From: Candidatus Egerieisoma sp. | GTDB lineage: Bacteria > Bacteroidota > Bacteroidia > Bacteroidales > UBA932 | Direction: 5' to 3' | Assembly: GCA_045592425.1 (NCBI GenBank) | Contig: JAZNUT010000018.1 | Span: 5,108-69,107 of the forward strand | DNA length: 64,000 bases | In this document: positions 1 through 64,000 of the stretch, one piece after another | How positions within the stretch are numbered: the stretch's first letter is position 1 | How the letters are laid out: every line of letters begins with the position of its first letter | Notes under the pieces: model-generated | The model's input: the letters and a program-made list of their open reading frames with translations, nothing else | Databases searched by the model: none | Told to the model about the DNA's origin: nothing | Translations under genes and position numbers: made by a program

Positions 1-126
1 CTCAGGAGCTGTTCTTGTAAACTCAAGACTCTCCACCTGAATACTCTTCTGCAAATACAGAGTGGATATTCTGTTAAGGACATCAAGTCTGTCCTTTCCT
101 TCTGCTCTAACTGTAAACTTTTCCAT
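1..126 (-). CDS. ilvN: acetolactate synthase small (regulatory) subunit, N-terminal fragment running off the window
   Basis: Own translation from ATG at 126 (minus strand): MEKFTVRAEGKDRLDVLNRISTLYLQKSIQVESLEFTRTAPE. The pattern is ACT-domain-like. It starts 3 nt after the ilvB stop and is truncated by the window edge, so it is absent from the ORF track. Confidence 0.45.
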   Translation of the reverse strand, partial: MEKFTVRAEGKDRLDVLNRISTLYLQKSIQVESLEFTRTAPE

Positions 127-129
127 ATC

Positions 130-1833
130 TTATTCAAAAATTATATCATTCAATGTTTTACCTGCAGGAATCATCGGGAATACATTCTCCTGCTCTATCA
201 TAGCTGCCTCAAGGAAGAAAGGTCCGTTGTGCTGCATCATCTGCTCTACCGCCCCTTTCAGCTCCTCTGCCTTCTCAACTCTGGCGTATTTGATACCGTA
301 TGCTGCAGAGAGGGTTTTAAAATCAGGATTGACAAGGTGGGTAAATGAGTATCTTCTGTCAAAGAACAGCTCCTGCCACTGTCTTACCATTCCCAAATAT
401 GAGTTGTTCATAAGAACTATCTTTACTGGAATACCGGTATGAAGAATAGTACCAAGCTCCTGTATGTTCATCTGAAGACCGCCATCGCCGGAGAAGAGAA
501 CCACATCACACTCCGGATTGCCGGCTTTGGCACCAATTGCTGCAGGAAGGCCGAATCCCATTGTTCCAAGGCCACCGGATGTCACCCATCCCCTTGTTGC
601 ACTCAATTTTGCATATCTTGCTGCAAACATCTGATTCTGACCCACATCTGTAACAATCACTTTTGGATTCTCCCCTACAGATGTAACAGCATTTACCACC
701 TGTGCCATTGTAAGTGTATCTGAGTTAAGCTGCGGTCCCATCACATTCTCAAGCTCAAAAGCTCTCTTATCCTTATAAAGCTGGAACCACTCATCCCTCT
801 CCTTATATACAAGCTTGCTGCACAAAGCATCAAGGAATACCTTTGCATCACTCTGAACAGCCAGATGAGCCTTAACATTCTTGTCAAACTCTGCCATATC
901 AATATCCACGTGGATAATCTTGGCTTTAGGGGCATAACCTTTTACCTCTCCGGTAACCCTGTCAGAAAAACGCATTCCAATTGCAAGAATCACATCCGCA
1001 TTCTGGGTCATCACATTAGGGGCGACATTTCCATGCATTCCCACCATTCCCACAAAATTAGGGTCATGCTGCTCAATCGCACTCATACCAAGGAGGGTAA
1101 CCGCTACTGGAATATTAGCCTTATCCGCACACTCTTTCAATTTCTCACATCCTCCCGATATAATTACGCCATGCCCTGCAATAATAAGAGGCCTCTGTGC
1201 ATTGTTAAGGTCATTGGCAGCCTCATCAACTTTATCCAGCAATTTAGTCTCCGCCACAAATATCTCTTTGCCCAAAAGCTTCACAGCCTCCTCCTTATTA
1301 TAGCAGTAATCCATCATCTCCACCTGTGCATTTCTGGTAAGGCTTATAAGTACCGGACCAGGTCTGCCACTCTGGGCAATATGGAATGCCTGAGCCATAA
1401 CTGTAGGAATCTCACTTGCTTTGGATATCTGATAGCTCCATTTTGTAATTGGAATGGTAATTCCAATCATATCAGCCTCCTGAAAGAAATTTGTTCCCAA
1501 TTTGTCTGCATTAACCTGTGCAGTAATACAAACAACAGGGGTGGAATCCATCATGGCATCTGCAATACCTGTAATGAAGTTAGTTGCACCAGGGCCCGCT
1601 GTAGCCATACACACACCCACTTTACCTGTACTCCTTGCATAACCCTCAGCAGCGTGTACAGCACCCTGCTCATGTCTTACAAGAACATGATTCAATTTAC
1701 CCATATAATCGTACAACTTGTCATACACAGGCATAATTGTACCGCCAGGATATCCAAATATCGTATCTATTCCTTCATCCAGAAATGTATTCATAAGAGC
1801 CTCAGCTCCCGTCATTCTCTTAGTTTCCATCAT
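130..1833 (-). CDS. ilvB: acetolactate synthase large subunit (ThDP-dependent)
   Basis: 570-aa ORF with typical ALS N-terminus (GAEALMNTFLDEGIDTIFGYPGG) and ThDP motif (GDGGLQMNIQELGT). The track start at 1842 is TTG, so ATG at 1833/1830 is preferred. Confidence 0.92.
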   Translation of the reverse strand: MMETKRMTGAEALMNTFLDEGIDTIFGYPGGTIMPVYDKLYDYMGKLNHVLVRHEQGAVHAAEGYARSTGKVGVCMATAGPGATNFITGIADAMMDSTPVVCITAQVNADKLGTNFFQEADMIGITIPITKWSYQISKASEIPTVMAQAFHIAQSGRPGPVLISLTRNAQVEMMDYCYNKEEAVKLLGKEIFVAETKLLDKVDEAANDLNNAQRPLIIAGHGVIISGGCEKLKECADKANIPVAVTLLGMSAIEQHDPNFVGMVGMHGNVAPNVMTQNADVILAIGMRFSDRVTGEVKGYAPKAKIIHVDIDMAEFDKNVKAHLAVQSDAKVFLDALCSKLVYKERDEWFQLYKDKRAFELENVMGPQLNSDTLTMAQVVNAVTSVGENPKVIVTDVGQNQMFAARYAKLSATRGWVTSGGLGTMGFGLPAAIGAKAGNPECDVVLFSGDGGLQMNIQELGTILHTGIPVKIVLMNNSYLGMVRQWQELFFDRRYSFTHLVNPDFKTLSAAYGIKYARVEKAEELKGAVEQMMQHNGPFFLEAAMIEQENVFPMIPAGKTLNDIIFE

Positions 1834-1842
1834 CTGTCTCAA

Positions 1843-3630
1843 TTACTCAATAACTCTAACGCCACCTATATCTGCACTACCTGCAAGGGAAGCATACGCT
1901 TTAAGTGCCTTGCTCACTTTTCTCTCCCTCTGTTTTGGTTTGTAGCCCCCTTCCTGTTCAAGTTTTTCTCTTCTGATCTCAAGCTCCTTCTCAGAAAGTT
2001 CCACATCTATTTTTCTTGCAGGGATATCAATTAAAATAGTGTCTCCATCCTCTATAAATGCTATAGGCCCTTTATTTGCAGCCTCAGGAGAGACATGACC
2101 AATTGAAAGACCGCTTGTTCCACCTGAGAATCGGCCGTCGGTAATCAGGGCGCAATCCTTATCCAGCTTCATGCTTTTGAGGAAAGAGGTTGGATAAAGC
2201 ATCTCCTGCATTCCAGGGCCACCCTTAGGACCCTCATATCTTATCACAACCACATCACCTTTCTTAACCTTTCCTCCAAGAATACCGTTTACCGCATCCT
2301 CCTGACTCTCAAACACTACTGCAGTACCTTTGAACTTAAGGATATTCTCAGCTACACCCGCAGTCTTTACTATACACCCTTTAGGAGCAATGTTTCCGTA
2401 AAGAACTGCCAGACCACCATCTTTTGAGTATGCATTCTCAAGGCTCCTTATACAACCATTCTGTCTGTCTGTATCAAGTTCTTTATACAAACTCTCATTC
2501 TCTCCAAGTTTGACTGTACGTACTCCACAAGGGGCAGAAGCGCAAAGAGCTGAATTGTCTGCTGCCAACGCACTCTCCAATGTATGATAATCCACACGGG
2601 CAACATCTGTTTTGAGAAGGCCACCTTTAGCAAGCTCCCTCATAATTCCCATAATGCCGCCAGCCCTGTTCACATCCTGGATATGGTAGCTGCTGTTAGG
2701 GGCTACCTTACACAATACAGGAACCTCTTTAGAGAGTCTGTCAATATCTTTCATTGTAAAACCAACACCTGCCTCATGTGCAATTGCAAGAAGATGCAAT
2801 ACGGTGTTTGTAGAACCGCCCATAGCAATATCAAGCTTCATTGCATTCTCAAATGCATCTTTTGTTGCTATAGATCGGGGAAGGACAGATTCATTATTTT
2901 TGAAATAATACTCATTTGCCAATTCAACTATAAGCTGAGCACCTTTACGGAAAAGCTCCTTTCTGTTTGCATGAGTTGCAAGCACTGTACCGTTGCCAAC
3001 CTGTGCAAGTCCCAATGCTTCTGTAAGGCAGTTCATGGAATTTGCAGTAAACATACCTGAGCAACATCCGCATGTAGGACACCCAAACTCCTCATACTCT
3101 TTCAAATCCTCATCTGTAACATCCGGTGCCGCACCTTTTACCATAATATCCACAAGGTCGCAATCTGTACCTTTAACCTTTCCTGCCTCCATAGGACCTC
3201 CGGATACAAAAACAGCCGGAATATTGAGTCTCATGGCTGCCATAAGCATACCTGGGGTAATTTTATCACAATTTGAAATACAGATCATGGCATCCGCACA
3301 ATGTGCATTGCACATATACTCAACGCTATCTGCTATAATCTCTCTTGATGGCAAAGAATAAAGCATGCCGTCATGCCCCATTGCAATACCGTCATCAATT
3401 GCTATGGTATTGAACTCTGCGGCAAAACAACCTGCCTTTTCTATCTCACTCTTAACAAATTGACCAATCTCATGAAGATGTACATGACCGGGAACAAACT
3501 GTGTAAAAGAGTTCACTACAGCTATCACCGGCTTGCCAAACTGCTCCCTTTTCATCCCGTTTGCTCTCCAAAGGGCTCTGGCACCCGCCATCTTTCTTCC
3601 TTCTAAAGTTTTATTGCTTCTAAGCTCCAT
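1843..3630 (-). CDS. ilvD: dihydroxy-acid dehydratase
   Basis: 595-aa ORF with IlvD hallmarks ([36 protein letters not shown]). Its stop abuts the ilvB start. Confidence 0.93.
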
Positions 3631-3651
3631 TTTGCTTACAGTTTATAATCC

Positions 3652-3696
3652 AAATAAAAAAACCTGCTTAAATGTAAAATCCATTAAGCAGGTTTT
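3652..3696 (-). terminator. rho-independent hairpin between leader ORF and ilvD (attenuator/terminator)
   Basis: Minus-sense AAAACCTGCTTAA-12 nt loop-TTAAGCAGGTTTT followed by TTTATTT. It lies 21 nt upstream of the ilvD ATG and 28 nt downstream of the leader stop. Confidence 0.7.
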
Positions 3697-3724
3697 AATT
3701 TATTACTTAAAGGATTCTATACCA

Positions 3725-3814
3725 TTACGGAATGATAATAATCACGGACACCACAATAATAATAGCAATAGACTGCAAAATGCTGCCTATCAGGCTAATT
3801 CGTCTAATTGACAT
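3725..3814 (-). CDS. 29-codon Ile/Val-rich leader peptide of the ilv operon (candidate)
   Basis: Own translation: MSIRRISLIGSILQSIAIIIVVSVIIIIP*. It has 12 Ile, 3 Val and 2 Leu in 29 residues. It is too short for the ORF track and sits directly upstream of the hairpin and ilvD. Confidence 0.55.
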   Translation of the reverse strand: MSIRRISLIGSILQSIAIIIVVSVIIIIP

Positions 3815-3877
3815 ACTATTGAGGTTAGTGTTTTCCATAGATATAAAATCTGTTGTTTATTCTTTAACGAACGGATG

Positions 3878-3885
3878 CAAAGCTA
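3878..3885 (-). promoter_or_regulatory. possible Bacteroidetes -7 promoter box (TAGCTTTG) for the ilv leader
   Basis: Matches TAnnTTTG on the minus strand, about 64 nt upstream of the leader ATG. Confidence 0.25.
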
Positions 3886-3945
3886 TAAAACTTTTTGATA
3901 TGTTGTTCTATAAAATTAAAATATTTTTAAAAAAGTTACAATTTG

Positions 3946-5607
3946 TTACATACTACGTGCAAAGATGGTCCAAAGCTCTGCCTTCAAGTCCTCCCAAGTC
4001 TTTGCTGTAGATGATGCATATTTCTGAGTATAATCATTCAGAACCTTTGTAGCCTCCTCTTTTTTACCCTCTTTAAGAAGCTGTGCAACCTCCTTCTCAA
4101 TAAGGGCATTCTCCCTCATCATCTGTTTCTCATAATTTGCAACCTGCTCCTCAAGCAAATGTCTGGTTTTGCCCCAGCTGATGGTTGCAATTCTGTTTGT
4201 CTCCCTGTAAGACCAGATAGCAGCATCCTCACGGTATCTGTGCTGGCCACACACGCCCCAATCTTTAGGCAATTTGGTTACACCTGCATAAATAGGTATT
4301 CTTGGACTCTGTGCAGGATTGTCAAATGAAAAATATGCAACACCACCAATCTCATCAGGCAACCAGTCACGACACTGCATTATGTGTGAGTATGAGCACT
4401 GGATAACAGCAATGGTTCTGATTCTCTCTGTCACGCCAGGTTTGATGTGGTTAAGAAGATCTCTCATATCACCAGGCATAAAGGTAGAAACAGGCTGAGC
4501 CATCTCTTTGTAGAATACGGTCTCACCATTCTCCACTTTCTTTCTGCTCACCTCCACATTAAGATTTTTCACCTGGTCAAACTCAGTACCCTCATAAGTC
4601 TCCCTATAAAATGCGAACATATCCTCTGGAGATACTTTCTTCTCAGGTTTTACAGAGAAAGGAATCTCATCCGCATCATATTTCAAGTTCAAAGATGGCG
4701 CAAGAGTGCTTAGAACCCAATACTCTCTCACAGAGAAAGGTTTTTTGCCGTCATGTACAACTTTCCAGAAAACATAGTCACCCTCTCCGTCCCAATAACC
4801 TATGGCTTTGGAGCGCTCTCTTAGGTTTGTTCCATACATGAAGTTGTCGGGATCATTAAAATCAATCTTTCCAATTCTTGGGATATTGGCAGAAACACCC
4901 ACATGGTCATCAGGAATCCTCTGTGCTGCCCAAAGTGCGCCAGGTTTATCTACAGGTGCTTTCTTTGATTTCTTTGCCTTAGGGTTTTCAGGCAGCTTGC
5001 CGCTACCGTAAATCTCAAAGTGCCAAACCTCATTTTTATCTGCAACTGTAAGACACTCGCCTCCATCTGCATATCCATACTCCTCAGCCAATGCTCCCAT
5101 AAGTGCAATAGCCTCCCTTGCAGTTGAACATCTCTCAAGAGCAATTCTCTCAAGCTCCTCAATCATAAACAAACCGTCATTTCTTCTTAGTTCCTTTCTG
5201 CCTACAGTTGTAGTCTCACCAATAGCAAGCTGTTTCTCATTCATACAAGGGTATGCAACATTAAGGAATCTGTTTGTTGGAACTGTTGGAGCAGGAATCT
5301 CACCCTTTTTCTCCACATTGCGCATATCATCTCTCTCCTCATTGTGCAAAAGGCCCCAATAAATTGCCTGCAACTCGCCAGGTTTGAAAGTCTTGCTCTC
5401 CTCCATAGAGAGCCATGTACGGTAATTTGAGTCACAAGAGTGTGCAGTCATTACAGAACCGTCAGAACTTGCTTTCTTGCCCACCATGATGGATGTACAG
5501 CTCTCAGCAAAATTCTCATCATCAGGATGCCAGCCATAACTCTGGGCAACCATTACTCCCGACAGCAACAAACCGGCAGCTGCAAGGAACATTCTTTTAA
5601 TCTCCAT
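3946..5607 (-). CDS. secreted peptidase family C69 dipeptidase
   Basis: Signal peptide MEIKRMFLAAAGLLLSGVMVAQS followed by the C69-type N-terminal nucleophile context (ESCTSIMVGKKASSDGSVMTAHSCD). The track start at 5697 is GTG, so ATG at 5607 is preferred. Confidence 0.8.
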   Translation of the reverse strand: MEIKRMFLAAAGLLLSGVMVAQSYGWHPDDENFAESCTSIMVGKKASSDGSVMTAHSCDSNYRTWLSMEESKTFKPGELQAIYWGLLHNEERDDMRNVEKKGEIPAPTVPTNRFLNVAYPCMNEKQLAIGETTTVGRKELRRNDGLFMIEELERIALERCSTAREAIALMGALAEEYGYADGGECLTVADKNEVWHFEIYGSGKLPENPKAKKSKKAPVDKPGALWAAQRIPDDHVGVSANIPRIGKIDFNDPDNFMYGTNLRERSKAIGYWDGEGDYVFWKVVHDGKKPFSVREYWVLSTLAPSLNLKYDADEIPFSVKPEKKVSPEDMFAFYRETYEGTEFDQVKNLNVEVSRKKVENGETVFYKEMAQPVSTFMPGDMRDLLNHIKPGVTERIRTIAVIQCSYSHIMQCRDWLPDEIGGVAYFSFDNPAQSPRIPIYAGVTKLPKDWGVCGQHRYREDAAIWSYRETNRIATISWGKTRHLLEEQVANYEKQMMRENALIEKEVAQLLKEGKKEEATKVLNDYTQKYASSTAKTWEDLKAELWTIFARSM

Positions 5608-5697
5608 AGTTTTAATATTGTTAAGTGTTATAAATTCAGTAACAGTAGCCACAAATATAAAAATTATTCTTAAATTGGCGAGATAAAGCTGTAACAC

Positions 5698-7041
5698 ATG
5701 AAAAATTCATTAAAAACAATACTTGTTGCAACATTTGCACTCCTCTTTGGGACAATATTATACGGAAAGGAAGAGATACAGAAAAACCTCTATGTAATAA
5801 AATTGCATAAAGAGATAGACAAGTCCTCTGCAAGGATGCTCACAGATGCTCTCAAAGGGGCACAGGAACAAGGGGCAGACTACTGCATCCTCAACCTTAA
5901 CACCTATGGGGGAGCTCTGGATGCAGCAGACTCCATAAGGACAGCAATATTGCGCTCCCCTATCCCTGTTGTAGCTTTTATAAACAACCAGGCAGCCTCT
6001 GCCGGAGCCCTTATCTCCATTGCCTGCGACTCAATCTACATGAGCAGCGGAAGTTCCATTGGGGCAGCCACTGTAGTGGATCAGAGCGGAAATGTTCTTC
6101 CCGACAAATACCAGTCATTCATGAGGGCAATGATGCGTTCCACAGCAGAATGCCACCCGAAGAGGGACCCTGAGCTTGCCCAGGCAATGGTGAGTGCAGA
6201 CAGCGTTCTCAGCTTCACCCCTGCAGAGGCCATAGCCAACAACTATTGCGAGGGGATGGCAGAAAACATGGATCAGGTTGCAAAACACCTTGTGGGAGAA
6301 ATGGGACAATATACCATTACGGAGCATAAGATTTCCACACTTGATAAAATTATCTACTTCTTCCTTAACCCTGTTATACAGGGGCTCCTACTGATGCTCA
6401 TCATTGGAGGCATCTACTTTGAACTCCAGAGCCCTGGGATAGGATTCCCTCTGATAGCGGCAATTGTGGGAGTGGTGCTTTATTTTACACCTTTATATAT
6501 TGAAGGATTGGTCCAAAACTGGGAAATAGTGCTGTTCTTTGTTGGAATCATACTTCTACTGCTGGAGATTTTTGCAATACCGGGGTTTGGTGTGGCTGGA
6601 ATCAGCGGATTTATCCTTATCATTGTAACCCTTGCATTTGCAATGATAGACAACGATATAGTATTTGAAACCGGCGGATGGAACCTCAAACCGCTTGTAA
6701 AACCGTTTGCAATTGTGCTTGTCTCCACCACAAGCATGCTGCTTATATCCATATACCTCGCATCAAAACTTTACCCTACAAAAATGTTTTCACACATTTC
6801 ACTGAAAACAGACCTTTCGTCGGGAAAAGAAGGGTTTGTTGGGGTTGAAAAAGAGGGGTTGGACGCTCTTGTGGGGAAAGAGGGTGTTGTAACAAATGAC
6901 CTGAAGCCCCAGGGGTATGTGGAGGTGGATGGAAAAATTTATCAGGCTTCCATACAAACCGGTTATGCCGGGCGTGGAGAAATTGTAAAAATTTTCCGTC
7001 ACGAAGGGGGCCGATTATATTGCAAAAAAGATTTAAAATAG
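5698..7041 (+). CDS. NfeD-family membrane-bound ClpP-class serine protease
   Basis: ClpP-like N-domain (NTYGGALDAADSI, NNQAASAGALISIACD), a central polytopic TM block and a C-terminal NfeD OB domain. Confidence 0.8.
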   Translation: MKNSLKTILVATFALLFGTILYGKEEIQKNLYVIKLHKEIDKSSARMLTDALKGAQEQGADYCILNLNTYGGALDAADSIRTAILRSPIPVVAFINNQAASAGALISIACDSIYMSSGSSIGAATVVDQSGNVLPDKYQSFMRAMMRSTAECHPKRDPELAQAMVSADSVLSFTPAEAIANNYCEGMAENMDQVAKHLVGEMGQYTITEHKISTLDKIIYFFLNPVIQGLLLMLIIGGIYFELQSPGIGFPLIAAIVGVVLYFTPLYIEGLVQNWEIVLFFVGIILLLLEIFAIPGFGVAGISGFILIIVTLAFAMIDNDIVFETGGWNLKPLVKPFAIVLVSTTSMLLISIYLASKLYPTKMFSHISLKTDLSSGKEGFVGVEKEGLDALVGKEGVVTNDLKPQGYVEVDGKIYQASIQTGYAGRGEIVKIFRHEGGRLYCKKDLK

Positions 7042-7084
7042 GTAACTTTGTCCGATTTTGTTAAACCCATACATATATATACAA

Positions 7085-8143
7085 ATGCAGTCAATTAGAA
7101 AAGCAAAACTAGTGTTGGAAAACGGCCTTGAATTTCAGGGATTTTCCTTTGGCTATGATCAGCCTGCATGTGGTGAGGTTGTTTTCAGCACCGCTATGGT
7201 CGGGTATCCCGAGTCTCTTACAGACCCTTCATACTCCGGTCAGATTCTTTGTGTAACTTATCCTATCATAGGTAACTACGGAGTTCCTGCAGATGAACTT
7301 GAAAACGGTATTTCAAAATATTTTGAGTCAGATAAAATCCAGGTTAAAGCATTGGTAATATCTGACTATTCTTTTAAATACAGCCACTGGAACGCTGCAA
7401 AAAGTTTGGACCAATGGTTAAAGGAGAACCAGATTCCAGGCATTTTTGGTATAGACACAAGAGAGCTTACTAAAATTATCAGAGACAATGGCTCAATGAT
7501 GGGTAAGATTGTCCTTGAGGACTGCAATGCAGAACTTTCATGTGTAAACCCTAATGTGATTAACCTTGTGGACGAAGTAAGCTGCAAAGAGGTTATAAAA
7601 TATAATGAGGGTAAAGGAAAAAGGGTTGTCCTTTTGGATTGCGGAGTAAAGACCAGCATTCTCAGAACTCTAATCAACAAAGATATTGAGATTGTAAGAG
7701 TTCCATGGAACTACAATTTCAACCAGATGGAGTACGACGGACTTATCATCTCAAACGGTCCTGGCAATCCGGATTTCTGCACAGATGCTGTGGAGAACAT
7801 TAAGGTTGCAATGGACAAATGCAAGCCAATTTTTGGAATCTGTATGGGAAACCAGCTCCTTGGCAAGGCTGCAGGAGCACAAACAGTAAAATTGAAGTTC
7901 GGTCACAGAAGCCAGAACCAGCCGGTTAGAAAAACAGGTACCACAACCTGCTACATTACTACCCAGAATCACGGCTACGCTTTGGATACAACCACCTTGG
8001 GTGCTGACTGGGAGCCTATGTTCGAGAATCTCAATGACGGCAGCAATGAGGGTATCAGACACAAGAGCAAGCCGTTCTTCTCTATACAGTTCCAGCCGGA
8101 CGGTGTAGAGTTCCTATTTGACGAATTCATTAAAATGTTGTAA
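7085..8143 (+). CDS. carA: carbamoyl-phosphate synthase small subunit with non-canonical amidotransferase active site
   Basis: CarA N-domain (GEVVFSTAMVGYPESLTDPSYSGQI) and GATase domain (GICMGNQLL). The expected ...HPE... motif reads FSIQFQPD. The track start at 7058 is TTG, so ATG at 7085 is used. Confidence 0.85.
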   Translation: MQSIRKAKLVLENGLEFQGFSFGYDQPACGEVVFSTAMVGYPESLTDPSYSGQILCVTYPIIGNYGVPADELENGISKYFESDKIQVKALVISDYSFKYSHWNAAKSLDQWLKENQIPGIFGIDTRELTKIIRDNGSMMGKIVLEDCNAELSCVNPNVINLVDEVSCKEVIKYNEGKGKRVVLLDCGVKTSILRTLINKDIEIVRVPWNYNFNQMEYDGLIISNGPGNPDFCTDAVENIKVAMDKCKPIFGICMGNQLLGKAAGAQTVKLKFGHRSQNQPVRKTGTTTCYITTQNHGYALDTTTLGADWEPMFENLNDGSNEGIRHKSKPFFSIQFQPDGVEFLFDEFIKML

Positions 8144-8149
8144 TATACA

Positions 8150-11100
8150 ATGGAGAAAATTAGCAAAGTACTACTTCTAGGTTCCGGTGCACTTAAAATT
8201 GGTGAGGCCGGTGAGTTTGATTATTCCGGTTCACAGGCTATCAAGGCCATGAAGGACGAGGGAATAGAGACAATCCTTATAAATCCTAATATTGCAACAG
8301 TACAGACATCAGAGGGTGTTGCAGACAAAATATATTACCTTCCTGTCACCCCTTACTTTGTGGAGCAGGTTATCAAGAAAGAGAAGCCTCAGGGTATCCT
8401 TCTTGCATTTGGCGGCCAGACTGCACTTAACTGTGGAGTTGAGCTCTACAGGACAGGTATCCTTGAAAAATACAATCTTCAGGTTCTTGGCACCCCTGTA
8501 CAGGCTATCATGGATACTGAGGACCGTGAGCTTTTCAACAAAAAACTCGATGAGATTGATGTCAAAACCATCAAGAGCCACGCTGTAGAGAACTTGGAAG
8601 ATGCAGTTGCTGCAGCAAAAGAGCTTGGTTATCCTGTAATTATCCGTGCAGCTTATGCTTTGGGAGGTTTGGGTTCAGGTTTCTGCAACAATGAGGAGGA
8701 GTTGGTAAAACTTGCCGAGAAATCATTCACTTTCTCACCACAAGTTTTGGTGGAGAAATCTCTAAAAGGTTGGAAAGAGATTGAGTTTGAAGTTGTAAGG
8801 GACAAATATGACAACTGCGTTACAGTATGTAACATGGAGAACTTCGACCCTCTTGGAATCCACACCGGAGAGAGTATTGTGGTTGCCCCTTGTCAGACCC
8901 TTACAAACTCAGAGTTGCATAAACTTAGAGATATTGCAATTAGAATCGTAAGACATATTGGTATTGTAGGTGAGTGTAACGTACAGTACGCATTTGATAC
9001 TGAGAGTGAGGATTACAGGGTAATTGAGATCAATGCCCGTTTGAGCCGTTCTTCTGCATTGGCATCAAAAGCTACAGGTTATCCTTTGGCATTTGTAGCA
9101 GCAAAGATTGGCTTGGGTTACGGTTTGTTTGAGCTCAAGAACTCTGCAAACGGTCTTACCCCTGCATTTATGGAGCCTTCTTGCGACTACATAGTATGTA
9201 AGATGCCACGTTGGGACCTTTCAAAATTCCAGGGTGTGAGCCGTGAGATTGGTTCTTCAATGAAGAGTGTTGGTGAGATTATGTCTATTGGCCGTACTTT
9301 TGAGGAGGTTATCCAGAAAGGTATCCGTATGATAGGACAAGGTGCCCACGGCTTTGTCGCAAACAAGGAGATTGTTGTAAATGACATTGACAAAGCACTT
9401 CGCCAACCTACCGACAACCGTATTTTTGTAATATCAAAAGCATTCAATGCCGGCTATACAGTTGAGCAGATCCACGAGCTTACAAAAATTGACAAATGGT
9501 TCTTGGACAAGCTATACAATATCATTATCACCGGTAAAGAGCTTATGGCTCTAAACAGCACCGAGGAGTTGGGCTACGACCTTATGAAAAAGGCAAAACG
9601 CCAGGGATTCTCAGATTTCCAGATTGCAAGACTTGTTCTAAAGGAGCTTACAGCACAGGATTCCGACCTTGGTAGTGCAACTATAAGAAAATACAGGAAA
9701 TCATTGGGCATCCTTCCTGTTGTAAAACAGATAGATACCCTTGCCGGTGAGTATCCTGCAAAAATCAACTACCTGTACTTGTCATATAGCGGAGACAAAC
9801 ACGACATTGAGTTTGCAGATGACAAGAAATCAATTATTGTGCTTGGTTCTGGTGCATATAGGATTGGTAGTTCCGTTGAGTTTGACTGGTGTAGCGTAAA
9901 CGCCCTTACTACAATCCAGAAATGCGGTTGGAGAGGTGTAATGATAAACTACAACCCTGAAACAGTATCTACAGACTACGACATGTGTGACAGGCTCTAC
10001 TTTGATGAGCTTACATATGAGCGTGTTATGGATATCCACGATTTGGAGAATCCTCACGGTATGGTAGTATCTGTAGGTGGACAGATTCCTAACAACCTTG
10101 CACTTAAACTCGATGCCAACGGTGTAAACATCCTTGGTACCCAGGCTAAATATATAGACAACGCAGAGGACAGACACAAATTCTCATCTATGCTGGATAC
10201 CCTTGAGATAGACCAGCCTAAGTGGAAAGAGCTTTCTACAATGTCTGATGTTTACGAGTTTGTAGATAAAGTTGGTTTCCCTGTTCTTGTAAGACCATCT
10301 TATGTACTTTCGGGTGCAGCAATGAACGTATGTTCAAATAAGGTTGAGCTTGAGCAGTTCCTTAACCTTGCTGCAAACGTTTCAAAGAAGCATCCTGTTG
10401 TTGTAAGTGAGTTCATCCAGAACGCTAAGGAGATTGAGTTTGACGCAGTTGCAGACAAAGGTGAGGTTATTGCCTATGCTATCTCAGAGCACATTGAGTT
10501 TGCAGGTGTCCACTCGGGAGATGCAACTATCCAGTTCCCTCCTCAGAAACTATATATTGAAACAGCCCGCAGAATAAAGAAGATTGCCCGTAAGATTGCT
10601 CAGGCTCTTCAGATTACAGGTCCTTTCAATATCCAGTTCCTTGCAAAAGAGAATGCCATTAAGGTTATTGAGTGTAACCTTAGAGCATCAAGAAGTTTCC
10701 CATTTGTATCCAAAGTACTTAAGATAAACTTCATTGAACTTGCAGCAAAAGCTATGATCGGCCAGCCGTACGAGATTCCTAACAAGAGTGCGTTTGACTT
10801 GGATTACGTAGGTATCAAAGCTTCACAGTTCTCATTTGCCCGTTTGCTTAAAGCAGACCCTGTCCTTGGTGTGGATATGGCTTCTACAGGTGAGGTAGGC
10901 TGTTTGGGTGATGACACCAACGAGGCTATCCTCAAATCCATGCTTTCTGTAGGCTACAAGATTCCTCAGAAGAACATACTTCTTTCTACAGGAGATGCAA
11001 GACAAAAGGCAGAGCTTCTTTCAGCTGCCAAAATGCTTGCAGACAAAGGTTACAGTTTGTTTGCAACCGGCGGTTCATGGAAATATCTTGTAGAGAACAA

Positions 11101-11374
11101 TATCCCTGCTACCAGAGTATATTGGCCAACAGAGCCTTCTATGGAGCCTCAGGCAATGGATATGCTTACAAACAAACAGATAGATATGGTTGTAAACATT
11201 CCTAAGAACCTTACCCAGGAGGAGTTGGAGAACGGTTACAAGGTAAGACGTGCTGCTGTGGATTTCAATATTCCACTAATTACAAATGCCCGTCTTGCAA
11301 GTGCATTCATCAACGCATTCTGTAATGTTCCGCTTGAGAAAATTCAGATTAAGAGTTGGGATGAGTACAGATAA
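8150..11374 (+). CDS. carB: carbamoyl-phosphate synthase large subunit
   Basis: 1074 aa with duplicated ATP-grasp halves (LLGSGALKIGEAGEFDYSGSQA; VLGSGAYRIGSSVEFDWC) and an MGS-like C-terminal domain. Confidence 0.95.
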   Translation: MEKISKVLLLGSGALKIGEAGEFDYSGSQAIKAMKDEGIETILINPNIATVQTSEGVADKIYYLPVTPYFVEQVIKKEKPQGILLAFGGQTALNCGVELYRTGILEKYNLQVLGTPVQAIMDTEDRELFNKKLDEIDVKTIKSHAVENLEDAVAAAKELGYPVIIRAAYALGGLGSGFCNNEEELVKLAEKSFTFSPQVLVEKSLKGWKEIEFEVVRDKYDNCVTVCNMENFDPLGIHTGESIVVAPCQTLTNSELHKLRDIAIRIVRHIGIVGECNVQYAFDTESEDYRVIEINARLSRSSALASKATGYPLAFVAAKIGLGYGLFELKNSANGLTPAFMEPSCDYIVCKMPRWDLSKFQGVSREIGSSMKSVGEIMSIGRTFEEVIQKGIRMIGQGAHGFVANKEIVVNDIDKALRQPTDNRIFVISKAFNAGYTVEQIHELTKIDKWFLDKLYNIIITGKELMALNSTEELGYDLMKKAKRQGFSDFQIARLVLKELTAQDSDLGSATIRKYRKSLGILPVVKQIDTLAGEYPAKINYLYLSYSGDKHDIEFADDKKSIIVLGSGAYRIGSSVEFDWCSVNALTTIQKCGWRGVMINYNPETVSTDYDMCDRLYFDELTYERVMDIHDLENPHGMVVSVGGQIPNNLALKLDANGVNILGTQAKYIDNAEDRHKFSSMLDTLEIDQPKWKELSTMSDVYEFVDKVGFPVLVRPSYVLSGAAMNVCSNKVELEQFLNLAANVSKKHPVVVSEFIQNAKEIEFDAVADKGEVIAYAISEHIEFAGVHSGDATIQFPPQKLYIETARRIKKIARKIAQALQITGPFNIQFLAKENAIKVIECNLRASRSFPFVSKVLKINFIELAAKAMIGQPYEIPNKSAFDLDYVGIKASQFSFARLLKADPVLGVDMASTGEVGCLGDDTNEAILKSMLSVGYKIPQKNILLSTGDARQKAELLSAAKMLADKGYSLFATGGSWKYLVENNIPATRVYWPTEPSMEPQAMDMLTNKQIDMVVNIPKNLTQEELENGYKVRRAAVDFNIPLITNARLASAFINAFCNVPLEKIQIKSWDEYR

Positions 11375-11377
11375 TAT

Positions 11378-12394
11378 ATGGATATATTACTTTTAATTAT
11401 AGGATTGGCGCTTATTATTATAGGCGCCAATTATCTTGTAGATGGAGCCAGTGCAATTGCAAAAAGGGCCGGACTATCCGATTTTATAATTGGAATGACC
11501 ATTGTGGGTATTGGGACATCCACCCCAGAGATGGTAGTTAGTTTTGCATCAGCAATTAAAGGGAATGCAGACATGGCAGTTGGAAATGTTTTGGGTTCAA
11601 ACATGTTCAATACCTTAATGATATTGGGATGCACAGCCCTCCTCTCTCCTATTGCCCTAACCTCAAACAACATTAAAAAAGATATTCCTTTCTCACTGTT
11701 GGCAGCTTTTGTCCTATGCGTAATGGGATGTTCCACAATATTGGACGGAACAACAGCAAACACCATCACCAGAGTAAACGGAATCATGCTTTTGTGCATG
11801 TTTGGAATCTTTATGGCCTATACAATCTATTCCAGCACATCTGCAGCAGGAAGTTCTCTGCATACAAATTCCCCTACAGCAGACAATTCTCTTCCCGACA
11901 GCTCAAATGACAATAATTTGTCGGGAAGGAAAAAGGTGACTCCTGTATGGCTTGCAATCATAATGGTCCTTGGAGGACTCTGTGGGCTGGTATTTGGTGG
12001 AGACATGTTTGTTAACTCAGCTTCTTCATTGGCCCGCAAACTTGGAATTTCTGATGCTGTAATTGCCATGACCATTGTTGCAGGGGGAACTTCTCTTCCA
12101 GAACTTGCCTCATGCATTGTAGCGGCTATAAAGAAAAATACAGACCAGGCCCTTGGAAATGTTATTGGCTCCAATGTGAGCAACATTTTCCTTATCCTTG
12201 GAGGAAGTGCCACCATCCATCCGCTGGTAATGAACGGTGTAAAGCCACAAGACCTTATAACCCTGATGCTCAGTGCCCTGCTGGTATTCCTGTTTGCATT
12301 TACATTCAAGAAAAAGAAAATTGACAGGATAGAGGGGGGATTGCTCGTATGTATATACATTGCATTTATCTGGCTCTCACTATCGGCATTGTAA
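11378..12394 (+). CDS. CaCA-family Na+/Ca2+ (YrbG-like) antiporter
   Basis: Two alpha-repeat halves (GTSTPEMVVS; GTSLPELASC) separated by a hydrophilic loop. Confidence 0.85.
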   Translation: MDILLLIIGLALIIIGANYLVDGASAIAKRAGLSDFIIGMTIVGIGTSTPEMVVSFASAIKGNADMAVGNVLGSNMFNTLMILGCTALLSPIALTSNNIKKDIPFSLLAAFVLCVMGCSTILDGTTANTITRVNGIMLLCMFGIFMAYTIYSSTSAAGSSLHTNSPTADNSLPDSSNDNNLSGRKKVTPVWLAIIMVLGGLCGLVFGGDMFVNSASSLARKLGISDAVIAMTIVAGGTSLPELASCIVAAIKKNTDQALGNVIGSNVSNIFLILGGSATIHPLVMNGVKPQDLITLMLSALLVFLFAFTFKKKKIDRIEGGLLVCIYIAFIWLSLSAL

Positions 12395-12415
12395 CAGAAT
12401 GTTTATGATAAATTA

Positions 12416-12455
12416 AAGGAGGATGACAGTAAAAGTCATCCTCCTTTTGCTTTTT
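12416..12455 (+). terminator. rho-independent terminator after the antiporter gene
   Basis: AAGGAGGATGAC-AGTAAAA-GTCATCCTCCTT followed by TTGCTTTTT. Confidence 0.8.
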
Positions 12456-12471
12456 GGCACTATAAATTTAT

Positions 12472-12479
12472 TACTTTTG
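12472..12479 (+). promoter_or_regulatory. possible -7 promoter box (TACTTTTG) of the marR-hdr-like operon; adjacent 10-bp palindrome ATAAATTTAT at 12462-12471
   Basis: TAnnTTTG match 28 nt upstream of the marR ATG. The palindrome could be a MarR operator. Confidence 0.3.
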
Positions 12480-12507
12480 CGTAATGTAAACCATTTTACT
12501 ATAAAAT

Positions 12508-12993
12508 ATGATACTCAATAAACAGATAGGTGTATTTCTAAACTTTGTGCACAACAGGACAAAGCAATATATTTCAAACATTTTGCAGGATGAAGGGTTT
12601 AATATTACACCGGAGCAGTTTCTGGTTATGGATGCCCTATGGAACGAGGGGACAATGTCCCAGCAGCAACTCTCCCTAAACTTGATGAAGGACAAGAACT
12701 CCATTGTCAAACTTATAGACGGGCTTGAGAAGAAAGGTCTTGTACAGCGTGTTGCTGACAAGAAAGACAGACGCCAGAATCTTATAGAGCTTACCCCTGC
12801 AGCATGGGAGATTAAAGAGAAGGTGACAGAGGTTGCAATAAATGCAGTAAACTATGTAATAAAAGATATTCCTCAGGAGGAGATTGCAGTATTCATAAAG
12901 GTTCTCAGCAAAATGGCCGAGAATATGAATGAGGATACAGATTTGTTGGCTCTTGCAAAGAAAGGGAAATACCCTTCTGAAATAGAATATTAA
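12508..12993 (+). CDS. MarR-family transcriptional regulator
   Basis: Winged-helix MarR pattern (ITPEQFLVMDALWNEGTMSQQQLSLNLMKDKNSIVKLIDGLEKKGLVQRVADKKDRRQNLIELT). Confidence 0.88.
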   Translation: MILNKQIGVFLNFVHNRTKQYISNILQDEGFNITPEQFLVMDALWNEGTMSQQQLSLNLMKDKNSIVKLIDGLEKKGLVQRVADKKDRRQNLIELTPAAWEIKEKVTEVAINAVNYVIKDIPQEEIAVFIKVLSKMAENMNEDTDLLALAKKGKYPSEIEY

Positions 12994-13011
12994 ACGGCAA
13001 AATATTGAATC

Positions 13012-13707
13012 ATGGCAAAATTATATGACTTGCTTACAGAAGACTACAGAATAAAGGAAGGGCTGAAAGCGTGTATCAATTGTGGTACATGTACAGCAAT
13101 TTGCCCTGCAGCGGAGTTCTACAAATATGATCCGCGCAGGATAGTGGATATTGTACAGAGCAAGGATGAGGCACAGATTGAAGAGCTTCTTAAGAGTGAG
13201 ACAATCTGGTATTGCGGAGAGTGCATGTCATGCCTTACAAGGTGTCCCCGTAAAAATGCACCGGGGCTGATAATTATGGCCCTGAGGAACCTCTCAATGG
13301 AATTGGGCTATTTTACACACAGCGAGAAGGGAAGACAACAATATGCACTCACAAAAATAATGTCTGAAAACATCCTCAATTACGGCTACTGTGTATATGC
13401 CAGAACCTTCAAATCAGCAGACCACCCGGAGGCCGGACCTGTTTGGGAGTGGATTGAACAGAATATGGATGATGTATATGAGCGTAATGGTGCAAATCTG
13501 GATGGAGAAGGTCCTGGAGCTCTCAGAAAGATACCTCAGGAAGATCTTGACCAGCTGAAAAGGATCTTTGACCACACCGGAGCAACAAAAAGGATTGAGA
13601 CCATTAACCGCTGCTCCATGGAGAAGGCAAAAGAGATGGACCTTACTCCCGACGAATACTTCAACCATGTATTCAACGTCTCTGAAAAGGAGCATTTGAA
13701 CCAATAG
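13012..13707 (+). CDS. HdrC-like 2x[4Fe-4S] protein
   Basis: Two ferredoxin motifs, CINCGTCTAICP and CGECMSCLTRCP, with HdrC-type spacing; 231 aa. Confidence 0.75.
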   Translation: MAKLYDLLTEDYRIKEGLKACINCGTCTAICPAAEFYKYDPRRIVDIVQSKDEAQIEELLKSETIWYCGECMSCLTRCPRKNAPGLIIMALRNLSMELGYFTHSEKGRQQYALTKIMSENILNYGYCVYARTFKSADHPEAGPVWEWIEQNMDDVYERNGANLDGEGPGALRKIPQEDLDQLKRIFDHTGATKRIETINRCSMEKAKEMDLTPDEYFNHVFNVSEKEHLNQ

Positions 13708-13719
13708 AAAACTAAAAAG

Positions 13720-14784
13720 ATGATATACCAAGGAAAACAGAAAATATGGAGTGATTATCAGAAGGAGATTCCCGATGACCACTACTTTTATGTAAGGAGC
13801 TGTATCAGACAGAACCTTTTTCCTGCCAGTGAGAAGACTTTCCTGGACATAACCAGGAACAAGCTGGGGAAGGATTTCTTTGAGACAGAGCACCATACCA
13901 CCTGCGGAGGAATAGCGTACCATTGTGACACCATTCCTCAGGAGACCTCCATGACCATTATTGCAAGGCAATTCGCCCTGATGCACAAATACGGTTATGA
14001 GAACTATGTATGCTCATGTATAACCTCGTTCGGCTTATATACAGAGACACTTGAGACATGGCATGAATTTCCCCAACTTGAGGCAAAAATTAGGGAAAAC
14101 CTTTGGGAAACCTGCCGTCTTGAGTTTGCCAAGCCAAAATACCTTGCCCACGCAAGTGACATAATATACAAATACCGCAACCTGATTGCCGAACAGGCCA
14201 AATATAAGCTTATAAATAAAAAAACGGGCGAGCCTCTAAGAGTTGTTGAGCACATTGGATGCCACTACGGAAAAATGTTCCCGAGCAAGAGTGTCGGAGG
14301 GGCAGAATACCCTTATGTACTTGCCGGAATGATTGAAGCATGGGGAGGAGAAGTGATAGATTACCCTGAGAGGAGACACTGTTGCGGCTATGGCTTCCGC
14401 CAATACCACATTAGGAGCAACAGAGGTTACTCTTTGGCCAACACTCACAAGAAGTTTGAGAGCATGGAGCCTTACAAACCGGATATGATAATTACCAACT
14501 GCCCCGGCTGTCCATATTTTCTTGACCGTTGGCAATATGTAATAGCTGAAATGGAGGGTAAAACCTATGGAGAAAACGGCCACGGAATCCCTGTATTCAC
14601 CTATGAGGAGGTTGCCGGACTTGTCCTTGGGTATGACCCTTGGGATTTGGGACTTCAGATGCACCAGATTGGCCCCGAGCCTCTACTGGACAAAATGGGA
14701 ATCCCATACGACCCTAACGCCAAGTACAAAGGGGTAAACAACAAAGATTTGGGCAGACCGGAACTCCCAAGTTGTTTGAAATAA
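13720..14784 (+). CDS. HdrB-like CCG-domain protein
   Basis: The C-terminal CCG domain is canonical (GCHYG...RRHCCGYG...ITNCPGCP). The N-terminal copy is degenerate (SCIRQ...TTCGGIAYHC...VCSC). Confidence 0.75.
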   Translation: MIYQGKQKIWSDYQKEIPDDHYFYVRSCIRQNLFPASEKTFLDITRNKLGKDFFETEHHTTCGGIAYHCDTIPQETSMTIIARQFALMHKYGYENYVCSCITSFGLYTETLETWHEFPQLEAKIRENLWETCRLEFAKPKYLAHASDIIYKYRNLIAEQAKYKLINKKTGEPLRVVEHIGCHYGKMFPSKSVGGAEYPYVLAGMIEAWGGEVIDYPERRHCCGYGFRQYHIRSNRGYSLANTHKKFESMEPYKPDMIITNCPGCPYFLDRWQYVIAEMEGKTYGENGHGIPVFTYEEVAGLVLGYDPWDLGLQMHQIGPEPLLDKMGIPYDPNAKYKGVNNKDLGRPELPSCLK

Positions 14785-14828
14785 CGTTGTCTTTTTGTAC
14801 AATTAAAAGATTATAAAGCAATTACAAA

Positions 14829-15848
14829 ATGAAAAATATAGTAATCATTGGTGGAGGCCCTGCCGGACTGCAGGCCGGTGCAGAATTGAATGATTTGGGC
14901 TACAATGTAATACTCATAGAGAAATCCCCTACCCTTGGCGGACATCTTGCCAAATGGGACAGGCTTTTTCCCAATGGAGAAAAGGCAAGTGATGTACTGG
15001 ACAAGCTTATAAAGCGGATAAACGGGGTAAAATGCTTTACCCAAACTAAAATTCAGAGTATAAACCTCCTTAAAAGTTCTTATAATGTCATCTTGGACAA
15101 CGGTATTACAGTACTGGCAGATGCCGTTCTGTTTGCCACAGGTTTTGACCTGTTCAGGGCACAGAAAAAAGAGGAATACGGATACGGCATCTATGACAGG
15201 GTAATAACAAATGCAGATCTTGAGCAGTGGTTCAGCAGCCACAATGACAAGAGGATAGTAAAGAGCCCAAAAAGGATAGGTTTTGTGCACTGTGTTGGCT
15301 CCCGAGATGAGAAAGCCGGCAACAGATACTGTTCAAAGGTTTGCTGTGCCACTGCCGTAAAACAGGCCTGCGAGATAAAACAGGAGTTCCCTGATGCAGA
15401 GGTATTCTGCTTTTATATGGATTTGAGAATGTTCTCAAGAGGATTTGAGGACATGTACTTGAATGCGCAAAAAGATTACGGAATAAGATTCATCAGAGGA
15501 AGGGTCTCTGAGGTTGCAGAAAACATAAATAAAGAACTGATTGTTAAAGCAGAAGACACTTTGAGCGGGAAACCGGTAAAAGTGACATTGGATCTGCTTG
15601 TACTTATGAGCGGAATGCAGAATTGTGGAGAAGGTGCAGAAGTAGCCTCTCAATTGGGAATACACAACAGTCCGCAGGACGGGTTCTTTGAGACCTCCGA
15701 GGGAATCCTTGGTCTGCAATACAGCAAAAAACCGGGAGTATTCTTTGCAGGTGCCTGCACTGGTCCAAAAACTCTTCCCGACAGCTTGAATGAGGCAAGT
15801 TCTGCAGCCCTTGCAATCCACCAATACATAAAAACCAAGAATAAGTGA
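14829..15848 (+). CDS. short HdrA-like FAD/[4Fe-4S] flavoprotein
   Basis: GGGPAG dinucleotide fold. HCVGSRDEKAGNRYCSKVCC fits the HdrA cluster motif CxGxRDx(6-8)CSxxCC. At 339 aa it matches the short sHdrA/QmoA-size forms. Confidence 0.78.
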   Translation: MKNIVIIGGGPAGLQAGAELNDLGYNVILIEKSPTLGGHLAKWDRLFPNGEKASDVLDKLIKRINGVKCFTQTKIQSINLLKSSYNVILDNGITVLADAVLFATGFDLFRAQKKEEYGYGIYDRVITNADLEQWFSSHNDKRIVKSPKRIGFVHCVGSRDEKAGNRYCSKVCCATAVKQACEIKQEFPDAEVFCFYMDLRMFSRGFEDMYLNAQKDYGIRFIRGRVSEVAENINKELIVKAEDTLSGKPVKVTLDLLVLMSGMQNCGEGAEVASQLGIHNSPQDGFFETSEGILGLQYSKKPGVFFAGACTGPKTLPDSLNEASSAALAIHQYIKTKNK

Positions 15849-16171
15849 TGGAAAAGTTTGGATTTACCCTCAGCCCCAGTTCCAGAATAGACCTGGATAA
15901 AGTGGATAAGGAAAAATTTGCCAGACTGGTAAAAATAGAACCCGATGTGCTCAAATGTATGGCTTGCGGAAGCTGCAGTGCAAGCTGCACAGCCGGCAAG
16001 TTTACCCCTACCAGCCTCAGAAGTGCAATACTTGCACTGCAGAACGGCAAACCCCAACAGGCATTGGATATGCTAAAAGGGTGCCTTTTGTGCGGTAAAT
16101 GCACAATGGTATGTCCTCGGGCAATAAATACCAGACATCTTATTCTGGCAATAAACTCAATATATCAATAG
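15848..16171 (+). CDS. small HdrC2-like di-cluster ferredoxin
   Basis: CMACGSCSASC and CLLCGKCTMVCP motifs. The ATG overlaps the upstream TGA (GTGATG). Confidence 0.65.
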   Translation: MEKFGFTLSPSSRIDLDKVDKEKFARLVKIEPDVLKCMACGSCSASCTAGKFTPTSLRSAILALQNGKPQQALDMLKGCLLCGKCTMVCPRAINTRHLILAINSIYQ

Positions 16172-16210
16172 GAACCTGGAACAGTGCTCTGTTCCAAAAA
16201 TGGAATTGAA

Positions 16211-18049
16211 ATGAGAGAAAGAATCTTGGGAGGATATGATGATTTTGTTCTGCCGTTCATGATAGGAATTGTGTTCATTCTCATCTATCTTTTTATAGGG
16301 CTTATAAGAATCTTCAAACACATGCCACTGAAAGACCGTGTGAGGTTCTTCAAATCGCTCACCAACCCAATAACAATGTTCAAAAATGTAAAAGATATAA
16401 TTTATGACTGTCTTTTGCATGTAAAGATATTCAAAAGGAACCTTCTACTTGGTTATATGCATGCCAGCATAGCACTCGGATGGTTCATGCTTATAGTTAT
16501 AGGACACATTGAGGTGGCATTGTATGTACCTCAAAGAAATGGTATCCTGTACTATCCTGTATTTTTCAGATATTTTGTAAAGCAGGAAGGGGACCTTTCC
16601 CTTAAAGGGGCATTCTTCTTCTTCCTTATGGATTTCTTCCTCCTTATAGTGCTGTCGGGAATAGGACTGGCAATTTATAAAAGGTTCCGTTCAAGGGCAC
16701 TGGGGATGCGCAGAACCACAAAACCATGCCTTGCAGACAGAATTGCACTGGCCTGCCTGTGGAGCATTTTTCCATTGAGGCTCCTCGCAGAGAGCTTTAC
16801 TGCCGGAATTGCAGGTGGAAGTTTCCTTACCAAACCAATGTACTGGCTCTTTGCAAACTTCCTTGCAAATGACTCACACATCCTGCCGACATGGTGGGCA
16901 TACTCAACTGCATTGGGACTCTTCTTCCTTGCACTGCCGTTCAGCAGATATATGCATATACCAACAGAGGCATTTCTTATCATGCTCAGAAATGCAGGAA
17001 TAAAGGCAAGTCACCCAAGAAAAGGATTTGCAGAGGCAGAGATTTACTCATGCTCCAGCTGCGGTATCTGTATAGATGCCTGTCCTATGAATATCCAGAA
17101 AAAGAATCTCCCATACTCCTCGGTATATATGGTAAGATTCCTCAGGAGACGCAACAAAAAGAAAACCGGAATTATTGCAGACAAATGCCTTATGTGCGGC
17201 AAATGTGTTGCACTGTGCCCTGTAGGGGTAGATTCGTGCAATCTTAAAAGGAAACAGAGGGAGATTGTCTATAATGAGCAGAAATATGATTACAGCTATT
17301 TGAGCGGGGCAAAACATCCCGCTGGAGATACATCCAATGAGGCAGTTGTTGCCCCTGCCAAAGAGGAGAAGATTCTCTATTTTGCCGGTTGCATGACACA
17401 TCTTACCCCATCAATCATAAAGAACCTTACAGGAATCTTTGAACTGTCGGGAACAGAATATGTATTTGCAGACAAAGATGGTGGGGTGTGCTGTGGAAGG
17501 CCCCTTATCCTTGCCGGGAAAGAGGATGCAGCCAAAGAGGTGATTGCAAAAAATACCGCCCTTATAAAAGGGAGCGGTTGCAAGAAGGTGGTCCTCTCCT
17601 GCCCTATCTGCCTTAAAGTGCTCAAAGAGGAGTACAAACTGCCGGGAATTGAGCTGTTGCACCATACCCAGTTTATAAACAATCTCATTATTGAGGGTAA
17701 GATTAAGGTTAAAAACAGCGGGGAGAGCATGGTATATCACAACCCTTGTGAGCTTGGACGCGGATGTGGAATATATCAGGAGCCTGTTAATGTCCTACAA
17801 CAGCTTGGAGAGCTACGCAAAGGTGAAAAAGAGGGGAAAGAGAGCATCTGCTGCGGAGGAAGCCTTGGAAGCCTCACCCTAAGCTATGATGACCGCTCAA
17901 AAATAACCCAGGGATCACTCAATGCCCTTATGGTAAACAACCCGAGCAAGATAATTACAGCATGTCCGCTATGCCTTAAAACCTTTGCGGACAAGAGTAC
18001 TGCACCAGTTATGGATATAGCTCAAATTGTAAGGGAGAACATTTGTTAA
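16211..18049 (+). CDS. polytopic membrane domain fused to an HdrD-like (2x[4Fe-4S] + two CCG) module
   Basis: The N-terminal ~260 aa are hydrophobic with conserved His residues (YMHASIALGWFMLIVIGH; SRYMHIPTE). These are followed by CSSCGICIDACP, CLMCGKCVALCP, VCCGRP...SCPICL and ICCGGSLG...ACPLCL. The track start at 16184 is GTG, so ATG at 16211 is preferred. Confidence 0.7.
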   Translation: MRERILGGYDDFVLPFMIGIVFILIYLFIGLIRIFKHMPLKDRVRFFKSLTNPITMFKNVKDIIYDCLLHVKIFKRNLLLGYMHASIALGWFMLIVIGHIEVALYVPQRNGILYYPVFFRYFVKQEGDLSLKGAFFFFLMDFFLLIVLSGIGLAIYKRFRSRALGMRRTTKPCLADRIALACLWSIFPLRLLAESFTAGIAGGSFLTKPMYWLFANFLANDSHILPTWWAYSTALGLFFLALPFSRYMHIPTEAFLIMLRNAGIKASHPRKGFAEAEIYSCSSCGICIDACPMNIQKKNLPYSSVYMVRFLRRRNKKKTGIIADKCLMCGKCVALCPVGVDSCNLKRKQREIVYNEQKYDYSYLSGAKHPAGDTSNEAVVAPAKEEKILYFAGCMTHLTPSIIKNLTGIFELSGTEYVFADKDGGVCCGRPLILAGKEDAAKEVIAKNTALIKGSGCKKVVLSCPICLKVLKEEYKLPGIELLHHTQFINNLIIEGKIKVKNSGESMVYHNPCELGRGCGIYQEPVNVLQQLGELRKGEKEGKESICCGGSLGSLTLSYDDRSKITQGSLNALMVNNPSKIITACPLCLKTFADKSTAPVMDIAQIVRENIC

Positions 18050-18093
18050 ACATGTTTAAATAACGTACTTTTGCACCCTCAAACAAGAATCTT

Positions 18094-19380
18094 ATGGAAA
18101 TAAAACCTACTTCTTATAAACTTGAGAACTGTGCCACAAAACGTCAGTTCAAAGATGAAGGCTGGACACTTGCAGATCCTCAGCACAAAGACCCTACACT
18201 TGTAAGAGCCATTTATGAGAAAAAACAGATAGAGTTCAAGGACAACTCTTACGGAATATACAAATTTGCAGACTGGATGCCAATAAGCAGAATGCTTGAG
18301 GGATCTTGTGCCCCTGTAACTTACAAGAGTGAGGCTCTTGCAAAAGAGCTTGGGCTTGAGAACCTTTACATAACATTCAGCGGATGGTGGCCACAAAAGG
18401 GGGCAACAATGCCAACCTGTTCGTTCAAGGAGACAGAGGCATACTCTGTGTGTGCAAGACTGCCAAAAGATAACAACCGCATATTGGTGGTTGCATCCGC
18501 AGGCAACACTGCCAGAGCATTTGCACAGGTTTGCTCAAACAACAATATTCCAATTGTAATAGCAATACCTTACGACAACCTAAATGCACTTTGGTTCCGT
18601 CAGCCACTCAACGATTGCGTAAAGATTATCTGTACCCCATCCGGCTCAGACTATTTTGATGCCATAGCACTTGCCGCAAAACTTAACGGCAGCCCAAGAT
18701 ATATGGAAGAGGGAGGGGCAAAAAATGTGGCCCGCAGAGACGGTATGGCAACAACAGTCCTTTCTGCAGCACAGGTGATAGGCCGTATTCCCGACAGCTA
18801 TTTCCAGGCAGTAGGAAGCGGCACAGGTACCATTGCAGCATACGAGTCCAACATAAGACTGATTGAAGACGGCAGATTTGGAAGCCATCTTATGAAGCTT
18901 ATCCCATCCCAGAACATCCCATTCACCCCAATGTATGACGCCTTTAAGGCAGACAGCAGGGCTCTACTTCCATTTGATGAGGATAAGGCACGAGTAGAGG
19001 CACTTGAGATTACTGCAAAAGTTCTCTCAAACCGCAAACCGCCATACAGTATTGCCGGAGGCCTATACGATGTCCTAAAAGAGAGTAATGGAGATATGGA
19101 GATTGTAACCAACGGGGAACTTGCAGCAGCATGTGATTTGTTTGAAAAACTGGAGGGAATTGATATCCATCCTGCAGCAGGAGTTGCAGTGGAGAGTTTG
19201 CGTAAAGCAATTGCAGCCGGAAAAGTGAGGAAAGATGAAGTTGTAATGCTTAACATTACCGGTGGTGGTGAGAAACTCTTCAAAGCGGAGCATAACTGGA
19301 TAAATGTGGAGCCTCATCTTGTAATGGATGCCTCTACCCCAGCCCAGGATGTAATTGATGCAGTTGACAAATTATTTTAA
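18094..19380 (+). CDS. threonine-synthase-fold PLP enzyme, probable cysteate synthase
   Basis: 428 aa with PLP-lysine context CSFKETEA, a tryptophan-synthase-beta fold pattern (VVASAGNTARAF; GSGTGTIAAYE), and an N-terminal extension resembling the cysteate synthase family rather than ThrC. Assigned from memory of the family and not searched. Confidence 0.55.
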   Translation: MEIKPTSYKLENCATKRQFKDEGWTLADPQHKDPTLVRAIYEKKQIEFKDNSYGIYKFADWMPISRMLEGSCAPVTYKSEALAKELGLENLYITFSGWWPQKGATMPTCSFKETEAYSVCARLPKDNNRILVVASAGNTARAFAQVCSNNNIPIVIAIPYDNLNALWFRQPLNDCVKIICTPSGSDYFDAIALAAKLNGSPRYMEEGGAKNVARRDGMATTVLSAAQVIGRIPDSYFQAVGSGTGTIAAYESNIRLIEDGRFGSHLMKLIPSQNIPFTPMYDAFKADSRALLPFDEDKARVEALEITAKVLSNRKPPYSIAGGLYDVLKESNGDMEIVTNGELAAACDLFEKLEGIDIHPAAGVAVESLRKAIAAGKVRKDEVVMLNITGGGEKLFKAEHNWINVEPHLVMDASTPAQDVIDAVDKLF

Positions 19381-19417
19381 CTAACTATAAACTATTCCAA
19401 CCTAACTGAAAACTGAA

Positions 19418-21124
19418 ATGAGCTTTAAATTTTCTGAGGTATTCCAGCCCAAATTATTTGAGCTATTCAAAAAAGGAAACTACAATAAACAGACCTTTAC
19501 AGCAGACCTCATTGCGGGTGTTATTGTAGGTATCATTGCACTTCCTTTGGCAATCGCATTTGGTATTGCCAGTGGAGTATCACCACAACAAGGTCTTATA
19601 ACTGCAGTGGTTGCAGGTTTCCTTGTATCCTTCTTTGGAGGATCAAACTTCCTTATTGGAGGTCCTACAGGAGCATTCATTGTAATTGTCTATGGAATTG
19701 TTGCCCAATACGGCATTTCAGGACTTATCGTTGCCACAGTTCTGGCAGGTATTATTCTGGTGCTGATGGGTATATTCAAATTGGGAAGTATCATCAAATT
19801 CATCCCATACCCAATTGTAGTTGGATTTACCAGCGGTATTGCGGTGGTAATCTTCTCCACACAGGTAAAGGACTTCCTTGGACTTACAATTGAGAACCTT
19901 CCAAGTGAGTTCATACCACAGTGGAGTGCATACTTCTCACACATTGCAACATTCAGACTTCACGAGTTCCTTTTGAGCCTGGGTTGTTTGCTTGTAATCA
20001 TCTTCTGGCCTAAAGTAACCAACAAAGTTCCAGGTTCACTTATTGCCATTATCCTTGGAACAGCTGCTTCAATCCTCCTTACAAAATTTGGAGTTGTTGA
20101 GTTTGCAACTATCGGGAGCAAATTCCCTGAACTTGCAAATGGCATAGAGGTTCCAAAACCTGTGGCACCACACATTACCTGGGATACAGTTCAGAATATG
20201 TTCCAGCCTGCATTTACAATTGCCCTTTTGTGTGCTATTGAGTCTTTGCTTGCTGCAATGGTGGCAGATGGTGTAACCGGCAAAAAACACAACTCAAACA
20301 CAGAGCTTATAGGACAGGGTATAGCAAATATCATTACCCCATTCTTTGGTGGTATCCCTGCTACAGGTGCTTTGGCAAGAACAATGGCAAACATAAACAA
20401 CGGTGGAAAAACTCCGGTTGCCGGTCTTGTACACGCAGTTGTACTGTTGCTTATCTTCCTCTTCCTAATGCCTTATGCAGTGTATATCCCTCTTGGATGT
20501 CTTGCAGCAATCCTTGTAATGGTTGCATACAACATGAGTGAGTGGAGAACATTCAAATACTTGTTGAAAGGAAACAAGACAGACGTTGCGGTACTGCTTA
20601 TCACCTTCTTCCTAACTGTAATCATTGACCTTACAGTAGCAATTGAGGTTGGTCTTGTACTTGCAATCATCCTGTTTGTAAAACGTATCTCAGAGACCTC
20701 TTCAATCAAGGTACTGGATGGCGAGACAGTTCCAGGTACAGAGAACGACGAGATTGCAATGCTTGCAGACACAGAACATCTTGATGTAGAGCAAGGCGTT
20801 GAGATATATGAGATTGACGGTCCTTTCTTCTTTGGACTTGCCAGCAAACTCGACGAGATTGACCACGTACGCAACGCCGAGATTAAAGTGCGAATCATCC
20901 GTATGAGAAAAGTACCTTTCATGGACTCAACAGGATTGAACAACTTGCGCAGTTTGTGGAAACGCTCATCAAAAGATGGTGTACAGATAATCCTTAGCGG
21001 TGTGAATGACAATGTCCTTGCATACCTTAACAAGGTGGGCTTTGCACAGGAACTTGGCAAAGAGTACATCTTCCCTCACATCATCCCTGCCGTAGCCAAG
21101 GCAAATGAATTGAGCAGGAAATAA
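19418..21124 (+). CDS. SulP-family anion permease with C-terminal STAS domain
   Basis: SulP signature region (DLIAGVIVGIIALPLAIAFGIASGVSPQQGL) and a STAS tail (YEIDGPFFFG...RMRKVPFMDSTGL). Confidence 0.9.
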   Translation: MSFKFSEVFQPKLFELFKKGNYNKQTFTADLIAGVIVGIIALPLAIAFGIASGVSPQQGLITAVVAGFLVSFFGGSNFLIGGPTGAFIVIVYGIVAQYGISGLIVATVLAGIILVLMGIFKLGSIIKFIPYPIVVGFTSGIAVVIFSTQVKDFLGLTIENLPSEFIPQWSAYFSHIATFRLHEFLLSLGCLLVIIFWPKVTNKVPGSLIAIILGTAASILLTKFGVVEFATIGSKFPELANGIEVPKPVAPHITWDTVQNMFQPAFTIALLCAIESLLAAMVADGVTGKKHNSNTELIGQGIANIITPFFGGIPATGALARTMANINNGGKTPVAGLVHAVVLLLIFLFLMPYAVYIPLGCLAAILVMVAYNMSEWRTFKYLLKGNKTDVAVLLITFFLTVIIDLTVAIEVGLVLAIILFVKRISETSSIKVLDGETVPGTENDEIAMLADTEHLDVEQGVEIYEIDGPFFFGLASKLDEIDHVRNAEIKVRIIRMRKVPFMDSTGLNNLRSLWKRSSKDGVQIILSGVNDNVLAYLNKVGFAQELGKEYIFPHIIPAVAKANELSRK

Positions 21125-21154
21125 GCCTGAAAGCGCTCCCTGCGTGAGCAGTAA

Positions 21155-21188
21155 TAAAAAAGCCACTCCTTTAGTGAGTGGCTTTTTT
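21155..21188 (+). terminator. bidirectional-looking rho-independent terminator after the SulP gene
   Basis: AAAAAAGCCACTC-CTTTAGT-GAGTGGCTTTTTT. Confidence 0.85.
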
Positions 21189-21197
21189 ATTATGACT

Positions 21198-21340
21198 CAC
21201 TTAACTTTGTGCAAAAATTGGCCTCTGATTGCGCAAACATTTGTTCTCCACTTAACTTTGTGCAGAAAATGGCGTTATACTGCACAAACTTCAACACACA
21301 ACGCAACTTTGTGCAGGAAATGACTTATTTTTGCACAAAC
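21198..21340. repeat. three tandem 51-bp units, each containing the inverted repeat CTTTGTGCA-N16-TGC(G/A)CAAAC
   Basis: CTTTGTGCA occurs at 21205, 21256 and 21307. TGCGCAAAC/TGCACAAAC occurs at 21230, 21281 and 21332. The period is exactly 51 bp. Confidence 0.85.
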
Positions 21341-21353
21341 AGAGAACAAACTG

Positions 21354-22343
21354 ATGGGAAAATTCACACTAATAGCATCAATGATAGCCGGACTGCTGCT
21401 GGCACTCGTCCCTAACCTGATGTGGGTTATCGGGAAGATAATAGCACTTCTGGCACATAAAAGACTCCCCTATGCCCCATTTGGCTGGAGCGGAGTTGCC
21501 CTTGCACTGCTGCTTTGGGGATGTGTGGCATACGGCTATTATTACGGCCGCTGGGGGCTTGAAGTGAAAAATATGGAATATTCCCACCCCCAGATTCCAA
21601 CCCCGTTCAAAGGGTTTAAAATAGTGCACATATCAGACCTGCACCTCTCCACATTTGATGACAATCCTTCCAAACTGCAGCGTATCATAGATACCATAAA
21701 CGCACAGGATGCAGACCTGATTTGCTTTACCGGGGATATGGTAACACTTGGTACCAGCGAGGCCAGACCATACACCCAGATGCTTCAGGGATTAAAAGCC
21801 ACCTACGGAGTGGCCTCAGTACTGGGCAACCACGACATGCTCATCTACGGAAACCGCTTTGGAGGAGATACCACCGCACAGGCAACAGCAGTAGAAGAAT
21901 TTGCAGACTACCAGAGAGAAGAGCTCAGTTGGCATCTTTTACGCAACACCAGCTTCCCGATAGTTAAAGATTCCTGCAAGATTACCATCCTGGGAGTAGA
22001 TAACAAAAGCTGTACAAATCAGGGATTCAGAAGCACAAACACCGGAGACCTGGATGCTGCAATGGCCGGAACAGACGGCTTCTGCATCCTCCTCTCCCAC
22101 GACCCTACCCACTGGAGTGCTGAGGTTGTACCACAAACAGACATCCCTTTAACCCTCTCAGGCCACACCCACGCAGCCCAAATCAAACTCTTTGGATTTA
22201 CCCCTGCATCATGGGCCTTCAAGCACACCCACGGCCTATACGAGCAGGATGGCCAGACCCTATACATTAACATTGGCCTCGGCTGCACCGCCCCGGTAAG
22301 AATTGGCGCCACACCGGAGGTGACGGTGATTACTTTCGTCTAA
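21354..22343 (+). CDS. membrane-anchored calcineurin-like metallophosphoesterase
   Basis: N-terminal TM helices followed by the motifs HISDLH, GDMV, GNHD and GHTH. Confidence 0.85.
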   Translation: MGKFTLIASMIAGLLLALVPNLMWVIGKIIALLAHKRLPYAPFGWSGVALALLLWGCVAYGYYYGRWGLEVKNMEYSHPQIPTPFKGFKIVHISDLHLSTFDDNPSKLQRIIDTINAQDADLICFTGDMVTLGTSEARPYTQMLQGLKATYGVASVLGNHDMLIYGNRFGGDTTAQATAVEEFADYQREELSWHLLRNTSFPIVKDSCKITILGVDNKSCTNQGFRSTNTGDLDAAMAGTDGFCILLSHDPTHWSAEVVPQTDIPLTLSGHTHAAQIKLFGFTPASWAFKHTHGLYEQDGQTLYINIGLGCTAPVRIGATPEVTVITFV

Positions 22344-23037
22344 GCTCATCCAAATAAGCAGACGTGATAATGCCGGACGGGAGAGCAATCAGAGCAATTC
22401 CAACAACGGCAGAAATCATACTGATAATCCTGCCTGTAGTGGTAATGGGATAAACATCACCATATCCCACTGTGGTAAGGGTACACGCAGCCCAATAGAT
22501 AGCATCAAAAAAAGACTCAATCATTGGTTCACCATCAACATTGAAAATGAGCAAAGCCGTACAGAATACATAAAAAATTGCGAGGACAAGAACAGTAGCC
22601 AGAGTCTTAGCCTCCTGCCTTATAACCCTTATCATTATCTGCAAAGGGGGATAATATCTAAGGAACTTCACCACCCTGAGGATCTTGGTCAGTCTGGCAA
22701 TTCTAAGGAGTTTGAATGACGGATTAAGCAAACTGAGTGTAGGCAAAATTGATAACAGATCCACAATAGCCCACCCGTTAAGAGGATAAGTTACAAATGC
22801 CATCACCTTGCTCTTGTTTGATCTCAAATCTGCTGTAAACCACCTGAGCAAATAATCTGCAACAAAGACAATACAGCAGAAAACATCTATTACATCAAAC
22901 CAATAATTATGTACCCTAAACATCAAAGGAAAAATGCTAAGGCAAATAATAACAAGCATGAACCAATCATAAACTCTGCTTAAAAAATCATCCTTGCTTG
23001 GTTCAATTATCAAATTAATTCTGCTTCTGAAATCCAT
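22330..23037 (-). CDS. voltage-sensor-containing K+ channel (6TM, no cytoplasmic domains)
   Basis: S4-like RIARLTKILRVVKFLR and selectivity filter TTVGYGD. It overlaps the convergent upstream gene by 14 nt. Confidence 0.85.
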   Translation of the reverse strand: MDFRSRINLIIEPSKDDFLSRVYDWFMLVIICLSIFPLMFRVHNYWFDVIDVFCCIVFVADYLLRWFTADLRSNKSKVMAFVTYPLNGWAIVDLLSILPTLSLLNPSFKLLRIARLTKILRVVKFLRYYPPLQIMIRVIRQEAKTLATVLVLAIFYVFCTALLIFNVDGEPMIESFFDAIYWAACTLTTVGYGDVYPITTTGRIISMISAVVGIALIALPSGIITSAYLDELRRK

Positions 23038-23071
23038 AATAAAAAACCATTAAAAGGTAAGATGAAATAGT

Positions 23072-23464
23072 TTATTTTACAAGAAGAATATCTGTAAACT
23101 CTCTGGGTAAAACAACATTCTCCATTCCAACAGCTTCTGAAAATAGAGGTGCAATCTCCCCTATTGTAAAGCCGGCTATACCGCAGCCTATCTTGGTAAC
23201 GAGGAAAGTGTATTCTGGATGTTTAGAGGCAAACTCTATAAACTCATCTACATATGGCTTAATCTCATCTGTGCCGCCATGCATTGTTGGGATAGCATAA
23301 CAATGCCCCTGCAGGCCAACTCTTTGCCCCCAAATCGCACCAAATTTATTGTATGCTACTCGTGCTGCTCCTCCTCCATGAGCTCCAGCCAAATTGCTGC
23401 CAAAGACAAAAATTTCATTGTCTTTAAGTTCTGTAATCATCTCTGGCGTATATCTACTATTCAT
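23072..23464 (-). CDS. small conserved protein of unknown function (resembles the phage-associated A1S_2505-type family)
   Basis: Motifs VFGSNLAGAHGGGAA, GLQGHCYAIPT and TKIGCGIAG. The family assignment is from memory only. Confidence 0.4.
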   Translation of the reverse strand: MNSRYTPEMITELKDNEIFVFGSNLAGAHGGGAARVAYNKFGAIWGQRVGLQGHCYAIPTMHGGTDEIKPYVDEFIEFASKHPEYTFLVTKIGCGIAGFTIGEIAPLFSEAVGMENVVLPREFTDILLVK

Positions 23465-23511
23465 AACTGTAATTGTTTAACATCTATACAAAAGTACTAT
23501 CAAGTAAACCT

Positions 23512-24264
23512 CTATTCTACCCAAAACATCCCCAATCCGTCTTTGCAGATGGTGTCCCCTTCATTCACAGTAATGAAACCGTCGGGACCAAGAAGGGAAA
23601 GCATAGAAAAGCCCATACAAATATATGGGGCAAGTATCTTGTCTCCGCAGAATTCCTTTACCTGGGGGAAATTCAGGCCTGTGTACTGTATCTTCCCGAC
23701 AGCCTCGAGATGGATACACTGCATATGGTGCATTTTATGCCCAAAGAAAAGCTTTTCCCCTACCGGATGGAATCCACATCCCCGATAAAGCTCCGATGCC
23801 CCAGAGTTCTCAAAATCCACAATCAGCCCCACCTTGCTGCAACCAAGCACAAACCCCTTGCCGGCCATTGCCATAAGCAAGCGTTTTCCTACACCACAAC
23901 CACGGAACTGGGGCAATACCCCCAATGAGTCTATATAGAATTCCCCCGCCTGGGTTTCATCCTCAATTACCGCCAAAGCCTTATTGTATTTCCTCACTAT
24001 TGAAAGTGTCCCTTTACGCAAGGTCTCAAGTTTTGCACCGTCATAGCCTACAACAGCTCCTGCCGCCACGCCGTCAACTTCCGCAACAAGGGCATTCATA
24101 TAGCTGTATTGGGTATCCGTAGCAGTTGCCACCTCTTCCAATACTTTCAGATATCCGTCCCCGCAATACTCCACAACACTCTCCTCCCCAATTGCCATTG
24201 CTAACGCCTGGGCTATAATTGCAGCATCATCAGCCGTTGCCGGTCTTATTTTTATACTTTCCAT
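23512..24264 (-). CDS. GNAT N-acetyltransferase with ~70-aa C-terminal extension
   Basis: Acetyl-CoA motif LPQFRGCGVGKRLL. The C-terminal tail (CIHLEAVGKIQYTG...WVE) lies outside the GNAT fold. Confidence 0.75.
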   Translation of the reverse strand: MESIKIRPATADDAAIIAQALAMAIGEESVVEYCGDGYLKVLEEVATATDTQYSYMNALVAEVDGVAAGAVVGYDGAKLETLRKGTLSIVRKYNKALAVIEDETQAGEFYIDSLGVLPQFRGCGVGKRLLMAMAGKGFVLGCSKVGLIVDFENSGASELYRGCGFHPVGEKLFFGHKMHHMQCIHLEAVGKIQYTGLNFPQVKEFCGDKILAPYICMGFSMLSLLGPDGFITVNEGDTICKDGLGMFWVE

Positions 24265-24299
24265 ATGCAGTTACCGAGAGATTAAATGAAGAACAAAGA

Positions 24300-25238
24300 T
24301 TAAATAAAGAACAACGACACTCCCGCAACACTTATAACAGCTCCAATAACCTCTTTAAGTGTTACTTTCTGATTAAAAATGAGGTGTGCAGGCCAAAGGA
24401 TGAATACTGGAGTAAGTGCCATAAGGGTTGATGCAATCCCTGCCTCTGTATAGCGGACAGCCATAAGTGAGAGGGATACTCCAATAAACGGGCCTGTAAA
24501 GGTTGCCCAGAATGCGGCATTCATCCCCTTTCTGTCTTTTGCCGCCACGGCAAGGGTTCCCAGTTTCTTCTGAAATATCATTACCCCCAGAAAACCCAAT
24601 GCTCCGGTAACCGCCCTTATGAATGTGGAGGCAAATGGGAGCATATCTGCAACGGCACTCTCTGTAACTGGCACAGAAGCTTCATAGAAGTTCATTCCCA
24701 CTTTACTGAGCACCAAACCTATTCCCTGCCCCACTCCTGCTCCTATCCCCAATAAAACCCCTTTTAGAGGAAGTTTGAGGGAGAGTTTGCCTTTTCCATC
24801 AGCTCCACCTTTATTGAGGACAGAAATGCCAATTCCGGTAAGTGTTACCAGCATACCCAGAACTCCCTGCAACTGCATCTTTTCCCCAAGGATAATCCAA
24901 CCTGCAATGGCTGCCGTAGGGGGAGCCAATGTCATAAAGAGCTGTCCGAATCTTGAGCCTATGATTATATAAGAATTGAAGAGGCAATAATCGCCAAGGA
25001 TATAACCTACAAATCCCGAGAGTGATAGCCACAGCCATGCTTTACCGGAGGCATAAAGGGGAAATGGAGCACCTGTCACAATCCATAGCGTTGCACCCAA
25101 GAAGAGCAATGAGAGCACCATTCTAATGACATTAAGTTGCAAGGAGCCTATCCTTTTGCTCCCTATCTCCGCAAACAATGCTGTAATTGTCCACGAGCAT
25201 GCTACCCCAAGAGAAATTATCTCACCTATATATTGCAT
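24300..25238 (-). CDS. EamA/DMT-family transporter
   Basis: 10-TM hydrophobic profile with duplicated EamA halves. Confidence 0.75.
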   Translation of the reverse strand: MQYIGEIISLGVACSWTITALFAEIGSKRIGSLQLNVIRMVLSLLFLGATLWIVTGAPFPLYASGKAWLWLSLSGFVGYILGDYCLFNSYIIIGSRFGQLFMTLAPPTAAIAGWIILGEKMQLQGVLGMLVTLTGIGISVLNKGGADGKGKLSLKLPLKGVLLGIGAGVGQGIGLVLSKVGMNFYEASVPVTESAVADMLPFASTFIRAVTGALGFLGVMIFQKKLGTLAVAAKDRKGMNAAFWATFTGPFIGVSLSLMAVRYTEAGIASTLMALTPVFILWPAHLIFNQKVTLKEVIGAVISVAGVSLFFI

Positions 25239-25245
25239 ATAATTC

Positions 25246-25683
25246 TTATTGCCCTGATTTTTTAAAAATCAGTTTATCAGTAATTAAAAAGTTCACCAAA
25301 CCTGCCAAAATTCTGCTTACAGTATTGATTATTACCAGATTTCCACCGTCCCATAACTTTTCAAACGCCATAACCAACAGCACTCTTATTACAAAAATAC
25401 TCACATTGGAAACATTGTAGGCAGCCAGACGGGTCCAGAATTCCCTGCTGCTTCCCGACGACAACCTGTCATTCCAAATAAAAAACCAACTGCACACAAA
25501 CCCCACAACTATAGAGCATTCATAAGAGATTACAGGAGACACCACAACCTGCCCAGTATATCCTCCAAATACAAATTTGGTAAGTACCCATACAAGTGAA
25601 ATATCTACAGTTCCGGCTATGAGCCCTACCCCTGCAAACTTGATGAAACGCACCAGCGTACTGTCTCCTTTAAAAAGCCCCAT
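25246..25683 (-). CDS. GtrA-family membrane protein
   Basis: 145 aa, 4 TM, with N-terminus RFIKFAGVGLIAGTVD typical of GtrA. Confidence 0.75.
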   Translation of the reverse strand: MGLFKGDSTLVRFIKFAGVGLIAGTVDISLVWVLTKFVFGGYTGQVVVSPVISYECSIVVGFVCSWFFIWNDRLSSGSSREFWTRLAAYNVSNVSIFVIRVLLVMAFEKLWDGGNLVIINTVSRILAGLVNFLITDKLIFKKSGQ

Positions 25684-25686
25684 ACC

Positions 25687-27075
25687 TTATACCAGAAACA
25701 AAAATCCAAGTATTACAATAATGGCCACTACAAACAAATCTATAAGACAATAGCCCATAATATCCTTTGCGTTAAGTTTTGCTATTGCAAGTGCCGGAAG
25801 GGCCCAGAACGGCTGGATAAGGTTTGTCCACGCATCACCATAAGCAATTGCCATACCTGTAACTGCAGGCTCAACACCAAGCTGCACACCGGCTGGAAGC
25901 ATGATTGGAGCCTGTACAGCCCATTGTCCACCACCACTTGGCACAAATACATTAACTATACCGGCACTAAGGAAACTGAGCATAGGGAATGTGGTTTCAT
26001 TGGAAATGGCAACACAAGCCTGGCTGATCTGCCCTGCAAGAGAAACACCCTCAGACGAAGCTGATGTCATAATACCCATAATTCCCGCATAGAAAGGGAA
26101 CTGCAGCAAAATTCCCGCAGAAGAGGATGCTGCCTTATTTACTGCCTTAACATATTTGATTGGGGTCTTGTGCAACACTATACCAAGGAACATGAAAAGC
26201 ATAATTACATTATTGAGATCCAAACTTCCCCCCTTAACAAAAATCCTTATAGCAAGGTATCCCAACCCCATCAGAGCTATTATTCCCGACAGCACCGCAC
26301 TGTTGTTAAGTTTCTCACTTGGAGTAAGTTTCCACTCCAATTTGCACTCCTTCTCCCCAATCGCTCCGCACAGTTCCCTCTCCTGCAAATCCTCCTCATC
26401 CCCAAGAAGGGCCGGATCTACTGTGAAAGTTTTGTCGGGAGCAGGATGCATGATTGTATTTACCACTGTAAGGGCAACAATTATTGCAAAGGCAATTATA
26501 AGGTTGTATGTTGCAAAAATAGTCTGGGAAATTGGAATTGCAGAGGTAATTGTACCTCTTGACACCTCTACAAGCGAAGCGCCATCTGTGGCCATTGCCA
26601 AAGGAATTGATGCGGAAAGGCCTGAGTGCCAAACCACAAATCCGCTGTATGCAGATGCTATAAGAAGTCTGTAATCTACACCTTTTACAGCTCTTGCAAT
26701 CTCCTTTGCAAAGATTGCACCCACAATAAGGCCAAAACCCCAGTTGATCCAACAAGCAATTGACGAGACCAAAGTAACTGTTGTAATGGCAGCTGCAGGT
26801 GTTTTAGGAAACGCAGCCATTTTGCGTAAGCACTTCTTAACCAGCGGGGCATCTGCAAGTGCAGAACCACAAACAAGAACAAGGGCCATCTGCATGGAGA
26901 ATGCAAGCAAACTCCATACTCCCCCACCCCAATTCTCAACCACCTCAAGAGGGGTCTGCCCTGTTGAGAAAATTGCTGCCAGAGCAGCCACAATGGTAAG
27001 AATAATTGCAAAAACAAATGGGTCGGGAAGATATTTCCTAATAAGTTTCACCGACAGATTTATCAATTTCTCCAT
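25687..27075 (-). CDS. atoE: short-chain fatty acid transporter (AtoE family)
   Basis: 462 aa with an AtoE-like N-terminus (KYLPDPFVFAIILTIV...) and a polytopic profile. Confidence 0.75.
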   Translation of the reverse strand: MEKLINLSVKLIRKYLPDPFVFAIILTIVAALAAIFSTGQTPLEVVENWGGGVWSLLAFSMQMALVLVCGSALADAPLVKKCLRKMAAFPKTPAAAITTVTLVSSIACWINWGFGLIVGAIFAKEIARAVKGVDYRLLIASAYSGFVVWHSGLSASIPLAMATDGASLVEVSRGTITSAIPISQTIFATYNLIIAFAIIVALTVVNTIMHPAPDKTFTVDPALLGDEEDLQERELCGAIGEKECKLEWKLTPSEKLNNSAVLSGIIALMGLGYLAIRIFVKGGSLDLNNVIMLFMFLGIVLHKTPIKYVKAVNKAASSSAGILLQFPFYAGIMGIMTSASSEGVSLAGQISQACVAISNETTFPMLSFLSAGIVNVFVPSGGGQWAVQAPIMLPAGVQLGVEPAVTGMAIAYGDAWTNLIQPFWALPALAIAKLNAKDIMGYCLIDLFVVAIIVILGFLFLV

Positions 27076-27112
27076 TCTTTATCAAATAAGTTATAATCGT
27101 TTGCAAATGTAT

Positions 27113-27138
27113 AAAAAAAGAGAGGCCGGTGGCCTCTC
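27113..27138 (-). terminator. rho-independent terminator after the His/Cys-rich lipoprotein gene
   Basis: Minus-sense GAGAGGCC-ACC-GGCCTCTC followed by TTTTTTT. Confidence 0.75.
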
Positions 27139-27158
27139 CTGCACAACTTTTTATGCTG

Positions 27159-27506
27159 TTATTTCTGTTCAGCAGCTTTTTTTGCAGCAGCCTCTTTGCA
27201 TTTGTCACACTGTTTGTCTGCAGGTTGGTCACACTCACCACTCTCATGGTTACATTTGTGCTCTCCCTCATTGTGGCTGCACTCATGTTTGGTAGAGTCT
27301 GCAGCGTGGTTGCATTTGTGCTCACCCTCTTTGTGGCTGCACTCGTGTTTGGTAGAATCTGCAGCGTGTTTGCATTTGTGCTCTCCCTCTTTATGGTTGC
27401 AAACATGCTCAGTAGCCTTTGTCTCAACCGCATCTTCGTTTGAGTTTGAATTGCCACATGCAGCAAATGCAAATGCTACTGCAGCCATAAGCAATAGTTT
27501 TTTCAT
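27159..27506 (-). CDS. small lipoprotein with three tandem His/Cys-rich 20-aa repeats
   Basis: Signal plus lipobox MKKLLLMAAVAFAFAAC. Repeats are H(V/E)C(N/S)HKEGEHKC(K/N)HAADSTK x2 plus a third partial copy, followed by CDQPADKQCDKC. The track start at 27539 lies upstream of the signal peptide, so ATG at 27506 is preferred. Confidence 0.65.
   Translation of the reverse strand: MKKLLLMAAVAFAFAACGNSNSNEDAVETKATEHVCNHKEGEHKCKHAADSTKHECSHKEGEHKCNHAADSTKHECSHNEGEHKCNHESGECDQPADKQCDKCKEAAAKKAAEQK
27251..27410. repeat. tandem 60-bp coding repeats inside the lipoprotein gene
   Basis: Units begin at 27251, 27311 and 27371 (T(A/G)CATTTGTGCTC...), are near-identical, and keep the reading frame (20 codons). 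Confidence 0.85.
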
Positions 27507-27556
27507 ATCTTGTATATATTTAGTTATGTTAATATGCAATCCTGGGCAAATTTAGT

Positions 27557-27588
27557 AAAAAAAAGAGAGCAGCAAAATTGCTGCTCTC
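27557..27588 (-). terminator. rho-independent terminator ending the lysine/butyrate operon
   Basis: Minus-sense GAGAGCAGCA-ATTT-TGCTGCTCTC followed by TTTTTTTT, 34 nt after the etfA stop. Confidence 0.85.
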
Positions 27589-27621
27589 CAAAATATTCAA
27601 ATGTAACTTAAAGCTACACAA

Positions 27622-28641
27622 TTATTTTTTAATCTCTTTTGCCAATCTCTCAGTAAGCATTGGAACAATCTTGTTAACATCACCAACAATACCAAGATCT
27701 GCAACCTGGAAAATAGGAGCAAATTTATCTTTGTTGATAGCGATGATAAGCTCAGACTCCTCCATACCTGCCAAGTGCTGGATAGCACCAGAGATACCGC
27801 AAGCCAAGTATAGGTCTGGACGTACAGTTTTACCAGTCTGACCAACCTGTCTGTCATGATCCATGATACCTGCATCAACCATTGCACGTGAAGATGAAAC
27901 CTCACCACCAATAACCTCTGCAAGAGCAGCAAGTTTCTCAAAGTTCTCTTTGTTACCAACACCTCTACCACCTGATACAAGTACTTTAGCCTCAGTAATG
28001 TCAACAAGACCTTTCTCAGCTTTAACAGTCTCAAGTAGTTTAACGGCAAATTTAGATGAATCAAATGTAGCAGTGAAAGGAATGATATTACCAGTTCTGG
28101 TAGCATCTTTCTCTTTTTTCTGCATAACACCTGGACGTACTGTAGCCATCTGAACACCCTCTTTAGCTGCAACGATAGAAGCCATTAGGTTACCACCAAA
28201 TGCAGGACGGGTCATCATAAGTTTTCTTGCCTCCAATTTAGGATCTGAACCGTCTGAAATCTCAAGTTTAGTACAGTCAGCAGTAAGACCTTTCTCCAAT
28301 CTTGCAGAAAGTCTTGGAGCCAAGTCTCTACCAATTGTAGTGGCACCAAACAATACGATATCTGGGTTCATAGCTGTAATAACCTGATATACAGCCTGAG
28401 TATATTGCTCAGTTACATAATCTTTAAGCTCAGGAGCATCAACTACGATAACATCATCAGCACCGTAAGCTATCAACTCATTAGCCTGATCAGCAATGTT
28501 ATGGCCAGCGAAAATAGCAACTACTTTATCGCCCAAAACATCAGCCAAATCTCTTGCTTTGCCTATAAGCTCTAGAGCAACAGGTTGGATAACACCCTCT
28601 CTCTGCTCTGCGAATACAAAAACATTCTTATTATTACTCAT
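27622..28641 (-). CDS. etfA: electron transfer flavoprotein alpha subunit
   Basis: 339 aa with the FAD-binding C-domain motif PDLYLACGISGAIQHLAGM. Confidence 0.92.
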   Translation of the reverse strand: MSNNKNVFVFAEQREGVIQPVALELIGKARDLADVLGDKVVAIFAGHNIADQANELIAYGADDVIVVDAPELKDYVTEQYTQAVYQVITAMNPDIVLFGATTIGRDLAPRLSARLEKGLTADCTKLEISDGSDPKLEARKLMMTRPAFGGNLMASIVAAKEGVQMATVRPGVMQKKEKDATRTGNIIPFTATFDSSKFAVKLLETVKAEKGLVDITEAKVLVSGGRGVGNKENFEKLAALAEVIGGEVSSSRAMVDAGIMDHDRQVGQTGKTVRPDLYLACGISGAIQHLAGMEESELIIAINKDKFAPIFQVADLGIVGDVNKIVPMLTERLAKEIKK

Positions 28642-28661
28642 TTCTTCTAAAGTTTTGGCGA

Positions 28662-29441
28662 TTAAATGATAAATTTCTCTTTAAGTTTGCTTACGATCAA
28701 GCCAACTGCCTGCTCAGCATCAACCTCGTGAACCTCACCAGCAGCTTTAACACCTTTGGTGAATGATTTGTAAACTCTTGTACCAGAGCCTTTCAAACCA
28801 AGCATCTCAAGAGGAAGATTTACTTTATCCACACCCCAAACAGCTACTGGTTTGTCAAATGCGTCAACGATACCTGCAACGTTCATATAACGGGCTTTGA
28901 AACCGCTTGCAAGAGCAGTAAGAAGAACTGGGCCAGCAACCTCTAGCATCTGGTAACCCTCCTCAGTCTCTTTCTTAACCAAGAATTTGCCATCTTTATA
29001 CTCAAGACCTGCAACATATGAAACCTGTGGAAGGCCAAGGTGCTCAGCAATCTGAGGACCTACCTGAGCAGTATCACCGTCAATTGCCTGACGACCTGCA
29101 ATAATCAAGTCATACTCAAGGTTCTTAAGAGCTGCAGCAATAGTGTGTGATGTAGCCAAAGTATCAGCACCACCAAACTCTCTACCTGTTAGCAAAATAG
29201 CCTCGTCTGCACCCATAGCGTATGCCTCTCTTAGGATAGCATCTGCTTGAGGAGGACCCATTGTAATTACTGTTACGTGTGCACCATACTGGTCTTTCAA
29301 CTGTAGAGCCATCTCCAAGCCACCTTTATCATCAGGGTTCATAATGCTTGGAACGCCGTCACGGATAAGTGTACCTGTTACAGGGTTAATTTTAATTACT
29401 GTAGTATCAGGTACTTGTTTAATACAAACTACTATTTTCAT
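28662..29441 (-). CDS. etfB: electron transfer flavoprotein beta subunit
   Basis: MKIVVCIKQVPDT N-terminus; 259 aa. Confidence 0.92.
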   Translation of the reverse strand: MKIVVCIKQVPDTTVIKINPVTGTLIRDGVPSIMNPDDKGGLEMALQLKDQYGAHVTVITMGPPQADAILREAYAMGADEAILLTGREFGGADTLATSHTIAAALKNLEYDLIIAGRQAIDGDTAQVGPQIAEHLGLPQVSYVAGLEYKDGKFLVKKETEEGYQMLEVAGPVLLTALASGFKARYMNVAGIVDAFDKPVAVWGVDKVNLPLEMLGLKGSGTRVYKSFTKGVKAAGEVHEVDAEQAVGLIVSKLKEKFII

Positions 29442-29452
29442 ACTGTGTGATT

Positions 29453-30592
29453 TTACTTAAATAATTTTGCTGCAATTACCATTCTCTGAACCTCTGAAGT
29501 TCCCTCGTAGATCTCGGTGATCTTAGCGTCACGCATCATTCTCTCTACTGGATACTCTCTGGTGTAACCATAGCCACCGTGGAACTGAACTGCTTTAGTA
29601 GTTACCTCCATTGCAGTCTCAGCAGCGAACAATTTACCCATAGCTGCATCAGCTGAGAAAGGCATACCCATATCCTGTTTCCAAGCAGCCTGTCTAACCA
29701 ATAGACGAGCAGCCTGTACTTTAGTCTCAAGGTCAGCCATCTGGAACTGAGTATTCTGGAATGCAGAGATTGATCTGCCAAACTGTTTTCTCTCTTTAGT
29801 ATATTTAACAGTCTCATCCATAGCACCCTGAGCGATACCAAGAGCCTGTGAAGCGATACCGATACGGCCACCGTCCAAAGTTTTCATAGCAACTTTGAAG
29901 CCCTCACCCATTTTACCAAGCATATTAGCTTTAGGAACGCGGCAGTTCTCAAAAATTAGCTCGCAAGTAGCAGAACCTCTGATACCAAGTTTGTGCTCTT
30001 TTTTACCAATTGAGAAACCAGGAGTACCAGCCTCTACAATGAAAGTGGTGATACCTTTGTTTCCTTTTGATTTGTCAGTCATAGTAGCAACTACATATAC
30101 GTGAGCAGGACCAGCATTGGTAATGAAAATCTTGCTACCGTTTAGGATATAGTCGTCACCATCCTCTACAGCAGTTGTCTGCTGACCTGCAGCATCAGTA
30201 CCTGCATTAGGCTCAGTAAGACCGAAAGCACCAATCCACTCGCCACTTGCAAGTTTTGGAAGGTATTTCTGTTTCTGCTCCTCAGTACCGAACTCCCAAA
30301 TTGGAGACATACACAATGAAGTGTGAGCTGAAAGAATTACACCGGTAGTAGCACATACTCTAGAAAGCTCCTCTACAGCTATAGAATACATAATGTGGTC
30401 ACCACCAGCACCACCATAGTTTTTAGGAATGTAGATACCAAATAGACCTAGTTTAGCCATTTTCTCAACGGTCTCCATAGGGAATCTCTCAGTATCATCC
30501 ACCTCTGCAGCAAGAGGTTTTACCTCTTTCTCAGCAAACTCTCTAATCATTTGCTGGAACAATTGCTGTGTTTTAGTAAGTCCGAAATTCAT
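29453..30592 (-). CDS. bcd: butyryl-CoA dehydrogenase (acyl-CoA dehydrogenase, short-chain)
   Basis: 379 aa with ACAD motifs (GLTEPNAGTDA; QFHGGYGYTREYPVERMMRDAKITEIYEGTSEVQ), adjacent to etfBA. Confidence 0.9.
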   Translation of the reverse strand: MNFGLTKTQQLFQQMIREFAEKEVKPLAAEVDDTERFPMETVEKMAKLGLFGIYIPKNYGGAGGDHIMYSIAVEELSRVCATTGVILSAHTSLCMSPIWEFGTEEQKQKYLPKLASGEWIGAFGLTEPNAGTDAAGQQTTAVEDGDDYILNGSKIFITNAGPAHVYVVATMTDKSKGNKGITTFIVEAGTPGFSIGKKEHKLGIRGSATCELIFENCRVPKANMLGKMGEGFKVAMKTLDGGRIGIASQALGIAQGAMDETVKYTKERKQFGRSISAFQNTQFQMADLETKVQAARLLVRQAAWKQDMGMPFSADAAMGKLFAAETAMEVTTKAVQFHGGYGYTREYPVERMMRDAKITEIYEGTSEVQRMVIAAKLFK

Positions 30593-30603
30593 ACTTTAGT
30601 TAT

Positions 30604-31266
30604 TTAATTTAAGTTAACCTGTTTTAAGTTTTCAGAAATGATAAGTTTAGCCTCTGTAGCCTCCTGAACCTGCTCTACAGTAAACTCAGGATTAATCTCA
30701 GTAAGCATAATGCCATCTGGAGTAATCTCCATTACACCCATCTCGGTAATGATCATATTTACCTGACCTGCAGCTGTAAGCGGCAAACGGCATTTTTTAA
30801 GAATCTTATGATTGCCTTTAGCTGTGTGCTCCATTGTAAGGATAACCTTTTTAGCACCAACCAAAAGGTCCATAGCACCACCCATACCTGGGGTTTTCTT
30901 GCCAGGAATCATCCAGTTTGCCAAGTCTCCTTTCTCATCAACCTCAAGTGCACCAAGGAAAGTAACATTTACGTGACCACCTCTGATAACGCCAAAGCTT
31001 GTAGCAGAATCAAATGAAGCGGCTCCAGGCTGATATGTGATATATCCGCCACCGGCATTTACCCAATGCGGATCCTCTGTACCCTCAGCAGGAGTAGGTC
31101 CCATACCAAGCAAACCGTTCTCTGACTGCAATGTAACTCGAACACCCTCTGGAAGGTAGTTAGGGATAATGGTTGGCAAGCCAATACCCAAGTTCACTAC
31201 ATCACCGTCTTTAATCTCTAGAGCTGCCCTTTTGGCAATAAATTCTCTAATTTGATTTTTGTCCAT
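30604..31266 (-). CDS. atoA: 3-oxoacid/acetoacetate CoA-transferase subunit B
   Basis: 220 aa with the motif SENGLLGMGP containing the catalytic Glu context of family I CoA-transferase beta subunits. Confidence 0.88.
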   Translation of the reverse strand: MDKNQIREFIAKRAALEIKDGDVVNLGIGLPTIIPNYLPEGVRVTLQSENGLLGMGPTPAEGTEDPHWVNAGGGYITYQPGAASFDSATSFGVIRGGHVNVTFLGALEVDEKGDLANWMIPGKKTPGMGGAMDLLVGAKKVILTMEHTAKGNHKILKKCRLPLTAAGQVNMIITEMGVMEITPDGIMLTEINPEFTVEQVQEATEAKLIISENLKQVNLN

Positions 31267-31285
31267 AATGTATATAAGTTAAGTT

Positions 31286-32071
31286 TTATTTGTTTCTCTT
31301 GACAAACTCCTGAGCTACAAATGATGCAACATCATCTGCATAAGTGTTTGCGCCAAAACCTGCATCATAGCCAAGCTCTTTTGCAAGCTCATGGCTAATT
31401 CTCGGACCACCGCAAACAACAATCATCTTGTCTCTCAAGCCCTCTGCCTCCATAAGCTCAATCAGCTCAGTAAGGTTCTGGATATGAACATCCTTCTGGG
31501 TAACAGTCTGTGAAACAAGGATAGCATCCGCTTTAAGTTCAATTGCTTTTGCAAGGAACTCCTCATTTGGAACCTGGCTACCAAGGTTATAAGCCTCCAC
31601 CATGTCATATCTCTCAAGACCGTAGTGACCTGCATAACCTTTCATGTTCATAATAGCATCAATACCTACTGTATGGGCATCTGTACCTGTAGAAGCACCA
31701 ACAAGAACAAGTTTTCTGCCAATATTCTCCTTGATGTACTCATCGCACTCATGCATATCCATTGTGTTGCTCTCTACTTTTGGAACATAGATATTTGAGT
31801 AATCTACTGTGTGGGTAAGGTTACCATAGCAGTTGAAGAATGTAAAGCCCTCAGTAAGCTCTTTTGAGAACGCAACAAGAGGGTTCTCAAAACCCATTTT
31901 CTTCATTAGCAATTTAGCAGCCTCCTCAGCCTCAGCACCGTTTGGAACTGGCAATGTAAAGCTCACCTGAACTTTACCGTCGTTCATTGTATCACCGTAT
32001 GGTTTTACTTTTGTTAGATCAAGAGTCTGGTCAAAATCTTTTGCCGACATTGAATATAGTCCACCAGCCAT
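31286..32071 (-). CDS. kamE: beta-lysine (D-lysine) 5,6-aminomutase beta subunit, B12-binding
   Basis: B12-binding DxHxxG motif (TDAHTVG) in a Rossmann-like domain, preceded by the typical N-terminal PLP-binding region. It starts 2 nt after the kamD stop. Confidence 0.85.
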   Translation of the reverse strand: MAGGLYSMSAKDFDQTLDLTKVKPYGDTMNDGKVQVSFTLPVPNGAEAEEAAKLLMKKMGFENPLVAFSKELTEGFTFFNCYGNLTHTVDYSNIYVPKVESNTMDMHECDEYIKENIGRKLVLVGASTGTDAHTVGIDAIMNMKGYAGHYGLERYDMVEAYNLGSQVPNEEFLAKAIELKADAILVSQTVTQKDVHIQNLTELIELMEAEGLRDKMIVVCGGPRISHELAKELGYDAGFGANTYADDVASFVAQEFVKRNK

Positions 32072-32073
32072 AA

Positions 32074-33627
32074 TTATTTTCTCCCTTTCATTAAGTTAAT
32101 AAATGGATTCATATAGTTGGCACCCTTCTCAACAACGCCATCCAAACCTTTACCACCAACTCTGCTTCTCTTAACATCACCAAAGATACCTTTCTCCAAT
32201 GCGTTGAACAATCCCTCTGAAGTCATCTGCTCCAAAAGTGCAATTGCATTGTCAAGAACCTCTTTAGCTCTGTTTCTAATAATACCGCCCTCTTTAAACT
32301 CCATCTCGTCACCAATGCTCTTCATGTTGTTGAAGATATATTTGGCATTCTCAATTGACAAGAAACGGTCACTCATGAATGGAGTATGGATAGCCTCAGT
32401 AGGCATACCAAGAAGCTGAAGACCCTGGTTTGTCCAGATACCAATCATGTTGAACAAAGCATCCTGCAAATGACCTCTAAAGATATTACCGGTCATGAAT
32501 TTTGTAGGAGGCATATATTTAAGCGGTGCTTTAGGGAAGATTTCTCTTGCCATCTGAGCCTGTGCAAGCTCAAACAAGAAACCGTTCTCCAACATAGGAT
32601 CCATCTCAAATGCGTGGCCAAGACCCATCTGCTCCTCTGGAAGACCTGCCAATAGAGCCAACTGCTCGTTGATAAGGTCAGAAGCCAAAACTGTGTGTGC
32701 AGCCTCTACAGCATCTGCAGTTGTAAGGTAGTTATCCTCACCTGTATTGATGATTACACCTGCAAAACCGTTGATAACTCTACTCATGAACTGGTCAATA
32801 AGAGTTCTCTGCATATTGATATCGCGGAACAAGATACCGTAAAGAGCGTCATTCAACATAACGTCAAGCCCCTCAAACGCACCCATAATGGCAATCTCAG
32901 GCATACACAAACCAGAACAGTAGTTACATACTCTGATATATCTTCCAAGCTCCTCACCAACTTTATCCATAGCCTCACGCATGATCTTGAAGTTGGCCTG
33001 AGTAGCATAAGTACCACCGAATCCCTCTGTTGTAACACCGTAAGGAACATAGTCCAACAAGCTCTGTCCTGTAGTTCTGATAACCGCAATAATATCAGCA
33101 CCCTGTCTTGCAGCAGCCTCAGCCTGAACAACATCCTCATAAATGTTACCTGTAGCAACAATTACATACAAGTAAGGTTTTGGACCCTCACCAATTGTAT
33201 TAAGGTAATTCTCTCTGCGCTCTCTTCTTGCTCTGATTTTAGCAATGCTGCTGTCAATAACCGGTTGAAGAACCGCCTCAATGGCAGCTTTGTCAGCAAC
33301 CTCAATCTTAGTAAGATCCAAAGCACCTGTTGCAACTTTCTCAGCAACCTCCTGTGGAGTAAGGCCTGTGCTTACCATAGCATTTGCTATATAGAACAGA
33401 ACACCCTCACCAAGGACACCTTTAGATTTAAGGTCATCAACTACAACGTTTGGAAGCGGAACCTGATTCTCATCAACTCCGTCAATTCCCATAAGTCTGC
33501 ACAATGTACGCTCAACAGCTACAGTTGTCTTAGACTCAACAAAGGCCTGAACCTCATTGGCAATCTCCTTTGCCAACGACTTTGCGTGCTCAACCTTTTT
33601 AAAATCCAATCCTAATTTACTCTGCAT
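32074..33627 (-). CDS. kamD: beta-lysine (D-lysine) 5,6-aminomutase alpha subunit
   Basis: 517-aa TIM-barrel subunit, immediately upstream of kamE in a lysine fermentation gene context. Confidence 0.85.
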   Translation of the reverse strand: MQSKLGLDFKKVEHAKSLAKEIANEVQAFVESKTTVAVERTLCRLMGIDGVDENQVPLPNVVVDDLKSKGVLGEGVLFYIANAMVSTGLTPQEVAEKVATGALDLTKIEVADKAAIEAVLQPVIDSSIAKIRARRERRENYLNTIGEGPKPYLYVIVATGNIYEDVVQAEAAARQGADIIAVIRTTGQSLLDYVPYGVTTEGFGGTYATQANFKIMREAMDKVGEELGRYIRVCNYCSGLCMPEIAIMGAFEGLDVMLNDALYGILFRDINMQRTLIDQFMSRVINGFAGVIINTGEDNYLTTADAVEAAHTVLASDLINEQLALLAGLPEEQMGLGHAFEMDPMLENGFLFELAQAQMAREIFPKAPLKYMPPTKFMTGNIFRGHLQDALFNMIGIWTNQGLQLLGMPTEAIHTPFMSDRFLSIENAKYIFNNMKSIGDEMEFKEGGIIRNRAKEVLDNAIALLEQMTSEGLFNALEKGIFGDVKRSRVGGKGLDGVVEKGANYMNPFINLMKGRK

Positions 33628-33638
33628 ATAATTGTATG

Positions 33639-34985
33639 TTAGTTATTTAAGTTTTTCTTAGTAAATTCAATCCACTGCGGATCAATACCAAGGCTCTCTG
33701 CAATTGCAACGGCCTCATGCGGCACATCCCCACAATGGGTAACCTCAAGGGTATAATCCATCGCACCATTCCTCAAACCACGCACTCTATACCTCTTAAC
33801 CTTGTCATTGAGAATATTGTAATGGGTTGTGAGTACAAAACCACCCTTAACATCCCCAACAACCTCTAACAACCCTTCAACCAAAGCAGTACCCTCCACA
33901 GGGTTTGTAGTTCTTGCCGGCTCATCTACAAGGGCAAGGATACACTTACCTTCCCTTATCTTCCCGATAACTTTATTTATTGCAAGAATTTCACCTGCAA
34001 AAGATGAAACCCCCTTAACAATACTCTGCTCATCCCCAATACAGAGAATCACCTCCCCGACAAGGCTCACGCAACAGTCATGCGCAGCCACACCAAAACC
34101 GAACTGGGCCAACAACTGGTTCAATGCCAAACATTTGAGTACAACACTCTTTCCTCCCATATTGGCACCTATAATAGTAACAGGCTCCCCCTCATAACAT
34201 ATGTCAACCGGCATGTACTCCCTACCCTGCTCCTGAAGCATCTGTTTTACCGCCGGATTGAACATTCCATTATAAAAAGTCTCACCCTCCTCCACTATCA
34301 CAGGGAAACACAATCCCAATTTCTTCATCTGGGCAGCCTTTGCAATAAGAATATCCAAAACCGAAAGATTTCTCAATGCAAATGACAAATCATCTGCAAA
34401 CGCCTCCAATTCTTTGCAAAGCTCTCCCCTTATCTCAAGTTCCAAATCAGCATTTTTCTGCAACAGAACTGCCAACTCCGCCCTTTTATCATCGGGAAGC
34501 TCCTCCCCATTACCCTGCAAATCCCTCATCTGTTTCCTGATCTGTCTCAATTCATCCGAATAAGAGTCATACACATAGAATGAAGGGATATTCAGAGAGT
34601 CCGGGTCCAGAATCTCCACAACCTTTCCAAGCTCCGGCAATCCCACTGCAATAATCCTCTGCTCATCAAGCAACTTCTTTATCTCTCCTGATACAATTGC
34701 CAGATATTTAACCTCAAAGAGCTCTATATCGTCCAAAACAGCACCAGAGGACAATCTCTCCAAAGTTGCCTGTATATCTTTAATACACATCAACTTATGT
34801 GCAATCTTGGTACAATCCTTATCATAAATCTCATTCAGTCTGCGGTAATAGAAATCCAGCTCCCTCTTTGTCTGCATCATCTCCCCCTGCAAAAGCATTT
34901 TTCTGCCGCAAGGAGACATGATATCCAAAGTATCATACATGTACCTTAAACCACAATCTATATCAAGTGCAGACTTAAATGTCAT
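33639..34985 (-). CDS. MutS-related ATPase (core/clamp plus domain V only; no mismatch-binding or Smr domain)
   Basis: Walker A IGANMGGKSV, Walker B LALVDEPARTTN, and the TTHY motif. At 448 aa it is too short for MutS1/MutS2. It overlaps the upstream gene by 11 nt. Confidence 0.75.
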   Translation of the reverse strand: MTFKSALDIDCGLRYMYDTLDIMSPCGRKMLLQGEMMQTKRELDFYYRRLNEIYDKDCTKIAHKLMCIKDIQATLERLSSGAVLDDIELFEVKYLAIVSGEIKKLLDEQRIIAVGLPELGKVVEILDPDSLNIPSFYVYDSYSDELRQIRKQMRDLQGNGEELPDDKRAELAVLLQKNADLELEIRGELCKELEAFADDLSFALRNLSVLDILIAKAAQMKKLGLCFPVIVEEGETFYNGMFNPAVKQMLQEQGREYMPVDICYEGEPVTIIGANMGGKSVVLKCLALNQLLAQFGFGVAAHDCCVSLVGEVILCIGDEQSIVKGVSSFAGEILAINKVIGKIREGKCILALVDEPARTTNPVEGTALVEGLLEVVGDVKGGFVLTTHYNILNDKVKRYRVRGLRNGAMDYTLEVTHCGDVPHEAVAIAESLGIDPQWIEFTKKNLNN

Positions 34986-35994
34986 ATTTATTCTTAACTA
35001 TATCATAAACCGGAAGCCCTAAAGCATCCTGTAATTTTTCACACAAAATATCACTGTCCAAAACATATCCGTTTGGAGCAGTAGGGTTCACACAAACTGC
35101 AACCAACTTGCTCTTTTGCAAAACCTTAATTTTACCACCCCTCGCACAAAAGATTCTGTAAGCTTGCTCACTCACAAAAATCTTTGTAAAATCCTTCACC
35201 ACTAGGGTAACCTCCTTGACATTCTTTGAATCTGCCACCAGATTCAAAAGTTTGTCGGTAAGTGCACCCACTGTAAAAACCAACTTCATACCATCTGTAA
35301 TATCACCCTTTAAAGAACTGATAGCCAATGCAGAAGTGATTTTAAAATCAATAATGTTCCCCTCATGGTCAACCCCCCATACACCACTCTCAATATCGCA
35401 AAGTGCATCCCTGCTTCCGTCCTCCAACTTTGGAAGTCCAATCATCTCCACCACAAACTTTGTCTTCTGAACCAAAGTATTGATATTTGACGAAAAAGCA
35501 GCTCCTGTAGAAAGTACCATAGCCTTGCTTATGGCCGGAGAGGCAGAGCTCAATCTTGAGATTGCCCCGTCAATAATGGTAAGATCAATCCCAAATTTCT
35601 CCATCCCAGCAACCCATCTTCTCAATGATACTCCCGATGAAGGCCCTGAGATCAACGCCTTCCCCCCTACAGAGACCTTTGCTGTAAGAATCCTTCCCAA
35701 AGAACTTCTCTCATTTGTAATCTCAACAAGCTCACTTACAAGCCTTCTCTCCTTATAATGAGCCTCTGCTGTTGAGAAATACATCCCCTCCCTCAAAAAT
35801 ATCTCAGGTTTCTTGGTAGCTGTAACCTGATCCTTATTCTCTCCATCTATACCTATAGAGGTTACCGCTACCCGCTTTTCATGTAGCGGTAACCTGTACA
35901 GGATATAATTCAAACACTCTGTCTTGCCCACATTCTTTTCCAATCCTACAATAGACAAACTGTCATATTTCAGTATCTCATTAATGAAAGGCAT
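34975..35994 (-). CDS. uncharacterised protein with BioD/CobQ-type P-loop, conserved partner of the MutS-like gene
   Basis: N-terminal SIVGLEKNVGKTE has the same spacing as the dethiobiotin-synthetase/CobB-type GxxxxxGKT loop. The rest has no motif I recognise. Confidence 0.5.
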   Translation of the reverse strand: MPFINEILKYDSLSIVGLEKNVGKTECLNYILYRLPLHEKRVAVTSIGIDGENKDQVTATKKPEIFLREGMYFSTAEAHYKERRLVSELVEITNERSSLGRILTAKVSVGGKALISGPSSGVSLRRWVAGMEKFGIDLTIIDGAISRLSSASPAISKAMVLSTGAAFSSNINTLVQKTKFVVEMIGLPKLEDGSRDALCDIESGVWGVDHEGNIIDFKITSALAISSLKGDITDGMKLVFTVGALTDKLLNLVADSKNVKEVTLVVKDFTKIFVSEQAYRIFCARGGKIKVLQKSKLVAVCVNPTAPNGYVLDSDILCEKLQDALGLPVYDIVKNKYDI

Positions 35995-36011
35995 AGACAG
36001 GAGTATTAATA

Positions 36012-37259
36012 CTATTTCTTAGATCTCTCTTTTCTGCTGAGTACAGAAGGCTCAATAGCCATTCCTTTACCCTCAAGCAATGAAGATACACCCTCAATAG
36101 ATTTGTTCTGAGCAGCTTTGCAGTACTCGCAGTTGCACTCGTTCTTATAATCTGTAGGCTCTGTATAAGTGGTGATAACACCCTCAAAGTTTCTAAGAAC
36201 AACTTTACCAGGAGCCTGTGAAATAACATACTGAGGCATAACAGGAGTTTTTCCACCACCACCTGGAGCATCAACTACAAATGTAGGAACTGCATAACCT
36301 GAAGTATGGCCTCTCAAGCCCTCAATAATCTCAATACCTTTAGATACTGGAGTTCTGAAGTGCTCAATACCCATAGAAAGGTCACACTGGTAGATGTAGT
36401 AAGGTCTTACACGCATCTTAACCAACTCATGCATAAGTTTCTTCATAGTGTTTACACAGTCGTTCACACCACGTAGAAGCACTGTCTGGTTACCCAATGG
36501 AATACCTGCGTTAGCCAATTTTGCACAAGCCTCAGCAGCCTCTTTGGTAACCTCCTGTGGATGGTTGAAGTGAGTGTTCAACCATACTGGATGATACTTC
36601 TTAAGCATATTTACAAGGTCATCAGTAATACGCTGAGGACAAACTACAGGAGTTCTTGAACCAAGTCTGATAATCTCTACGTGAGGGATAGCTCTAACTC
36701 TTGAAATGATATACTCCAATCTCTCGTCGCTTACGCACAAAGAGTCACCACCTGAAAGAAGCACGTCTCTAACCTGTGGAGTTTTAGCAATATACTCAAT
36801 AGCCTTGTCAATTCTGTCAATAGCGCTCTCACCATCTTTCTGGCCTGCAAAACGTCTTCTTGTACAGTGACGGCAGTACATTGAGCACATATCAGTGATA
36901 AGAAGAAGAACACGGTCAGGATATCTGTGAGTCAAACCAGGAACTGGAGAATCCTCATCCTCATGTAGAGGGTCAAGAAGGTCTGCAGGAGACTGGTAAG
37001 TCTCTTTTCCTGTAGGTACAGCCTGTTTTCTAACAGGGCAGTTAGGATTATTAGGGTCAATCAAGCTTATATAATAAGGAGTGATTGCCATTCTAAGAGT
37101 CTGAAGGGTCTTTTTAACACCCTCTTCCTCCTCTGGAGTAAGAGATACATATTTTTTAAGATCCTCAAGAGTCTCAATTCTATTTTTTACCTGCCATTTC
37201 CAATCGTTCCACTGCTCGTCGGTAACATTAGGGAACAGCTCATAACGTCTAGATTCCAT
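36012..37259 (-). CDS. kamA: L-lysine 2,3-aminomutase (radical SAM, PLP)
   Basis: CSMYCRHCTRR radical-SAM motif with the KamA-type N-terminus (WNDWKWQVKNRI) and C-terminus. Confidence 0.93.
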   Translation of the reverse strand: MESRRYELFPNVTDEQWNDWKWQVKNRIETLEDLKKYVSLTPEEEEGVKKTLQTLRMAITPYYISLIDPNNPNCPVRKQAVPTGKETYQSPADLLDPLHEDEDSPVPGLTHRYPDRVLLLITDMCSMYCRHCTRRRFAGQKDGESAIDRIDKAIEYIAKTPQVRDVLLSGGDSLCVSDERLEYIISRVRAIPHVEIIRLGSRTPVVCPQRITDDLVNMLKKYHPVWLNTHFNHPQEVTKEAAEACAKLANAGIPLGNQTVLLRGVNDCVNTMKKLMHELVKMRVRPYYIYQCDLSMGIEHFRTPVSKGIEIIEGLRGHTSGYAVPTFVVDAPGGGGKTPVMPQYVISQAPGKVVLRNFEGVITTYTEPTDYKNECNCEYCKAAQNKSIEGVSSLLEGKGMAIEPSVLSRKERSKK

Positions 37260-37303
37260 AGTCTTTTTATTATATTATAAGGTATATGTATTTTACGTCA
37301 GCA

Positions 37304-37347
37304 AGTTTTAAAACCAACGGAGCCTGTTTTCCGCCGGTTTTAAAACT
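37304..37347 (-). promoter_or_regulatory. intra-operon hairpin between kdd and kamA
   Basis: Perfect 12-bp inverted repeat AGTTTTAAAACC / GGTTTTAAAACT with a 20-nt spacer, extendable to ~17 bp with 2 mismatches. No U-tract follows in the sense orientation. Confidence 0.5.
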
Positions 37348-37370
37348 TTCAGACTGTGCATATATCAAAA

Positions 37371-38441
37371 TTATGCGTAAAGTTCAGTAAAGATTTTTCT
37401 CAAAGCCTCACACTCTCTTAGCTCCTGTAGAGTAAACTCAGCGTGACCTTTAGTATATCCGTTACCAATAATCATATTAACATCTGAACCGATACCCTCA
37501 GCACCAAGAGCAGCCTTTGTAAAGCTTGTAGCCATAGAGAAGAAGTAAACAACACCGTCATCTTTTGTACAAAGAACAGCTGTCATCTCCTGATCTGGAA
37601 CGTTTACACAGTTGATGGTAACATCAGCCATTTTACCGTTAGTAAGGTTTGAAACAAGCTCATTAACCTGAACTGGAGTCATACCGCCAATACTCTCAAC
37701 TACGTCACAGAAACCAAGATCTTTGATACGCTGAGTACTTCTCTGAGAATTGGTCAAACCAATAACTTTACCTGTTACACCAACACGTTTTTTAGCCTCG
37801 TAGCAGCAAAGCATACCTGATTTACCACCAGCACCAAGAACAACTACATTCTGGCCATACTGGCAAAGTTTTGCAGTCTGTGCAGGAGCACCGGCAACGT
37901 CAAGTGCAGACAATGCAAGTTTCTCTGGCATATCATCTGGAATCTTAGCGTAGATACCACTCTCAAACAAGATAGCTTTACCTTTAATATCTACCTGGTC
38001 AACATCTGGACGAATCTCAAGAATCTCATCAATTCTAAGTGGAGTAAGTGACAAAGAAACTAGTGTAGCGATACGGTCACCCTCTTTAATGTCAATTTTA
38101 CCTTTAAGAGCGTCACCAATTTTCTCAACTTTACCAAGAAGCATACCACCTGAACCGGTACGACGGTTACGGTGTTTACCCTGCAACTCAACGTTAAGGA
38201 AAATCTCTTTCTTAACCTCTTCCATGATCTGCTCCTCTGTAGCACCCTCACCAGCCTGCTGTTTAGCGTAGTTGTGAATGTCAGTAAATGATGCAGAGTC
38301 AATATTAAGTGTCTGAACGTCAATCAAGATCTCGTTATCATAGATCTCGTCCATGTTATTGTCAATTTTGTTAGCTGGCTGTGGAAGAACGCCAACTGGC
38401 TCAATCACGCGGTGAACACCGTATTTATTACCTTTTTTCAT
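37371..38441 (-). CDS. kdd: L-erythro-3,5-diaminohexanoate dehydrogenase
   Basis: 356 aa with the Rossmann motif VVVLGAGGKSG. Position and length match kdd of lysine fermentation clusters. Confidence 0.8.
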   Translation of the reverse strand: MKKGNKYGVHRVIEPVGVLPQPANKIDNNMDEIYDNEILIDVQTLNIDSASFTDIHNYAKQQAGEGATEEQIMEEVKKEIFLNVELQGKHRNRRTGSGGMLLGKVEKIGDALKGKIDIKEGDRIATLVSLSLTPLRIDEILEIRPDVDQVDIKGKAILFESGIYAKIPDDMPEKLALSALDVAGAPAQTAKLCQYGQNVVVLGAGGKSGMLCCYEAKKRVGVTGKVIGLTNSQRSTQRIKDLGFCDVVESIGGMTPVQVNELVSNLTNGKMADVTINCVNVPDQEMTAVLCTKDDGVVYFFSMATSFTKAALGAEGIGSDVNMIIGNGYTKGHAEFTLQELRECEALRKIFTELYA

Positions 38442-38461
38442 TTTATTTGTATTTTAAACTG

Positions 38462-39316
38462 TTATTTTCTTGGTTTAAGACCTAAAATTTCACGAGCCTC
38501 AGCAGAAGTTGCTACCTCTCTGCCCAACTCTTTAGCCATACGTACAACTTTGGCAACCATCTCACCATTTGATTTTGCAAGAACACCTTTCTCAATATAG
38601 ATGCTGTCCTCAAAACCAACGCGTACGTTACCGCCCATTGCTATTGCAGCGGCGGCAAGGTTGAACTGATGGCGGCCGATACCGGTTGCTGTCCAGGTTG
38701 AACCTGCAGGGATAGCATTCACCAACCAGCAAAGGTTCTGAACAGTTGCAGGAGTACAGCCAGGTACGCCAAGTACAAAGTTGAACTGCATAGGAGCACC
38801 AGGAACCTGGCCTTTTTTAGCCATGTTAAGGATGGTGTCAAGGTGACCCATCTCAAAGCACTCGTACTCAGGTTTGATATCGTTCTCAAGCATTCTTTTT
38901 CCAAATGCTCTCATAATAGGCATAGTGTTCTCAAACACATCGTCACCAAAGTTGCAGGTACCGCAATCCAAAGTAGCCATCTCTGGGAACAGCTCAGTTG
39001 GCTGAAGACGCTCCTCAGCTGACATACCTACCGCACCACCAGTAGAAGGGATAAGGATTACATCCGGACACTCTTTAAGAATAGCGTCAATACACTCTTT
39101 GAAACGAGCTTTGCTCTGGGTAGGGGTACCGTCATCCTCTCTTACATGCAAGTGAACAATAGCTGCACCTGCATCAACAGCTGATTTAGCCTCTCTAACA
39201 ATTTCCTCTACAGTATAAGGAACTGCAGGGTTCTGCTCTTTGGTTACCTCAGCACCGCAAATAGCAGCAGTAATGATAAGTTTAGCCATATCAGTTGTTA
39301 TTTTTTTCTTTGGCAT
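38462..39316 (-). CDS. kce: 3-keto-5-aminohexanoate cleavage enzyme (BKACE/DUF849)
   Basis: 284-aa BKACE-type TIM-barrel pattern ([11 protein letters not shown]...HLHVRE). Confidence 0.85.
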
Positions 39317-39687
39317 TTAACAGGAACTACGCAAGTACCGCTTGCTTTACATACAAGGATTGGCTCCTCAAGAACGTCAGCAGCAGAGTCAGAGATGTCA
39401 GGACGAGGTACGATAACTTTCTTAGCCTCAAATACCATCTTTCTTGATGAATTTCCTGTAGAAACGATCTCACCGGTTGCCTCAATGTAATCACCTGCAT
39501 AAACAGGAGCCATGAACTCAACGCTGTCATAAGCTTTAAACAAACCCTCGTCACCATCATTGATGATAAGAAGCTCAGTTGCAACGTCACCGAACAAGTT
39601 CAACATTCTTGCGCCGTCAACAAGGTTTCCACCGTAATGAGCATCGTGGCAGCTCATTCTAACTCTAATTAAAGCTTTTTTAGTCAT
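39298..39687 (-). CDS. kal: 3-aminobutyryl-CoA ammonia-lyase (hotdog fold)
   Basis: 129-aa small hotdog-like protein between atoD and kce, as in described lysine fermentation clusters. It overlaps kce by 19 nt. Confidence 0.7.
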
Positions 39688-39707
39688 AGGAAAAGTATTT
39701 TAAATGT

Positions 39708-40355
39708 TTATTTTGAGTAAATATAATCAACAAAAATTGCAGGGGTATGAACCTGCTCAGGAGCAATCTCTCCAGTTTTAACAACCTTCTCAGCCTCTAC
39801 AATCACCAAATCAGCGGCAGTTGCCATAAGCGGGTTGAAGTTCTGGGTTGTTCCAACATATACAAGGTTACCATCCTCATCTGCCAAAGTAGCACCCAAA
39901 AGGGCTACATCAGCTTTGATAGGTTTCTCCAAAAGGTACTCTTTGCCATCAATGACAATGGTCTGTTTGCCCTCAGCAACTACAGTACCCAAACCTGTAG
40001 GGGTAAGAACACCACCCAAGCCTGCACCTGCAGCTCTCACTCTCTCTGCCAATGTACCTTGAGGACTGAACTCAATCTCCAACTCGCCCGAGTTCATCTG
40101 CTCACTGGTATTAGGGTTGGTTCCAATATGTGATACAATAACCTTCTTCACCTGTTTGTTGGTAATAAGCTTTCCATGTGCAACATCTGCATAAGCAGTA
40201 TCATTACAAACAAGGGTAAGATCCTTCACACCACTTTTTGCCAATTCATCAAGAATTGCAATTGGGCTACCGGCAGCCAAAAAACCGCCAACCATTACTG
40301 TCATGCCATCCTTTACCTTAGAAACGGCATCCTGCAAAGAAATTCTTTTGTCCAT
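39708..40355 (-). CDS. atoD: 3-oxoacid/acetoacetate CoA-transferase subunit A
   Basis: 215 aa with N-terminus DGMTVMVGGF typical of family I CoA-transferase alpha subunits. Confidence 0.88.
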   Translation of the reverse strand: MDKRISLQDAVSKVKDGMTVMVGGFLAAGSPIAILDELAKSGVKDLTLVCNDTAYADVAHGKLITNKQVKKVIVSHIGTNPNTSEQMNSGELEIEFSPQGTLAERVRAAGAGLGGVLTPTGLGTVVAEGKQTIVIDGKEYLLEKPIKADVALLGATLADEDGNLVYVGTTQNFNPLMATAADLVIVEAEKVVKTGEIAPEQVHTPAIFVDYIYSK

Positions 40356-40420
40356 TATAATTTTATATTAAAATTTGCCTAAAAAATAGTACATACCTCA
40401 TGCCTGTACTAATAGCAAGG

Positions 40421-40428
40421 CAAAAATA
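40421..40428 (-). promoter_or_regulatory. possible -7 box (TATTTTTG) for the lysine operon
   Basis: TAnnTTTG match on the minus strand, ~65 nt upstream of the atoD ATG in an AT-rich divergent region. Confidence 0.25.
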
Positions 40429-40517
40429 GATAAATAAAATGTGATTTCAAATAACAAACGTGTTATAAATTTAACAAAAAACATAAATTTTAATTCACAC
40501 TTTTAAAGTATTGTTAG

Positions 40518-40525
40518 TATATTTG
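40518..40525 (+). promoter_or_regulatory. possible -7 box (TATATTTG) for crt-hbd
   Basis: TAnnTTTG match ~43 nt upstream of the crt ATG. Confidence 0.3.
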
Positions 40526-40568
40526 TCTTGCGTAAAAGCCAAAATTGAAAATCAACAATAAAAACACT

Positions 40569-41348
40569 ATGGAATACACAAAACTTATTGTAGAAAAACA
40601 GGATGCTGTTTGCATTGTAAAAATCAACAACCCTCAGGCAATGAACGCTTTGAACTCAACAGTCCTTAGCGAGCTTGATGCTGCTTTCACAGAGATTGCC
40701 GCTGATCCACAAATTAAGGTTGCCGTTATTACCGGTGAGGGTCGTGCGTTTGTTGCAGGTGCGGATATTGCACAAATGAGCACAATGAACGCAACTGAGG
40801 GCAAAGCTTTCGGTGAGCAGGGTGCTGCAGTATTCAGAAAAATCGAGACACTCCCTGTCCCTGTCATTGCGGCTGTCAACGGCTTTGCATTGGGTGGAGG
40901 TTGTGAGCTTGCCATGGCTTGTGACATCAGAATTGCATCAGCAAAGGCAAAATTCGGCCAACCGGAGGTTGGTTTGGGCATCACCCCTGGTTTCTCGGGA
41001 ACACAAAGACTTCCAAGACTTGTCGGGATGGGTATTGCAAAAGAACTTATCTATACAGCAGACATTATTGATGCTGCAGAGGCATACAGAATTGGCCTTG
41101 TAAATAAAGTTGCGGAGCCTGAGGTACTTATGGAGGAGACCATGAAGATGGCTGCCAAAATAGCCTCCAAAGCCCCTATAGCTGTACGATACAGCAAAGA
41201 GGCTATAAACAGAGGAGTTCAGACAGACATTGACACTGCCATTGCAATTGAGGCCAACCTGTTCGGACTTTGCTTTGCAAGCGAGGACCAGAAAGAGGGT
41301 ATGGGTGCTTTCCTCAAGAAAGAGGCTCCACAGTTCAAGAACAGATAA
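40569..41348 (+). CDS. crt: crotonase / short-chain enoyl-CoA hydratase
   Basis: ECH motifs (ITGEGRAFVAGADI; NGFALGGGCELAMACDIRIA). The track start at 40545 is TTG, so ATG at 40569 is preferred. Confidence 0.9.
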   Translation: MEYTKLIVEKQDAVCIVKINNPQAMNALNSTVLSELDAAFTEIAADPQIKVAVITGEGRAFVAGADIAQMSTMNATEGKAFGEQGAAVFRKIETLPVPVIAAVNGFALGGGCELAMACDIRIASAKAKFGQPEVGLGITPGFSGTQRLPRLVGMGIAKELIYTADIIDAAEAYRIGLVNKVAEPEVLMEETMKMAAKIASKAPIAVRYSKEAINRGVQTDIDTAIAIEANLFGLCFASEDQKEGMGAFLKKEAPQFKNR

Positions 41349-41389
41349 CAGACATTTAACATAACATAAACTAAATTTTACAGAATACT

Positions 41390-42235
41390 ATGAAAGTAGC
41401 AGTTGTAGGTAACGGAACAATGGGTAACGGTATTGCCCAGACATTTGCAGTTGCAGGTCACGACGTAATCATCAAAGGCCGTTCAGACGCATCATTGGCT
41501 AAAGCTCACGCTTCTATTGAGAAAAGCCTTGCAAAAATGGTTGAGAAAGGCAAAATGGAGGCTGCAGACAGAGATGCAACCCTTGCAAGAATCAAAGACA
41601 CAAAAGTATATGAGGATCTTGCAGATGTAGATCTTGTAGTAGAGGTTGTGGCAGAGGATATGGCCATTAAAGAGGAGATTTTCAAAACTTTGGATCAGAT
41701 TTGCAAACCAGAGGCTATTTTGGCAACAAACACCTCTTCACTTTCAATCACTCAGGTTGCTTCTTATACAAACCGTCCTGAGAAAGTTATTGGAATGCAC
41801 TTCTTCAACCCTGTTCCAATGATGAAACTTGTAGAGGTTATCAAAGGCCAGCTCACTTCAGACGAGGTTCACCAGACTATCATAGAGGTTTCAAAACAGA
41901 TTGGCAAAACCCCTGTTACAGTTAATGAGGCTCCTGGTTTTGTTGTTAACAGAATCCTTATCCCTATGGTTAACGAGGGTATCGGTATCCTTGCAGACGG
42001 CGTAGCTACAAAAGAGGAGATTGACGAGGCTATGAAACTTGGTGCAAACCACCCAATGGGACCTTTGGCTCTTGCAGACCTTATCGGTTTGGATGTATGT
42101 CTTGCAATCATGGAGGTTCTTTACAATGAGTTCGGTGATACCAAATACAGACCTCACCCACTACTTAGAAAAATGGTTAGAGCCAAATTGCTTGGTAGAA
42201 AAACCGGCGTTGGTTTCTATGACTACAGAAAATAA
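41390..42235 (+). CDS. hbd: 3-hydroxybutyryl-CoA dehydrogenase
   Basis: MKVAVVGNGTMGNGIAQ NAD fold plus the 3HCDH C-domain; 281 aa. Confidence 0.92.
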   Translation: MKVAVVGNGTMGNGIAQTFAVAGHDVIIKGRSDASLAKAHASIEKSLAKMVEKGKMEAADRDATLARIKDTKVYEDLADVDLVVEVVAEDMAIKEEIFKTLDQICKPEAILATNTSSLSITQVASYTNRPEKVIGMHFFNPVPMMKLVEVIKGQLTSDEVHQTIIEVSKQIGKTPVTVNEAPGFVVNRILIPMVNEGIGILADGVATKEEIDEAMKLGANHPMGPLALADLIGLDVCLAIMEVLYNEFGDTKYRPHPLLRKMVRAKLLGRKTGVGFYDYRK

Positions 42236-42259
42236 GCCACAGCTTGTTCATAAAAAAAT

Positions 42260-42291
42260 AGAGGTTGGATCATTTCCAACCTCTTGTTTTT
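42260..42291 (+). terminator. bidirectional rho-independent terminator
   Basis: AGAGGTTGGA-TCATT-TCCAACCTCT followed by TGTTTTT, with an A-tract upstream. Confidence 0.8.
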
Positions 42292-42307
42292 ATGTATATC
42301 CCAATTT

Positions 42308-43438
42308 TTACAAATTCTTCCTGCCAGCTACAGGATTTGCATAGATAGAGAGGAAAATCTCCCTCAATTCATCCTTATCAGCCTCCACTTTAGCCATTTT
42401 GTGCTCCATATACTGCACAAAAGCCTCTTTCTGCTCAGGAGTATATTCACTTGAACACTCATCTGTAGAATTGAGTATATCGTATGCTATGTAGTTGTTT
42501 GGCCACAACTTGTAGTTTGCAATAATTTTTTTGTCCATACAGGCTGCAAGTGCCTTGAACCTCTCATTCTTATCAAGCTCCGCTGCAGCATTCACCTCCT
42601 GCTCTGTAACCGGCTCATTGAACTGGATATGTACCCTACCCTTAGGCTGCATTATACCAGTAAGGATACTGTTCAGATCCTCCCCCTCAGCCTTAACATA
42701 TTTCTGCCTGCGGCTGATATAAATCTCCATGGCTTTATATAGGTCACAAGGCTCAAACTCATAAGAAATGGATGTAGGCAAAATGTGAAGCTCTGTGAAG
42801 TCCTTTACAAAATCTCCACTACCGCTCATATCAAACATCTTGAGCAACCCCTGCTCTGTCATGTCTGTCCCATCTTTTGTACGGCCGTTCCTCTGAGCAA
42901 TCCAAATGGAACTCTCCTGACTGGAAACATTGTATCTTATATACTCAGACAATATCTTTGATGTGGTATAAACCTCTCTTGGAGAAGTACTCCTTATAAC
43001 CTTTATCATCTTATTGCTACGGCAGATATCCTCAATGAATGAAGAGGTGATAAGATTGTCCCCCACTGCAATCTCGGTTGTCTGGGCACCATACAGATGT
43101 ATGATAAGCTGAATGAATGCAGAATCAAGAACAATATCCCTGTGATTTGAAACTATAAGATACTTTTTACCACCGTCAAAATACTCCAAACCTGCATGAG
43201 TAAGCCCCGAAGTTGTATCCTTTATAATTTTCTGTACTATTCCCGACATCACCTTAACCTGAAAATCCTCCTTGGAATTACAGCTCAAAAGCAACTTCTT
43301 GAACATGGTAACATCCTGGCCAGGAAAAAGATAGTTTGCAATATTGTCCAACAAAGGGTTGGCAACAATTCTCTCCAAAGCAGGATGAACCTCAGAATCA
43401 TTATAAGGTCTTATGCCATCAAATTTATTTATATCCAT
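42308..43438 (-). CDS. PlsC-family (HX4D) acyltransferase
   Basis: Motif VSNHRDIVLDSAF. The track start at 43471 is TTG, so ATG at 43438 is preferred. Confidence 0.7.
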   Translation of the reverse strand: MDINKFDGIRPYNDSEVHPALERIVANPLLDNIANYLFPGQDVTMFKKLLLSCNSKEDFQVKVMSGIVQKIIKDTTSGLTHAGLEYFDGGKKYLIVSNHRDIVLDSAFIQLIIHLYGAQTTEIAVGDNLITSSFIEDICRSNKMIKVIRSTSPREVYTTSKILSEYIRYNVSSQESSIWIAQRNGRTKDGTDMTEQGLLKMFDMSGSGDFVKDFTELHILPTSISYEFEPCDLYKAMEIYISRRQKYVKAEGEDLNSILTGIMQPKGRVHIQFNEPVTEQEVNAAAELDKNERFKALAACMDKKIIANYKLWPNNYIAYDILNSTDECSSEYTPEQKEAFVQYMEHKMAKVEADKDELREIFLSIYANPVAGRKNL

Positions 43439-43499
43439 AATCTTCACATAGGTAGGTATAGTTATTGGCAAAGTTAAGAAAATGAATCCAAAACTACAA

Positions 43500-45179
43500 T
43501 TAAAGTACTCTCCTCTTAAGGCAATAATACTGCGAAATAACTGAGAATATATAGATTACAGCAATGAACATTATTACCCCCAAAGAACCCAATGTAATTG
43601 CCACAAATAGCAGATTTAGAAAATAAACTCCTAACAACATGACAATTAGACATGATACAAGATACAACCATTTAAAATTCTTTGCTATACTGAAGAACAT
43701 TGCTAAAGATGAGGTAGCCAGAGGGATAAGGAAGAAGAAGTTCTCCCCCAGCCCTATAAGGCAAACAGCAGACAAAACAAGCAGCAGGACATTTGTCCCC
43801 AACAGAAGATTCCACATATAACATTTGTTCTTCCTCTCCTGAAGTCTGCTGAAAACCAATATCCATAAAATACATGCAAACAAAGCCACCAAGGAAATAT
43901 GTCTGTCGTACGGGATATATCTCAAATCCACAATACTGAATTTCATTCCCCAATGCAGTGCGGATACATAAGAGACCGCAAATCCGCACCCCAGCGCCAC
44001 AACAGCAAACATAAGCACATGCAAAACCCCTTTGAACACCTCTTTCAAACGTATAATCTTATATCTCACATAAATATAAAGCACAAAGAGGAACAGAGCA
44101 TAAACCAACAGATTTATAATCAGATACGCCGTCTTTGAGAATTTGAACAGCCCCAGTAGCGGAAGTGCAAAAAAGACCACATCCCTATCCCCTCTGAGAG
44201 CATCCTTGTGAGAGTACTCCGCATTGGTCAGATACTCATATACAATGGGCTGCAACTGGCTGCCATAATGCTGGAGGGACTCAAGCGAAATATTGTCATA
44301 ATTATCCTTATCAGTGTGGTAATAATGCAAATCCTCTATTACAGAGAAATTGAGCCCCGGAATGGAGTCCTTTATTATTGTAAAATCGGTAAAATTGGGA
44401 AGAAGTGCATACACAACAGATGTAAGGGAGAATCCGTGAGGCTTGTCTGCATTTGAATAAAGCTCCATAAGTTTCTCATTTCCAGGGGAGGTCTCAAAAA
44501 GCAAAGCAGGCCCCTTGACACCTCTTGCCTCTATATTCACCGCCAGGTTCACCCCCTCAAATATCTCCTTATTCTTCTCCCACGCACTTCGCATTCCATC
44601 AAGATTATGCTCCTCAGCATCAGTGAAAAGCACCTTAATACCCTGATTCCACTCCTGTCTGTATTTGAGTGCCCCTGAAACAAGCTCCAGAATCACACCA
44701 AGACCATATCCGTCATCAGCAGCCCCATAAGAAAAGACTGTATCCTTACCCACAATCTGCCTGTATCTTGAGTCATAATGTGCTACAAGGAGAATGTAAG
44801 ACTCCTCAGAATTCCCTGCAGATGGGCTGTCGGGATTGATTTTAGCTGGCGGAGGAAAGACTGAAAAAATATTTGCATAAGAAAATTCACCCCCTATTTT
44901 GCTTGGAATAGTGTCATACTCAATAATTTGAGTCTCTCCACCCATCTGGTGCAGCCTATAAAAAAGATAATCTGCCAGAACTTTTCTCTCTTTTGGGTGT
45001 TGTATAGAGTGTGGCGTTTTTGCAATAACCCTAATATCATCAGAAACACGCAAGGCCGAGAACTCTTGCGAGTCTCTGTTGTTTATATGCTGTTTGGGAT
45101 ACACACCAAGGGCAACGACAAAAGCAAAGACTACACATGCGTAAAAAGCTAAAGTCTTATATAGATTACGGATATGCAT
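43500..45179 (-). CDS. M28-family metallopeptidase fused to a polytopic membrane C-terminal domain
   Basis: M28 metal-ligand motifs (VAHYDS; GAADDGYG; FTDAEEHNLDG), followed by ~6 TM helices. Confidence 0.75.
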   Translation of the reverse strand: MHIRNLYKTLAFYACVVFAFVVALGVYPKQHINNRDSQEFSALRVSDDIRVIAKTPHSIQHPKERKVLADYLFYRLHQMGGETQIIEYDTIPSKIGGEFSYANIFSVFPPPAKINPDSPSAGNSEESYILLVAHYDSRYRQIVGKDTVFSYGAADDGYGLGVILELVSGALKYRQEWNQGIKVLFTDAEEHNLDGMRSAWEKNKEIFEGVNLAVNIEARGVKGPALLFETSPGNEKLMELYSNADKPHGFSLTSVVYALLPNFTDFTIIKDSIPGLNFSVIEDLHYYHTDKDNYDNISLESLQHYGSQLQPIVYEYLTNAEYSHKDALRGDRDVVFFALPLLGLFKFSKTAYLIINLLVYALFLFVLYIYVRYKIIRLKEVFKGVLHVLMFAVVALGCGFAVSYVSALHWGMKFSIVDLRYIPYDRHISLVALFACILWILVFSRLQERKNKCYMWNLLLGTNVLLLVLSAVCLIGLGENFFFLIPLATSSLAMFFSIAKNFKWLYLVSCLIVMLLGVYFLNLLFVAITLGSLGVIMFIAVIYIFSVISQYYCLKRRVL

Positions 45180-45242
45180 AAGTAATTTGTCTTTTAGTAT
45201 TTTACCATCACAAAGATAATAAAATGATTATAACCTTGTAAC

Positions 45243-47015
45243 ATGTACAGAACAGCTTCACCATACATAAAGGAACTTTTAAAAGGGGAGATCAGGTGGA
45301 ACCCCTTTACAATGGAGACTCTGCAGAGGGCCATCCACCAGGATAAAATAATCTTCCTCCATATAGGCAACATCTCCAACATAAACAGACGCAACGCAGC
45401 ATATAACTTATTCAATAACAAGGATGTAATAAACATTATAAACAACAACTTCATACCGGTGGCCATAGATACGGAGGATGTGCCTGAGGCCTACCTGATA
45501 GGGATGGATTTGCTCCTTATAAACGAACAGAAAATCTCAGACCACATAAATATCTTTTCCCTCCCCGGTATCAGGCCAGTAACCTCATTTTCCAGCCTTC
45601 TTCCCGACGATTTCCTATATATTGCCAACAACCTCCTCATTTCATACCAGGACAACAGGGAAAAACTTGAACTTGCCAGCAATTACCTTACAGAAAGACT
45701 GAAATTTTCCGGAATCGTTACAAAAAAAGAAGACTCCAAAAACATATCACCCAAACTCCTCCACGCATATATAAGGAGCTGGGCATCGAGATTCCTCGAC
45801 AAAGAGAACAAAATAAGGCGTACTCCATACAGAATTACAGCAAGAAACCTCCATTTCATACTGGAATATGCCCACCGGTTCAATGTTAAGGAATACATGC
45901 AATATGTGGAGGAGACACTTACACATGTATATTATTCCCCCCTATTCGACCCGATAGATGGAGGGGTATTCTCCGAGGCTGTTGACTACTCTTTCCAAAA
46001 GCCATCTTTTGAGAAGAACATTTACGAGAACGCCAATGCGGTAATTTTATACACTACAGCACATAAATACTTTAAAAAGAGGATATTCAAAGAGGCTGCA
46101 GAGAGAATTGTCAACTTTCTTGAACAACAGATGAACCTGGGGGGAAAAGGTTATATCACATATATCACACTGAGCAAAAGTCCTAAAGAATCCACATACT
46201 ACAAATACTCTCTTGCAGAACTTGAAGAGGCATTTCCAACACAATACAGAAACATTGCCAAAAGACTAGGAATGAATCTGTCTGAAGATGCGGGTGCATA
46301 TCAGACAATATCAAATACGCCCCAATACTGGGAAATAAGTCCTGATGAACTTGAAAAACTGAAAAAAATCAGATACACCAAAAAGGGAGAAGTCATATAT
46401 GACAAAAGGGTTATGACAGGTTACAACTGTAGAACCGCCGTAGCATTATGCACAATGGCAAGAAACAGAAGAATGGGGGAAAAACAACACTATCTGCAGA
46501 TGGCAACCGATATTATAGAGAACATTCTGCAGCACCAGAGAAAGGGGGAAATACAATTATACAAATACATTAAGCCAACAAGGGTAGAATACTCTATATC
46601 AGACTTGTATGATTATTCCCTATTTCTCAATTGTCTATTGAACCACTATATGATAACCAAGAATGTGAAGTATAAGAAGCTTGCCAAAACCTATACAAAA
46701 TACATTATGGAGAACCATTTCCAACCCCAGAGCGGAATGTTCACAAAAATGGCTGCCAACCAGTCAATAAAAAATCTGAAAAGAGCACCTGTAATAGACT
46801 ACAACACACTCTCTTCAAACTCAATTATGGCAGAAAACCTCCTGATGCTGTATAAAATAAGCAAGGGGAAAAGTATTTATATCAATACTTTCAAACAGCA
46901 GATATATAACATTGAACCACAGCTTATTGGAAGTGGGCCATTTATGACAGGATGGGGTATGCAGGTACTCAATTTTCTAACCGGTTTGGCATCAGATACC
47001 CCTGAAGAGGAGTGA
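45243..47015 (+). CDS. DUF255 / YyaL-like thioredoxin-fold plus alpha-alpha-barrel protein lacking the CxxC motif
   Basis: N-terminus aligns by eye to DUF255 (SPYI...KIIFLHIGNISNINRRNA...FIPVAIDTEDVPE), but the family's usual STCHWCHVM reads NISNINRRN. Confidence 0.45.
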   Translation: MYRTASPYIKELLKGEIRWNPFTMETLQRAIHQDKIIFLHIGNISNINRRNAAYNLFNNKDVINIINNNFIPVAIDTEDVPEAYLIGMDLLLINEQKISDHINIFSLPGIRPVTSFSSLLPDDFLYIANNLLISYQDNREKLELASNYLTERLKFSGIVTKKEDSKNISPKLLHAYIRSWASRFLDKENKIRRTPYRITARNLHFILEYAHRFNVKEYMQYVEETLTHVYYSPLFDPIDGGVFSEAVDYSFQKPSFEKNIYENANAVILYTTAHKYFKKRIFKEAAERIVNFLEQQMNLGGKGYITYITLSKSPKESTYYKYSLAELEEAFPTQYRNIAKRLGMNLSEDAGAYQTISNTPQYWEISPDELEKLKKIRYTKKGEVIYDKRVMTGYNCRTAVALCTMARNRRMGEKQHYLQMATDIIENILQHQRKGEIQLYKYIKPTRVEYSISDLYDYSLFLNCLLNHYMITKNVKYKKLAKTYTKYIMENHFQPQSGMFTKMAANQSIKNLKRAPVIDYNTLSSNSIMAENLLMLYKISKGKSIYINTFKQQIYNIEPQLIGSGPFMTGWGMQVLNFLTGLASDTPEEE

Positions 47016-48230
47016 GCTATCACCATAACTCAAGAAACGGAAATCCCTCTCAAGTGCATAATTGTAAACATCTTTCCACTTACTCTCACCAATAAAGGCC
47101 GAAATCAGGAGCAGTAAAGTGCTCTGTGGCTGGTGAAAATTGGTAACAAGTATATCTACAACCCTAAATTTATAGGACGGCACTATTATAATTCCTGTTC
47201 TGGCTACCAATTTGGTCAAATTATTCCTCTCCATATATTCAATAATAGCCCCCACAGACTCCTTTAGAGTATAATTGTACTCTTTCCTGTATGGCTCCCA
47301 CTGCTCCACCGCACCCGGCTCCCCATTCTCTATACATTGTACCCCAAGGAAGTACAATGACTCCAGAGTCCTGGTGGAGGTAGTACCCACGGAAATCACC
47401 TTTTGTCCATCTTTTAAATCCCTGAGTTTAAGCAAGAAAGACTTGGTTACTTCAAATGGTTCTGTATGCATTTTATGATCGGAGATATACTCACTTTTTA
47501 CAGGGACAAACGTACCTGCCCCAACATGCAGACATACATTTTCCACATCCACATTCTTATCCTTTAAACCAGAAAAGACTCTGTCAGTAAAATGGAGTCC
47601 GGCAGTAGGGGCCGCTACAGACCCTTTTATCCTTGCATACAGTGTCTGATAACGCTCATAATCAAGAGCCTCAGTATCCCTATTAAGATATGGAGGGATA
47701 GGGATCCTACCACAAATATCAAGGACTTCAGAGAAACTGCATCCCGAATCCCACTTGAATTTTACTACAGATCCATTATTATCCCCTTTATATATAAGTT
47801 CTGCCCTTAAATTGAGCTTTTTTGCCTCTTCTGAGGCATTTTCGAGCATCAGACCAACCTCACCACCTTTCCATTTTTTGGCATTTCCTATAACAACATT
47901 CCAGCTGCAGCTCTCATTTGAGGCAAAACAGAGGGCATAATCTGCCGGCTGTACAGGCTCAAGACAGAAAATCTCTATCACAGCACCGGTCTCTTTTCTA
48001 AAAAACAGTCTGGCCGGAACCACCTTGGTATTGTTAAAAACCATTAGTGAATTCTCCGGAATGTAAGAGGGGAGTGTAAAAAAGAAACTCTCCTTTATAT
48101 CACCATTTCTACCATTATTATATATAAGAAGCTTAGAAGCATCTCTTTGCTCAAGAGGGTACTTTGCTATACGCTCTGAGGGCAAATCATAGGAATAATC
48201 CTGTATCTTAATTTTAGGCTCCACAATCAA
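46992..48230 (-). CDS. queA: S-adenosylmethionine:tRNA ribosyltransferase-isomerase
   Basis: QueA N-terminus DYSYDLPSERIAKYPLEQRDASKLL and C-terminus TNFHQPQSTLLLL. There is no in-frame ATG near the start (TTG at 48230 or GTG at 48224). It overlaps the convergent gene by 24 nt. Confidence 0.88.
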   Translation of the reverse strand: MIVEPKIKIQDYSYDLPSERIAKYPLEQRDASKLLIYNNGRNGDIKESFFFTLPSYIPENSLMVFNNTKVVPARLFFRKETGAVIEIFCLEPVQPADYALCFASNESCSWNVVIGNAKKWKGGEVGLMLENASEEAKKLNLRAELIYKGDNNGSVVKFKWDSGCSFSEVLDICGRIPIPPYLNRDTEALDYERYQTLYARIKGSVAAPTAGLHFTDRVFSGLKDKNVDVENVCLHVGAGTFVPVKSEYISDHKMHTEPFEVTKSFLLKLRDLKDGQKVISVGTTSTRTLESLYFLGVQCIENGEPGAVEQWEPYRKEYNYTLKESVGAIIEYMERNNLTKLVARTGIIIVPSYKFRVVDILVTNFHQPQSTLLLLISAFIGESKWKDVYNYALERDFRFLSYGDSSLLFRGI

Positions 48231-48638
48231 TTATTTTGTACAAAGGTATATAAATGTACCTCAAAGTAAAAATAATTGAAATTTGAGATTTTGTTTACAA
48301 TTGTAATTTACAATTATATAATCTCATACTTTACAATGTTAAACACACTCCTTAGTATTAAACAAGTGTTTAATTTTGTATATTTTGATTTATAACTAAA
48401 ATTTATTTTTCGGTTATCGGATTTTTATTGTATTCTAAATCTGTACTTTAATGGCTTTATATAAAGTATTGTTCCAACTAAAACCATAGAAAGTATGCCA
48501 TTATTGCACAAAAAATCACTGAATACACCTATTATATCAATCTTATATATTTATTTTCCAGCGGTTTACATAGTTCTATTTAAGGTATAAAATCAAATAC
48601 ATGCAGGGAGAGGTAAAATCCCTCTACAGATATGTGTG

Positions 48639-48673
48639 AGTTACTTTTGTAACCAGTAGCTACAAAAGTAACT
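48639..48673. promoter_or_regulatory. 13-bp perfect inverted repeat AGTTACTTTTGTA-N9-TACAAAAGTAACT upstream of the XRE gene
   Basis: Seen directly, ~65 nt upstream of the ATG at 48738. A TAnnTTTG box (TACATTTG) lies at 48709-48716. Confidence 0.5.
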
Positions 48674-48737
48674 TTTCTACACTTTTTATTTTTGTAAAAA
48701 TTTTTGCTTACATTTGTAGCAGAATAATTTTACATCT

Positions 48738-49346
48738 ATGAATAACCGTTTACAGCAATTTTTGGAGCTGGAAAACCTCACTCCTGCCCGTCTTGCAGAT
48801 ATGCTGGGGGTGCAGAGATCCGGATTGTCACATATATTGTCGGGAAGAAACAAACCCAGCTATGATTTCCTTACAAGGATACTCACCAAGTTCCCCCACA
48901 TAAGTGCGGACTGGTTGATGACAGGACAGGGTAAAGCATATAAGGAAAGTAGTGGGAGTGTAATTATTTCCACACCTCTCCCATCCTCTGGGAACGGAGT
49001 AAATTTTCAGGGTGGCAGAGAGAATTTTGGAGTTCATGGTACAGGAGTCGGAAGCGGACAGATTGGAATTTCTAATAACAATGAAGGGTTATCAATTGAT
49101 AACTTACCTATTTTGGATGGTTTTGAGCAAATTTTTCCAGATGATGGAATGGATGCCACTACGGCAAACAACACATACACCACTGATACAGAGAATATTA
49201 CCGCCAATCCTACCACCTCTCAACCCGCTGAGAATTGCGTAAATGGAGCTGGCAAGCCTGTTGCAGGCAAAAAAAAGAGAATAAAAAGGGTTATTGTATT
49301 CTATAATGACGGAAGTTTTGAGGAGTTGTTTCCCCATATTGGATAA
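48738..49346 (+). CDS. XRE-family helix-turn-helix protein
   Basis: HTH region LTPARLADMLGVQRSGLSHILSGRNKPSYDFL, then a low-complexity G/T/N-rich linker and a short basic C-terminal segment. Confidence 0.75.
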   Translation: MNNRLQQFLELENLTPARLADMLGVQRSGLSHILSGRNKPSYDFLTRILTKFPHISADWLMTGQGKAYKESSGSVIISTPLPSSGNGVNFQGGRENFGVHGTGVGSGQIGISNNNEGLSIDNLPILDGFEQIFPDDGMDATTANNTYTTDTENITANPTTSQPAENCVNGAGKPVAGKKKRIKRVIVFYNDGSFEELFPHIG

Positions 49347-49398
49347 ATTGTGTTAATTTTGTGTTTCAACAATTTTTGACACCTTTATTATATATAAT

Positions 49399-50433
49399 AT
49401 GTATAAACTGATAAGACCTATCATCTTTTTCCTGCTGAATGCGGAGCAGGCACACCATCTTACACTAAAGTTCTTCAAAGCGGTTCATTGCATCCCCGGT
49501 ATGGGATGGATCATAAAGAAAATGTTCTGCTACAACAACCCAAAGCTTGAAAGGGAGGTATTTGGAATAAAATTCAAGAACCCTGTTGGATTGGCTGCAG
49601 GTTTTGACAAGAACGGAAACTGCTACAACGAACTTTCAAACCTTGGTTTCAGTTTTATTGAGATTGGTTCAATAACACCGGAACCACAGCCAGGCAATCC
49701 AAAGCCAAGATGTTTCAGATTGCCAAAGGACGGTGCTTTAATCAACCGTTTTGGCATAAACAATAATGGTGTGAAATATACTGTTGAGTATTTGAAGAAA
49801 CACCACCCCAAATGTGTCATTGGTGCCAGCTTGAGCAAATGTACAACTTCATCAAATGAGGATGCTCCAAAAGACATTGAGAAATCATTTGCAATCCTAT
49901 ATGATTTTGTAGATTATTTTGCTCTTAATGTATCGTGTCCTAATGTAAAGAACCTGTGTCAGTTACAGGACATAAACTTCCTCTCCGAGATTATTGACCG
50001 CCTTCTTACCTTAAGGAGGTACTATGACGATTACCGCCCTATACTGTTAAAGGTATCGCCAGATGTTCCTCAGGAGCAGCTTGATGAGATTATTGATCTT
50101 GTTATGGTTTCCGGTTTGGATGGCGTAATTGCAACCAATACAACTCAGAGCCGTGAGGGCCTGAAGAGCAGCAAGGAGGAGATTGAAGCAATAGGCAACG
50201 GCGGATTGAGCGGTGCCCCTCTATTTAAGAGAAGCCTTGAGAGAGTAAAATATATCCATAAAAAGACAGAAGGCCAGCTCCCTATCATTGCAGTTGGCGG
50301 CATAATGACCCCTGAGCAGGCACATCAGATGCTACAGGCGGGTGCTTCACTGGTACAAATTTACTCTGGGTTCGTTTACAACGGCCCCGGCTTTGTTAAA
50401 GATATCAACAAATATTTAGCTAAGAAACTGTAA
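49399..50433 (+). CDS. pyrD: dihydroorotate dehydrogenase (quinone), class 2
   Basis: 344 aa with an N-terminal membrane-association helix and the motifs GFDKNG, NVSCPN and GGI. Confidence 0.9.
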   Translation: MYKLIRPIIFFLLNAEQAHHLTLKFFKAVHCIPGMGWIIKKMFCYNNPKLEREVFGIKFKNPVGLAAGFDKNGNCYNELSNLGFSFIEIGSITPEPQPGNPKPRCFRLPKDGALINRFGINNNGVKYTVEYLKKHHPKCVIGASLSKCTTSSNEDAPKDIEKSFAILYDFVDYFALNVSCPNVKNLCQLQDINFLSEIIDRLLTLRRYYDDYRPILLKVSPDVPQEQLDEIIDLVMVSGLDGVIATNTTQSREGLKSSKEEIEAIGNGGLSGAPLFKRSLERVKYIHKKTEGQLPIIAVGGIMTPEQAHQMLQAGASLVQIYSGFVYNGPGFVKDINKYLAKKL

Positions 50434-50439
50434 TTCAAC

Positions 50440-51711
50440 ATGGTTACTGCTACAATATGCACAATTGGCGATGAGATTCTCATAGGCCAGATTGTGGATA
50501 CCAATTCATCCAAGATATCTACAGCCCTCAATTCAATAGGTGTAAAGGTTGTCTCTATGGTATCTACCTCAGACACTGAGGCTGACATTATAAATACTGT
50601 TGAGGGGGCACTTAAAGAGAGCAATGTAGTTGTAATAACAGGCGGCCTGGGCCCCACAAAGGATGACATTACCAAGAAGACACTTGGCAAACTTACCGGT
50701 GCCACCGCAGATGTGGAGAATCAGGAACAATTGGAGATTATAACACGTATCCTCTCTGCAAGAGGAATGGTGCCGCTGAGCCCTCTCAATAGAGCACAGG
50801 CAATGGTCCCAAACAGCTGTAAAGTAATTCCAAACCATTATGGTACAGCCCCTTGTATGGAATTTCTCCTTCCCGACAACAAATATGGACATAAGTCCCT
50901 TATATACTCCCTGCCCGGGGTACCTTTTGAAGCGGAGGCAGCCATTCCTAAAGTATTGGAATCCATTCAGGGACACTTTTCATTGGACAAAATATTCCAC
51001 AAAACAATTTGCACCTTTGGTATCCCAGAATCAACCCTTGCACAGCAAATTGAGGAGTGGGAAGACAATCTTCCTGCAAATCTGCATCTGGCATATCTTC
51101 CAAATCCTGTCCTTGGCGTGCGTCTGAGACTCTCTATCTATGGTGTTGATGAGCAGACCGGACAGGCTGAACTGGCAGAAAATGAGGCAAAACTCAAAGA
51201 TTTGCTCGGTGATGCAATTTACGGCGAAGGTACAGATTCCCTTCAAAAAGTTATCGGGAATACTTTAAAGGAAAGGGGTATGACTGTGGGTGTTGCTGAG
51301 TCTTGCACCGGAGGTTTCCTTGCATCACTATTTACCTCTCAGCCTGGAGCATCAGAGTATTTTTACGGGGGAGTGGTTTCATATGACAACTCTGTAAAAA
51401 TGAATGTTCTTGGGGTTGAAAAAGAGGTTCTTGATACATATGGAGCTGTGAGCAGTGAGTGTGCGGAGCAAATGGCTGCAGGTGCCCGCAGAGTGCTTGG
51501 TACAGACTACGCAATTGCCACCACAGGAGTTGCCGGTCCGGATGGAGGGACACCGGAAAAACCTGCCGGCACAGTGTGGGTTGCTGTAGCTACTCCAGAA
51601 GGGGTTACAAGCAAAAAATTCTCCTTCAACAGTACCCGCCGCAACATAAACATTGAGCGTTTTGCTGCCAATGCACTTAATATGCTTAGAATACAACTAA
51701 TTAACAAATAA
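50440..51711 (+). CDS. cinA: CinA-family protein (MoCF-binding plus nicotinamide-nucleotide amidohydrolase domains)
   Basis: N-terminus ICTIGDEILIGQIVDTNS and the C-terminal PncC domain motif ESCTGG. Confidence 0.9.
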   Translation: MVTATICTIGDEILIGQIVDTNSSKISTALNSIGVKVVSMVSTSDTEADIINTVEGALKESNVVVITGGLGPTKDDITKKTLGKLTGATADVENQEQLEIITRILSARGMVPLSPLNRAQAMVPNSCKVIPNHYGTAPCMEFLLPDNKYGHKSLIYSLPGVPFEAEAAIPKVLESIQGHFSLDKIFHKTICTFGIPESTLAQQIEEWEDNLPANLHLAYLPNPVLGVRLRLSIYGVDEQTGQAELAENEAKLKDLLGDAIYGEGTDSLQKVIGNTLKERGMTVGVAESCTGGFLASLFTSQPGASEYFYGGVVSYDNSVKMNVLGVEKEVLDTYGAVSSECAEQMAAGARRVLGTDYAIATTGVAGPDGGTPEKPAGTVWVAVATPEGVTSKKFSFNSTRRNINIERFAANALNMLRIQLINK

Positions 51712-51715
51712 CACT

Positions 51716-52897
51716 ATGAACTTAAAAACTTTGGCTTGCACCCTTGCAGCCGCAACAACTATGGGAACTATGATTTCTTGTTCAAGCCCCGCTCCTACCA
51801 AGGATGAGATTGCCGTGGCAAAACTGGATTCTCTATTTACCGAGAGATACTCACCACAACCTAACCCAGGTGGTACAGTACTTATTATGAAAGGTGACTC
51901 TATCCTTTATGAGAACAGCTGGGGTATTGCAGACACTGAGCTCAACACTAAAATTGACGGAAATACCTTCTTTAATATTGCATCTGTTTCAAAACAGTTT
52001 ACAGCAGTTGCAATTATGAAACTTCACCAGGAGGGCAAATTGGACATTTACAAAAGCATTTATGATGTTCATCCCGATGTAAACAAATTCCTTCCTAAGA
52101 AGAAAAAACCGTTTACAGACATTAAAGTGAAAGATCTTATGGCCCACTCTTCAGGTATTCCTGATGCAAGACCCCGTACAGACCGCAATTTTATGCTTAC
52201 TGCAACCGATATGGAGTCATTGCAATATATGAAAGACCTTAAAGAGCTTAATTTTGAGCCAGGTACTGCTTATGAGTATATGAACCCAACATTCCAGTTG
52301 CTTTATATTATGATTGAAGCAGCAAGCGGAATGCCGTTTGAGCAGTATATGAGAGAGAATATCTTTACCCCTGCAGGAATGGAGGAGACTCTATACTTCC
52401 AGGCAGACAGAGAGATACCAAGAATGGCTCACGGCTATGTAACAGAGGATGATGATGCTCCAGCTGAAACAAAACAGTTCCGTCAGTATGATTACGGTGA
52501 GGAGACATTCTTTGCAACCAAAGCAGACGGCGGTATCTACACTTCAACTCACGAGTTTGTACAGTGGGAGAAAGCACTAAGAAACAATCTGTTCCTTACT
52601 CCTGAAATGACAGCAGAGGCACACGGCCCAGTAAATCCTATTTCCGGCAGCAAATACAGCTCATACCAGAACAGACCTAACACATCATACGGTTACGGCT
52701 GGTTCATTGAGGAGAACCCTGGAATGCCAAGAAAAGTGTACCATACCGGTGATAATGGTGGATTCCAGATCTACGCAGGCCGCTTCCCAGAGAAAGAGGT
52801 TCTAATGCTTGTATTTGAGAACAGGAACGACCACAGCCGCTGGAAAATGGTTGAGAAACTTGATGCAATTGCAAAGGAGGCAGGTTGGTTGGACTAA
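51716..52897 (+). CDS. serine hydrolase of the beta-lactamase/PBP4* family, lipoprotein
   Basis: Lipobox MISCSS and the SxxK motif ASVSKQF. Confidence 0.8.
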   Translation: MNLKTLACTLAAATTMGTMISCSSPAPTKDEIAVAKLDSLFTERYSPQPNPGGTVLIMKGDSILYENSWGIADTELNTKIDGNTFFNIASVSKQFTAVAIMKLHQEGKLDIYKSIYDVHPDVNKFLPKKKKPFTDIKVKDLMAHSSGIPDARPRTDRNFMLTATDMESLQYMKDLKELNFEPGTAYEYMNPTFQLLYIMIEAASGMPFEQYMRENIFTPAGMEETLYFQADREIPRMAHGYVTEDDDAPAETKQFRQYDYGEETFFATKADGGIYTSTHEFVQWEKALRNNLFLTPEMTAEAHGPVNPISGSKYSSYQNRPNTSYGYGWFIEENPGMPRKVYHTGDNGGFQIYAGRFPEKEVLMLVFENRNDHSRWKMVEKLDAIAKEAGWLD

Positions 52898-52919
52898 CCC
52901 CCTCTTCCCGATAAACAAC

Positions 52920-52955
52920 AGGAGCTGTCATCATGTAAGATGACAGCTCCTTTTC
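52920..52955. terminator. bidirectional rho-independent terminator
   Basis: AGGAGCTGTCATC-ATGTAA-GATGACAGCTCCT followed by TTTT, between convergent genes. Confidence 0.8.
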
Positions 52956-52957
52956 AT

Positions 52958-53299
52958 TTACATCTCCTTCAACGCCTCAAACGGTATTCCCAGCAATTTC
53001 ATTTTCCGGGCAACAAGGGGCAATTCATTCTTCAGGAACTCTTCCCTCTGAAGTTCCAGAATCTTCTGCGGAGCATCGGGTGACACAAAATACCCTATCC
53101 CTCTTTTGTTGTATATCACTTCCATTCCCTGCAGATGGTCATACACTCTAGCAATGGTGTTGGGATTTACTCCAAGGGAAACACCCAATTCCCGCACTGA
53201 AAGGATTCTTTCATCGGGAAGATACTCTCCTTGAAGGATTTTCTCACAAATTGAATCTGCAATCTGGAGATATATTGGTTTGTTCTGATTGAAATCCAT
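52958..53299 (-). CDS. GntR-family (YhcF-like, short) transcriptional regulator
   Basis: PIYLQIADSI...LSVRELGVSLGVNPNTIARVY winged HTH; 113 aa. Confidence 0.85.
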   Translation of the reverse strand: MDFNQNKPIYLQIADSICEKILQGEYLPDERILSVRELGVSLGVNPNTIARVYDHLQGMEVIYNKRGIGYFVSPDAPQKILELQREEFLKNELPLVARKMKLLGIPFEALKEM

Positions 53300-53314
53300 A
53301 ACTGTTCCTCCAGT

Positions 53315-54046
53315 TTATGATATTTGCATTTTCTTTAGACGCCAGTATGTTAGAATATAGAATAACACTCCCACTGCTGTATAAACAGTTGCAGTTATAT
53401 TTACAATCATCTCTGTCTTAGCTTGAACTGCAGATGCATCAATATCACCATTTGGGAAAACATTGTCAATATCAAATAATAAATCTGACAACAACACACC
53501 CCACAAAACTAATAGAACCAACAAACACAAAATAGTTTTAAAAGCAGCTTTTCCTTTAAAAATAGCATTTCCCAAAACTGCTGCTCCCATTATAGAAAAT
53601 ACTCCCATAGCACCTCTTAGAAGGATCATTGGATCAACAGAAATAAAACTGTTATAATACGTTTTGAGCAATAATACCAACACATAATCAATTGCCACAT
53701 AACTGATAATGAATAACACAGGAACTGCAACAAGGGTTATTACAAACATACTTGCAAACTTCTCCAAAACTGAAGCCGGCAACATAAGGAAAGATGCTTT
53801 ACCGTGTTTCTCCCTTAAAGCAGAATATATACCAAATGGCGCAAAGAAAATTAGACAGGTAGTCATTACTGCATATAAATCCACCCTTTGACCAACTGGA
53901 AAAGTCTCCCCATAGGCCATAATAAAATGCAAAGCATGTGGCATAACCAGTAATACCAGAAACATTGTTCTAATTGCCGGAACCCTCATCTTAAGGTCAT
54001 ATTTCACCACCTTAACGAATCTCTCAAATGAAAATGTATTGTTCAT
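53315..54046 (-). CDS. polytopic membrane protein, probable permease partner of the ABC ATPase
   Basis: ~6 TM helices. ATG at 54046 lies 4 nt after the ATPase stop. The track start at 54124 is TTG. Confidence 0.55.
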   Translation of the reverse strand: MNNTFSFERFVKVVKYDLKMRVPAIRTMFLVLLVMPHALHFIMAYGETFPVGQRVDLYAVMTTCLIFFAPFGIYSALREKHGKASFLMLPASVLEKFASMFVITLVAVPVLFIISYVAIDYVLVLLLKTYYNSFISVDPMILLRGAMGVFSIMGAAVLGNAIFKGKAAFKTILCLLVLLVLWGVLLSDLLFDIDNVFPNGDIDASAVQAKTEMIVNITATVYTAVGVLFYILTYWRLKKMQIS

Positions 54047-54050
54047 AATA

Positions 54051-54887
54051 TTATCTCCTGTTATTGTTGAACATATCTTTAAACAAAGCCTTGTTTTGAA
54101 GGGCACAATTGAACAGCACTTCAAGATCCACTGGGGTTTCTACACCTGTATAATTCTGTTTTACAGTATAATATCCTCTCAAATCCTGCTGTACAAAAAG
54201 TGCTCCTGCATCTTTCTCGCCTTCTATGGTAAATGAAAGCTTGCCTGTAATCTCCTCAATTGAGGCATTCATTACTATTCCCTCTTTATCCATTATGATT
54301 ATTGGATCTATCAGATTCTCCAGATCTTTCACCTGGTGTGTTGAGATTATTATCAGCTGTTCATCAGATGCATTCTCTGAAATCATTCTCCTTAACAGTG
54401 CCTTTGAAGGGATATCCAACCCGTTGCTTGGTTCATCCATAATAAGCACCTCTGTCTGCAAAGAGAGTGCAATTGCAATAATCCCCTTTTTCTGCTGGCC
54501 GTGAGAAAGTTTGTTGAATTTTGATTTTGGATTAACCCCAAACTCTTCAATTATCTTATAAAACTTCTCCTTGGAGAACTTTGGGTAGAATTCACCTAAC
54601 TGAAGAGCATATTTCTCAATCTCAAGGTTTTCACCAACAAAATCCTCCGGGATATAAAAAATCTTCTCCAAAAATGAAGGTGTTCTGCCATAAGAACTCT
54701 CTCCCCCAACCAGGCACTCACCAGAATCCAATTTCAATAATCCACCCAGCACCTTCAAAAGAGTACTCTTTCCAACCCCATTCTCCCCAAGAAGACCATA
54801 AATCTTCCCTTTCTCCAACTCCAGACATACGTTATCAAACACCTTGTGCTTGCCGTATGAAAAACTTGCATTCTTTACTGAAATCAT
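54051..54887 (-). CDS. ABC transporter ATP-binding protein
   Basis: Walker A GENGVGKST, signature LSHGQQ, Walker B LIMDEP. Confidence 0.9.
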   Translation of the reverse strand: MISVKNASFSYGKHKVFDNVCLELEKGKIYGLLGENGVGKSTLLKVLGGLLKLDSGECLVGGESSYGRTPSFLEKIFYIPEDFVGENLEIEKYALQLGEFYPKFSKEKFYKIIEEFGVNPKSKFNKLSHGQQKKGIIAIALSLQTEVLIMDEPSNGLDIPSKALLRRMISENASDEQLIIISTHQVKDLENLIDPIIIMDKEGIVMNASIEEITGKLSFTIEGEKDAGALFVQQDLRGYYTVKQNYTGVETPVDLEVLFNCALQNKALFKDMFNNNRR

Positions 54888-55049
54888 AATTTATATGTTT
54901 TATTAGTGTATTAGTGTTGTAGTACACTGCAAAGATATAAAGAGATTTCTATTCTCCAAAAAAAAATTAACAGACAATCTGTCATATTAAGCAAAAACGG
55001 CCTGCTTATTGCACCTGTAAATTTATACTAGCTTAAAAAAGAGTTATTT

Positions 55050-55307
55050 ATGAAACAAAAGAAAATGAGAATTACACTTAAGGACTTTATTCTGGCCAAC
55101 AGAAGGGCCTCAAGGGCAGAAGAAATTGAGAAGTATGGCCAGCAGGTACACAATCGCAGAATGGTACACAAGTCAAAGAAGAAGTACGACAGAAAAGCTA
55201 TGAAAAGAGCTGTCATCAAGGGCGATGACAGCTCTTATTGTTTATTAGGCCTGCAAATGAGACCTACAACACCTTATGGAATGTATAAGAGTTTGCCTGC
55301 GCAGTAG
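55050..55307 (+). CDS. small highly basic protein (hypothetical)
   Basis: 85-aa ORF (MKQKKMRITLKDFILANRRASRAEEIEKYGQQVHNRRMVHKSKKKYDRKAMKR...). It resembles small basic Bacteroidetes proteins from memory. Its 3' end overlaps the convergent SDR gene by 44 nt. Confidence 0.4.
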   Translation: MKQKKMRITLKDFILANRRASRAEEIEKYGQQVHNRRMVHKSKKKYDRKAMKRAVIKGDDSSYCLLGLQMRPTTPYGMYKSLPAQ

Positions 55308-56025
55308 GCATAATTACCATATCATTGATGTTTACATGTGGCGGGCATTTTACCATATAAAGGATTGCATCTGCCACATCCATTGCGGTAAGTGGGGTAA
55401 ACCCTTTATAGACATTGTCTGCACGCTCCTGATCCCCTTTAAAACGGACAATTGAGAATTCTGTCTCCACAGCTCCAGGGCATATCTGGGAAACCCTTAT
55501 GCCATAAGGCAACAAATCAATTCTCATCCCTTTTGTAAGGGCATCTACGGCGTGTTTGGTGGCACAATAGACATTTCCATTGGCGTATGCCTCCTTGCCT
55601 GCAATTGAACAAAGATTTACAATGTGTCCGCTACGGCGCTCTTTCATATAGTTGGAAACCACGCGGGTTACATACAGCAAACCCTTTACATTGGTATCAA
55701 TCATCCTCTCCCAGTCATCCACCACACCATCCTGCACAGGGTTGAGCCCAACGGCAAGACCCGCATTATTTACAAGCACATCTATTGTCTTCCATTCATC
55801 GGGAAGATTGCCCAAATGTTTCTCCACCTCCTCTTGAGAGCGGACATCAAACACTAATGGCAAAACTTTCAACCCAAATTCATTTTCAAGTTCAAACGCA
55901 AGGGTATCAAGTCTGTCTGCTCTACGACCGGTTATTATCAATTTATAACCTTCTTTTGCCAAAAGGGCTGCAGTTGCCTCCCCTATTCCGGAAGTGGCAC
56001 CGGTAACCAATGCTATTTTTGCCAT
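55264..56025 (-). CDS. SDR-family NADP-dependent oxidoreductase (YdfG-like)
   Basis: TGATSGIG cofactor motif, NNAG, and the YxxxK motif (YCATK). Confidence 0.88.
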   Translation of the reverse strand: MAKIALVTGATSGIGEATAALLAKEGYKLIITGRRADRLDTLAFELENEFGLKVLPLVFDVRSQEEVEKHLGNLPDEWKTIDVLVNNAGLAVGLNPVQDGVVDDWERMIDTNVKGLLYVTRVVSNYMKERRSGHIVNLCSIAGKEAYANGNVYCATKHAVDALTKGMRIDLLPYGIRVSQICPGAVETEFSIVRFKGDQERADNVYKGFTPLTAMDVADAILYMVKCPPHVNINDMVIMPTAQANSYTFHKVL

Positions 56026-56026
56026 A

Positions 56027-57139
56027 TTACAATGTATATGCTATATTCTCAACCTCATTCATCACCCTTAGGAAGTTCTCACCAAGGATACATTTTATAT
56101 CCTCATCTGAATAACCTCTAAGCTTCAATTCCTCTGTAATCACACCAAATTTTGAAGCATCCTCCAATCCTGCAGGAGGTGACTCAATGCCGTCAAAATC
56201 AGATCCCAAACCAACATGTTTCACACCTACAAGCTTAACGACATGGTCTATATGATCCACAAGCAGCTTATATGAAGGTCTTGGGGTTGAATACAAAGCC
56301 TCATACGCCTTCTCATATCTCTCCTTGCGGCGTTTGCAGCGAGGATGCAACTGGTAATCAATTATAGCCTCATCAAACTCATCACACAAGTGTCCTGCTA
56401 CTTTAGAATACTCAGGATCTATGAAAGAAGAATAGAAGTTAATCTGAATTACACCACCTGCAGCAGCCAAATCCTTGATCATCTGGTCTGTCATATTGCG
56501 TGGATGGTTGCACAAAGCCCTGCAGCAAGAGTGGGTAGCCACTATTGGAGCCTTTGAATACTTCAAACAATCATAGAAAGACTCATCTGAAAGGTGAGAA
56601 ACATCAATCATCATACCCAAACGGTTCATAAGGGCAATAACCTCTTTGCCAAATGGGCTCACACCTCCCCATCTCTTCTCTTTAGGGGCACAAGAATCAC
56701 AAATCTCATTATTCCCAGCATGGGTAAGTGTCATATAACGGACACCCATCTTGTAGAACAGCTTGAGCAAAGAAAGATCCTTCTGGATAGGGGAACCGTT
56801 CTCCAATCCAATAAAGATTGCTGTTCTCCCCTGAGCCTTAAGTTTACGTGCCTCGCGTACTGTAGTTGCCAACCCCACTTTTTTAGGGTTCTCATCTATA
56901 ACCTCGTGGGTTAAGGCAATAAGTTGTAGGGCACGTCGGGTAGCCTCGTCGGGAGAAAGTGAATTTGAGGTGTAGGCTGCAAAGAAAACACCATCAACGC
57001 CACCATCTTTAAGGCGGTCAAAATCTATATGCCCCAATTTTCGTCTTTTTGACACATCCTGGCCACGAATTATTGCCAATGGGGTATCACAATGTGAATC
57101 AAGCACAAAGGCCTCCTTGTGAAGTTCTGCTGCTGTCAT
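56027..57139 (-). CDS. M19-family membrane dipeptidase
   Basis: FVLDSHCDTP and DVSHLS motifs. The track start at 57169 is TTG, so ATG at 57139 is preferred. Confidence 0.85.
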   Translation of the reverse strand: MTAAELHKEAFVLDSHCDTPLAIIRGQDVSKRRKLGHIDFDRLKDGGVDGVFFAAYTSNSLSPDEATRRALQLIALTHEVIDENPKKVGLATTVREARKLKAQGRTAIFIGLENGSPIQKDLSLLKLFYKMGVRYMTLTHAGNNEICDSCAPKEKRWGGVSPFGKEVIALMNRLGMMIDVSHLSDESFYDCLKYSKAPIVATHSCCRALCNHPRNMTDQMIKDLAAAGGVIQINFYSSFIDPEYSKVAGHLCDEFDEAIIDYQLHPRCKRRKERYEKAYEALYSTPRPSYKLLVDHIDHVVKLVGVKHVGLGSDFDGIESPPAGLEDASKFGVITEELKLRGYSDEDIKCILGENFLRVMNEVENIAYTL

Positions 57140-57254
57140 AATGTGTATTTTATTAAATTTGTTATCCAATATTTGAGTATAAAATTACAAAAATTTTGTC
57201 ACAAACTGCAACAAACGCAAAAACCGCCCGTCTTATAAGTGAAAAGGAAAGAGA

Positions 57255-57746
57255 ATGAACCGGCAAACCAACATAAAAGAGATATACGGCCAATATGCAC
57301 AGCAGCTCTATTTTACAGCTCTGCGCATAACAGGGAGCAGTTTTGATGCGGAAGAGGTTATGCAGGACACAATCCTCAAATACCACAACTTCCCCCAAAA
57401 GGAGGGGATAGAGAAACTGGGGAGCTGGCTCAAGAGCGTATGCATACGCAAGGCTCTGGACAAACTGAGGGAAAAACACCGCACAAAGGAGTTCCTGGAG
57501 GAATACAAAGAGGAACAGATACCTGCCACACCTCCGCAAGTGCAATACACAGTGGAGGAGATAAGGAAAACCCTCCTCCTTCTTCCCGACAATTACCGCA
57601 CAATCCTCTCCCTGCACCTGTTTGAAGGGTACGATTACCAGGAGATTGAGCAGATAACCGGCACAAAAGAGGCAACCATAAGGAGCCTCTACAAAAGGGC
57701 AAAAGAGAAACTTGCCGCAACAATACTGGAAAACAAAAAGAATTGA
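57255..57746 (+). CDS. ECF-type RNA polymerase sigma-70 factor
   Basis: Region 2 (EEVMQDTILKY...WLKSVCIRKALD) and region 4 (LPDNYRTILSLHLFEGYDYQEIEQITGTKEATIRSLYKRAKEKL). Confidence 0.88.
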   Translation: MNRQTNIKEIYGQYAQQLYFTALRITGSSFDAEEVMQDTILKYHNFPQKEGIEKLGSWLKSVCIRKALDKLREKHRTKEFLEEYKEEQIPATPPQVQYTVEEIRKTLLLLPDNYRTILSLHLFEGYDYQEIEQITGTKEATIRSLYKRAKEKLAATILENKKN

Positions 57747-57747
57747 A

Positions 57748-58254
57748 ATGGAAAATTTGGAAAAATACATACAGGACAATCTGGAGCAGTTCAACAAAGG
57801 AGAAATGCCTTCAGGACACCAGGAAAGATTCCTTGCAAAACTGGAAGCACTCCAATCCCAGGAGTGGCACCAGGAGCCAAAGCCACACCGCCTGCCAATC
57901 CGCAGAATCCTCTTTGCAGCCTCTGCAGCTGCGGCAGCAATAATCATTGCCCTGTTTGCAACCCTGCAGCCCGGCAACATAGGGCAATCATACAGCATTG
58001 GAATACAGGAAATGGCCCAGGAAATGTACACAGAAGAGGCAGAAATCCTGCAGATGCTCCCAGAAGATGACCTGCAGATGATAAACTCAGTAAAATCAAT
58101 AACCCAAGAGGCCATTCCCCTTACAGATCTTCTTCCCGACGAACTTTCCCCTGAAAAACGGGCAGAAATCCTCAGGGAATACTACAAGGCAAAGACAGCG
58201 GGACTCAAAAAGATAAAGACACTTTATGCGCAGAGTGACGAACCAATAGATTAA
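57748..58254 (+). CDS. probable anti-sigma factor (single TM)
   Basis: ATG lies 1 nt after the sigma stop. It has an N-terminal cytoplasmic segment, one TM helix (ILFAASAAAAAIIIALFA) and a C-terminal tail. Confidence 0.5.
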   Translation: MENLEKYIQDNLEQFNKGEMPSGHQERFLAKLEALQSQEWHQEPKPHRLPIRRILFAASAAAAAIIIALFATLQPGNIGQSYSIGIQEMAQEMYTEEAEILQMLPEDDLQMINSVKSITQEAIPLTDLLPDELSPEKRAEILREYYKAKTAGLKKIKTLYAQSDEPID

Positions 58255-58275
58255 CAAATTAAAAAACACATCAAT

Positions 58276-59148
58276 ATGAAAAGATTCTTCTTTACATTGG
58301 CAATAATTGCAGTGGCAACAATCTCTGCAATTGCCCAGAACAAACTTACCAAAGAGTACAAATTTGGAAAGATAACAAGCATTGAGGCAAGTTCGGTATA
58401 CGATATTGAGGTTACCCAGGGCAACTCCGGAACCGTAAAGGTGGTATATGATGAATTTTTTAAAGACAGGCTCATGGTCAACTATATCAACGGAAAACTC
58501 AATCTGGAAGTAGCCTCTACCAAAATGAGAAACAACAACAGGAACATTGAGGGGATAAAAGTATACCTGCAGATGCCTACCATAGAGGAACTGGACCTTT
58601 CAGGAGCATCATCACTCAAGGCAATGGGTTCATTCAAGACTGATGAACTTGATGTGGAACTTAGCGGAGCCTCTTCAATTTCAGGACTTGTAATAAGCGG
58701 AAACGACCTCTCACTGGACTGCAGCGGTGCAAGCAACCTCAATCTGAGAGGAGACTTCAAGACAATAGAAGCAGAAATATCCGGAGCATCAGAAATAGTG
58801 CTCAACAGCAACAGCACTGTATTTGAAGGGGAATTCAGCGGAGCATCAACCGTAAAAGTGTACGGAGACCACAAAAACACAGATGTAGTATGCTCAGGAG
58901 CCTCAAACCTCACCCTTGAAGGAAAGACAGACTACATAAAATCTGTAACCACCGGCGCAAGCAATCTGAAGGCCCAGGAATTCACCGCCCTTAACGGATA
59001 TGCCCAGGTAAGCGGAGCCAGCAACGCAAAAGTAAGATGTACCGGAGACCTGAAAATTATGGTGGGCCGTGCCTCAAAACTCACCTACTACGGTAACCCC
59101 AACATCATAAACCTGAACACAGACAACAACATAAAAAAAGGGGATTGA
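58276..59148 (+). CDS. DUF2807 / head-GIN-domain beta-helix protein, secreted
   Basis: Signal peptide followed by repeated SGAS(x)(x) turns (8 copies of GAS/GASN) typical of DUF2807. Confidence 0.7.
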   Translation: MKRFFFTLAIIAVATISAIAQNKLTKEYKFGKITSIEASSVYDIEVTQGNSGTVKVVYDEFFKDRLMVNYINGKLNLEVASTKMRNNNRNIEGIKVYLQMPTIEELDLSGASSLKAMGSFKTDELDVELSGASSISGLVISGNDLSLDCSGASNLNLRGDFKTIEAEISGASEIVLNSNSTVFEGEFSGASTVKVYGDHKNTDVVCSGASNLTLEGKTDYIKSVTTGASNLKAQEFTALNGYAQVSGASNAKVRCTGDLKIMVGRASKLTYYGNPNIINLNTDNNIKKGD

Positions 59149-59170
59149 TACGCACCCCTCTCAAAAACAG

Positions 59171-59208
59171 AAACTGTCGGGAAATTTTCTTCCCGACAGT
59201 TTTTTATT
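59171..59208. terminator. bidirectional terminator built from an inverted pair of the over-represented word
   Basis: AAACTGTCGGGAA-ATTTTC-TTCCCGACAGTTT followed by TTTATTTT, between convergent genes. Confidence 0.85.
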
Positions 59209-59209
59209 T

Positions 59210-60130
59210 TTAAAGATCACCTATCTGTTCAATGCTCAAGCCTGTCAGCTCGCTGATTGAACCATTGTCCATTCCTTTATCTTTCATTTTCTTTGCTATT
59301 TCCAAGGATTTTTTGGCCATACCCTGCTCAAAGCCCTTCTCCATTCCCTGTTCAAGTCCTTGCCTAAGCCCCTTTTCAATGGCATAATCAAGGCAAGCAT
59401 GATTGTCCCTGTAACGTTTAAGCCGCTCATCATAAATCAATTTCTCTTTAGGAGAAAGAGATGCAACGTCTGCATCCTCCAGGACACCTATAAATACCTC
59501 ACGTATATGCTCACTTAATCCATGCTCATAAACTTCCTGTTTCAATTCCTCTATTGTCTTCATACCCTCTTTCATTTGAATGAGTAAATATAACAATTTT
59601 TCATAGAAAGATTCACATTCTTCTATGTCGTCTTTTTCAAGGCACGGCAATTGGAGCATTATAAAATTCAGCCGGTCGGATAATAAATTATTTGTTCCTG
59701 GCTCACACAGCATAAAGTCTCTACGTAAAACAGGATCCTTTTCATATGCATAGTTCATCAGACAGATGCTATATACTTTTTTAATGTCATACTTCCATTC
59801 CTGGCCCTTTTCGCCCATCTGATCTATAAGACGACATGCATAATATAGCATTCGATTATGCATATATCCAATTCCTGCATTCTGTACTTCTATAAGATAC
59901 ATTTCTCCTTTGCTATCTTTACATAAGATATCAAAAATACATTCTCTGCCATCTTTATCCAATGGAATATTTTCATTATTAAGATAGCTTAAATCAACAA
60001 TAGGATCATCAAACTCCAATAGCATATTAAGAAAACCAATCAGATTCTTCTTGCTCCTTTCTGTTCCGAACAGGTACTTGAATCCCCAATCTACAAACGG
60101 ATTCAAAACGCCACTTCTACCCTCTTTCAT
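59210..60130 (-). CDS. Rpn-family recombination-promoting nuclease / PD-(D/E)XK putative transposase
   Basis: N-terminus NPFVDWGFKYLFG and nuclease core FDILCKDSKGEMYLIEVQN. The track start at 60136 is TTG, so ATG at 60130 is preferred. Confidence 0.8.
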   Translation of the reverse strand: MKEGRSGVLNPFVDWGFKYLFGTERSKKNLIGFLNMLLEFDDPIVDLSYLNNENIPLDKDGRECIFDILCKDSKGEMYLIEVQNAGIGYMHNRMLYYACRLIDQMGEKGQEWKYDIKKVYSICLMNYAYEKDPVLRRDFMLCEPGTNNLLSDRLNFIMLQLPCLEKDDIEECESFYEKLLYLLIQMKEGMKTIEELKQEVYEHGLSEHIREVFIGVLEDADVASLSPKEKLIYDERLKRYRDNHACLDYAIEKGLRQGLEQGMEKGFEQGMAKKSLEIAKKMKDKGMDNGSISELTGLSIEQIGDL

Positions 60131-60416
60131 ACACAATAGTTTTAAACATTCTGAACAAAACTATCAAACCTTGCTACAAACAACAAGAAGATGGGTAAAA
60201 TTTACGCCAACATTTTTATCTAATAAAAGAAATTGATTGTAAAAAGAAAAAAATCTCACTCCAAATGGTTTATTGCACATTCGTAAAACAGTCCGTAGGA
60301 TATTCAAAATCTTTCTTAATTATTATCAGTGCAATGTATATTGATATAGAATATATGCTTTAAAGGAAACAAGCTTCTAAAAAAGCGCCTAAATCTTACG
60401 ATTCAGACGCTTTCTT

Positions 60417-61385
<969 letters not shown>

Positions 61386-62543
61386 CTATCTGTAAAATGC
61401 TTTAATTCCTTTGCAAATATAATGCAATTGTTCCTCCGAAAGTTCTGTATGCATAGGCAATGACAATACTCTTCTCGAGAGTTTTGTTGCCACCTCCAGT
61501 TTGTTTTCCCCTTCAAGGGCCGCAGCACCTCCCGCCACTTTTGCAATTGGGATAAAAGCCTCCTGCCTCTGCAAAGGGAGCGGGTAATATATCATTGAAG
61601 GAATCTCCCTTTTTGCCAGAAAATCCTTAAGGGCATCCCTTTTCCCATCTGCAACCTTTATGGTAAACTGGTGATATACATGGGTGGTATAATCTGCTGT
61701 TACAGGGAGTTCAATCCCCTCTACAGCGGAGAGCTCATTGATGTAATACTCTGCAGCACTCTGTCGGGAAGCAATATATTCATCCAAATATTTGAGTTTC
61801 ACATCCAGAACGGCTGCCTGCAGGGTATCCAGGCGTGAGTTGCACCCAATCATACTGTGGTGGTACTTCACCTTCTGGCCATGGTTGGCTATGCAATAGA
61901 GTTTCTCTGCCAAGTCTGCGTTGTTGGTGAACATTGCACCGCCGTCTCCAAAACATCCAAGGTTCTTTGAAGGGAAAAATGAAGTGCATCCAATATCTCC
62001 AATAGTACCGCTCTGCGGATTCTCCACACCGTTAATTTCCCATTTCCACCTTGCACCTATTGCCTGGGCATTGTCCTCCACCACATACAGATTATGTTTG
62101 CGGGCTATCTCCATTATGCGCCCCATATTTGCACATTGTCCAAAAAGATGTACCGGAACAATTGCCTTTGAGCGAGGAGTTATTGCCTCCTCTATTTTTG
62201 ATGGATCAATATTGAAAGTATCCCACTCCACATCCACAAGCACCGGAGTAAGTCCCAGAAGGGCTATAACCTCTGCAGTTGCCACATAGGTAAAAGCCGG
62301 AACAATAATTTCATCTCCTCTTTCCAACCTTAAAGACATTAGGGCAATCTGCAGTGCATCAGTTCCATTAGCACATGTAATTGCGTGTGCAGCACCTGTA
62401 TAAGCAGACAAATTTGTAGAAAATTCCTTACATTTGGCACCGTTTATGAACTGAGCTGTATTTATTACTGTTTGCATGGAGGCATCTACCTCTTCCTTAA
62501 TTTTAAGGTATTGCCCAACCAGATCCACCATTTTAATGTTCAT
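61386..62543 (-). CDS. DegT/DnrJ/EryC1/StrS-family sugar aminotransferase (WbpE/GnnB-like)
   Basis: 385 aa with the PLP-lysine context SFFPSKNLG and N-terminus KEFSTNLSAYTGAAHAITCANGTDAL. Confidence 0.88.
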   Translation of the reverse strand: MNIKMVDLVGQYLKIKEEVDASMQTVINTAQFINGAKCKEFSTNLSAYTGAAHAITCANGTDALQIALMSLRLERGDEIIVPAFTYVATAEVIALLGLTPVLVDVEWDTFNIDPSKIEEAITPRSKAIVPVHLFGQCANMGRIMEIARKHNLYVVEDNAQAIGARWKWEINGVENPQSGTIGDIGCTSFFPSKNLGCFGDGGAMFTNNADLAEKLYCIANHGQKVKYHHSMIGCNSRLDTLQAAVLDVKLKYLDEYIASRQSAAEYYINELSAVEGIELPVTADYTTHVYHQFTIKVADGKRDALKDFLAKREIPSMIYYPLPLQRQEAFIPIAKVAGGAAALEGENKLEVATKLSRRVLSLPMHTELSEEQLHYICKGIKAFYR

Positions 62544-62572
62544 ACCGTAACTTTTATATATTTACAAAGATA

Positions 62573-63025
62573 ATGGAAAAAAGGATAACATATATTGTTG
62601 TAACGGCATTGTTCATGCTCTATATAGTGGCGGTGCTGTGCCTTTGCCTGCTTGATTTGTCAGATACCGCACCGGAACTTCCAAAATTCTTCCTGGGTAT
62701 TCCAATGGACAAACTTGCACACTTTCTGATGTACTTTGCCTACCCTGTAGTATGCTGGCTCATGCTTACCTACAACAAACGGATAAAGATAAACCACAAA
62801 TACCTGTATTCCACAATAATTATTACAGGACTGGCCTTTGCAGCCTTTACAGAAACAGCCCAAGGGCTGCTGACATCCTATCGGGAGCCGGATCCAATGG
62901 ATTTTCTGGCAAATACACTTGGCATTTTCTCTGCAACTCTGCTGCTGCGGATATTCCATAAGAGTGCCACAAAGGTTTGCGACAGGATACAGTTGTACAT
63001 GCACAAGAAGGTGCATAAGGGGTAA
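62573..63025 (+). CDS. VanZ-family membrane protein
   Basis: 150 aa, 4 TM, with the DKLAHFLMYF motif. Confidence 0.7.
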   Translation: MEKRITYIVVTALFMLYIVAVLCLCLLDLSDTAPELPKFFLGIPMDKLAHFLMYFAYPVVCWLMLTYNKRIKINHKYLYSTIIITGLAFAAFTETAQGLLTSYREPDPMDFLANTLGIFSATLLLRIFHKSATKVCDRIQLYMHKKVHKG

Positions 63026-63028
63026 ACA

Positions 63029-63063
63029 AAAACTGTCGGGAAGAATATTTTTCCCGACAGTTT
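63029..63063. terminator. second bidirectional terminator built from the same inverted word pair
   Basis: AAAACTGTCGGGAA-GAATATTT-TTCCCGACAGTTT between convergent vanZ-like and htpG genes. Confidence 0.8.
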
Positions 63064-63083
63064 AGTTCATATAAGGACTCACC

Positions 63084-64000
63084 CTATTTCTTCAAAAGCT
63101 CAAGGCTTCTCTGGATAAATGCATGCAACTCCTTGCCCTTAAGCATATTGTTTGAAAGGAGTGCAAGATCTACGGTCTGTTTCATAAGGTCGTTGCCTTT
63201 TGCAAACTCTTCCATGATGGCTTTTCTCTGAGCTGTTTTCTCCTCATCATTCTCACCTTTGATGTCTGCCACCTTGCATGCGGTGTCACCCTCCAATGTA
63301 TCTATAATCTCCCTCATTATAGGGTTCTCATAGTTAAGGGTAATATTGTAAGACTCAGGCATTGAACCGTAGAAATTAAGGCCTCCGTTAAGGGCGCTCA
63401 TCTCTCTGTAACGGCGCATGAACTCGCTCTGGGTAATTACAATAGGGGCAGTTGTTGCTCCAAGGTTATCTACCTGAACCTGATAGTGTGCACCCTCTGG
63501 CAATACAGCCTCAAATGCGTAGCCAAGGTCTTTCTCCTGGCCATCCTTAAGTGCAGGTTTCTCCTTGTTCTCCTTCTGGATAAGGTTGTCTATGCTGTCT
63601 GCATCCACTCTGGCAAAAGTTGAGTTCTCAAATTTGCTCTCCAAAAGGTTTACAAAGTGAGCATCCAACTGGCTGTCAAATACAAGTACCTGGTAACCTT
63701 TGTTCTTGGCAGCCTCAATATAAGAATACTGAGCTACAGGATCTGTGGTATAAAGATATACAAGTTTGTTGTTCTTGTCGGTCTGCTCACCCTCTATAAG
63801 GGTCTTGTACTCGTCATATTTGAAGTATTTGCCCTCTGTGGTTTTCATTAGCGCAAACTTGACAGCCTTCTCATAGAACTTCTCATCTGAGAGCATTCCG
63901 TACTCAATGAACAGCTTTAGATTGTCCCATTTCTCCTGGAACTGCTCCTTCTCGTTTCTTGATATTTCATCCAATCTGTCAGCCACCTTTCTGGTAATGT
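63084..64000 (-). CDS. htpG: molecular chaperone HtpG (Hsp90), C-terminal part; gene continues beyond the window
   Basis: Middle and C-terminal HtpG pattern (KLVYLYTTDPVAQYSYIEAAKNKGYQVLVFDSQLDAHFVNLLESKF). The reading frame stays open to position 64000. The track M at 63986 is an internal GTG. Confidence 0.88.
   Translation of the reverse strand, partial: ITRKVADRLDEISRNEKEQFQEKWDNLKLFIEYGMLSDEKFYEKAVKFALMKTTEGKYFKYDEYKTLIEGEQTDKNNKLVYLYTTDPVAQYSYIEAAKNKGYQVLVFDSQLDAHFVNLLESKFENSTFARVDADSIDNLIQKENKEKPALKDGQEKDLGYAFEAVLPEGAHYQVQVDNLGATTAPIVITQSEFMRRYREMSALNGGLNFYGSMPESYNITLNYENPIMREIIDTLEGDTACKVADIKGENDEEKTAQRKAIMEEFAKGNDLMKQTVDLALLSNNMLKGKELHAFIQRSLELLKK

Follow-up and report, generated by a model that had tools for sequence, protein, structure and literature searches.

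Some bacteria recognise their own DNA by 'self' tags, and the only families for which sequence-specific uptake is demonstrated are the Neisseriaceae and the Pasteurellaceae (10.1101/2025.10.24.684340). The DUS of Neisseriaceae is 10-12 nt long, occurs in dialects and has the minor pilin ComP as its reader. It is non-palindromic with a sharply constrained core; it is found about once per kb without strand bias, is set in permissive reading frames, is conserved in related species with single-base dialects, and forms terminators as inverted pairs. The USS of Pasteurellaceae, a 9-nt core with AT-rich flanks, is mostly intragenic and frame-biased, is opposed by protein and codon constraints, and has two related subtypes within the family. 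In the features of sequence and distribution just listed, the over-represented word described here resembles these 'self' tags, except for the AT-tract flanks, which it does not have. Our literature search found no report of such uptake in Bacteroidales.

A second kind of abundant word is HIP1 (GCGATCGC) of cyanobacteria; what it does is debated, with proposals ranging from methylation or repair to chromosome structure and, more recently, transformation. HIP1 and the alternate HIPs show a 15- to 300-fold excess, lie mostly within genes at sites conserved between species (PMC5861425), and give way to other words in certain lineages. The word reported here is alike in these features but asymmetric, whereas HIP1 is palindromic and has known cognate methyltransferases.

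Identity, excess and strand symmetry of the word

The 64-kb stretch of DNA analysed here (the window) belongs to a gut member of the Bacteroidales that is uncultured and close to Ca. Egerieousia. In it, the 7-mer GTCGGGA/TCCCGAC occurs 31 times, 15 copies on the + strand and 16 on the - strand, and the 10-mer CTGTCGGGAA/TTCCCGACAG occurs 12 times (5 + 7); the initial annotation had both counts and every coordinate right. The word ranks first among over-represented k-mers at each k from 6 to 10. Its core is RTCGGGA, within the full consensus YTRTCGGGAAGA. While the earlier GTCGGGA counts are exact, the 7-mer is too narrow as the unit: its invariant part is the 6-mer TCGGGA (53 copies vs. 7 expected) and the unit kept between species is RTCGGGA, so the 15 ATCGGGA copies count as the word too. 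RTCGGGA totals 46 copies, divided 23:23 between the strands, of which 19 are sense, 21 antisense and 6 intergenic (87% intragenic; 5 of the 31 7-mer copies are intergenic). This amounts to about 1 per 1.4 kb on both strands, and 0.7-0.9 copies per kb falls within the DUS/USS density range.

The 7-mer appeared 2.09 ± 1.46 times in 100 dinucleotide-preserving shuffles (maximum 8) and is expected 1.67 times under an order-3 Markov model, which predicts 0.06 copies of the 10-mer; with one mismatch allowed, the 10-mer is found 22 times vs. 1.9 ± 1.6. Overall the excess is roughly 15- to 200-fold and survives codon- and protein-preserving shuffles.

Although the cumulative GC skew of the window is one-signed, the word is still 23:23 across strands, and no strand skew was found at any locus of 16 relatives, nor for any of three words among 30 related loci. 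Chi and KOPS/AIMS are likewise short, asymmetric, taxon-specific words over-represented in core DNA, and Chi too is lineage-specific and over-represented in core genes, but such motifs are all strongly co-oriented with replication. On this absence of skew in the window and relatives we rejected a recombination hotspot of the Chi kind and a polar motif of the KOPS/AIMS type guiding RecBCD/AddAB or FtsK, and we consider such a role very improbable. The distinction from Chi and KOPS drawn at the outset thus holds, while the suggested 'architecture-imparting' role is unsupported because such sequences are strand-skewed.

Conservation of sequence does not extend more than some 3 nt from the core in either direction, and one-mismatch core variants are not enriched, in contrast to Haemophilus, where decayed USS copies are common. 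The sharp core, and a strand symmetry expected of non-directional binding, would suit a model in which every copy has been selected as a binding site for an abundant chromosomal protein (nucleoid-associated, cohesion, or replication/repair-loading) with clade-specific specificity. Site conservation at twice background also fits, and Xu et al. read the conservation of HIP1 sites as evidence of selection (PMC5861425). We nevertheless regard this model as improbable: spacing is random or Poisson-like rather than even (CV 1.06) and includes motif deserts of 5-7 kb, a pattern unexpected of a structural role; the word is missing altogether from several related clades (control z = -1); and overlapping or paired copies suggest that more copies are favoured over specific positions. 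We know of no nucleoid protein that imposes a word of at least 12 bits at about 1 per kb in genes against codon preference.

Reading frames and codon usage

Within coding sequences the word is read chiefly in the two frames first described, as xxT-CCC-GAY (Pro-Asp) in 19 cases and TCG-GGA (Ser-Gly) in 15, and each favoured codon pair is the reverse complement of the other. Pro-Asp copies include TTGTCGGGATCA (4844..4855, +, antisense in the CDS at 3946-5697) and TTGTCGGGAAGA (6096..6107, -, antisense, Leu-Pro-Asp); Ser-Gly copies include CTGTCGGGAGTA (5554..5565, -, sense, Leu-Ser-Gly) and TCGTCGGGAAAA (6817..6828, +, sense), the latter conserved in relatives L001, L004 and L010. The CDS at 130-1842 carries two A-type copies, TCATCGGGAATA in antisense (171..182, +) and ATATCGGGAGGA in sense (1150..1161, -). 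Three out-of-frame exceptions had been correctly noted at 23694, 41022 and 61763, and a fourth, at 57584, was overlooked; these copies are CTGTCGGGAAGA (12/12; 23691..23702, -, frame GTC-GGG-AAG), TTGTCGGGATGG (41020..41031, +, GTC-GGG-ATG), CTGTCGGGAAGC (61761..61772, +, antisense, TCC-CGA-CAG) and TTGTCGGGAAGA (57581..57592, -, GTC-GGG-AAG).

As a null for coding sequence we used 500 synonymous-codon shuffles that leave all proteins, and the codon usage of each gene, unchanged. GTCGGGA was observed 26 times vs. 2.03 ± 1.37 (z = 17.5) and the 10-mer 8 times vs. 0.06; the word exceeds these shuffles by z = 17-33. The word is made up of the rare codons CCC, TCG and GTC: in the Pro-Asp and Ser-Gly comparison that the initial annotation had proposed, CCC takes 43% of Pro codons ahead of Asp but 7% elsewhere, and TCG 17% of Ser codons ahead of Gly but 3% elsewhere. 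CCT and CCA are both depleted, so no single mutation type accounts for the word. A true codon-pair word of the same window, GAGGCTA, is sense-biased 18:3, unlike RTCGGGA. The word is therefore not codon usage, or the codon-usage accident discounted earlier, but is imposed on the DNA itself, in opposition to codon preference.

That most copies sit in two reading frames could mean that the word is an artefact produced by codon or codon-pair usage or by a peptide motif that recurs, or that it is a dispersed mobile repeat (MITE/REP). These readings were rejected, and we give them almost no credence, in view of the shuffles (2.0 vs. 26), the rarity of the codons, their reverse-complementary pairing, the same word in intergenic hairpins, the sense bias of GAGGCTA, the unconserved flanks and the recurrence in relatives. 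The strongly codon-biased carAB and lysine-fermentation operon are motif deserts, and this coincidence of deserts with the most codon-biased genes is expected of a weak drive opposed by selection.

Further copies on the + strand are CCGTCGGGACCA (23579..23590), CTGTCGGGATTG (44827..44838), TTGTCGGGAAGA (48837..48848) and TCGTCGGGAGAA (56946..56957), together with the A-type copies TTATCGGGAAGA (21427..21438), TCATCGGGAAGC (34489..34500), TTATCGGGAATA (51251..51262), TCATCGGGAAGA (53211..53222 and 55796..55807) and CTATCGGGAGCC (62878..62889). On the - strand are TCGTCGGGAAGC (25450..25461), ATGTCGGGAATA (43238..43249) and TCGTCGGGAAGA (45599..45610, and 58131..58142 in the intergenic region of divergent genes), and the A-type copies CTATCGGGAAGC (21952..21963), TTATCGGGAAGA (33959..33970, and 52903..52914, intergenic), TCATCGGGAGTA (35629..35640) and ACATCGGGATGA (52069..52080).

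Inverted pairs and recurrence in relatives

Two word pairs form bidirectional terminator hairpins, bearing out the proposed link to inverted-repeat terminators. The first (59169..59204; copies at 59174-59185, +, and 59188-59199, -) lies between convergent genes 58276-59148(+) and 59210-60136(-) and has a 15-bp stem (-22.3/-25.3 kcal/mol on the two strands, z -6.4/-7.2) with T-runs on both sides. The second (63030..63063; copies at 63033-63044, +, and 63049-63060, -) lies between convergent genes 62573-63025(+) and 63084-63998(-), with a 13-15-bp stem (-22.4/-23.4 kcal/mol, z -6.7/-8.2). Of the four terminator hairpins that rank strongest in 44-64 kb, two are thus inverted pairs of the word lying between convergent genes. 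Such pairs are a DUS/USS hallmark, but about half of DUS/USS copies lie in them (10.1101/2025.10.24.684340), vs. only 4 of 46 (~9%) here, and none was seen in ~205 kb of relatives. One further inverted pair is intragenic, with CTGTCGGGAAGA (12/12; 11890..11901, -) as its left arm and TTGTCGGGAAGG (11918..11929, +) as its right.

The word recurs in independent MAGs of related species. Close relatives carry it at ~0.9/kb without strand skew (GTCGGGA 58 vs. 4.5 expected, z = 26), and some sister lineages have the dialect TATCGGGA; together with equal frequency in sense and antisense and on the two DNA strands, this upholds the proposal of an orientation-neutral, genome-wide signature. In word-bearing relatives 66% of orthologous cores are retained, vs. 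33% of background 6-mers (p ~1e-15), but in word-less ones 3% vs. 12%. The latter encode the same Pro-Asp and Ser-Gly dipeptides by other codons, such as AGC-GGA, which marks the word as derived and as imposed on the DNA itself.

Several sites illustrate this. Present in 8/8 compared genomes are TCATCGGGAATC (A-type; 13767..13778, -), CTGTCGGGAACA (17444..17455, +) and CTGTCGGGAATA (18786..18797, -), and in 6/8 CTGTCGGGAAGA (12/12; 15773..15784, -) and CTATCGGGAGCA (A-type; 20109..20120, +). CTGTCGGGAATA (26281..26292, -) and TTGTCGGGAGCA (26432..26443, +) are each conserved in 5 relatives, and GGGTCGGGAAGA (27020..27031, +) in 6. At 16652..16663 (+), CTGTCGGGAATA uses TCG-GGA where most relatives have AGC-GGA, and at 13644..13655 (-), TCGTCGGGAGTA encodes Pro-Asp where motif-less relatives have Glu-rich codons. 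Across 8 genomes, 5 of the 13 sites in an orthologous block of 8.6 kb are singletons, a sign of ongoing gain; the word is conserved yet still turning over among related species.

Candidate driving forces

Our tentative reading is that the word may be a lineage-specific, DUS/USS-like 'self' signature spread by molecular drive in this uncultured gut clade, and we infer biased uptake or recombination as the driving force. A sequence-specific reader in a DNA-acquisition pathway, either an uptake receptor or a post-uptake step accepting tagged, possibly methylated, DNA, would prefer conspecific fragments bearing the word. Homologous recombination of these fragments would replace word-less alleles, and the drive would spread the word wherever the protein tolerates it, mainly as Pro-Asp (CCC-GAY), Ser-Gly (TCG-GGA) or x-Gly-x (xTC-GGG-Axx), countered by translational selection in highly expressed genes. 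Intergenic inverted pairs could then be co-opted as bidirectional terminators. The window includes cinA, which carries TTGTCGGGAAGG (50868..50879, -) and is not diagnostic of competence. The word differs from the DUS in its host (Bacteroidota rather than Pseudomonadota) and in that its deeper relatives bear unrelated words, not dialects; unlike the USS, its one-mismatch copies are unenriched.

The main rival, which we judge possible but unlikely, is a HIP1-like word: a lineage-specific, probably orphan, methyltransferase would recognise RTCGGGA(R), and coupled mismatch or very-short-patch repair would convert near-cognate sites. Abundance would then be a by-product of biased repair, or be selected for a methylation-dependent role, with no uptake bias. 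Several features fit HIP1 at least as well as DUS/USS: most copies are intragenic at conserved sites, as in HIP1 (PMC5861425), few lie in terminator pairs, and related clades have unrelated words. More distant clades carry ATATTCA or CATTGAC, or no word; some abundant words are palindromic or self-overlapping, such as the palindromic, hyper-abundant CCTTAAGG of L013 and TGAATATTCA, which makes up 14% of ATATTCA copies. They mirror the cyanobacterial 'alternate HIPs', each with its own methyltransferase (PMC4390886), and resemble the swapping of a modular DNA-recognition domain (e.g., of a methyltransferase) more than slow receptor drift. The word also retains its CpG in a strongly CpG-depleted genome (rho 0.44), and its most depleted neighbours, TCGAGA and TCGGAA, are both G-to-A transitions of the core, although this depletion is confounded by avoidance of TCGA/TCGCGA palindromes and of codon-junction CpG.

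Against a HIP1-like origin, the word lacks palindromy, the defining HIP feature, and it arises from T- and A-ending synonymous codons, even AGC serine codons, so Vsr-type T:G to C:G correction alone would be insufficient. An excess of 15- to 200-fold also goes far beyond the biases that repair is known to cause, such as that of E. coli Dcm/Vsr. The 64-kb window showed neither a methyltransferase gene nor a vsr gene, and we know of no methyltransferase for the RTCGGGA word. Recent work ties HIP1 itself to transformation, so this alternative may merge with the 'self' signature favoured above. For Type IIL (MmeI-family) and BREX PglX motifs, over-representation in the host genome is not known, and the present analysis turned up no gene of these kinds. 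Being asymmetric, 6-7 nt long and with an A close to the 3' end, the words presumably resemble MmeI/BREX-type methylation motifs, and the sister-clade word CATTGAC would fit the MaqI motif CRTTGAC of REBASE, which we take as a lead.

Counts, anatomy and codon context of the word

The initial annotation had reported the 7-mer GTCGGGA/TCCCGAC at a series of coordinates in the window, all of which were reproduced by exact counting (15 copies on the plus strand and 16 as TCCCGAC), as were the 12 copies claimed for the 10-mer CTGTCGGGAA/TTCCCGACAG (5 + 7). Dinucleotide-preserving shuffles of the window yield 2.09 ± 1.46 copies of the 7-mer, and an order-3 Markov model of the window predicts 1.67 for the 7-mer and 0.06 for the 10-mer; with one mismatch allowed, the 10-mer occurs 22 times vs. 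1.9 ± 1.6 in the null. For all k between 6 and 10, the most over-represented k-mers in the window are the word and its sub-words, with TCGGGA as the invariant core (53 copies, 7 expected).

A flank profile drawn from 247 copies (window plus 11 related loci) shows a preference for Y at −3, T at −2, R at −1 (62% G, 22% A), A or G at +1, and A at +3, which gives the asymmetric consensus YTRTCGGGAAGA. No conservation was found beyond about 3 nt on each side of the core in these copies, and we therefore regard it as a word rather than a repeat element. A dispersed repeat of the REP/MITE type is ruled out by this short conserved unit and by the location of 87% of the window copies within coding sequences (CDS). 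Copies with Y at −1 (10514, 15300) are not kept in relatives and RTCGGGA copies mostly are, so the functional unit takes in the purine at −1. The 46 RTCGGGA copies in the window are split evenly between the strands; 19 are sense, 21 antisense, and 6 intergenic. Within genes, the core is read 19 times in the Pro-Asp frame xxT-CCC-GAY, 15 times in the Ser-Gly frame TCG-GGA, and 7 times in the frame xTC-GGG-Axx; frames that require CGG or CGA arginine codons are rare.

The codons that make up the word are themselves rare in the window (CCC 10% of Pro, TCG 5% of Ser, GTC 6% of Val). When synonymous codons are permuted gene by gene, which preserves all proteins and per-gene codon usage, far fewer copies arise than are seen in the window CDS: 10.4 ± 3.0 vs. 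47 for TCGGGA, 2.0 ± 1.4 vs. 26 for GTCGGGA, and 0.06 vs. 8 for the 10-mer. Over the codon- and protein-preserving shuffles, the excess amounts to z = 12–33 in the window and 26 in relatives. Proline is encoded by CCC at 20 of 47 sites before Asp vs. 53 of 717 in other contexts, and serine by TCG at 18 of 107 sites before Gly vs. 32 of 989; the dipeptide codon table of the window also shows both CCT and CCA to be under-used before Asp. This comparison of Pro-Asp and Ser-Gly codons had been proposed along with the initial claim that the word is no accident of codon usage, and it bears the claim out, as do the shuffle excess and the use of rare codons. A codon-usage or peptide artefact is ruled out by the synonymous-codon and codon-order shuffles together with the dipeptide codon tables.

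Each of the two preferred codon pairs is the reverse complement of the other, and intergenic hairpins are built of the same word. In contrast, GAGGCTA (Glu-Ala), a true codon-pair word of the window, is sense-biased (18:3). The signal is thus one of double-stranded DNA, and the word as an RNA signal or peptide motif was set aside, being strand-neutral and present in intergenic hairpins too. AGCCTC/TAGCCTC, considered as a second, skewed word (e.g., 30648–30663; 55:14 and 17:4), was rejected: it is the Glu-Ala codon pair, the sense-strand GAG-GCT of minus-strand genes, and not a replication-polar motif.

The word among related and distant Bacteroidales

Relatives were found with the 621-aa Fe-S protein (16184–18049) as query, taking one genome per GTDB species. 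The scan gave 80 loci, nearly all from MAGs of uncultured gut Bacteroidales, with a top identity of 81–83% aa and titles that include “Bacteroidales bacterium,” “Rikenellaceae,” “Ca. Egerieousia,” “Ca. Coprenecus,” and “Alistipes sp. CAG:435/514.” The 8-mers GTCGGGAA/TCCCGACA rank top in all close relatives (loci L001 to L006 inclusive, L008–L010, L018, L020, and L021). Pooled, 12 related loci with 269 kb in all contain 247 copies of TCGGGA, or 0.92/kb (+121/−126).

Synonymous shuffles of CDS resolve the relatives into groups. GTCGGGA is found 58 times vs. 4.5 in five close relatives (z = 26), and ATCGGGA, as the dialect TATCGGGA, 26 times vs. 4.5 in L007, L025, and L014 (z = 10); the G and A dialects are sister groups in a single-gene tree. 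L017 carries bare TCGGGA at 2.4/kb (52 vs. 17.8, z = 8), and L016, L019, L023, and L026 show no excess of TCGGGA (20 vs. 24.6, z = −1). Metagenome contigs that independently represent this lineage (L088–L092) and cover other genomic contexts likewise carry the word at 0.4–1.3/kb. The word is a clade-level, heritable trait.

Among word-bearing relatives (77–84% nt identity), the orthologous core is unchanged in 93 of 140 cases (66%), compared to 33% of background CDS 6-mers (p ~1e-15, for cases that are phylogenetically non-independent). In word-less relatives, the corresponding values are 3% for cores and 12% for background 6-mers. The Pro-Asp of word sites is there written CCT/CCA-GAT, and the TCG-GGA at 16655 is AGC-GGA; occasionally, as at site 13647, word-less relatives differ in amino acids. 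Thirteen sites in an 8.6-kb block aligned across eight genomes comprise three that are universal, five present in three to six genomes, and five singletons, for example a GTCGGGA in L021 where the other genomes read CAGTGGA. Sequences one mismatch away from the core show no enrichment. In these comparisons, the word sites are derived, maintained, and still turning over. Selection on the word as a protein-binding site is a reading that we hold to be improbable.

More distant Bacteroidales, similar to “Alistipes sp. CAG:435/514” and with a GC content of ~52%, use ATATTCA at 1.5/kb (L045, L048, L055, L058, L059, L062–L064, L068, L071, L075, and L077; CDS 106 vs. 15.7 in synonymous shuffles, z = 26), and ~14% of these copies make the overlapping palindrome TGAATATTCA. 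L065 and L073 use (G)CATTGAC at 1.4/kb (CDS 51 vs. 10.3 in shuffles, z = 14; unskewed), which agrees with CRTTGAC, presumably the site of the MmeI-family MaqI. The palindrome CCTTAAGG occurs six times in L013 alone vs. 0.2 expected under an order-3 model, five times vs. 1.0 ± 1.0 in synonymous shuffles of the L013 CDS, and 22 times vs. 2.2 when L013 is pooled with four other loci. Some other clades have no such word. The words of the distant clades are strand-symmetric and codon-independent, with no skew of ATATTCA, (G)CATTGAC, or CCTTAAGG in any locus.

Unrelated words in related clades, some of them palindromic, together with the mainly intragenic location, speak for a word linked to a methyltransferase or to repair, as may be the case for HIP1, the cyanobacterial hyper-abundant palindrome. 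The palindrome CCTTAAGG of L013 resembles HIP1, and the word of the window shares with HIP1 and its alternates the 15- to 300-fold excess, mostly within genes and at sites kept between species. We nevertheless consider such an origin, the main rival to the reading adopted below, rather unlikely for the word of the window: YTRTCGGGAAGA is asymmetric where HIP1 and the alternate HIPs are palindromes, and the substitution pattern spans several mutation types.

Two side observations concern these loci. The words CGTGCGTCA, CGGTGTGCA, and CCCCGTCATCCTG of L053, L074, and L076 have long conserved flanks and, unlike the bare words, look like dispersed repeat elements. L003, L006, L008, and L013 are titled “Candidatus Egerieisoma sp.” though syntenic with Bacteroidales MAGs; NCBI taxonomy places Ca. 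Egerieisoma in Clostridiaceae and Ca. Egerieousia in Bacteroidales incertae sedis, so the label on these four is probably wrong, and Ca. Egerieousia may have been intended. An exact-protein look-up found no record identical to the KamD protein of the window.

Strand, deserts, hairpins, and mobile DNA

The strand balance that had been put forward for checking was confirmed: the word stands at 23:23 in the window, where cumulative GC skew keeps one sign, and per-locus strand counts are unskewed throughout the 16 related loci. Because its orientation is not co-directional with replication in any of these, roles of the Chi, KOPS, or AIMS type are excluded.

Spacing in the window is Poisson-like (CV 1.06), with deserts of 5–7 kb that cover carAB and the etf/acd/kam operon. 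The gene content of the window is otherwise of a housekeeping and fermentative kind (ilvD, sulP, a short-chain fatty acid transporter, cinA, queA, and others). The lysine-fermentation/butyrate operon at 27600–40400 (etfAB, acyl-CoA dehydrogenase, kamDE, kamA, and others) has 2.4% rare codons vs. 5.4% elsewhere, and the desert genes 2.4–3.0%, half the level of the other genes, with motif codons left out. In the kam region, 1 of 13 Pro-Asp sites has the word form vs. 19 of 34 in the rest of the window, and word density correlates with per-gene rare-codon content (rho 0.30, p = 0.02). Since the deserts are strongly codon-biased genes, translational selection works against the word. An acquired island at 27.6–40.4 kb is refuted by synteny of the operon in relatives, by codon bias, and by the recurrence of the deserts, biased as well, in L009 and L024; the deserts are core, codon-biased genes and not foreign DNA.

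Two inverted word pairs (59169–59204 and 63030–63063) lie exactly between convergent genes and are predicted to fold into putative bidirectional terminators, with stems of 13–15 bp, an A-run upstream and a T-run downstream, and a free energy between −22 and −25 kcal/mol for each strand (z −6.4 to −8.2). Both rank among the four strongest terminator-like hairpins of the 44–64 kb interval. A third inverted pair (11890–11929) is intragenic, and in relatives, head-to-head pairs with a distance of 13 nt recur within genes. Another two strong hairpins of terminator-like form (52920–52951 and 55205–55236) have the common stem GAGCTGTCATC...GATGACAGCTC, which overlaps GCTGTC, the extended upstream flank of many word copies. 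Rfam and tRNA scans returned no matches.

A PD-(D/E)XK transposase-family gene (PDDEXK_2, Rpn-like; 59210–60136, minus strand) has several diverged paralogs of 59–85% identity within one metagenome (L088–L092). Six such paralogs, together ~5.6 kb, contain one word copy where about four are expected. IMG/VR scans by motif pair (7 matches, unrelated and high-GC) and by 14-mer (97 matches) revealed no contig with consensus-type copies at host density.

Candidate mechanisms and base composition

The word belongs with the strand-symmetric hyper-abundant genomic words DUS, USS, and HIP1, in a new phylum; neither sequence-based nor topic-based literature searches turned up an account of such a word in Bacteroidota or Bacteroidales. 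A DNA-level force favors the whole word on both strands, independently of transcription and through several kinds of substitution, and it persists over genus-scale time, balanced by translational selection. The sole established process with these properties is molecular drive, in which sequence-biased DNA uptake and homologous recombination spread a word, as with the uptake sequences of Neisseriaceae (DUS) and Pasteurellaceae (USS). As density, sharp core, dialect, and terminator pairs fit, we tentatively take a DUS/USS-type drive as the best explanation, one that may well prove wrong.

The assignment to the DUS/USS type in the initial annotation holds for abundance (~1/kb, beyond compositional and codon nulls, in the window and in 269 kb of relatives), for the lack of strand bias, and for occurrence in related species with dialects (G-type in the window clade, A-type in L007, L025, and L014). 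As to terminators, for which inverted pairs are frequent in the DUS/USS type, the two pairs here take up 4 of 46 word copies, with no terminator pair in ~205 kb of relatives. The words of deeper clades are unrelated. Since HIP1 has itself recently been connected with transformation, the uptake and HIP1-like readings may converge.

A broader proposal, which we judge unlikely, is that the TCGGGA dialects (G and A), ATATTCA, CATTGAC, CCTTAAGG, and the absence of a word are states of an unrecognized, family-wide set of clade-specific “identity words” of gut Bacteroidales, read by a swappable DNA-recognition module that would gate homologous gene flow between lineages. The reader could be an acceptor linked to a methyltransferase, or else an uptake receptor of a new kind. 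To our knowledge, sequence-specific DNA self-recognition is established in two proteobacterial families only and debated in cyanobacteria; if the proposal is true, this would be the third independent origin of self-recognition by sequence tags, besides DUS/USS and HIP1, and Bacteroidota would have its first case. In this abundant but uncultured family, it would mean that homologous gene exchange in the gut microbiome has an unrecognized route or barrier, and it would provide a practical marker for MAG binning, host assignment, and foreign-DNA detection. The sister clades form a comparative series of word switches, and several independent switches on one phylogeny would then lead to the reader protein via phylogenetic profiling. 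Even under a repair bias, a DNA-level force overrides codon preference and occasionally alters protein sequence.

The sequence covered comprises the 64-kb window and 20-kb loci of relatives; in the window, cinA is the only competence-related gene, and there is no methyltransferase gene. A Vsr-type single-transition signature was rejected, as the codon data argue against one mutation type; neighbor-word spectra, confounded by CpG and palindrome avoidance, do not separate the mechanism models. CpG is strongly depleted in the window (rho 0.44, compared to 0.55 in the pooled word-bearing clade and 0.68 in word-less relatives), and words with TCGA or TCGCGA are particularly scarce there, a pattern suggestive of CpG-directed mutation or of restriction avoidance.

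Follow-up and report, generated by a model that had tools for sequence, protein, structure and literature searches.

In sulfate reducers, QmoABC and DsrMK(JOP) couple APS/sulfite and the DsrC trisulfide to menaquinone through Hdr-type flavoprotein, Fe-S and membrane cytochrome-b modules. Among sulfur-linked Hdr-type systems, sHdr complexes with the gene order C1-B1-A-C2-B2 are held to yield sulfite (PMC11094781). Two types were compared here, type I (shdrC1B1AHC2B2) and type II (shdrC1B1AHB3-etfAB-emo). In type II, electrons are taken to pass to menaquinone via an EMO, and the sHdr survey names no Bacteroid* taxa in its main text (PMC11094781). EtfD provides an Fe-S/heme-b wire leading to menaquinone, and four Cys of its first CCG site bind a linear 3Fe-4S cluster (PMC13083937). 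In sulfonolipid synthesis, sulfite is the sole pathway-specific substrate that the known enzymes do not provide themselves (PMC11211663). Published descriptions of the capnine/sulfobacin pathway (cysteate synthase, CFAT/SulA/CapB and ketocapnine reductase) name neither a sulfite-supplying component nor Hdr-like genes, and no report linking an Hdr-like complex with sulfonolipid genes was found in the literature.

The eight-gene string and its products

The window, as the whole stretch analysed here is called, comprises 64,000 nt from Candidatus Egerieisoma sp. (contig JAZNUT010000018.1, positions 5,108-69,107, forward strand). An ORF check found eight closely packed genes on its + strand, bracketed by two terminators, exactly where a preliminary description of this DNA had placed them. 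They encode, in order, a MarR regulator, HdrC-like, HdrB-like and short HdrA-like proteins, a 108-aa ferredoxin, a membrane/heme-b-type domain fused to an HdrD-like module, cysteate synthase and a SulP permease. The successive intergenic gaps are 18, 12, 44, -4, 12, 44 and 37 nt; the HdrA-like/ferredoxin junction of -4 nt becomes -1 nt if the ferredoxin starts at its second-codon ATG. The terminator of the upstream CaCA-type exchanger gene (12415-12457, + strand), a perfect 13-bp hairpin (12415-12447) with a T-run after it, sets the 5' boundary. The intrinsic terminator at the operon end (21155-21188, + strand) reads AAAAAAGCCACTC-N7-GAGTGGCTTTTTT, with a GCCACTC/GAGTGGC stem between A6 and T6; it was read from the sequence itself and is absent from the list of the terminator scan. 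Both had been proposed earlier and both are present. On the + strand within the operon, the scan returned only stems of 5-6 bp inside coding sequence; over positions 11000-23000 on both strands, it found 18 terminator-like sites versus 11.4 +/- 3.2 in shuffles. A candidate Bacteroidetes-type -7 promoter element, TACTTTTG (12472-12479, + strand), lies 29 nt upstream of the marR ATG and fits TAnnTTTG, which we take to be the Bacteroidetes -7 consensus. The eight genes likely form one operon, in keeping with the single transcript first proposed, and the cysS junction is tight in 42 of the 42 related loci that have cysS.

All of the earlier gene assignments hold, and each cofactor motif quoted for them is found in the translated ORFs, all of which lie on the + strand. 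The MarR-family transcriptional regulator (12508-12993, 161 aa) scores 49 bits against Pfam MarR (cutoff 24.6). By tblastn, a MarR homolog occurs in 53 of the 80 closest loci, nearly always immediately 5' of the Hdr-like core, and among 80 environmental loci only in two in-clade loci (L166 and L167). The regulator of the module varies by lineage, being MarR, Rrf2 or none.

The HdrC1-like ferredoxin (13012-13707, 231 aa) carries two [4Fe-4S] motifs of the form CxxCxxCxxxCP, CINCGTCTAICP and CGECMSCLTRCP; it matches PDB 5ODC_C at E=1.8e-14 and scores 83/80 bits with HdrC models, well under their cutoffs. The HdrB1-like protein (13720-14784, 354 aa) aligns over its full length to methanogen HdrB 9SFI_C (E=7e-30) and has one Pfam CCG match. 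It contains one complete five-Cys CCG domain (C181, C221-222, C261, C264; RRHCCGYG...NCPGCP), and its N-terminal CCG domain is degenerate, with C28, C62 and C98/C100 (TCGG, CSC). The short HdrA-like FAD/[4Fe-4S] flavoprotein (14829-15848, 339 aa) matches sHdrA 6TJR colinearly across residues 1-329 (E=1.5e-60), and its core scores 232 bits against 5ODC_A; GGGPAG, CVGSRDEKAGNRYCSKVCC and Cys155/168/172/173 are present. The HdrC2-like 2x[4Fe-4S] ferredoxin (15845-16171, 108 aa) has the cubane motifs CMACGSCSASC and CLLCGKCTMVCP and matches Pfam Fer4 families.

The fused membrane and HdrD-like protein (16184-18049, 621 aa) has about five TM segments with conserved H79, H93, H108 and H258, a pair of cubane [4Fe-4S] motifs and two CCG domains, both complete; its TM segments, His and Cys are conserved across 73 homologs. 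The best solved sequence match, M. smegmatis EtfD (PDB 9OJN, E=2e-16), is confined to the CCG region. These features assign the protein to the HdrED/EtfD(EMO)-type quinone-linked modules. The next product (18094-19380, 428 aa) passes the curated cysteate synthase model TIGR03844 (451 bits, cutoff 324.9), and its alignment to PDB 9K3C, 'cysteate synthase', scores 575 bits and runs over 426 aa without a gap; on these matches it is assigned as a genuine cysteate synthase. The last gene (19418-21124) encodes a 568-aa SulP-family anion permease with a STAS domain (Pfam Sulfate_transp, 300 bits). It scores 396 bits with TIGR00815 (cutoff 380) and 520 bits with the DauA model, below the 614 cutoff.

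Comparison with described Hdr-type systems

The module resembles sHdr systems in its gene order, C1-B1-A-C2-(B2-like), and in a short HdrA that lacks ferredoxin domains and is colinear with sHdrA. As in type II, electrons would be expected to reach menaquinone via an EMO-type membrane Fe-S/heme protein, and the proposed product, sulfite, is the same. Membership in the sHdr group, to which the preliminary description had likened the complex, was nevertheless rejected. The window contains no LbpA, LbpA ligases, TusA/DsrE or sHdrH, and none of these recurs within +/-10 kb in 84 clustered loci. The operon also lacks lipoate synthase and EtfAB, and its B2-like protein is fused straight to the membrane domain. 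In HdrB1 the first CCG domain is degenerate, and the core of HdrA stands no nearer to sHdrA than to methanogen HdrA, against which it scores as high or higher. Its host is a fermentative anaerobe of the gut, and the gene context is biosynthetic, whereas that of sHdr is dissimilatory. A Pfam survey found no sat, cysDN, cysH, aprAB, dsr (dsrAB and dsrC included), lipoate-binding, lipoate-ligase, TusA or DsrE genes in the window, which bears out an earlier statement to that effect. The survey covered window ORFs of 130 aa or longer that do not sit inside a larger gene, together with four of nine small intergenic ORFs; the remaining five were judged by eye to be overlapping or low-complexity frames.

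The HdrB, HdrC and HdrA core of the module align, over their full length or core, to methanogen HdrABC (5ODC, 9SFI), and the fused protein follows HdrDE in layout, an HdrE (cytochrome b) part joined to an HdrD part whose two CCG domains are both complete. Unlike its methanogen counterpart, the HdrA-like protein has no ferredoxin domain at the N terminus, at the C terminus or as an insertion. The module has no Mvh/Fdh partner and no CoM/CoB pathway, and NCBIfam equivalog scores fall far under their cutoffs (HdrA 254 vs 1100, HdrB 128 vs 450, HdrC 83 vs 270). Hdr-type flavoprotein, Fe-S and membrane modules are shared with QmoABC and DsrMK(JOP), but matches to the QmoC, DsrK, TmcB and HmcF models reach only 23-51 bits, where the cutoffs are 300-750, and the window lacks the aprAB, dsrAB and dsrC genes of those systems.

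Association with sulfonate and sulfonolipid genes

The five Hdr-like genes are an autonomous module. They are colinear, contig permitting, in all 80 close and all 80 environmental loci, with the 108-aa ferredoxin gene always between hdrA and the membrane gene. The module occurs in at least 578 species genomes, and the membrane-anchored copies characterised all come from Bacteroidota-type MAGs. Soluble relatives of the core are found within polysaccharide clusters and next to sensor kinases of cyanobacteria.

In the window clade, cysS lies directly 3' of the membrane gene in 42 loci (median gap 16 nt, -20 to +92), and it also adjoins this gene in L093, L166 and L167. General synteny (carB, CaCA) is likewise conserved in the clade, and the 42 loci reduce to about one gain plus three losses; to a large extent, the cysS adjacency is one inherited arrangement. 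Other loci bring in further genes of the pathway. In the human-gut MAG locus L056, a tight ten-gene string runs from a glyoxalase-fold protein, CFAT and SDR through C1-B-A-Fd-MemHdrD to cysS, and L065 has a similar arrangement. The L056 CFAT scores 543 bits to 7U7H and 539 bits to 28EH, 'cysteate-C-fatty acyltransferase', and its cysS scores 460 bits with TIGR03844. A distant lineage (L103, L114, L115, L141) carries, 3' of the core, a CFAT gene (648/584 bits vs 257 against serine palmitoyltransferase) and then genes for a ThrC-fold PLP enzyme, an SDR and the glyoxalase-fold protein. Between the L056-type and distant lineages, the last two proteins and CFAT share 55-57% sequence identity. A third lineage (L085, L095) has ComA, which like cysteate synthase is a sulfite-consuming enzyme, within the same-strand string of the module. 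These three lineages stand well apart on the MemHdrD tree. The glyoxalase-fold protein, of about 360 aa, is conserved and accompanies the sulfonolipid genes.

Because the module has acquired sulfonate/sulfonolipid neighbours in three or more separate lineages, its tie to sulfonolipid head-group synthesis is well supported, and more strongly than could be known from the window, given the CFAT, SDR and PLP-enzyme genes beside the core elsewhere. The window itself has a genuine cysteate synthase by its matches and no CFAT gene. Most copies of the module, however, lack such company: 66 of the 117 scorable loci have no nearby sulfonate gene. Alistipes cysS sits in unrelated gene context with no Hdr-like neighbour.

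Possible functions of the complex

Menaquinone-coupled sulfite supply would be the most economical role for the module. We put at just under one half (roughly 0.48) the probability that a MarR-controlled operon encodes a five-subunit, membrane-anchored Hdr-like complex that supplies sulfite, coupled to menaquinone, to cysteate synthase, with SulP alongside. Two Fe-S arms would converge on the HdrA-like FAD, one formed by HdrC1-HdrB1 and the other by the 108-aa ferredoxin and the fused HdrD-like protein, whose membrane domain would join the second arm to menaquinone via heme b. Reduced sulfur, either sulfide or carrier-bound sulfane sulfur, would be oxidised to sulfite at a noncubane CCG cluster, with electrons passing to menaquinone. 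Cysteate synthase would use sulfite and O-phosphoserine to form cysteate, the head-group precursor that CFAT and ketoreductase would carry on to capnine-type sulfonolipids. Calculated from textbook potentials, sulfide oxidation to sulfite (-116 mV) with menaquinone (-74 mV) is slightly exergonic. With zero-valent sulfur the same reaction is, by our own calculation, slightly endergonic under standard conditions, which counts against the favoured role. So do the missing sHdr-defining genes, the degenerate HdrB1 domain, the loci lacking a sulfonate gene, the separate Alistipes cysS, the other contexts of soluble relatives and the largely inherited cysS adjacency.

The module could instead be a redox or respiratory unit of general use in anaerobic Bacteroidota, functionally unrelated to cysteate and serving thiol/disulfide homeostasis or as a quinone-linked electron sink, its neighbours reflecting inherited synteny and chance. 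Its solitary state in most loci (66/117), the lack of any accessory gene in more than 12 of the 84 clustered loci, the lineage-dependent regulators and the essentially single ancestral origin of the cysS adjacency, with Alistipes cysS elsewhere, would fit such a unit. We consider it unlikely, since single-copy sulfonolipid/sulfonate genes are immediate same-strand neighbours, at operon-tight junctions, in at least three well-separated lineages that differ in gene order and use non-orthologous PLP enzymes; a rough estimate puts the chance expectation well below 1e-3. Repeated joining with cysS, CFAT, SDR and ComA indicates a pathway and leaves the chemistry unspecified. The complex might protect the cell from free sulfite, recycle a thiol/persulfide carrier or oxidise a sulfur-containing intermediate, and the conserved glyoxalase-fold protein, which points to unrecognised steps in the pathway, would suit a role of this kind. 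It is quite improbable, however, given that cysteate synthase, CFAT, ketoreductase and N-acylation need no Fe-S/quinone redox enzyme (PMC11211663) and that sulfite supply is the single obvious unmet need.

Sulfite could also arise by reduction, the S-S bond of thiosulfate, S-sulfocysteine or S-sulfoglutathione being cleaved to thiol/sulfide and sulfite, with oxyanion entry via SulP and electrons from menaquinol, possibly by flavin-based bifurcation at HdrA. The genomic link to sulfite-consuming enzymes suits this direction equally, the SulP gene is probably co-transcribed in the window's sub-clade, and three CCG domains, the two of the membrane protein and the second of HdrB, have the full five-Cys set, as in CoM-S-S-CoB reducers. 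Yet the thiosulfate/(sulfide + sulfite) couple, at about -400 mV, is far more negative than menaquinol, and there is no gene for a low-potential donor module. SulP, moreover, is found in just 18 of 80 close loci and is missing from every CFAT- or ComA-linked lineage, and its closest NCBIfam model is a C4-dicarboxylate carrier; a reductive route is decidedly improbable. Far less credible is an EMO/EtfD-type ETF:menaquinone oxidoreductase serving the Bcd-EtfAB butyrate pathway 6.5 kb downstream (EtfAB and Bcd at 27.6-30.6 kb in the window), even though mycobacterial EtfD is the best solved relative of the membrane protein and shares its domain order (about five TM segments carrying conserved His, then two cubane clusters and two CCG domains), and L093 likewise has a lysine-fermentation cluster downstream. 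The window etf genes are on the opposite strand within a separate lysine-to-butyrate cluster, the operon has no ETF partner, and the 84 clustered loci show no recurrence of ETF genes around the module. The membrane protein is always encoded co-linearly with hdrC1-B-A and the ferredoxin, and it keeps two five-Cys CCG sites, in contrast to the four-Cys first site of EtfD with its linear 3Fe-4S cluster. Under the preferred reading, menaquinone-coupled sulfite supply, the complex is the best candidate yet for the sulfite source of strict anaerobes that make immune-active sulfonolipids.

Gene content and boundaries of the operon

An ORF listing recovered, each in its place, all eight forward-strand genes (12508-21124) that the preliminary description had read as one operon, with intergenic gaps of -4 to +44 nt. 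The unit is preceded by the terminator of a CaCA-exchanger gene (12415-12457), in which a T-run follows a perfect hairpin of 13 bp, and is closed after sulP by a GCCACTC/GAGTGGC hairpin with A6 and T6 on its flanks (21155-21188). Within the operon, the forward strand holds stems of 5-6 bp only, all in coding sequence; a scan of 11000-23000 on both strands found 18 terminator-like sites versus 11.4 +/- 3.2 in shuffles. A candidate -7 element, TACTTTTG at 12472-12479, lies 29 nt 5' of the marR start and matches TAnnTTTG, which we take to be the Bacteroidetes -7 consensus. An Rfam scan of the whole window gave zero matches and thus no sign that a riboswitch or another known RNA element controls the operon. 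Between the sulP terminator and a metallophosphoesterase gene, three tandem 51-nt repeats (21198-21350; 71-76% identical), each holding the palindrome TTTGTGCA-N16-TGCACAAA, could form a regulator binding-site array or a repeat element.

Pfam, NCBIfam and PDB sequence searches and motif analysis agree on the identities of the products. The first gene encodes a MarR regulator (above the Pfam MarR cutoff) and the second an HdrC-like protein with two CxxCxxCxxxCP motifs (5ODC_C, E=2e-14). The HdrB-like product of the third gene can be aligned over its full length to methanogen HdrB (9SFI_C, E=7e-30). Its second CCG domain alone is canonical (C181, C221-222, C261, C264); in the first, TCGG and CSC replace CCG and CxxC, and only C28, C62 and C100 are invariant. 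The fourth gene specifies a short HdrA-like protein of 339 aa with an FAD-binding GGGPAG motif and Cys155/168/172/173. Residues 1-329 are colinear with the short Hyphomicrobium sHdrA (6TJR, E=1.5e-60), and its core reaches 191 bits over 230 residues against methanogen HdrA (5ODC), a score at least equal to that against sHdrA. The fifth product is a 108-aa 2x[4Fe-4S] ferredoxin with two cubane motifs. The sixth, MemHdrD, was identified by PDB search and motif analysis as a membrane domain fused to an HdrD-like module, with about five hydrophobic segments, four histidines (H79, H93, H108, H258) kept in 96% or more of 73 homologs, two cubane motifs (C290, C335) and two full five-Cys CCG domains (C403-476, C522-597). 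Its best solved relative is Mycobacterium smegmatis EtfD (9OJN, E=2e-16), a five-TM, heme-b, four-cluster wire carrying electrons from cytosolic donors to menaquinone, which its authors relate to HdrBC and HdrDE (PMC13083937).

The proposal that the seventh gene, cysS, encodes a cysteate synthase was borne out. Its product passes TIGR03844 (451.4 bits against a cutoff of 324.9), with 64 bits for the best ThrC model, and matches 9K3C_A, a structure from the Alistipes lineage deposited as cysteate synthase, at 574.6 bits (residues 3-428 on 4-429, gapless over 426 residues); threonine synthases in the same PDB search reach at most 47 bits. By family the enzyme is a cysteate synthase, predicted to convert O-phosphoserine and sulfite to cysteate. 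An exact-sequence look-up of it returned no record. The eighth gene (19418-21124) encodes a SulP/STAS permease (Pfam Sulfate_transp 300 bits, STAS 49 bits) that passes TIGR00815 (396 versus 380). Its best curated match is no sulfate carrier but the aspartate/C4-dicarboxylate carrier DauA, whose equivalog cutoff it misses (520 versus 614 bits). Because DauA is the nearest model and cysteate is an aspartate analogue, this SulP may be a candidate carrier of cysteate instead of a sulfur oxyanion.

The rest of the window was surveyed with Pfam, covering ORFs of at least 130 aa not nested in larger genes and four of nine small intergenic ORFs; the other five, inspected by eye, looked like overlapping or low-complexity frames. 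This Pfam survey found no sat/cysDN/cysH/apr/dsr genes, lipoate-binding protein or lipoate ligase, and no alpha-oxoamine synthase, hence no gene for a cysteate fatty-acyltransferase (CFAT). TusA and DsrE were likewise not found in the window by Pfam, inspection of small ORFs or a TusA-motif scan. Thus, the earlier statement that sat/cysDN/cysH/aprAB, lipoate-binding protein, TusA and DsrE are missing is true for the 64-kb window. The sole TPP enzyme in the window adjoins ilvD and is taken on that ground to be of the acetolactate-synthase type.

Neighbours of the operon in the window include carAB, the CaCA exchanger and the metallophosphoesterase, together with an extensive lysine-to-butyrate fermentation cluster containing Bcd-EtfAB, a content that fits a fermentative anaerobe. 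This complete-looking cluster (25687-42235, mostly reverse strand) encodes lysine 2,3-aminomutase, beta-lysine 5,6-aminomutase (KamDE), a BKACE cleavage enzyme, CoA-transferase subunits, butyryl-CoA dehydrogenase with EtfAB, crotonase, 3-hydroxybutyryl-CoA dehydrogenase and an SCFA transporter, and part of it is syntenic in L093, one of the related loci (L-numbers) compared with the window. Between the transporter gene and etfA lies a 115-aa lipoprotein-like ORF (27159-27506, reverse strand) with His/Cys-rich repeats (…HKEGEHKCKH…); it has no Pfam match and may be a metal-binding protein.

The five-gene module among Hdr-type systems

Genes 2-6 form a module, C1-B-A-Fd-MemHdrD, that can be set against several described systems. 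Cores of sHdr have the order shdrC1-B1-A-H-C2-B2 (type I) or C1-B1-A-H-B3 with etfAB (type II; PMC11094781), and they are obligatorily associated with lipoate-binding LbpA and the genes for its maturation (PMC6067878, PMC11094781). The membership in sHdr that gene order had suggested does not survive this comparison. The window operon has C1-B1-A-C2 without sHdrH or etfAB, a membrane-fused HdrD-like protein replaces B2, and the first CCG domain of the HdrB-like protein is degenerate, whereas sHdrB1 has two noncubane CCG sites. LbpA and maturation families are absent from the 64-kb window and do not recur within +/-10 kb of the module in the 84 loci clustered; the sulfur transferases usual for sHdr (TusA, DsrE3, rhodanese) are also absent from the window and non-recurrent near the module. 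The likeness to sHdr lies in the gene order and in the short HdrA, with FAD, one [4Fe-4S] cluster, a four-Cys motif and no ferredoxin domains. A 'BPL_LplA_LipB' protein at L086 was considered as a lipoate ligase and set aside as weak: it is on the opposite strand, occurs in only five loci and carries a QGRG...W motif, presumably of the biotin-ligase type.

Other Hdr-type systems are also poor matches. Against the NCBIfam models of methanogenic HdrABC, the scores fall far below cutoff (HdrA2, 254 of 1100 bits; HdrB, 128 of 450; HdrC, 83 of 270), as they do for QmoC (51 of 300) and DsrK (36 of 400), and apr and dsr genes are absent from the window. A coenzyme M reading of cysteate synthase plus 'heterodisulfide reductase' was rejected, comDE and other CoM genes being absent. 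By gene membership, the module falls outside sHdr, methanogen Hdr, Qmo and DsrMK, and in its working it may be described as an sHdr/HdrDE hybrid; its physiological role is probably new.

Homologs of the HdrB-like protein form more than 2600 clusters at 90% identity, and relatives occur in at least 578 species-representative genomes. Among the matches listed, the closest carriers are gut and rumen Bacteroidales MAGs, led by Ca. Egerieisoma (95-96% identity to the window protein) and followed by Ca. Cryptobacteroides, Limimorpha and Egerieousia. When 1.84 billion representatives were searched exhaustively, a single full-length cluster at >50% identity spanned the family; the nearest full-length relatives beyond it reach only 41-47% identity. 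Wherever the contig permits, C1-B-A-Fd-MemHdrD is colinear in the 80 closest loci, in 80 environmental metagenome loci and in five divergent Bacteroidota contexts. De novo clustering of all neighbour ORFs returned these five genes as the only conserved unit, with no accessory family in more than 12 of the 84 loci clustered. A MarR homolog is present in 53 of 80 close loci, nearly always just 5' of the core, and is confined to the window's clade; elsewhere the regulator is Rrf2 or none. The five-gene complex is conserved and very widespread.

Outgroups retain the soluble part of the core only. The nearest are cyanobacterial (L081:9281-13600 and L082; Planktothrix, Phormidium), with five separate genes hdrC1-B1-A-C2-B2, no membrane anchor and large PAS-domain sensor kinases on the flanks; their HdrB is 41-44% identical to that of the window and 66-80% to the query P0130. 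In a Deltaproteobacteria MAG and a JGI contig, polysaccharide-biosynthesis clusters contain C1-B1-A, a B2 that is either fused or separate, and an amidohydrolase. At L083:5028-10187, L084 and L087:2947-8559, the soluble Hdr-like core is always followed by an Amidohydro_2 gene amid flippase, glycosyltransferase, GFO_IDH_MocA-hexapeptide fusion and Wzy genes, and the HdrC1 of L087 carries a fused Rrf2 regulator domain.

Association with sulfonate and sulfonolipid genes

The expectation that the module tracks cysS holds in part, within the window's clade, and fails beyond it. In 42 of the 64 close loci with enough flank, cysS lies immediately 3' of the core, at a median distance of 16 nt from MemHdrD (range -20 to +92), and it also follows the core at L093, L166 and L167. 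The entire eight-gene arrangement is present at L093, an ENA metagenome contig whose HdrB sequence is that named by NCBI for MAG GWF2_40_14. A tree of concatenated C1+B+A indicates one ancestral arrangement with three losses, one across a large sub-clade and two isolated; it was kept while HdrA fell to ~54% and CysS to ~60% identity to the window; carB and CaCA synteny is likewise kept in the window's clade. Outside that clade, cysS adjoins the core in none of five divergent contexts and none of 78 environmental loci. Hdr-like genes are also absent within 10 kb of cysS in Alistipes, a cultured sulfonolipid producer. The raw count overstates the link between core and cysS and, alone, is weak evidence. 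In Alistipes (L090, L091, L092), cysS (10001-11293) lies 18 nt 3' of a polyamine-synthesis-type pair, saccharopine-dehydrogenase-like and carboxynorspermidine-decarboxylase-like, and is followed by a TonB receptor and histidine-utilisation (hut) genes.

More telling are neighbours in other lineages. In a distant lineage (L103, L114, L115, L141), neighbour clustering found MemHdrD followed by four same-strand genes, for a 417-aa alpha-oxoamine synthase, a ThrC-fold PLP enzyme, a short-chain dehydrogenase/reductase (SDR) and a glyoxalase-fold protein. The L103 alpha-oxoamine synthase scores 648 bits with 7U7H, which we take to be Alistipes finegoldii SulA, and 584 bits with 28EH, titled 'Cysteate-C-fatty acyltransferase', versus 257 bits with serine palmitoyltransferase; on these scores it is a genuine CFAT. 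At L056, a human-gut MAG locus of the window's own family, a tight ten-gene string runs glyoxalase-fold, CFAT (543 bits with 7U7H, 539 with 28EH, 231 with serine palmitoyltransferase), SDR, C1-B-A-Fd-MemHdrD and cysS (TIGR03844, 460 bits), and L065 resembles it. For these CFAT proteins of L103 and L056, the solved CFATs outscore serine palmitoyltransferase, KBL and BioF. Between the L056-type and the distant lineage, CFAT, SDR and glyoxalase-fold proteins are 55-57% identical, and the PLP enzymes 22%. In a third lineage (L085, L095), a same-strand string 3' of the core includes ComA. ComA is phosphosulfolactate synthase, an enzyme that likewise consumes sulfite but is unrelated.

These lineages lie far apart on the MemHdrD tree, and single-copy sulfonate or sulfonolipid genes have come to lie directly beside the module, on its strand, on at least three occasions and in differing orders. 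With about two flanking slots per ~2500 genes, four genes as targets and some dozens of neighbourhoods taken as independent, the chance expectation is well below 1e-3, a rough order-of-magnitude estimate and not a computed statistic. Because of these repeated associations and their low chance expectation, we conclude that the module is likely to be functionally tied to sulfonate and sulfonolipid biosynthesis.

Several of the associated genes deserve mention in their own right. The ThrC-fold PLP enzyme of the distant lineage (L114:13112-14425, L115:4134-5447, L141:13222-14541, L103:5612-6925) adjoins CFAT and has an N-terminal zinc ribbon. It cannot be assigned to cysteate synthase by family: it is only 22% identical to the window CysS, misses the cutoffs of both threonine synthase (161 versus 303) and cysteate synthase (125 versus 325) and is nearer to ThrC structures. 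It may be a non-orthologous cysteate synthase. The ~360-aa protein (L056:6141-7220, L065:6929-7999, L114:15226-16326, also L115 and L141) has a C-terminal glyoxalase/VOC fold and no NCBIfam match; it accompanies CFAT and SDR in two distant lineages (55% identity) and may be a part of the sulfonolipid pathway that has gone unrecognised. The SDR was not accepted as a known ketocapnine reductase, its matches being generic SDR ones. In the same string 3' of the core, ComA (Pfam 300 bits) is followed at 13-14 nt by a 252-aa gene whose N-terminal domain is that of shikimate dehydrogenase (L085:15593-17159, L095:14168-15732), and the pair may represent a bacterial sulfolactate branch; as a neighbour in one lineage only, ComA was rejected as a general partner of the module.

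A possible route to sulfite

The characterised sulfonolipid pathway comprises cysteate synthase, CFAT, ketocapnine reductase and N-acylation, and draws on O-phosphoserine, an acyl thioester, NAD(P)H and sulfite (PMC11211663). The enzymes described for this pathway start at cysteate synthase. Sulfite is the sole input without an obvious source in an anaerobe living on sulfide or cysteine. Systems of the sHdr type are considered to turn sulfane sulfur bound to a carrier into sulfite, and in type II the electrons are proposed to reach menaquinone via EMO (PMC11094781). The present module differs from type II in that an EMO/HdrED-like protein is built into it.

We put at roughly 0.4 the probability that the module is an 'anaerobic sulfite synthase' that is coupled to menaquinone, works independently of LbpA and would turn sulfide or persulfide into sulfite with no need of siroheme, APS or oxygen. 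In the model we prefer, reduced sulfur would be oxidised at a noncubane CCG cluster, the Fe-S chain and FAD would hand the electrons on to heme b and menaquinone, and sulfite would be captured by cysteate synthase (or ComA). Such an enzyme would supply the first step that is missing from sulfonolipid and ComA-type sulfonate synthesis in strictly anaerobic Bacteroidota, including human-gut species, and would be the first anabolic enzyme of the Hdr type. By our own calculation from textbook potentials, oxidation of sulfide to sulfite (-116 mV) is mildly exergonic with menaquinone (-74 mV); for zero-valent sulfur the value is about -39 mV, and product removal would have to pull the reaction. Gene identities, motifs, the structure of the operon and its genomic associations are observed; the rest of this sulfite-making model is what we infer.

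Competing explanations differ in what they ask of the module. It might work reductively, cleaving the S-S bond of thiosulfate or S-sulfo-thiols, with SulP used by this route; however, SulP is restricted to the window's sub-clade, and its nearest model is DauA. MemHdrD might instead be an ETF-linked EMO, and it shares with EMO/EtfD a predicted TM/heme-b domain, a pair of cubane [4Fe-4S] clusters along with two CCG domains in one polypeptide. An ETF partner was considered and seems less likely: etf genes are absent from the operon and non-recurrent near the module in the 84 loci clustered, and the EtfAB pair of the window, 6.5 kb away on the other strand, belongs to the separate Bcd/lysine-fermentation cluster. 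A general redox function unrelated to the pathway is a further alternative; 66 of the 117 loci that could be scored show no sulfonate gene nearby, and the repeated recruitment of single-copy pathway genes speaks for a functional tie. That tie is shared by the last alternative, another role within the sulfonolipid or sulfonate pathway, and by sulfite synthesis, which would fill the one input lacking an obvious source.

A full-text literature search, thin in its coverage of subscription journals, returned no work linking Hdr-like genes to bacterial cysteate synthase or sulfonolipids, and none addressing the sulfite source in gut sulfonolipid producers or strict anaerobes. Gut Bacteroidota make sulfonolipids that influence host immunity and have been linked to TLR4 signalling and IBD (PMC11525784). 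The window locus and its relatives, in which the module has been recruited several times into sulfonolipid operons, offer a concrete genetic candidate for the sulfite source in strict anaerobes, and the related loci add two unrecognised pathway candidates, the ThrC-like PLP enzyme and the ~360-aa glyoxalase-fold protein. If the complex makes sulfite, formation of sulfite without lipoate-binding proteins would be shown, the Hdr/sHdr family would gain both a physiological role and a membrane-anchored architecture that are new to it, and the module would provide a marker and target for microbial sulfonolipid production.

Follow-up and report, generated by a model that had tools for sequence, protein, structure and literature searches.

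The position of two adjoining genes in a lysine-to-butyrate operon raises the question of what a MutS-like ATPase and a P-loop protein are doing between two lysine aminomutases. In the window (the whole stretch of 64,000 nt analyzed here), kamB (34975..35994; ATG start, 339 aa, 36.9 kDa) and kamC (33639..34985; ATG start, 448 aa, 49.9 kDa) are both on the minus strand, within a 13-gene operon on that strand in which the order kamA–kamB–kamC–kamD–kamE is found. Upstream of the pair is kamA (36012..37259), which encodes the radical-SAM lysine 2,3-aminomutase (TIGR03820, 620 bits); downstream are the lysine 5,6-aminomutase genes kamD (32074..33627; NF052384, 924 bits; PF09043) and kamE (31286..32071; NF052385, 418 bits; PF16554 and PF02310). 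The upstream part of the operon is a block of four genes (37371..40355; NF052388, NF052387, NF052381, and TIGR02429) comprising CoA-transferase subunit A (39708-40355), kal (39298-39687), kce (38462-39316), and kdd (37371-38441), with intergenic gaps of −19 to 111 nt. The downstream part, also of four genes (27622..31266; gaps of 11–20 nt), comprises CoA-transferase subunit B (30604-31266), a probable butyryl-CoA dehydrogenase from the acyl-CoA dehydrogenase family (29453-30592), etfB (28662-29441), and etfA (27622-28641); the last three are named at the family level only, owing to matches that fall under the NCBIfam curated cut-offs.

The open reading frames are exactly as an initial, sequence-only reading of this DNA had described them, with the two genes overlapping by 11 nt (ATGACATTTAA; 34975..34985, minus strand) and the kamC ATG lying within the final kamB codons. 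This arrangement suggests translational coupling, and the junction is likewise overlapping or tight in the closest relatives. Together with the gaps of 11–20 nt to the adjoining genes, the overlap points to a single transcription unit, the 3′ end of which is likely to be a terminator-like hairpin (27564..27589, minus strand; an 11-bp stem and then a T run, immediately 3′ of etfA) that was found by a consensus scan only. No riboswitch or other RNA element controlling the operon matched Rfam at gathering thresholds, and no tRNA was detected within the window. A scan for sigma-70-type promoters, the consensus for which fits Bacteroidota poorly, gave no excess, with 32 found against 31.5 expected from shuffled controls.

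Both proteins score above the cut-offs of curated NCBIfam equivalog models. KamB matches NF052386, “lysine 5,6-aminomutase reactivase subunit KamB,” with 338.3 bits (cut-off 210), its residues 13-332 spanning model positions 1-326 of 326. KamC matches NF052383, “lysine 5,6-aminomutase reactivase ATPase KamC,” with 383.8 bits (cut-off 300) in two stretches, the better of which pairs residues 168-445 with model positions 209-507 of 508. By its title, the paper of Darbyshire and Wolthers (Biochemistry 2024, 63:913; reference 39 of PMC12633315) concerns an ATP-dependent reactivating factor of lysine 5,6-aminomutase. According to the review PMC3958899, the native lysine 5,6-aminomutase depends on E2, an ATP-dependent accessory protein of about 80 kDa, and KamDE produced recombinantly undergoes suicide inactivation when on its own; the combined mass of KamB and KamC is 86.8 kDa. 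We are therefore confident in predicting that the Bacteroidales pair is KamB and KamC, an ATP-dependent reactivase of lysine 5,6-aminomutase that exchanges damaged B12. The model matches and the title of the 2024 paper agree with the proposal, made from the sequence, of an ATP-dependent reactivase with no role in DNA repair, but they overturn its description of the pair as still uncharacterized: with both genes named by NCBI and the factor in the title of a published paper, KamBC is already known and the finding, in that respect, is an ordinary one.

The structural model of KamC resembles the core and ATPase region of MutS2. Its AlphaFold2 model (pLDDT 90.0) has the MutS2 structures 7qv3 and 7vuf as best Foldseek matches (E 1e-23, TMq 0.71–0.78), the top 50 fold matches are MutS-family proteins throughout, and phmmer relates it to MutS2 at 1.7e-20. 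As read from the translation, the Walker A motif GANMGGKS (residues 273-280; 34146..34169, minus strand), the Walker B motif with the loop that follows it, DEPARTTN (residues 354-361; 33903..33926, minus strand), and the MutS-type His loop TTHY (residues 386-389; 33819..33830, minus strand) are all present. Across 41 KamC sequences, G273, A274, N275, M276, G278, and K279 of the first, D354, E355, T360, and N361 of the second, and T387 and H388 of the third are invariant, as is an S-x-F motif. The only Pfam family detected is MutS_V (PF00488, residues 271-398, 64.7 bits), and Pfam found no mismatch-recognition domain I (PF01624), connector domain II, Smr domain, or KOW-like part, in keeping with the sequence-only reading of KamC as a MutS core and ATPase and nothing more.

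These best sequence and fold matches, together with the names “DNA mismatch repair protein MutS” or “MutS2” that KamC homologues often carry in public records, could be taken to mean that KamC is a nucleic-acid-directed MutS2-type protein, acting in recombination suppression or collided-ribosome rescue and only incidentally placed in the operon, with KamB unrelated to it. We regard this as highly improbable. KamC scores above the cut-off of its own equivalog model but reaches only 155.5 of the 400 bits required by the MutS2 model TIGR01069, and then over model positions 234-471 of 790 only; true MutS2 proteins, which carry an Smr domain (PF01713), are distant matches to KamC (E 1e-13 or weaker); MutS domain I, the Smr domain, and the KOW-like part are missing; and kamC keeps its place between kamB and kamD in different phyla. 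KamC was rejected as a MutS2 endonuclease on the same score and on the absence of PF01713, the protein ending at residue 448, and as a MutS1 mismatch-repair protein (TIGR01070/PRK05399) on a TIGR01070 score of 75.9 bits against 641.7, with MutS_V as the sole domain found.

KamB, the second component of the predicted reactivase, has no Pfam family in the window protein (E ≤ 0.01 for AAA_26 and CbiA), consistent with its earlier description as a protein without a recognizable family. Its AlphaFold2 model (pLDDT 86.3, pTM 0.84) predicts an N-terminal half that forms a SIMIBI-class P-loop domain with a β-rich insertion at residues 47-113, followed by a C-terminal α/β domain that was matched to no known family. 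The P-loop GLEKNVGKT (residues 17-25; 35920..35946, minus strand), which like the three KamC motifs had been quoted beforehand and is present in the translation, is spaced GxxKxxGKT, and its residues G17, K20, G23, K24, and T25 do not vary in a set of 38 sequences with identity down to 28%. In the same 38 sequences D142, G143, and R147 are invariant; they belong to IIDGAISR (residues 140-147; 35554..35577, minus strand), a candidate Walker B or switch element located where a β strand, modeled at residues 138-143, ends. Searches for solved relatives returned only an insignificant P-loop match in a PDB sequence profile search (cyclic 2,3-diphosphoglycerate synthetase, E 0.87) and, with Foldseek against the PDB, a best E of 1.3e-3 at a TM of about 0.25, the weak fold matches being Get3, Wzc, ParA/MinD, FtsY, and cyclic 2,3-diphosphoglycerate synthetase.

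The designation of KamB as “BioD/CobQ-type” in the sequence-only reading survives in part. The P-loop does meet the extended, BioD-like spacing GxxxxxGK[TS], and the broad P-loop class is right, but spacing alone does not define membership, and neither the Pfam thresholds nor the fold search places KamB in the family. Among the 38 KamB members all Pfam matches are subthreshold (MobB in seven, DUF1611 in four, and CbiA, AAA_26, and CobW in two each), and assignment to BioD or CobQ–CobB was rejected, with E values of 0.03–0.08 for AAA_26 and CbiA. A DdrB-like mimic of the B12-binding subunit was also considered and rejected: comparison of the KamB and KamE profiles with hhalign gave a probability of 0.2% (E 0.25), and this lack of likeness argues against a subunit-mimic mechanism of the DdrB kind.

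Because KamB and the MeaB-type G-proteins belong to one broad SIMIBI P-loop class, the pair could instead be chiefly concerned with cofactor loading or AdoCbl synthesis, as an adenosyltransferase or an ATR/MeaB-like delivery chaperone, rather than with ejecting damaged cofactor. We consider this unlikely. The CobW-family matches, which bear on a G3E GTPase domain of the MeaB/ArgK kind, are confined to the two subthreshold cases among 38 members and do not support membership, MeaB-type proteins are missing from the best 50 fold matches of KamB, and both the NCBIfam names and the title of the 2024 paper specify a reactivase.

The genomic distribution of the two genes further supports a reactivase dedicated to lysine 5,6-aminomutase. 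Both are real and conserved genes: a word-indexed search (E ≤ 1e-3) found 2781 kamB and 2085 kamC homologues, KamB forming 1831 clusters at 50% identity. In Bacteroidota, 64 of 70 loci have kamC no more than 400 nt downstream of kamB, 44 of 53 have kamD downstream, and 66 of 72 have kamA upstream. The sequence-only reading had named a failure of the pair to accompany kamDE in other lineages as grounds for refutation; the synteny instead holds in several phyla, with the order kamA–kamB–kamC–kamD–kamE shared by Bacteroidota, Bacillota, Riflebacteria, and a Haloplasmataceae-type contig. Matching loci come from Clostridium bowmanii, Helicovermis profundi, the Haloplasmataceae-type contig, and Ca. 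Rifleibacterium, the taxonomy of such distant loci being that of the named KamC homologues and of the contigs that carry them, and the order is kept even on a metagenome contig where KamB is only 30% identical. The figure legend of PMC3149608 confirms that a MutS gene and a hypothetical gene form a pair in the Fusobacterium nucleatum lysine cluster, as the sequence-only reading had stated.

A minority of Bacteroidota loci contain kamBC, kamA–kamB, or a lone kamB with kamDE absent within 8 kb, so that the linkage between kamBC and kamDE is strong but not absolute; the stand-alone kamBC of some Bacteroidia could indicate clients beyond KamDE. In four Bacteroidia loci (L062, L064, L074, and L080) kamA and kamB adjoin with neither kamC nor kamDE within 8 kb, an adjacency that would fit KamB serving the radical-SAM enzyme KamA, with the B12 enzyme handled by KamC only. 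This division of labor is very hard to reconcile with the overlap of kamB and kamC and their pairing in nearly all of the Bacteroidota loci, with four further loci (L019, L054, L067, and L070) in which kamBC lies apart from kamDE and kamA is absent, and with the NCBIfam classification of KamB as a reactivase subunit. KamB and KamC are also said to have co-purified in the 2024 study.

What is observed here is the family to which each protein belongs, the domains that they contain, their intact catalytic motifs, the place of the genes in the operon, and the synteny across phyla; the steps by which a KamBC reactivase would act rest on analogy, since none of the other known B12 reactivases and chaperones is similar to either protein. 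In the mechanism that we propose, KamDE would inactivate itself during turnover and leave an oxidized, non-adenosylated cobalamin bound to KamE. KamC, a MutS2-like ABC-type ATPase of which only the ATPase domain and the lever/core helices remain, probably forms a nucleotide-driven dimer, and its binding and hydrolysis of ATP would supply the conformational work. KamB, a two-domain protein that is specific to this family and has an invariant P-loop of its own, is probably the subunit that recognizes the client or handles the cofactor, with KamDE as its presumed contact partner, and the 11-nt gene overlap may ensure that the two proteins are made in a fixed proportion. Acting together, KamB and KamC would free the damaged cobalamin and so allow intact AdoCbl to rebind. 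KamB may also hydrolyze nucleotide. A more speculative extension, to which we give appreciably less than even chances, is that the complex contains two nucleotide modules: the KamB P-loop (G17, K20, G23-K24-T25, D142-G143, and R147) would then be a working NTP site that gates the release or hand-over of cobalamin, by analogy with the MeaB switch, and KamC would perform the mechanical work. If this is true, KamB would represent a P-loop fold without a solved relative.

Among the notable activities of anaerobes in the gut and mouth is the fermentation of lysine, with butyrate, acetate, and ammonia as products. A repair factor is needed in this pathway because the B12 enzyme breaks down its cofactor as it turns over. 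A reactivase with a MutS-type ATPase in place of an Hsp70-like ATPase or a G-protein is unusual, although already on record. The assignment is also of value for annotation: homologues that public records often label as MutS proteins or as “hypothetical protein” should be renamed KamC and KamB.

Among known systems, MutS2 (B. subtilis, 7qv3; the core region from T. thermophilus, 7vuf) has in common with KamC the lever/core helices and domain V, an ABC-type ATPase, but KamC lacks the Smr nuclease domain and the KOW-like region, and its context is metabolic instead of DNA- or ribosome-related. Relative to residues 167-254 of B. subtilis MutS2, which we take to be its clamp, about 58 residues are absent from KamC. 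The diol and glycerol dehydratase reactivases DdrAB and GdrAB, and EutA, are Hsp70/actin-like ATPases that release damaged cobalamin from suicide-inactivated AdoCbl enzymes in an ATP-dependent manner. Their job is of the same kind as that predicted for KamBC, and their genes likewise adjoin the client, but the folds are unrelated: KamC is MutS-like, KamB is a SIMIBI P-loop protein, and no ASKHA (Hsp70/actin-like) protein is among the top 50 fold matches of either. KamB also differs from DdrB in having no similarity to the B12-binding subunit of its client. The N-terminal domain of KamB shares its broad SIMIBI class with MeaB/ArgK and the MobB, BioD, CobQ, and DUF1611 families, from the last four of which it is set apart by reaching no Pfam threshold and by its β-rich insertion and C-terminal α/β domain. 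With KamB and KamC of Fusobacterium nucleatum (Darbyshire and Wolthers 2024; NF052386 and NF052383), the pair described here shares the two-gene arrangement, the placement after kamA and before kamDE, and the ATPase motifs of KamC. Most KamC proteins from outside Bacteroidota are 467–535 aa long and carry insertions of approximately 9, 5, and 24 aa, whereas the KamC described here, at 448 aa, is a compact form without them.

The genes kamB (35994..34975, minus strand, 339 aa) and kamC (34985..33639, minus strand, 448 aa) were recovered as open reading frames that share 11 nt, ATGACATTTAA, an overlap that places the kamC start codon within the last codons of kamB. The description of both reading frames in the sequence-only reading was borne out in full, and the motifs it quoted (GLEKNVGKT, GANMGGKS, DEPARTTN and TTHY) were all found in translation. 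The pair lies in a tightly packed minus-strand unit spanning 40355 to 27622, with intergenic gaps of -19 to 20 nt and a sole exception of 111 nt before kamA. The unit runs CoA-transferase subunit A, kal, kce, kdd, kamA, kamB, kamC, kamD, kamE, CoA-transferase subunit B, acyl-CoA dehydrogenase, etfB and etfA, and a strong terminator-like hairpin (27589..27564, minus strand) lies 3' of etfA. The last three gene names are family-level only, as their matches fall under the NCBIfam curated cut-offs; the acyl-CoA dehydrogenase is probably a butyryl-CoA dehydrogenase. Genes for crotonase and 3-hydroxybutyryl-CoA dehydrogenase (40545-42235) diverge from the unit, and the whole is a complete lysine-to-butyrate fermentation locus. 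In the closest genome records, MAGs labelled Candidatus Egerieisoma sp., KamB is 96% identical.

The kal and kce genes are separate, with a 19-nt overlap at 39298-39316, and each product partly matches NCBIfam NF052389, an 'exception' model for a fused bifunctional Kal/Kce. A 546-nt gap (27076-27621) separates etfA from a gene at 25687-27075 that scores just under the curated cut-off of TIGR00366, a family we take to be short-chain fatty acid transporters; besides the hairpin 3' of etfA, the gap holds a second strong minus-strand terminator-like hairpin (27140..27118), with the start codon of that gene only ~40 nt further downstream. On the plus strand, a heterodisulfide-reductase-like cluster (13012-21124) comprises a 4Fe-4S dicluster protein, two CCG cysteine-rich-domain proteins and an FAD/pyridine-nucleotide oxidoreductase, followed by a PLP-dependent (PALP) enzyme and a SulP/STAS transporter; a MarR regulator gene (12508-12993) precedes the cluster. 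No Rfam families or tRNAs were found in the window.

Both proteins score above the cut-offs of curated NCBIfam equivalog models: KamB matches NF052386, 'lysine 5,6-aminomutase reactivase subunit KamB', with 338.3 bits (cut-off 210) and full model coverage, and KamC matches NF052383, 'lysine 5,6-aminomutase reactivase ATPase KamC', with 383.8 bits (cut-off 300). The Bacteroidales KamC of this window is compact, whereas most KamC proteins from other phyla (467-535 aa) have extra segments of ~9, 5 and 24 residues, which explains why the match to the 508-position model is split in two stretches. The guess that the pair forms a reactivase was thus right; the description of it as still uncharacterised was not, because the function is already known and captured by curated annotation models. 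KamB and KamC of Fusobacterium nucleatum reportedly (Darbyshire & Wolthers 2024) co-purify, hydrolyse ATP and swap hydroxocobalamin for adenosylcobalamin (AdoCbl) on lysine 5,6-aminomutase (5,6-LAM), and are said to have no action on ornithine 4,5-aminomutase. In the homologue lists, KamC is mostly named 'DNA mismatch repair protein MutS' or 'endonuclease MutS2' and KamB mostly 'hypothetical protein', and the KamC reactivase name appears in a few recent records only; NCBI uses it in the complete genome of Helicovermis profundi, and the UniRef name of a Clostridium bowmanii protein begins 'lysine 5,6-aminomutase reactivas'. The value left lies in relabelling the public entries that carry 'MutS' or 'hypothetical', and in the structure and mechanism of KamB.

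The public labels of KamC raise the question of a genuine nucleic-acid MutS2 function. Its AlphaFold2 model is confident (pLDDT 90.0, pTM 0.87, 41 sequences) and resembles MutS2 over its whole length (B. subtilis 7qv3, Foldseek E 1e-23; T. thermophilus 'core region' 7vuf, TMq 0.71-0.73, TMt 0.68-0.71), with further MutS proteins also matching; by sequence, MutS2 is likewise the best solved relative (1.7e-20). The Pfam content, however, is MutS domain V alone (residues 271-398, 64.7 bits), and the mutS2 and mutS1 equivalogs fail clearly (155.5 bits against a cut-off of 400, and 75.9 against 641.7). Together with the fixed metabolic synteny, domain content and equivalog score speak against a nucleic-acid role and agree with the earlier view that the pair does not serve DNA repair. 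In alignment, ~29 residues of KamC (159-188) stand against ~87 in B. subtilis MutS2 (167-254), a stretch we take to be the clamp region, suggesting that the clamp is largely deleted. Residues invariant across KamC are G273-K279 in Walker A (motif GANMGGKS, 273-280), D354-E355 in Walker B and T360-N361 (both in DEPARTTN, 354-361), T387-H388 (in TTHY, 386-389) and, between the first two motifs, S327/F329; a working ATP site is predicted from them. The two C-terminal helices (424-431 and 436-447) presumably match the helix-turn-helix by which MutS dimers are held, and we infer that KamC dimerises.

KamB has no match in a Pfam scan. Its model is confident (pLDDT 86.3, pTM 0.84) and begins with an alpha/beta domain of P-loop type that carries GLEKNVGKT at residues 17-25. 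This domain is made up of strand 12-17, a loop, helix 24-34 and strand 42-46, is broken by a beta-rich insertion (~47-113), and continues with helix 121-134 and then strand 138-143; another alpha/beta domain extends from ~190 to the C-terminus. Among 38 sequences, down to 28% identity, G17, K20, G23, K24, T25, N29, S46, G48, D50, G51, E52, D55, K62, P63, D142, G143, R147, N303 and P304 are invariant. Foldseek returned no close solved structure (best E 1.3e-3, TM ~0.25); nearly all of the weak hits belong to the SIMIBI class of NTPases (Get3, Wzc, ParA/MinD/Soj, FtsY/SRP54 and cyclic 2,3-diphosphoglycerate synthetase). Pfam matches scattered among KamB members, all sub-threshold (MobB 7/38, DUF1611 4/38, CbiA, AAA_26 and CobW 2/38 each), agree with this class. 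The 'BioD/CobQ-type' label given earlier is therefore fair as far as the spacing of the loop and the broad class go, but membership of those families was rejected.

The KamB family is large, with 1831 clusters at 50% identity (E<=1e-3), 386 of them at E<=1e-30. Across 80 Bacteroidota genome loci (denominators are loci with enough sequence), kamC lies <=400 nt downstream of kamB in 64/70, kamD is downstream in 44/53 and kamA upstream in 66/72. The order kamA, ~340-aa protein without Pfam domain, MutS_V protein, kamD, kamE recurs in five places outside Bacteroidota: Clostridium bowmanii, Ca. Rifleibacterium amylolyticum, Helicovermis profundi, a contig with a protein that NCBI labels Haloplasmataceae, and a metagenome contig with a KamB of only 30% identity. 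The co-occurrence with kamDE outside the lineage on which the sequence-only reading had staked its case is thus seen across phyla. A 2011 paper draws 'HP' and 'mutS' genes in lysine clusters of F. nucleatum, a Bacteroidetes contig and Ca. Cloacamonas, the F. nucleatum genes being the pair named in the sequence-only reading; the figure legend assigns them no function (PMC3149608).

Variants of the arrangement occur. Four Bacteroidia loci carry kamBC but have none of kamA, kamD and kamE up to 8 kb away (L019, L054, L067 and L070; kamB at 8001), and two carry kamB alone (L075 and L079); phosphate butyryltransferase is a neighbour in L070 and L075. Two Bacteroidales loci have tandem kdd-like genes upstream of kamA (L047:4026-6416 and L062:3594-5782), ~75% and ~56% identical to the window Kdd. 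In Ca. Rifleibacterium amylolyticum (L083:8467-10783), kamC is separated from kamD by an arginine-deiminase-family gene (PF02274) and by a 328-aa gene without Pfam domain; the lysine cluster of the Haloplasmataceae-type contig likewise adjoins an ADI-family gene (L085:13875-15158). KamB and KamC diverge much faster than the flanking enzymes (L001-L080 against window 31286-37259), with median identities of 55% and 41% compared with 79% for KamA, 82% for KamD and 84% for KamE; even L001, the closest relative, shows 90% identity in KamC against 100% in KamA and KamE. Four further Bacteroidia loci hold kamA-kamB without kamC (L062, L064, L074, where a crotonase gene follows, and L080). These rare loci are the only support for KamB acting on KamA, the lysine 2,3-aminomutase, a reading that fits poorly and counts for less than the overlap of kamB with kamC and their occurrence together.

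In its native form, 5,6-LAM comprises E1 and an auxiliary ATP-dependent protein, E2, of ~80 kDa, and recombinant KamDE alone is active, yet suicide inactivation occurs (review PMC3958899). KamB (36.9 kDa) and KamC (49.9 kDa) sum to 86.8 kDa. That the pair makes or loads the cofactor also fits poorly, its only hint being that 'AdoCbl synthetase activity' was once reported for E2 (PMC3958899). DdrB-style mimicry of the client B12 subunit by KamB is not supported, as KamB and KamE profiles lack similarity (probability 0.2%).

For reactivation, going beyond the observed family membership, motifs and linkage, we infer the following steps. KamDE would lose the adenosyl group and be left with oxidised cobalamin bound to KamE; an ATP-driven, MutS-like dimer of KamC would supply conformational work; KamB, presumably made at a constant ratio to KamC owing to the overlap of the two genes, would probably serve client recognition or cofactor handling; damaged cobalamin would then be released and AdoCbl bind again. 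Such an action would resemble that of the reactivases DdrAB/GdrAB and EutA, although the folds are unrelated.
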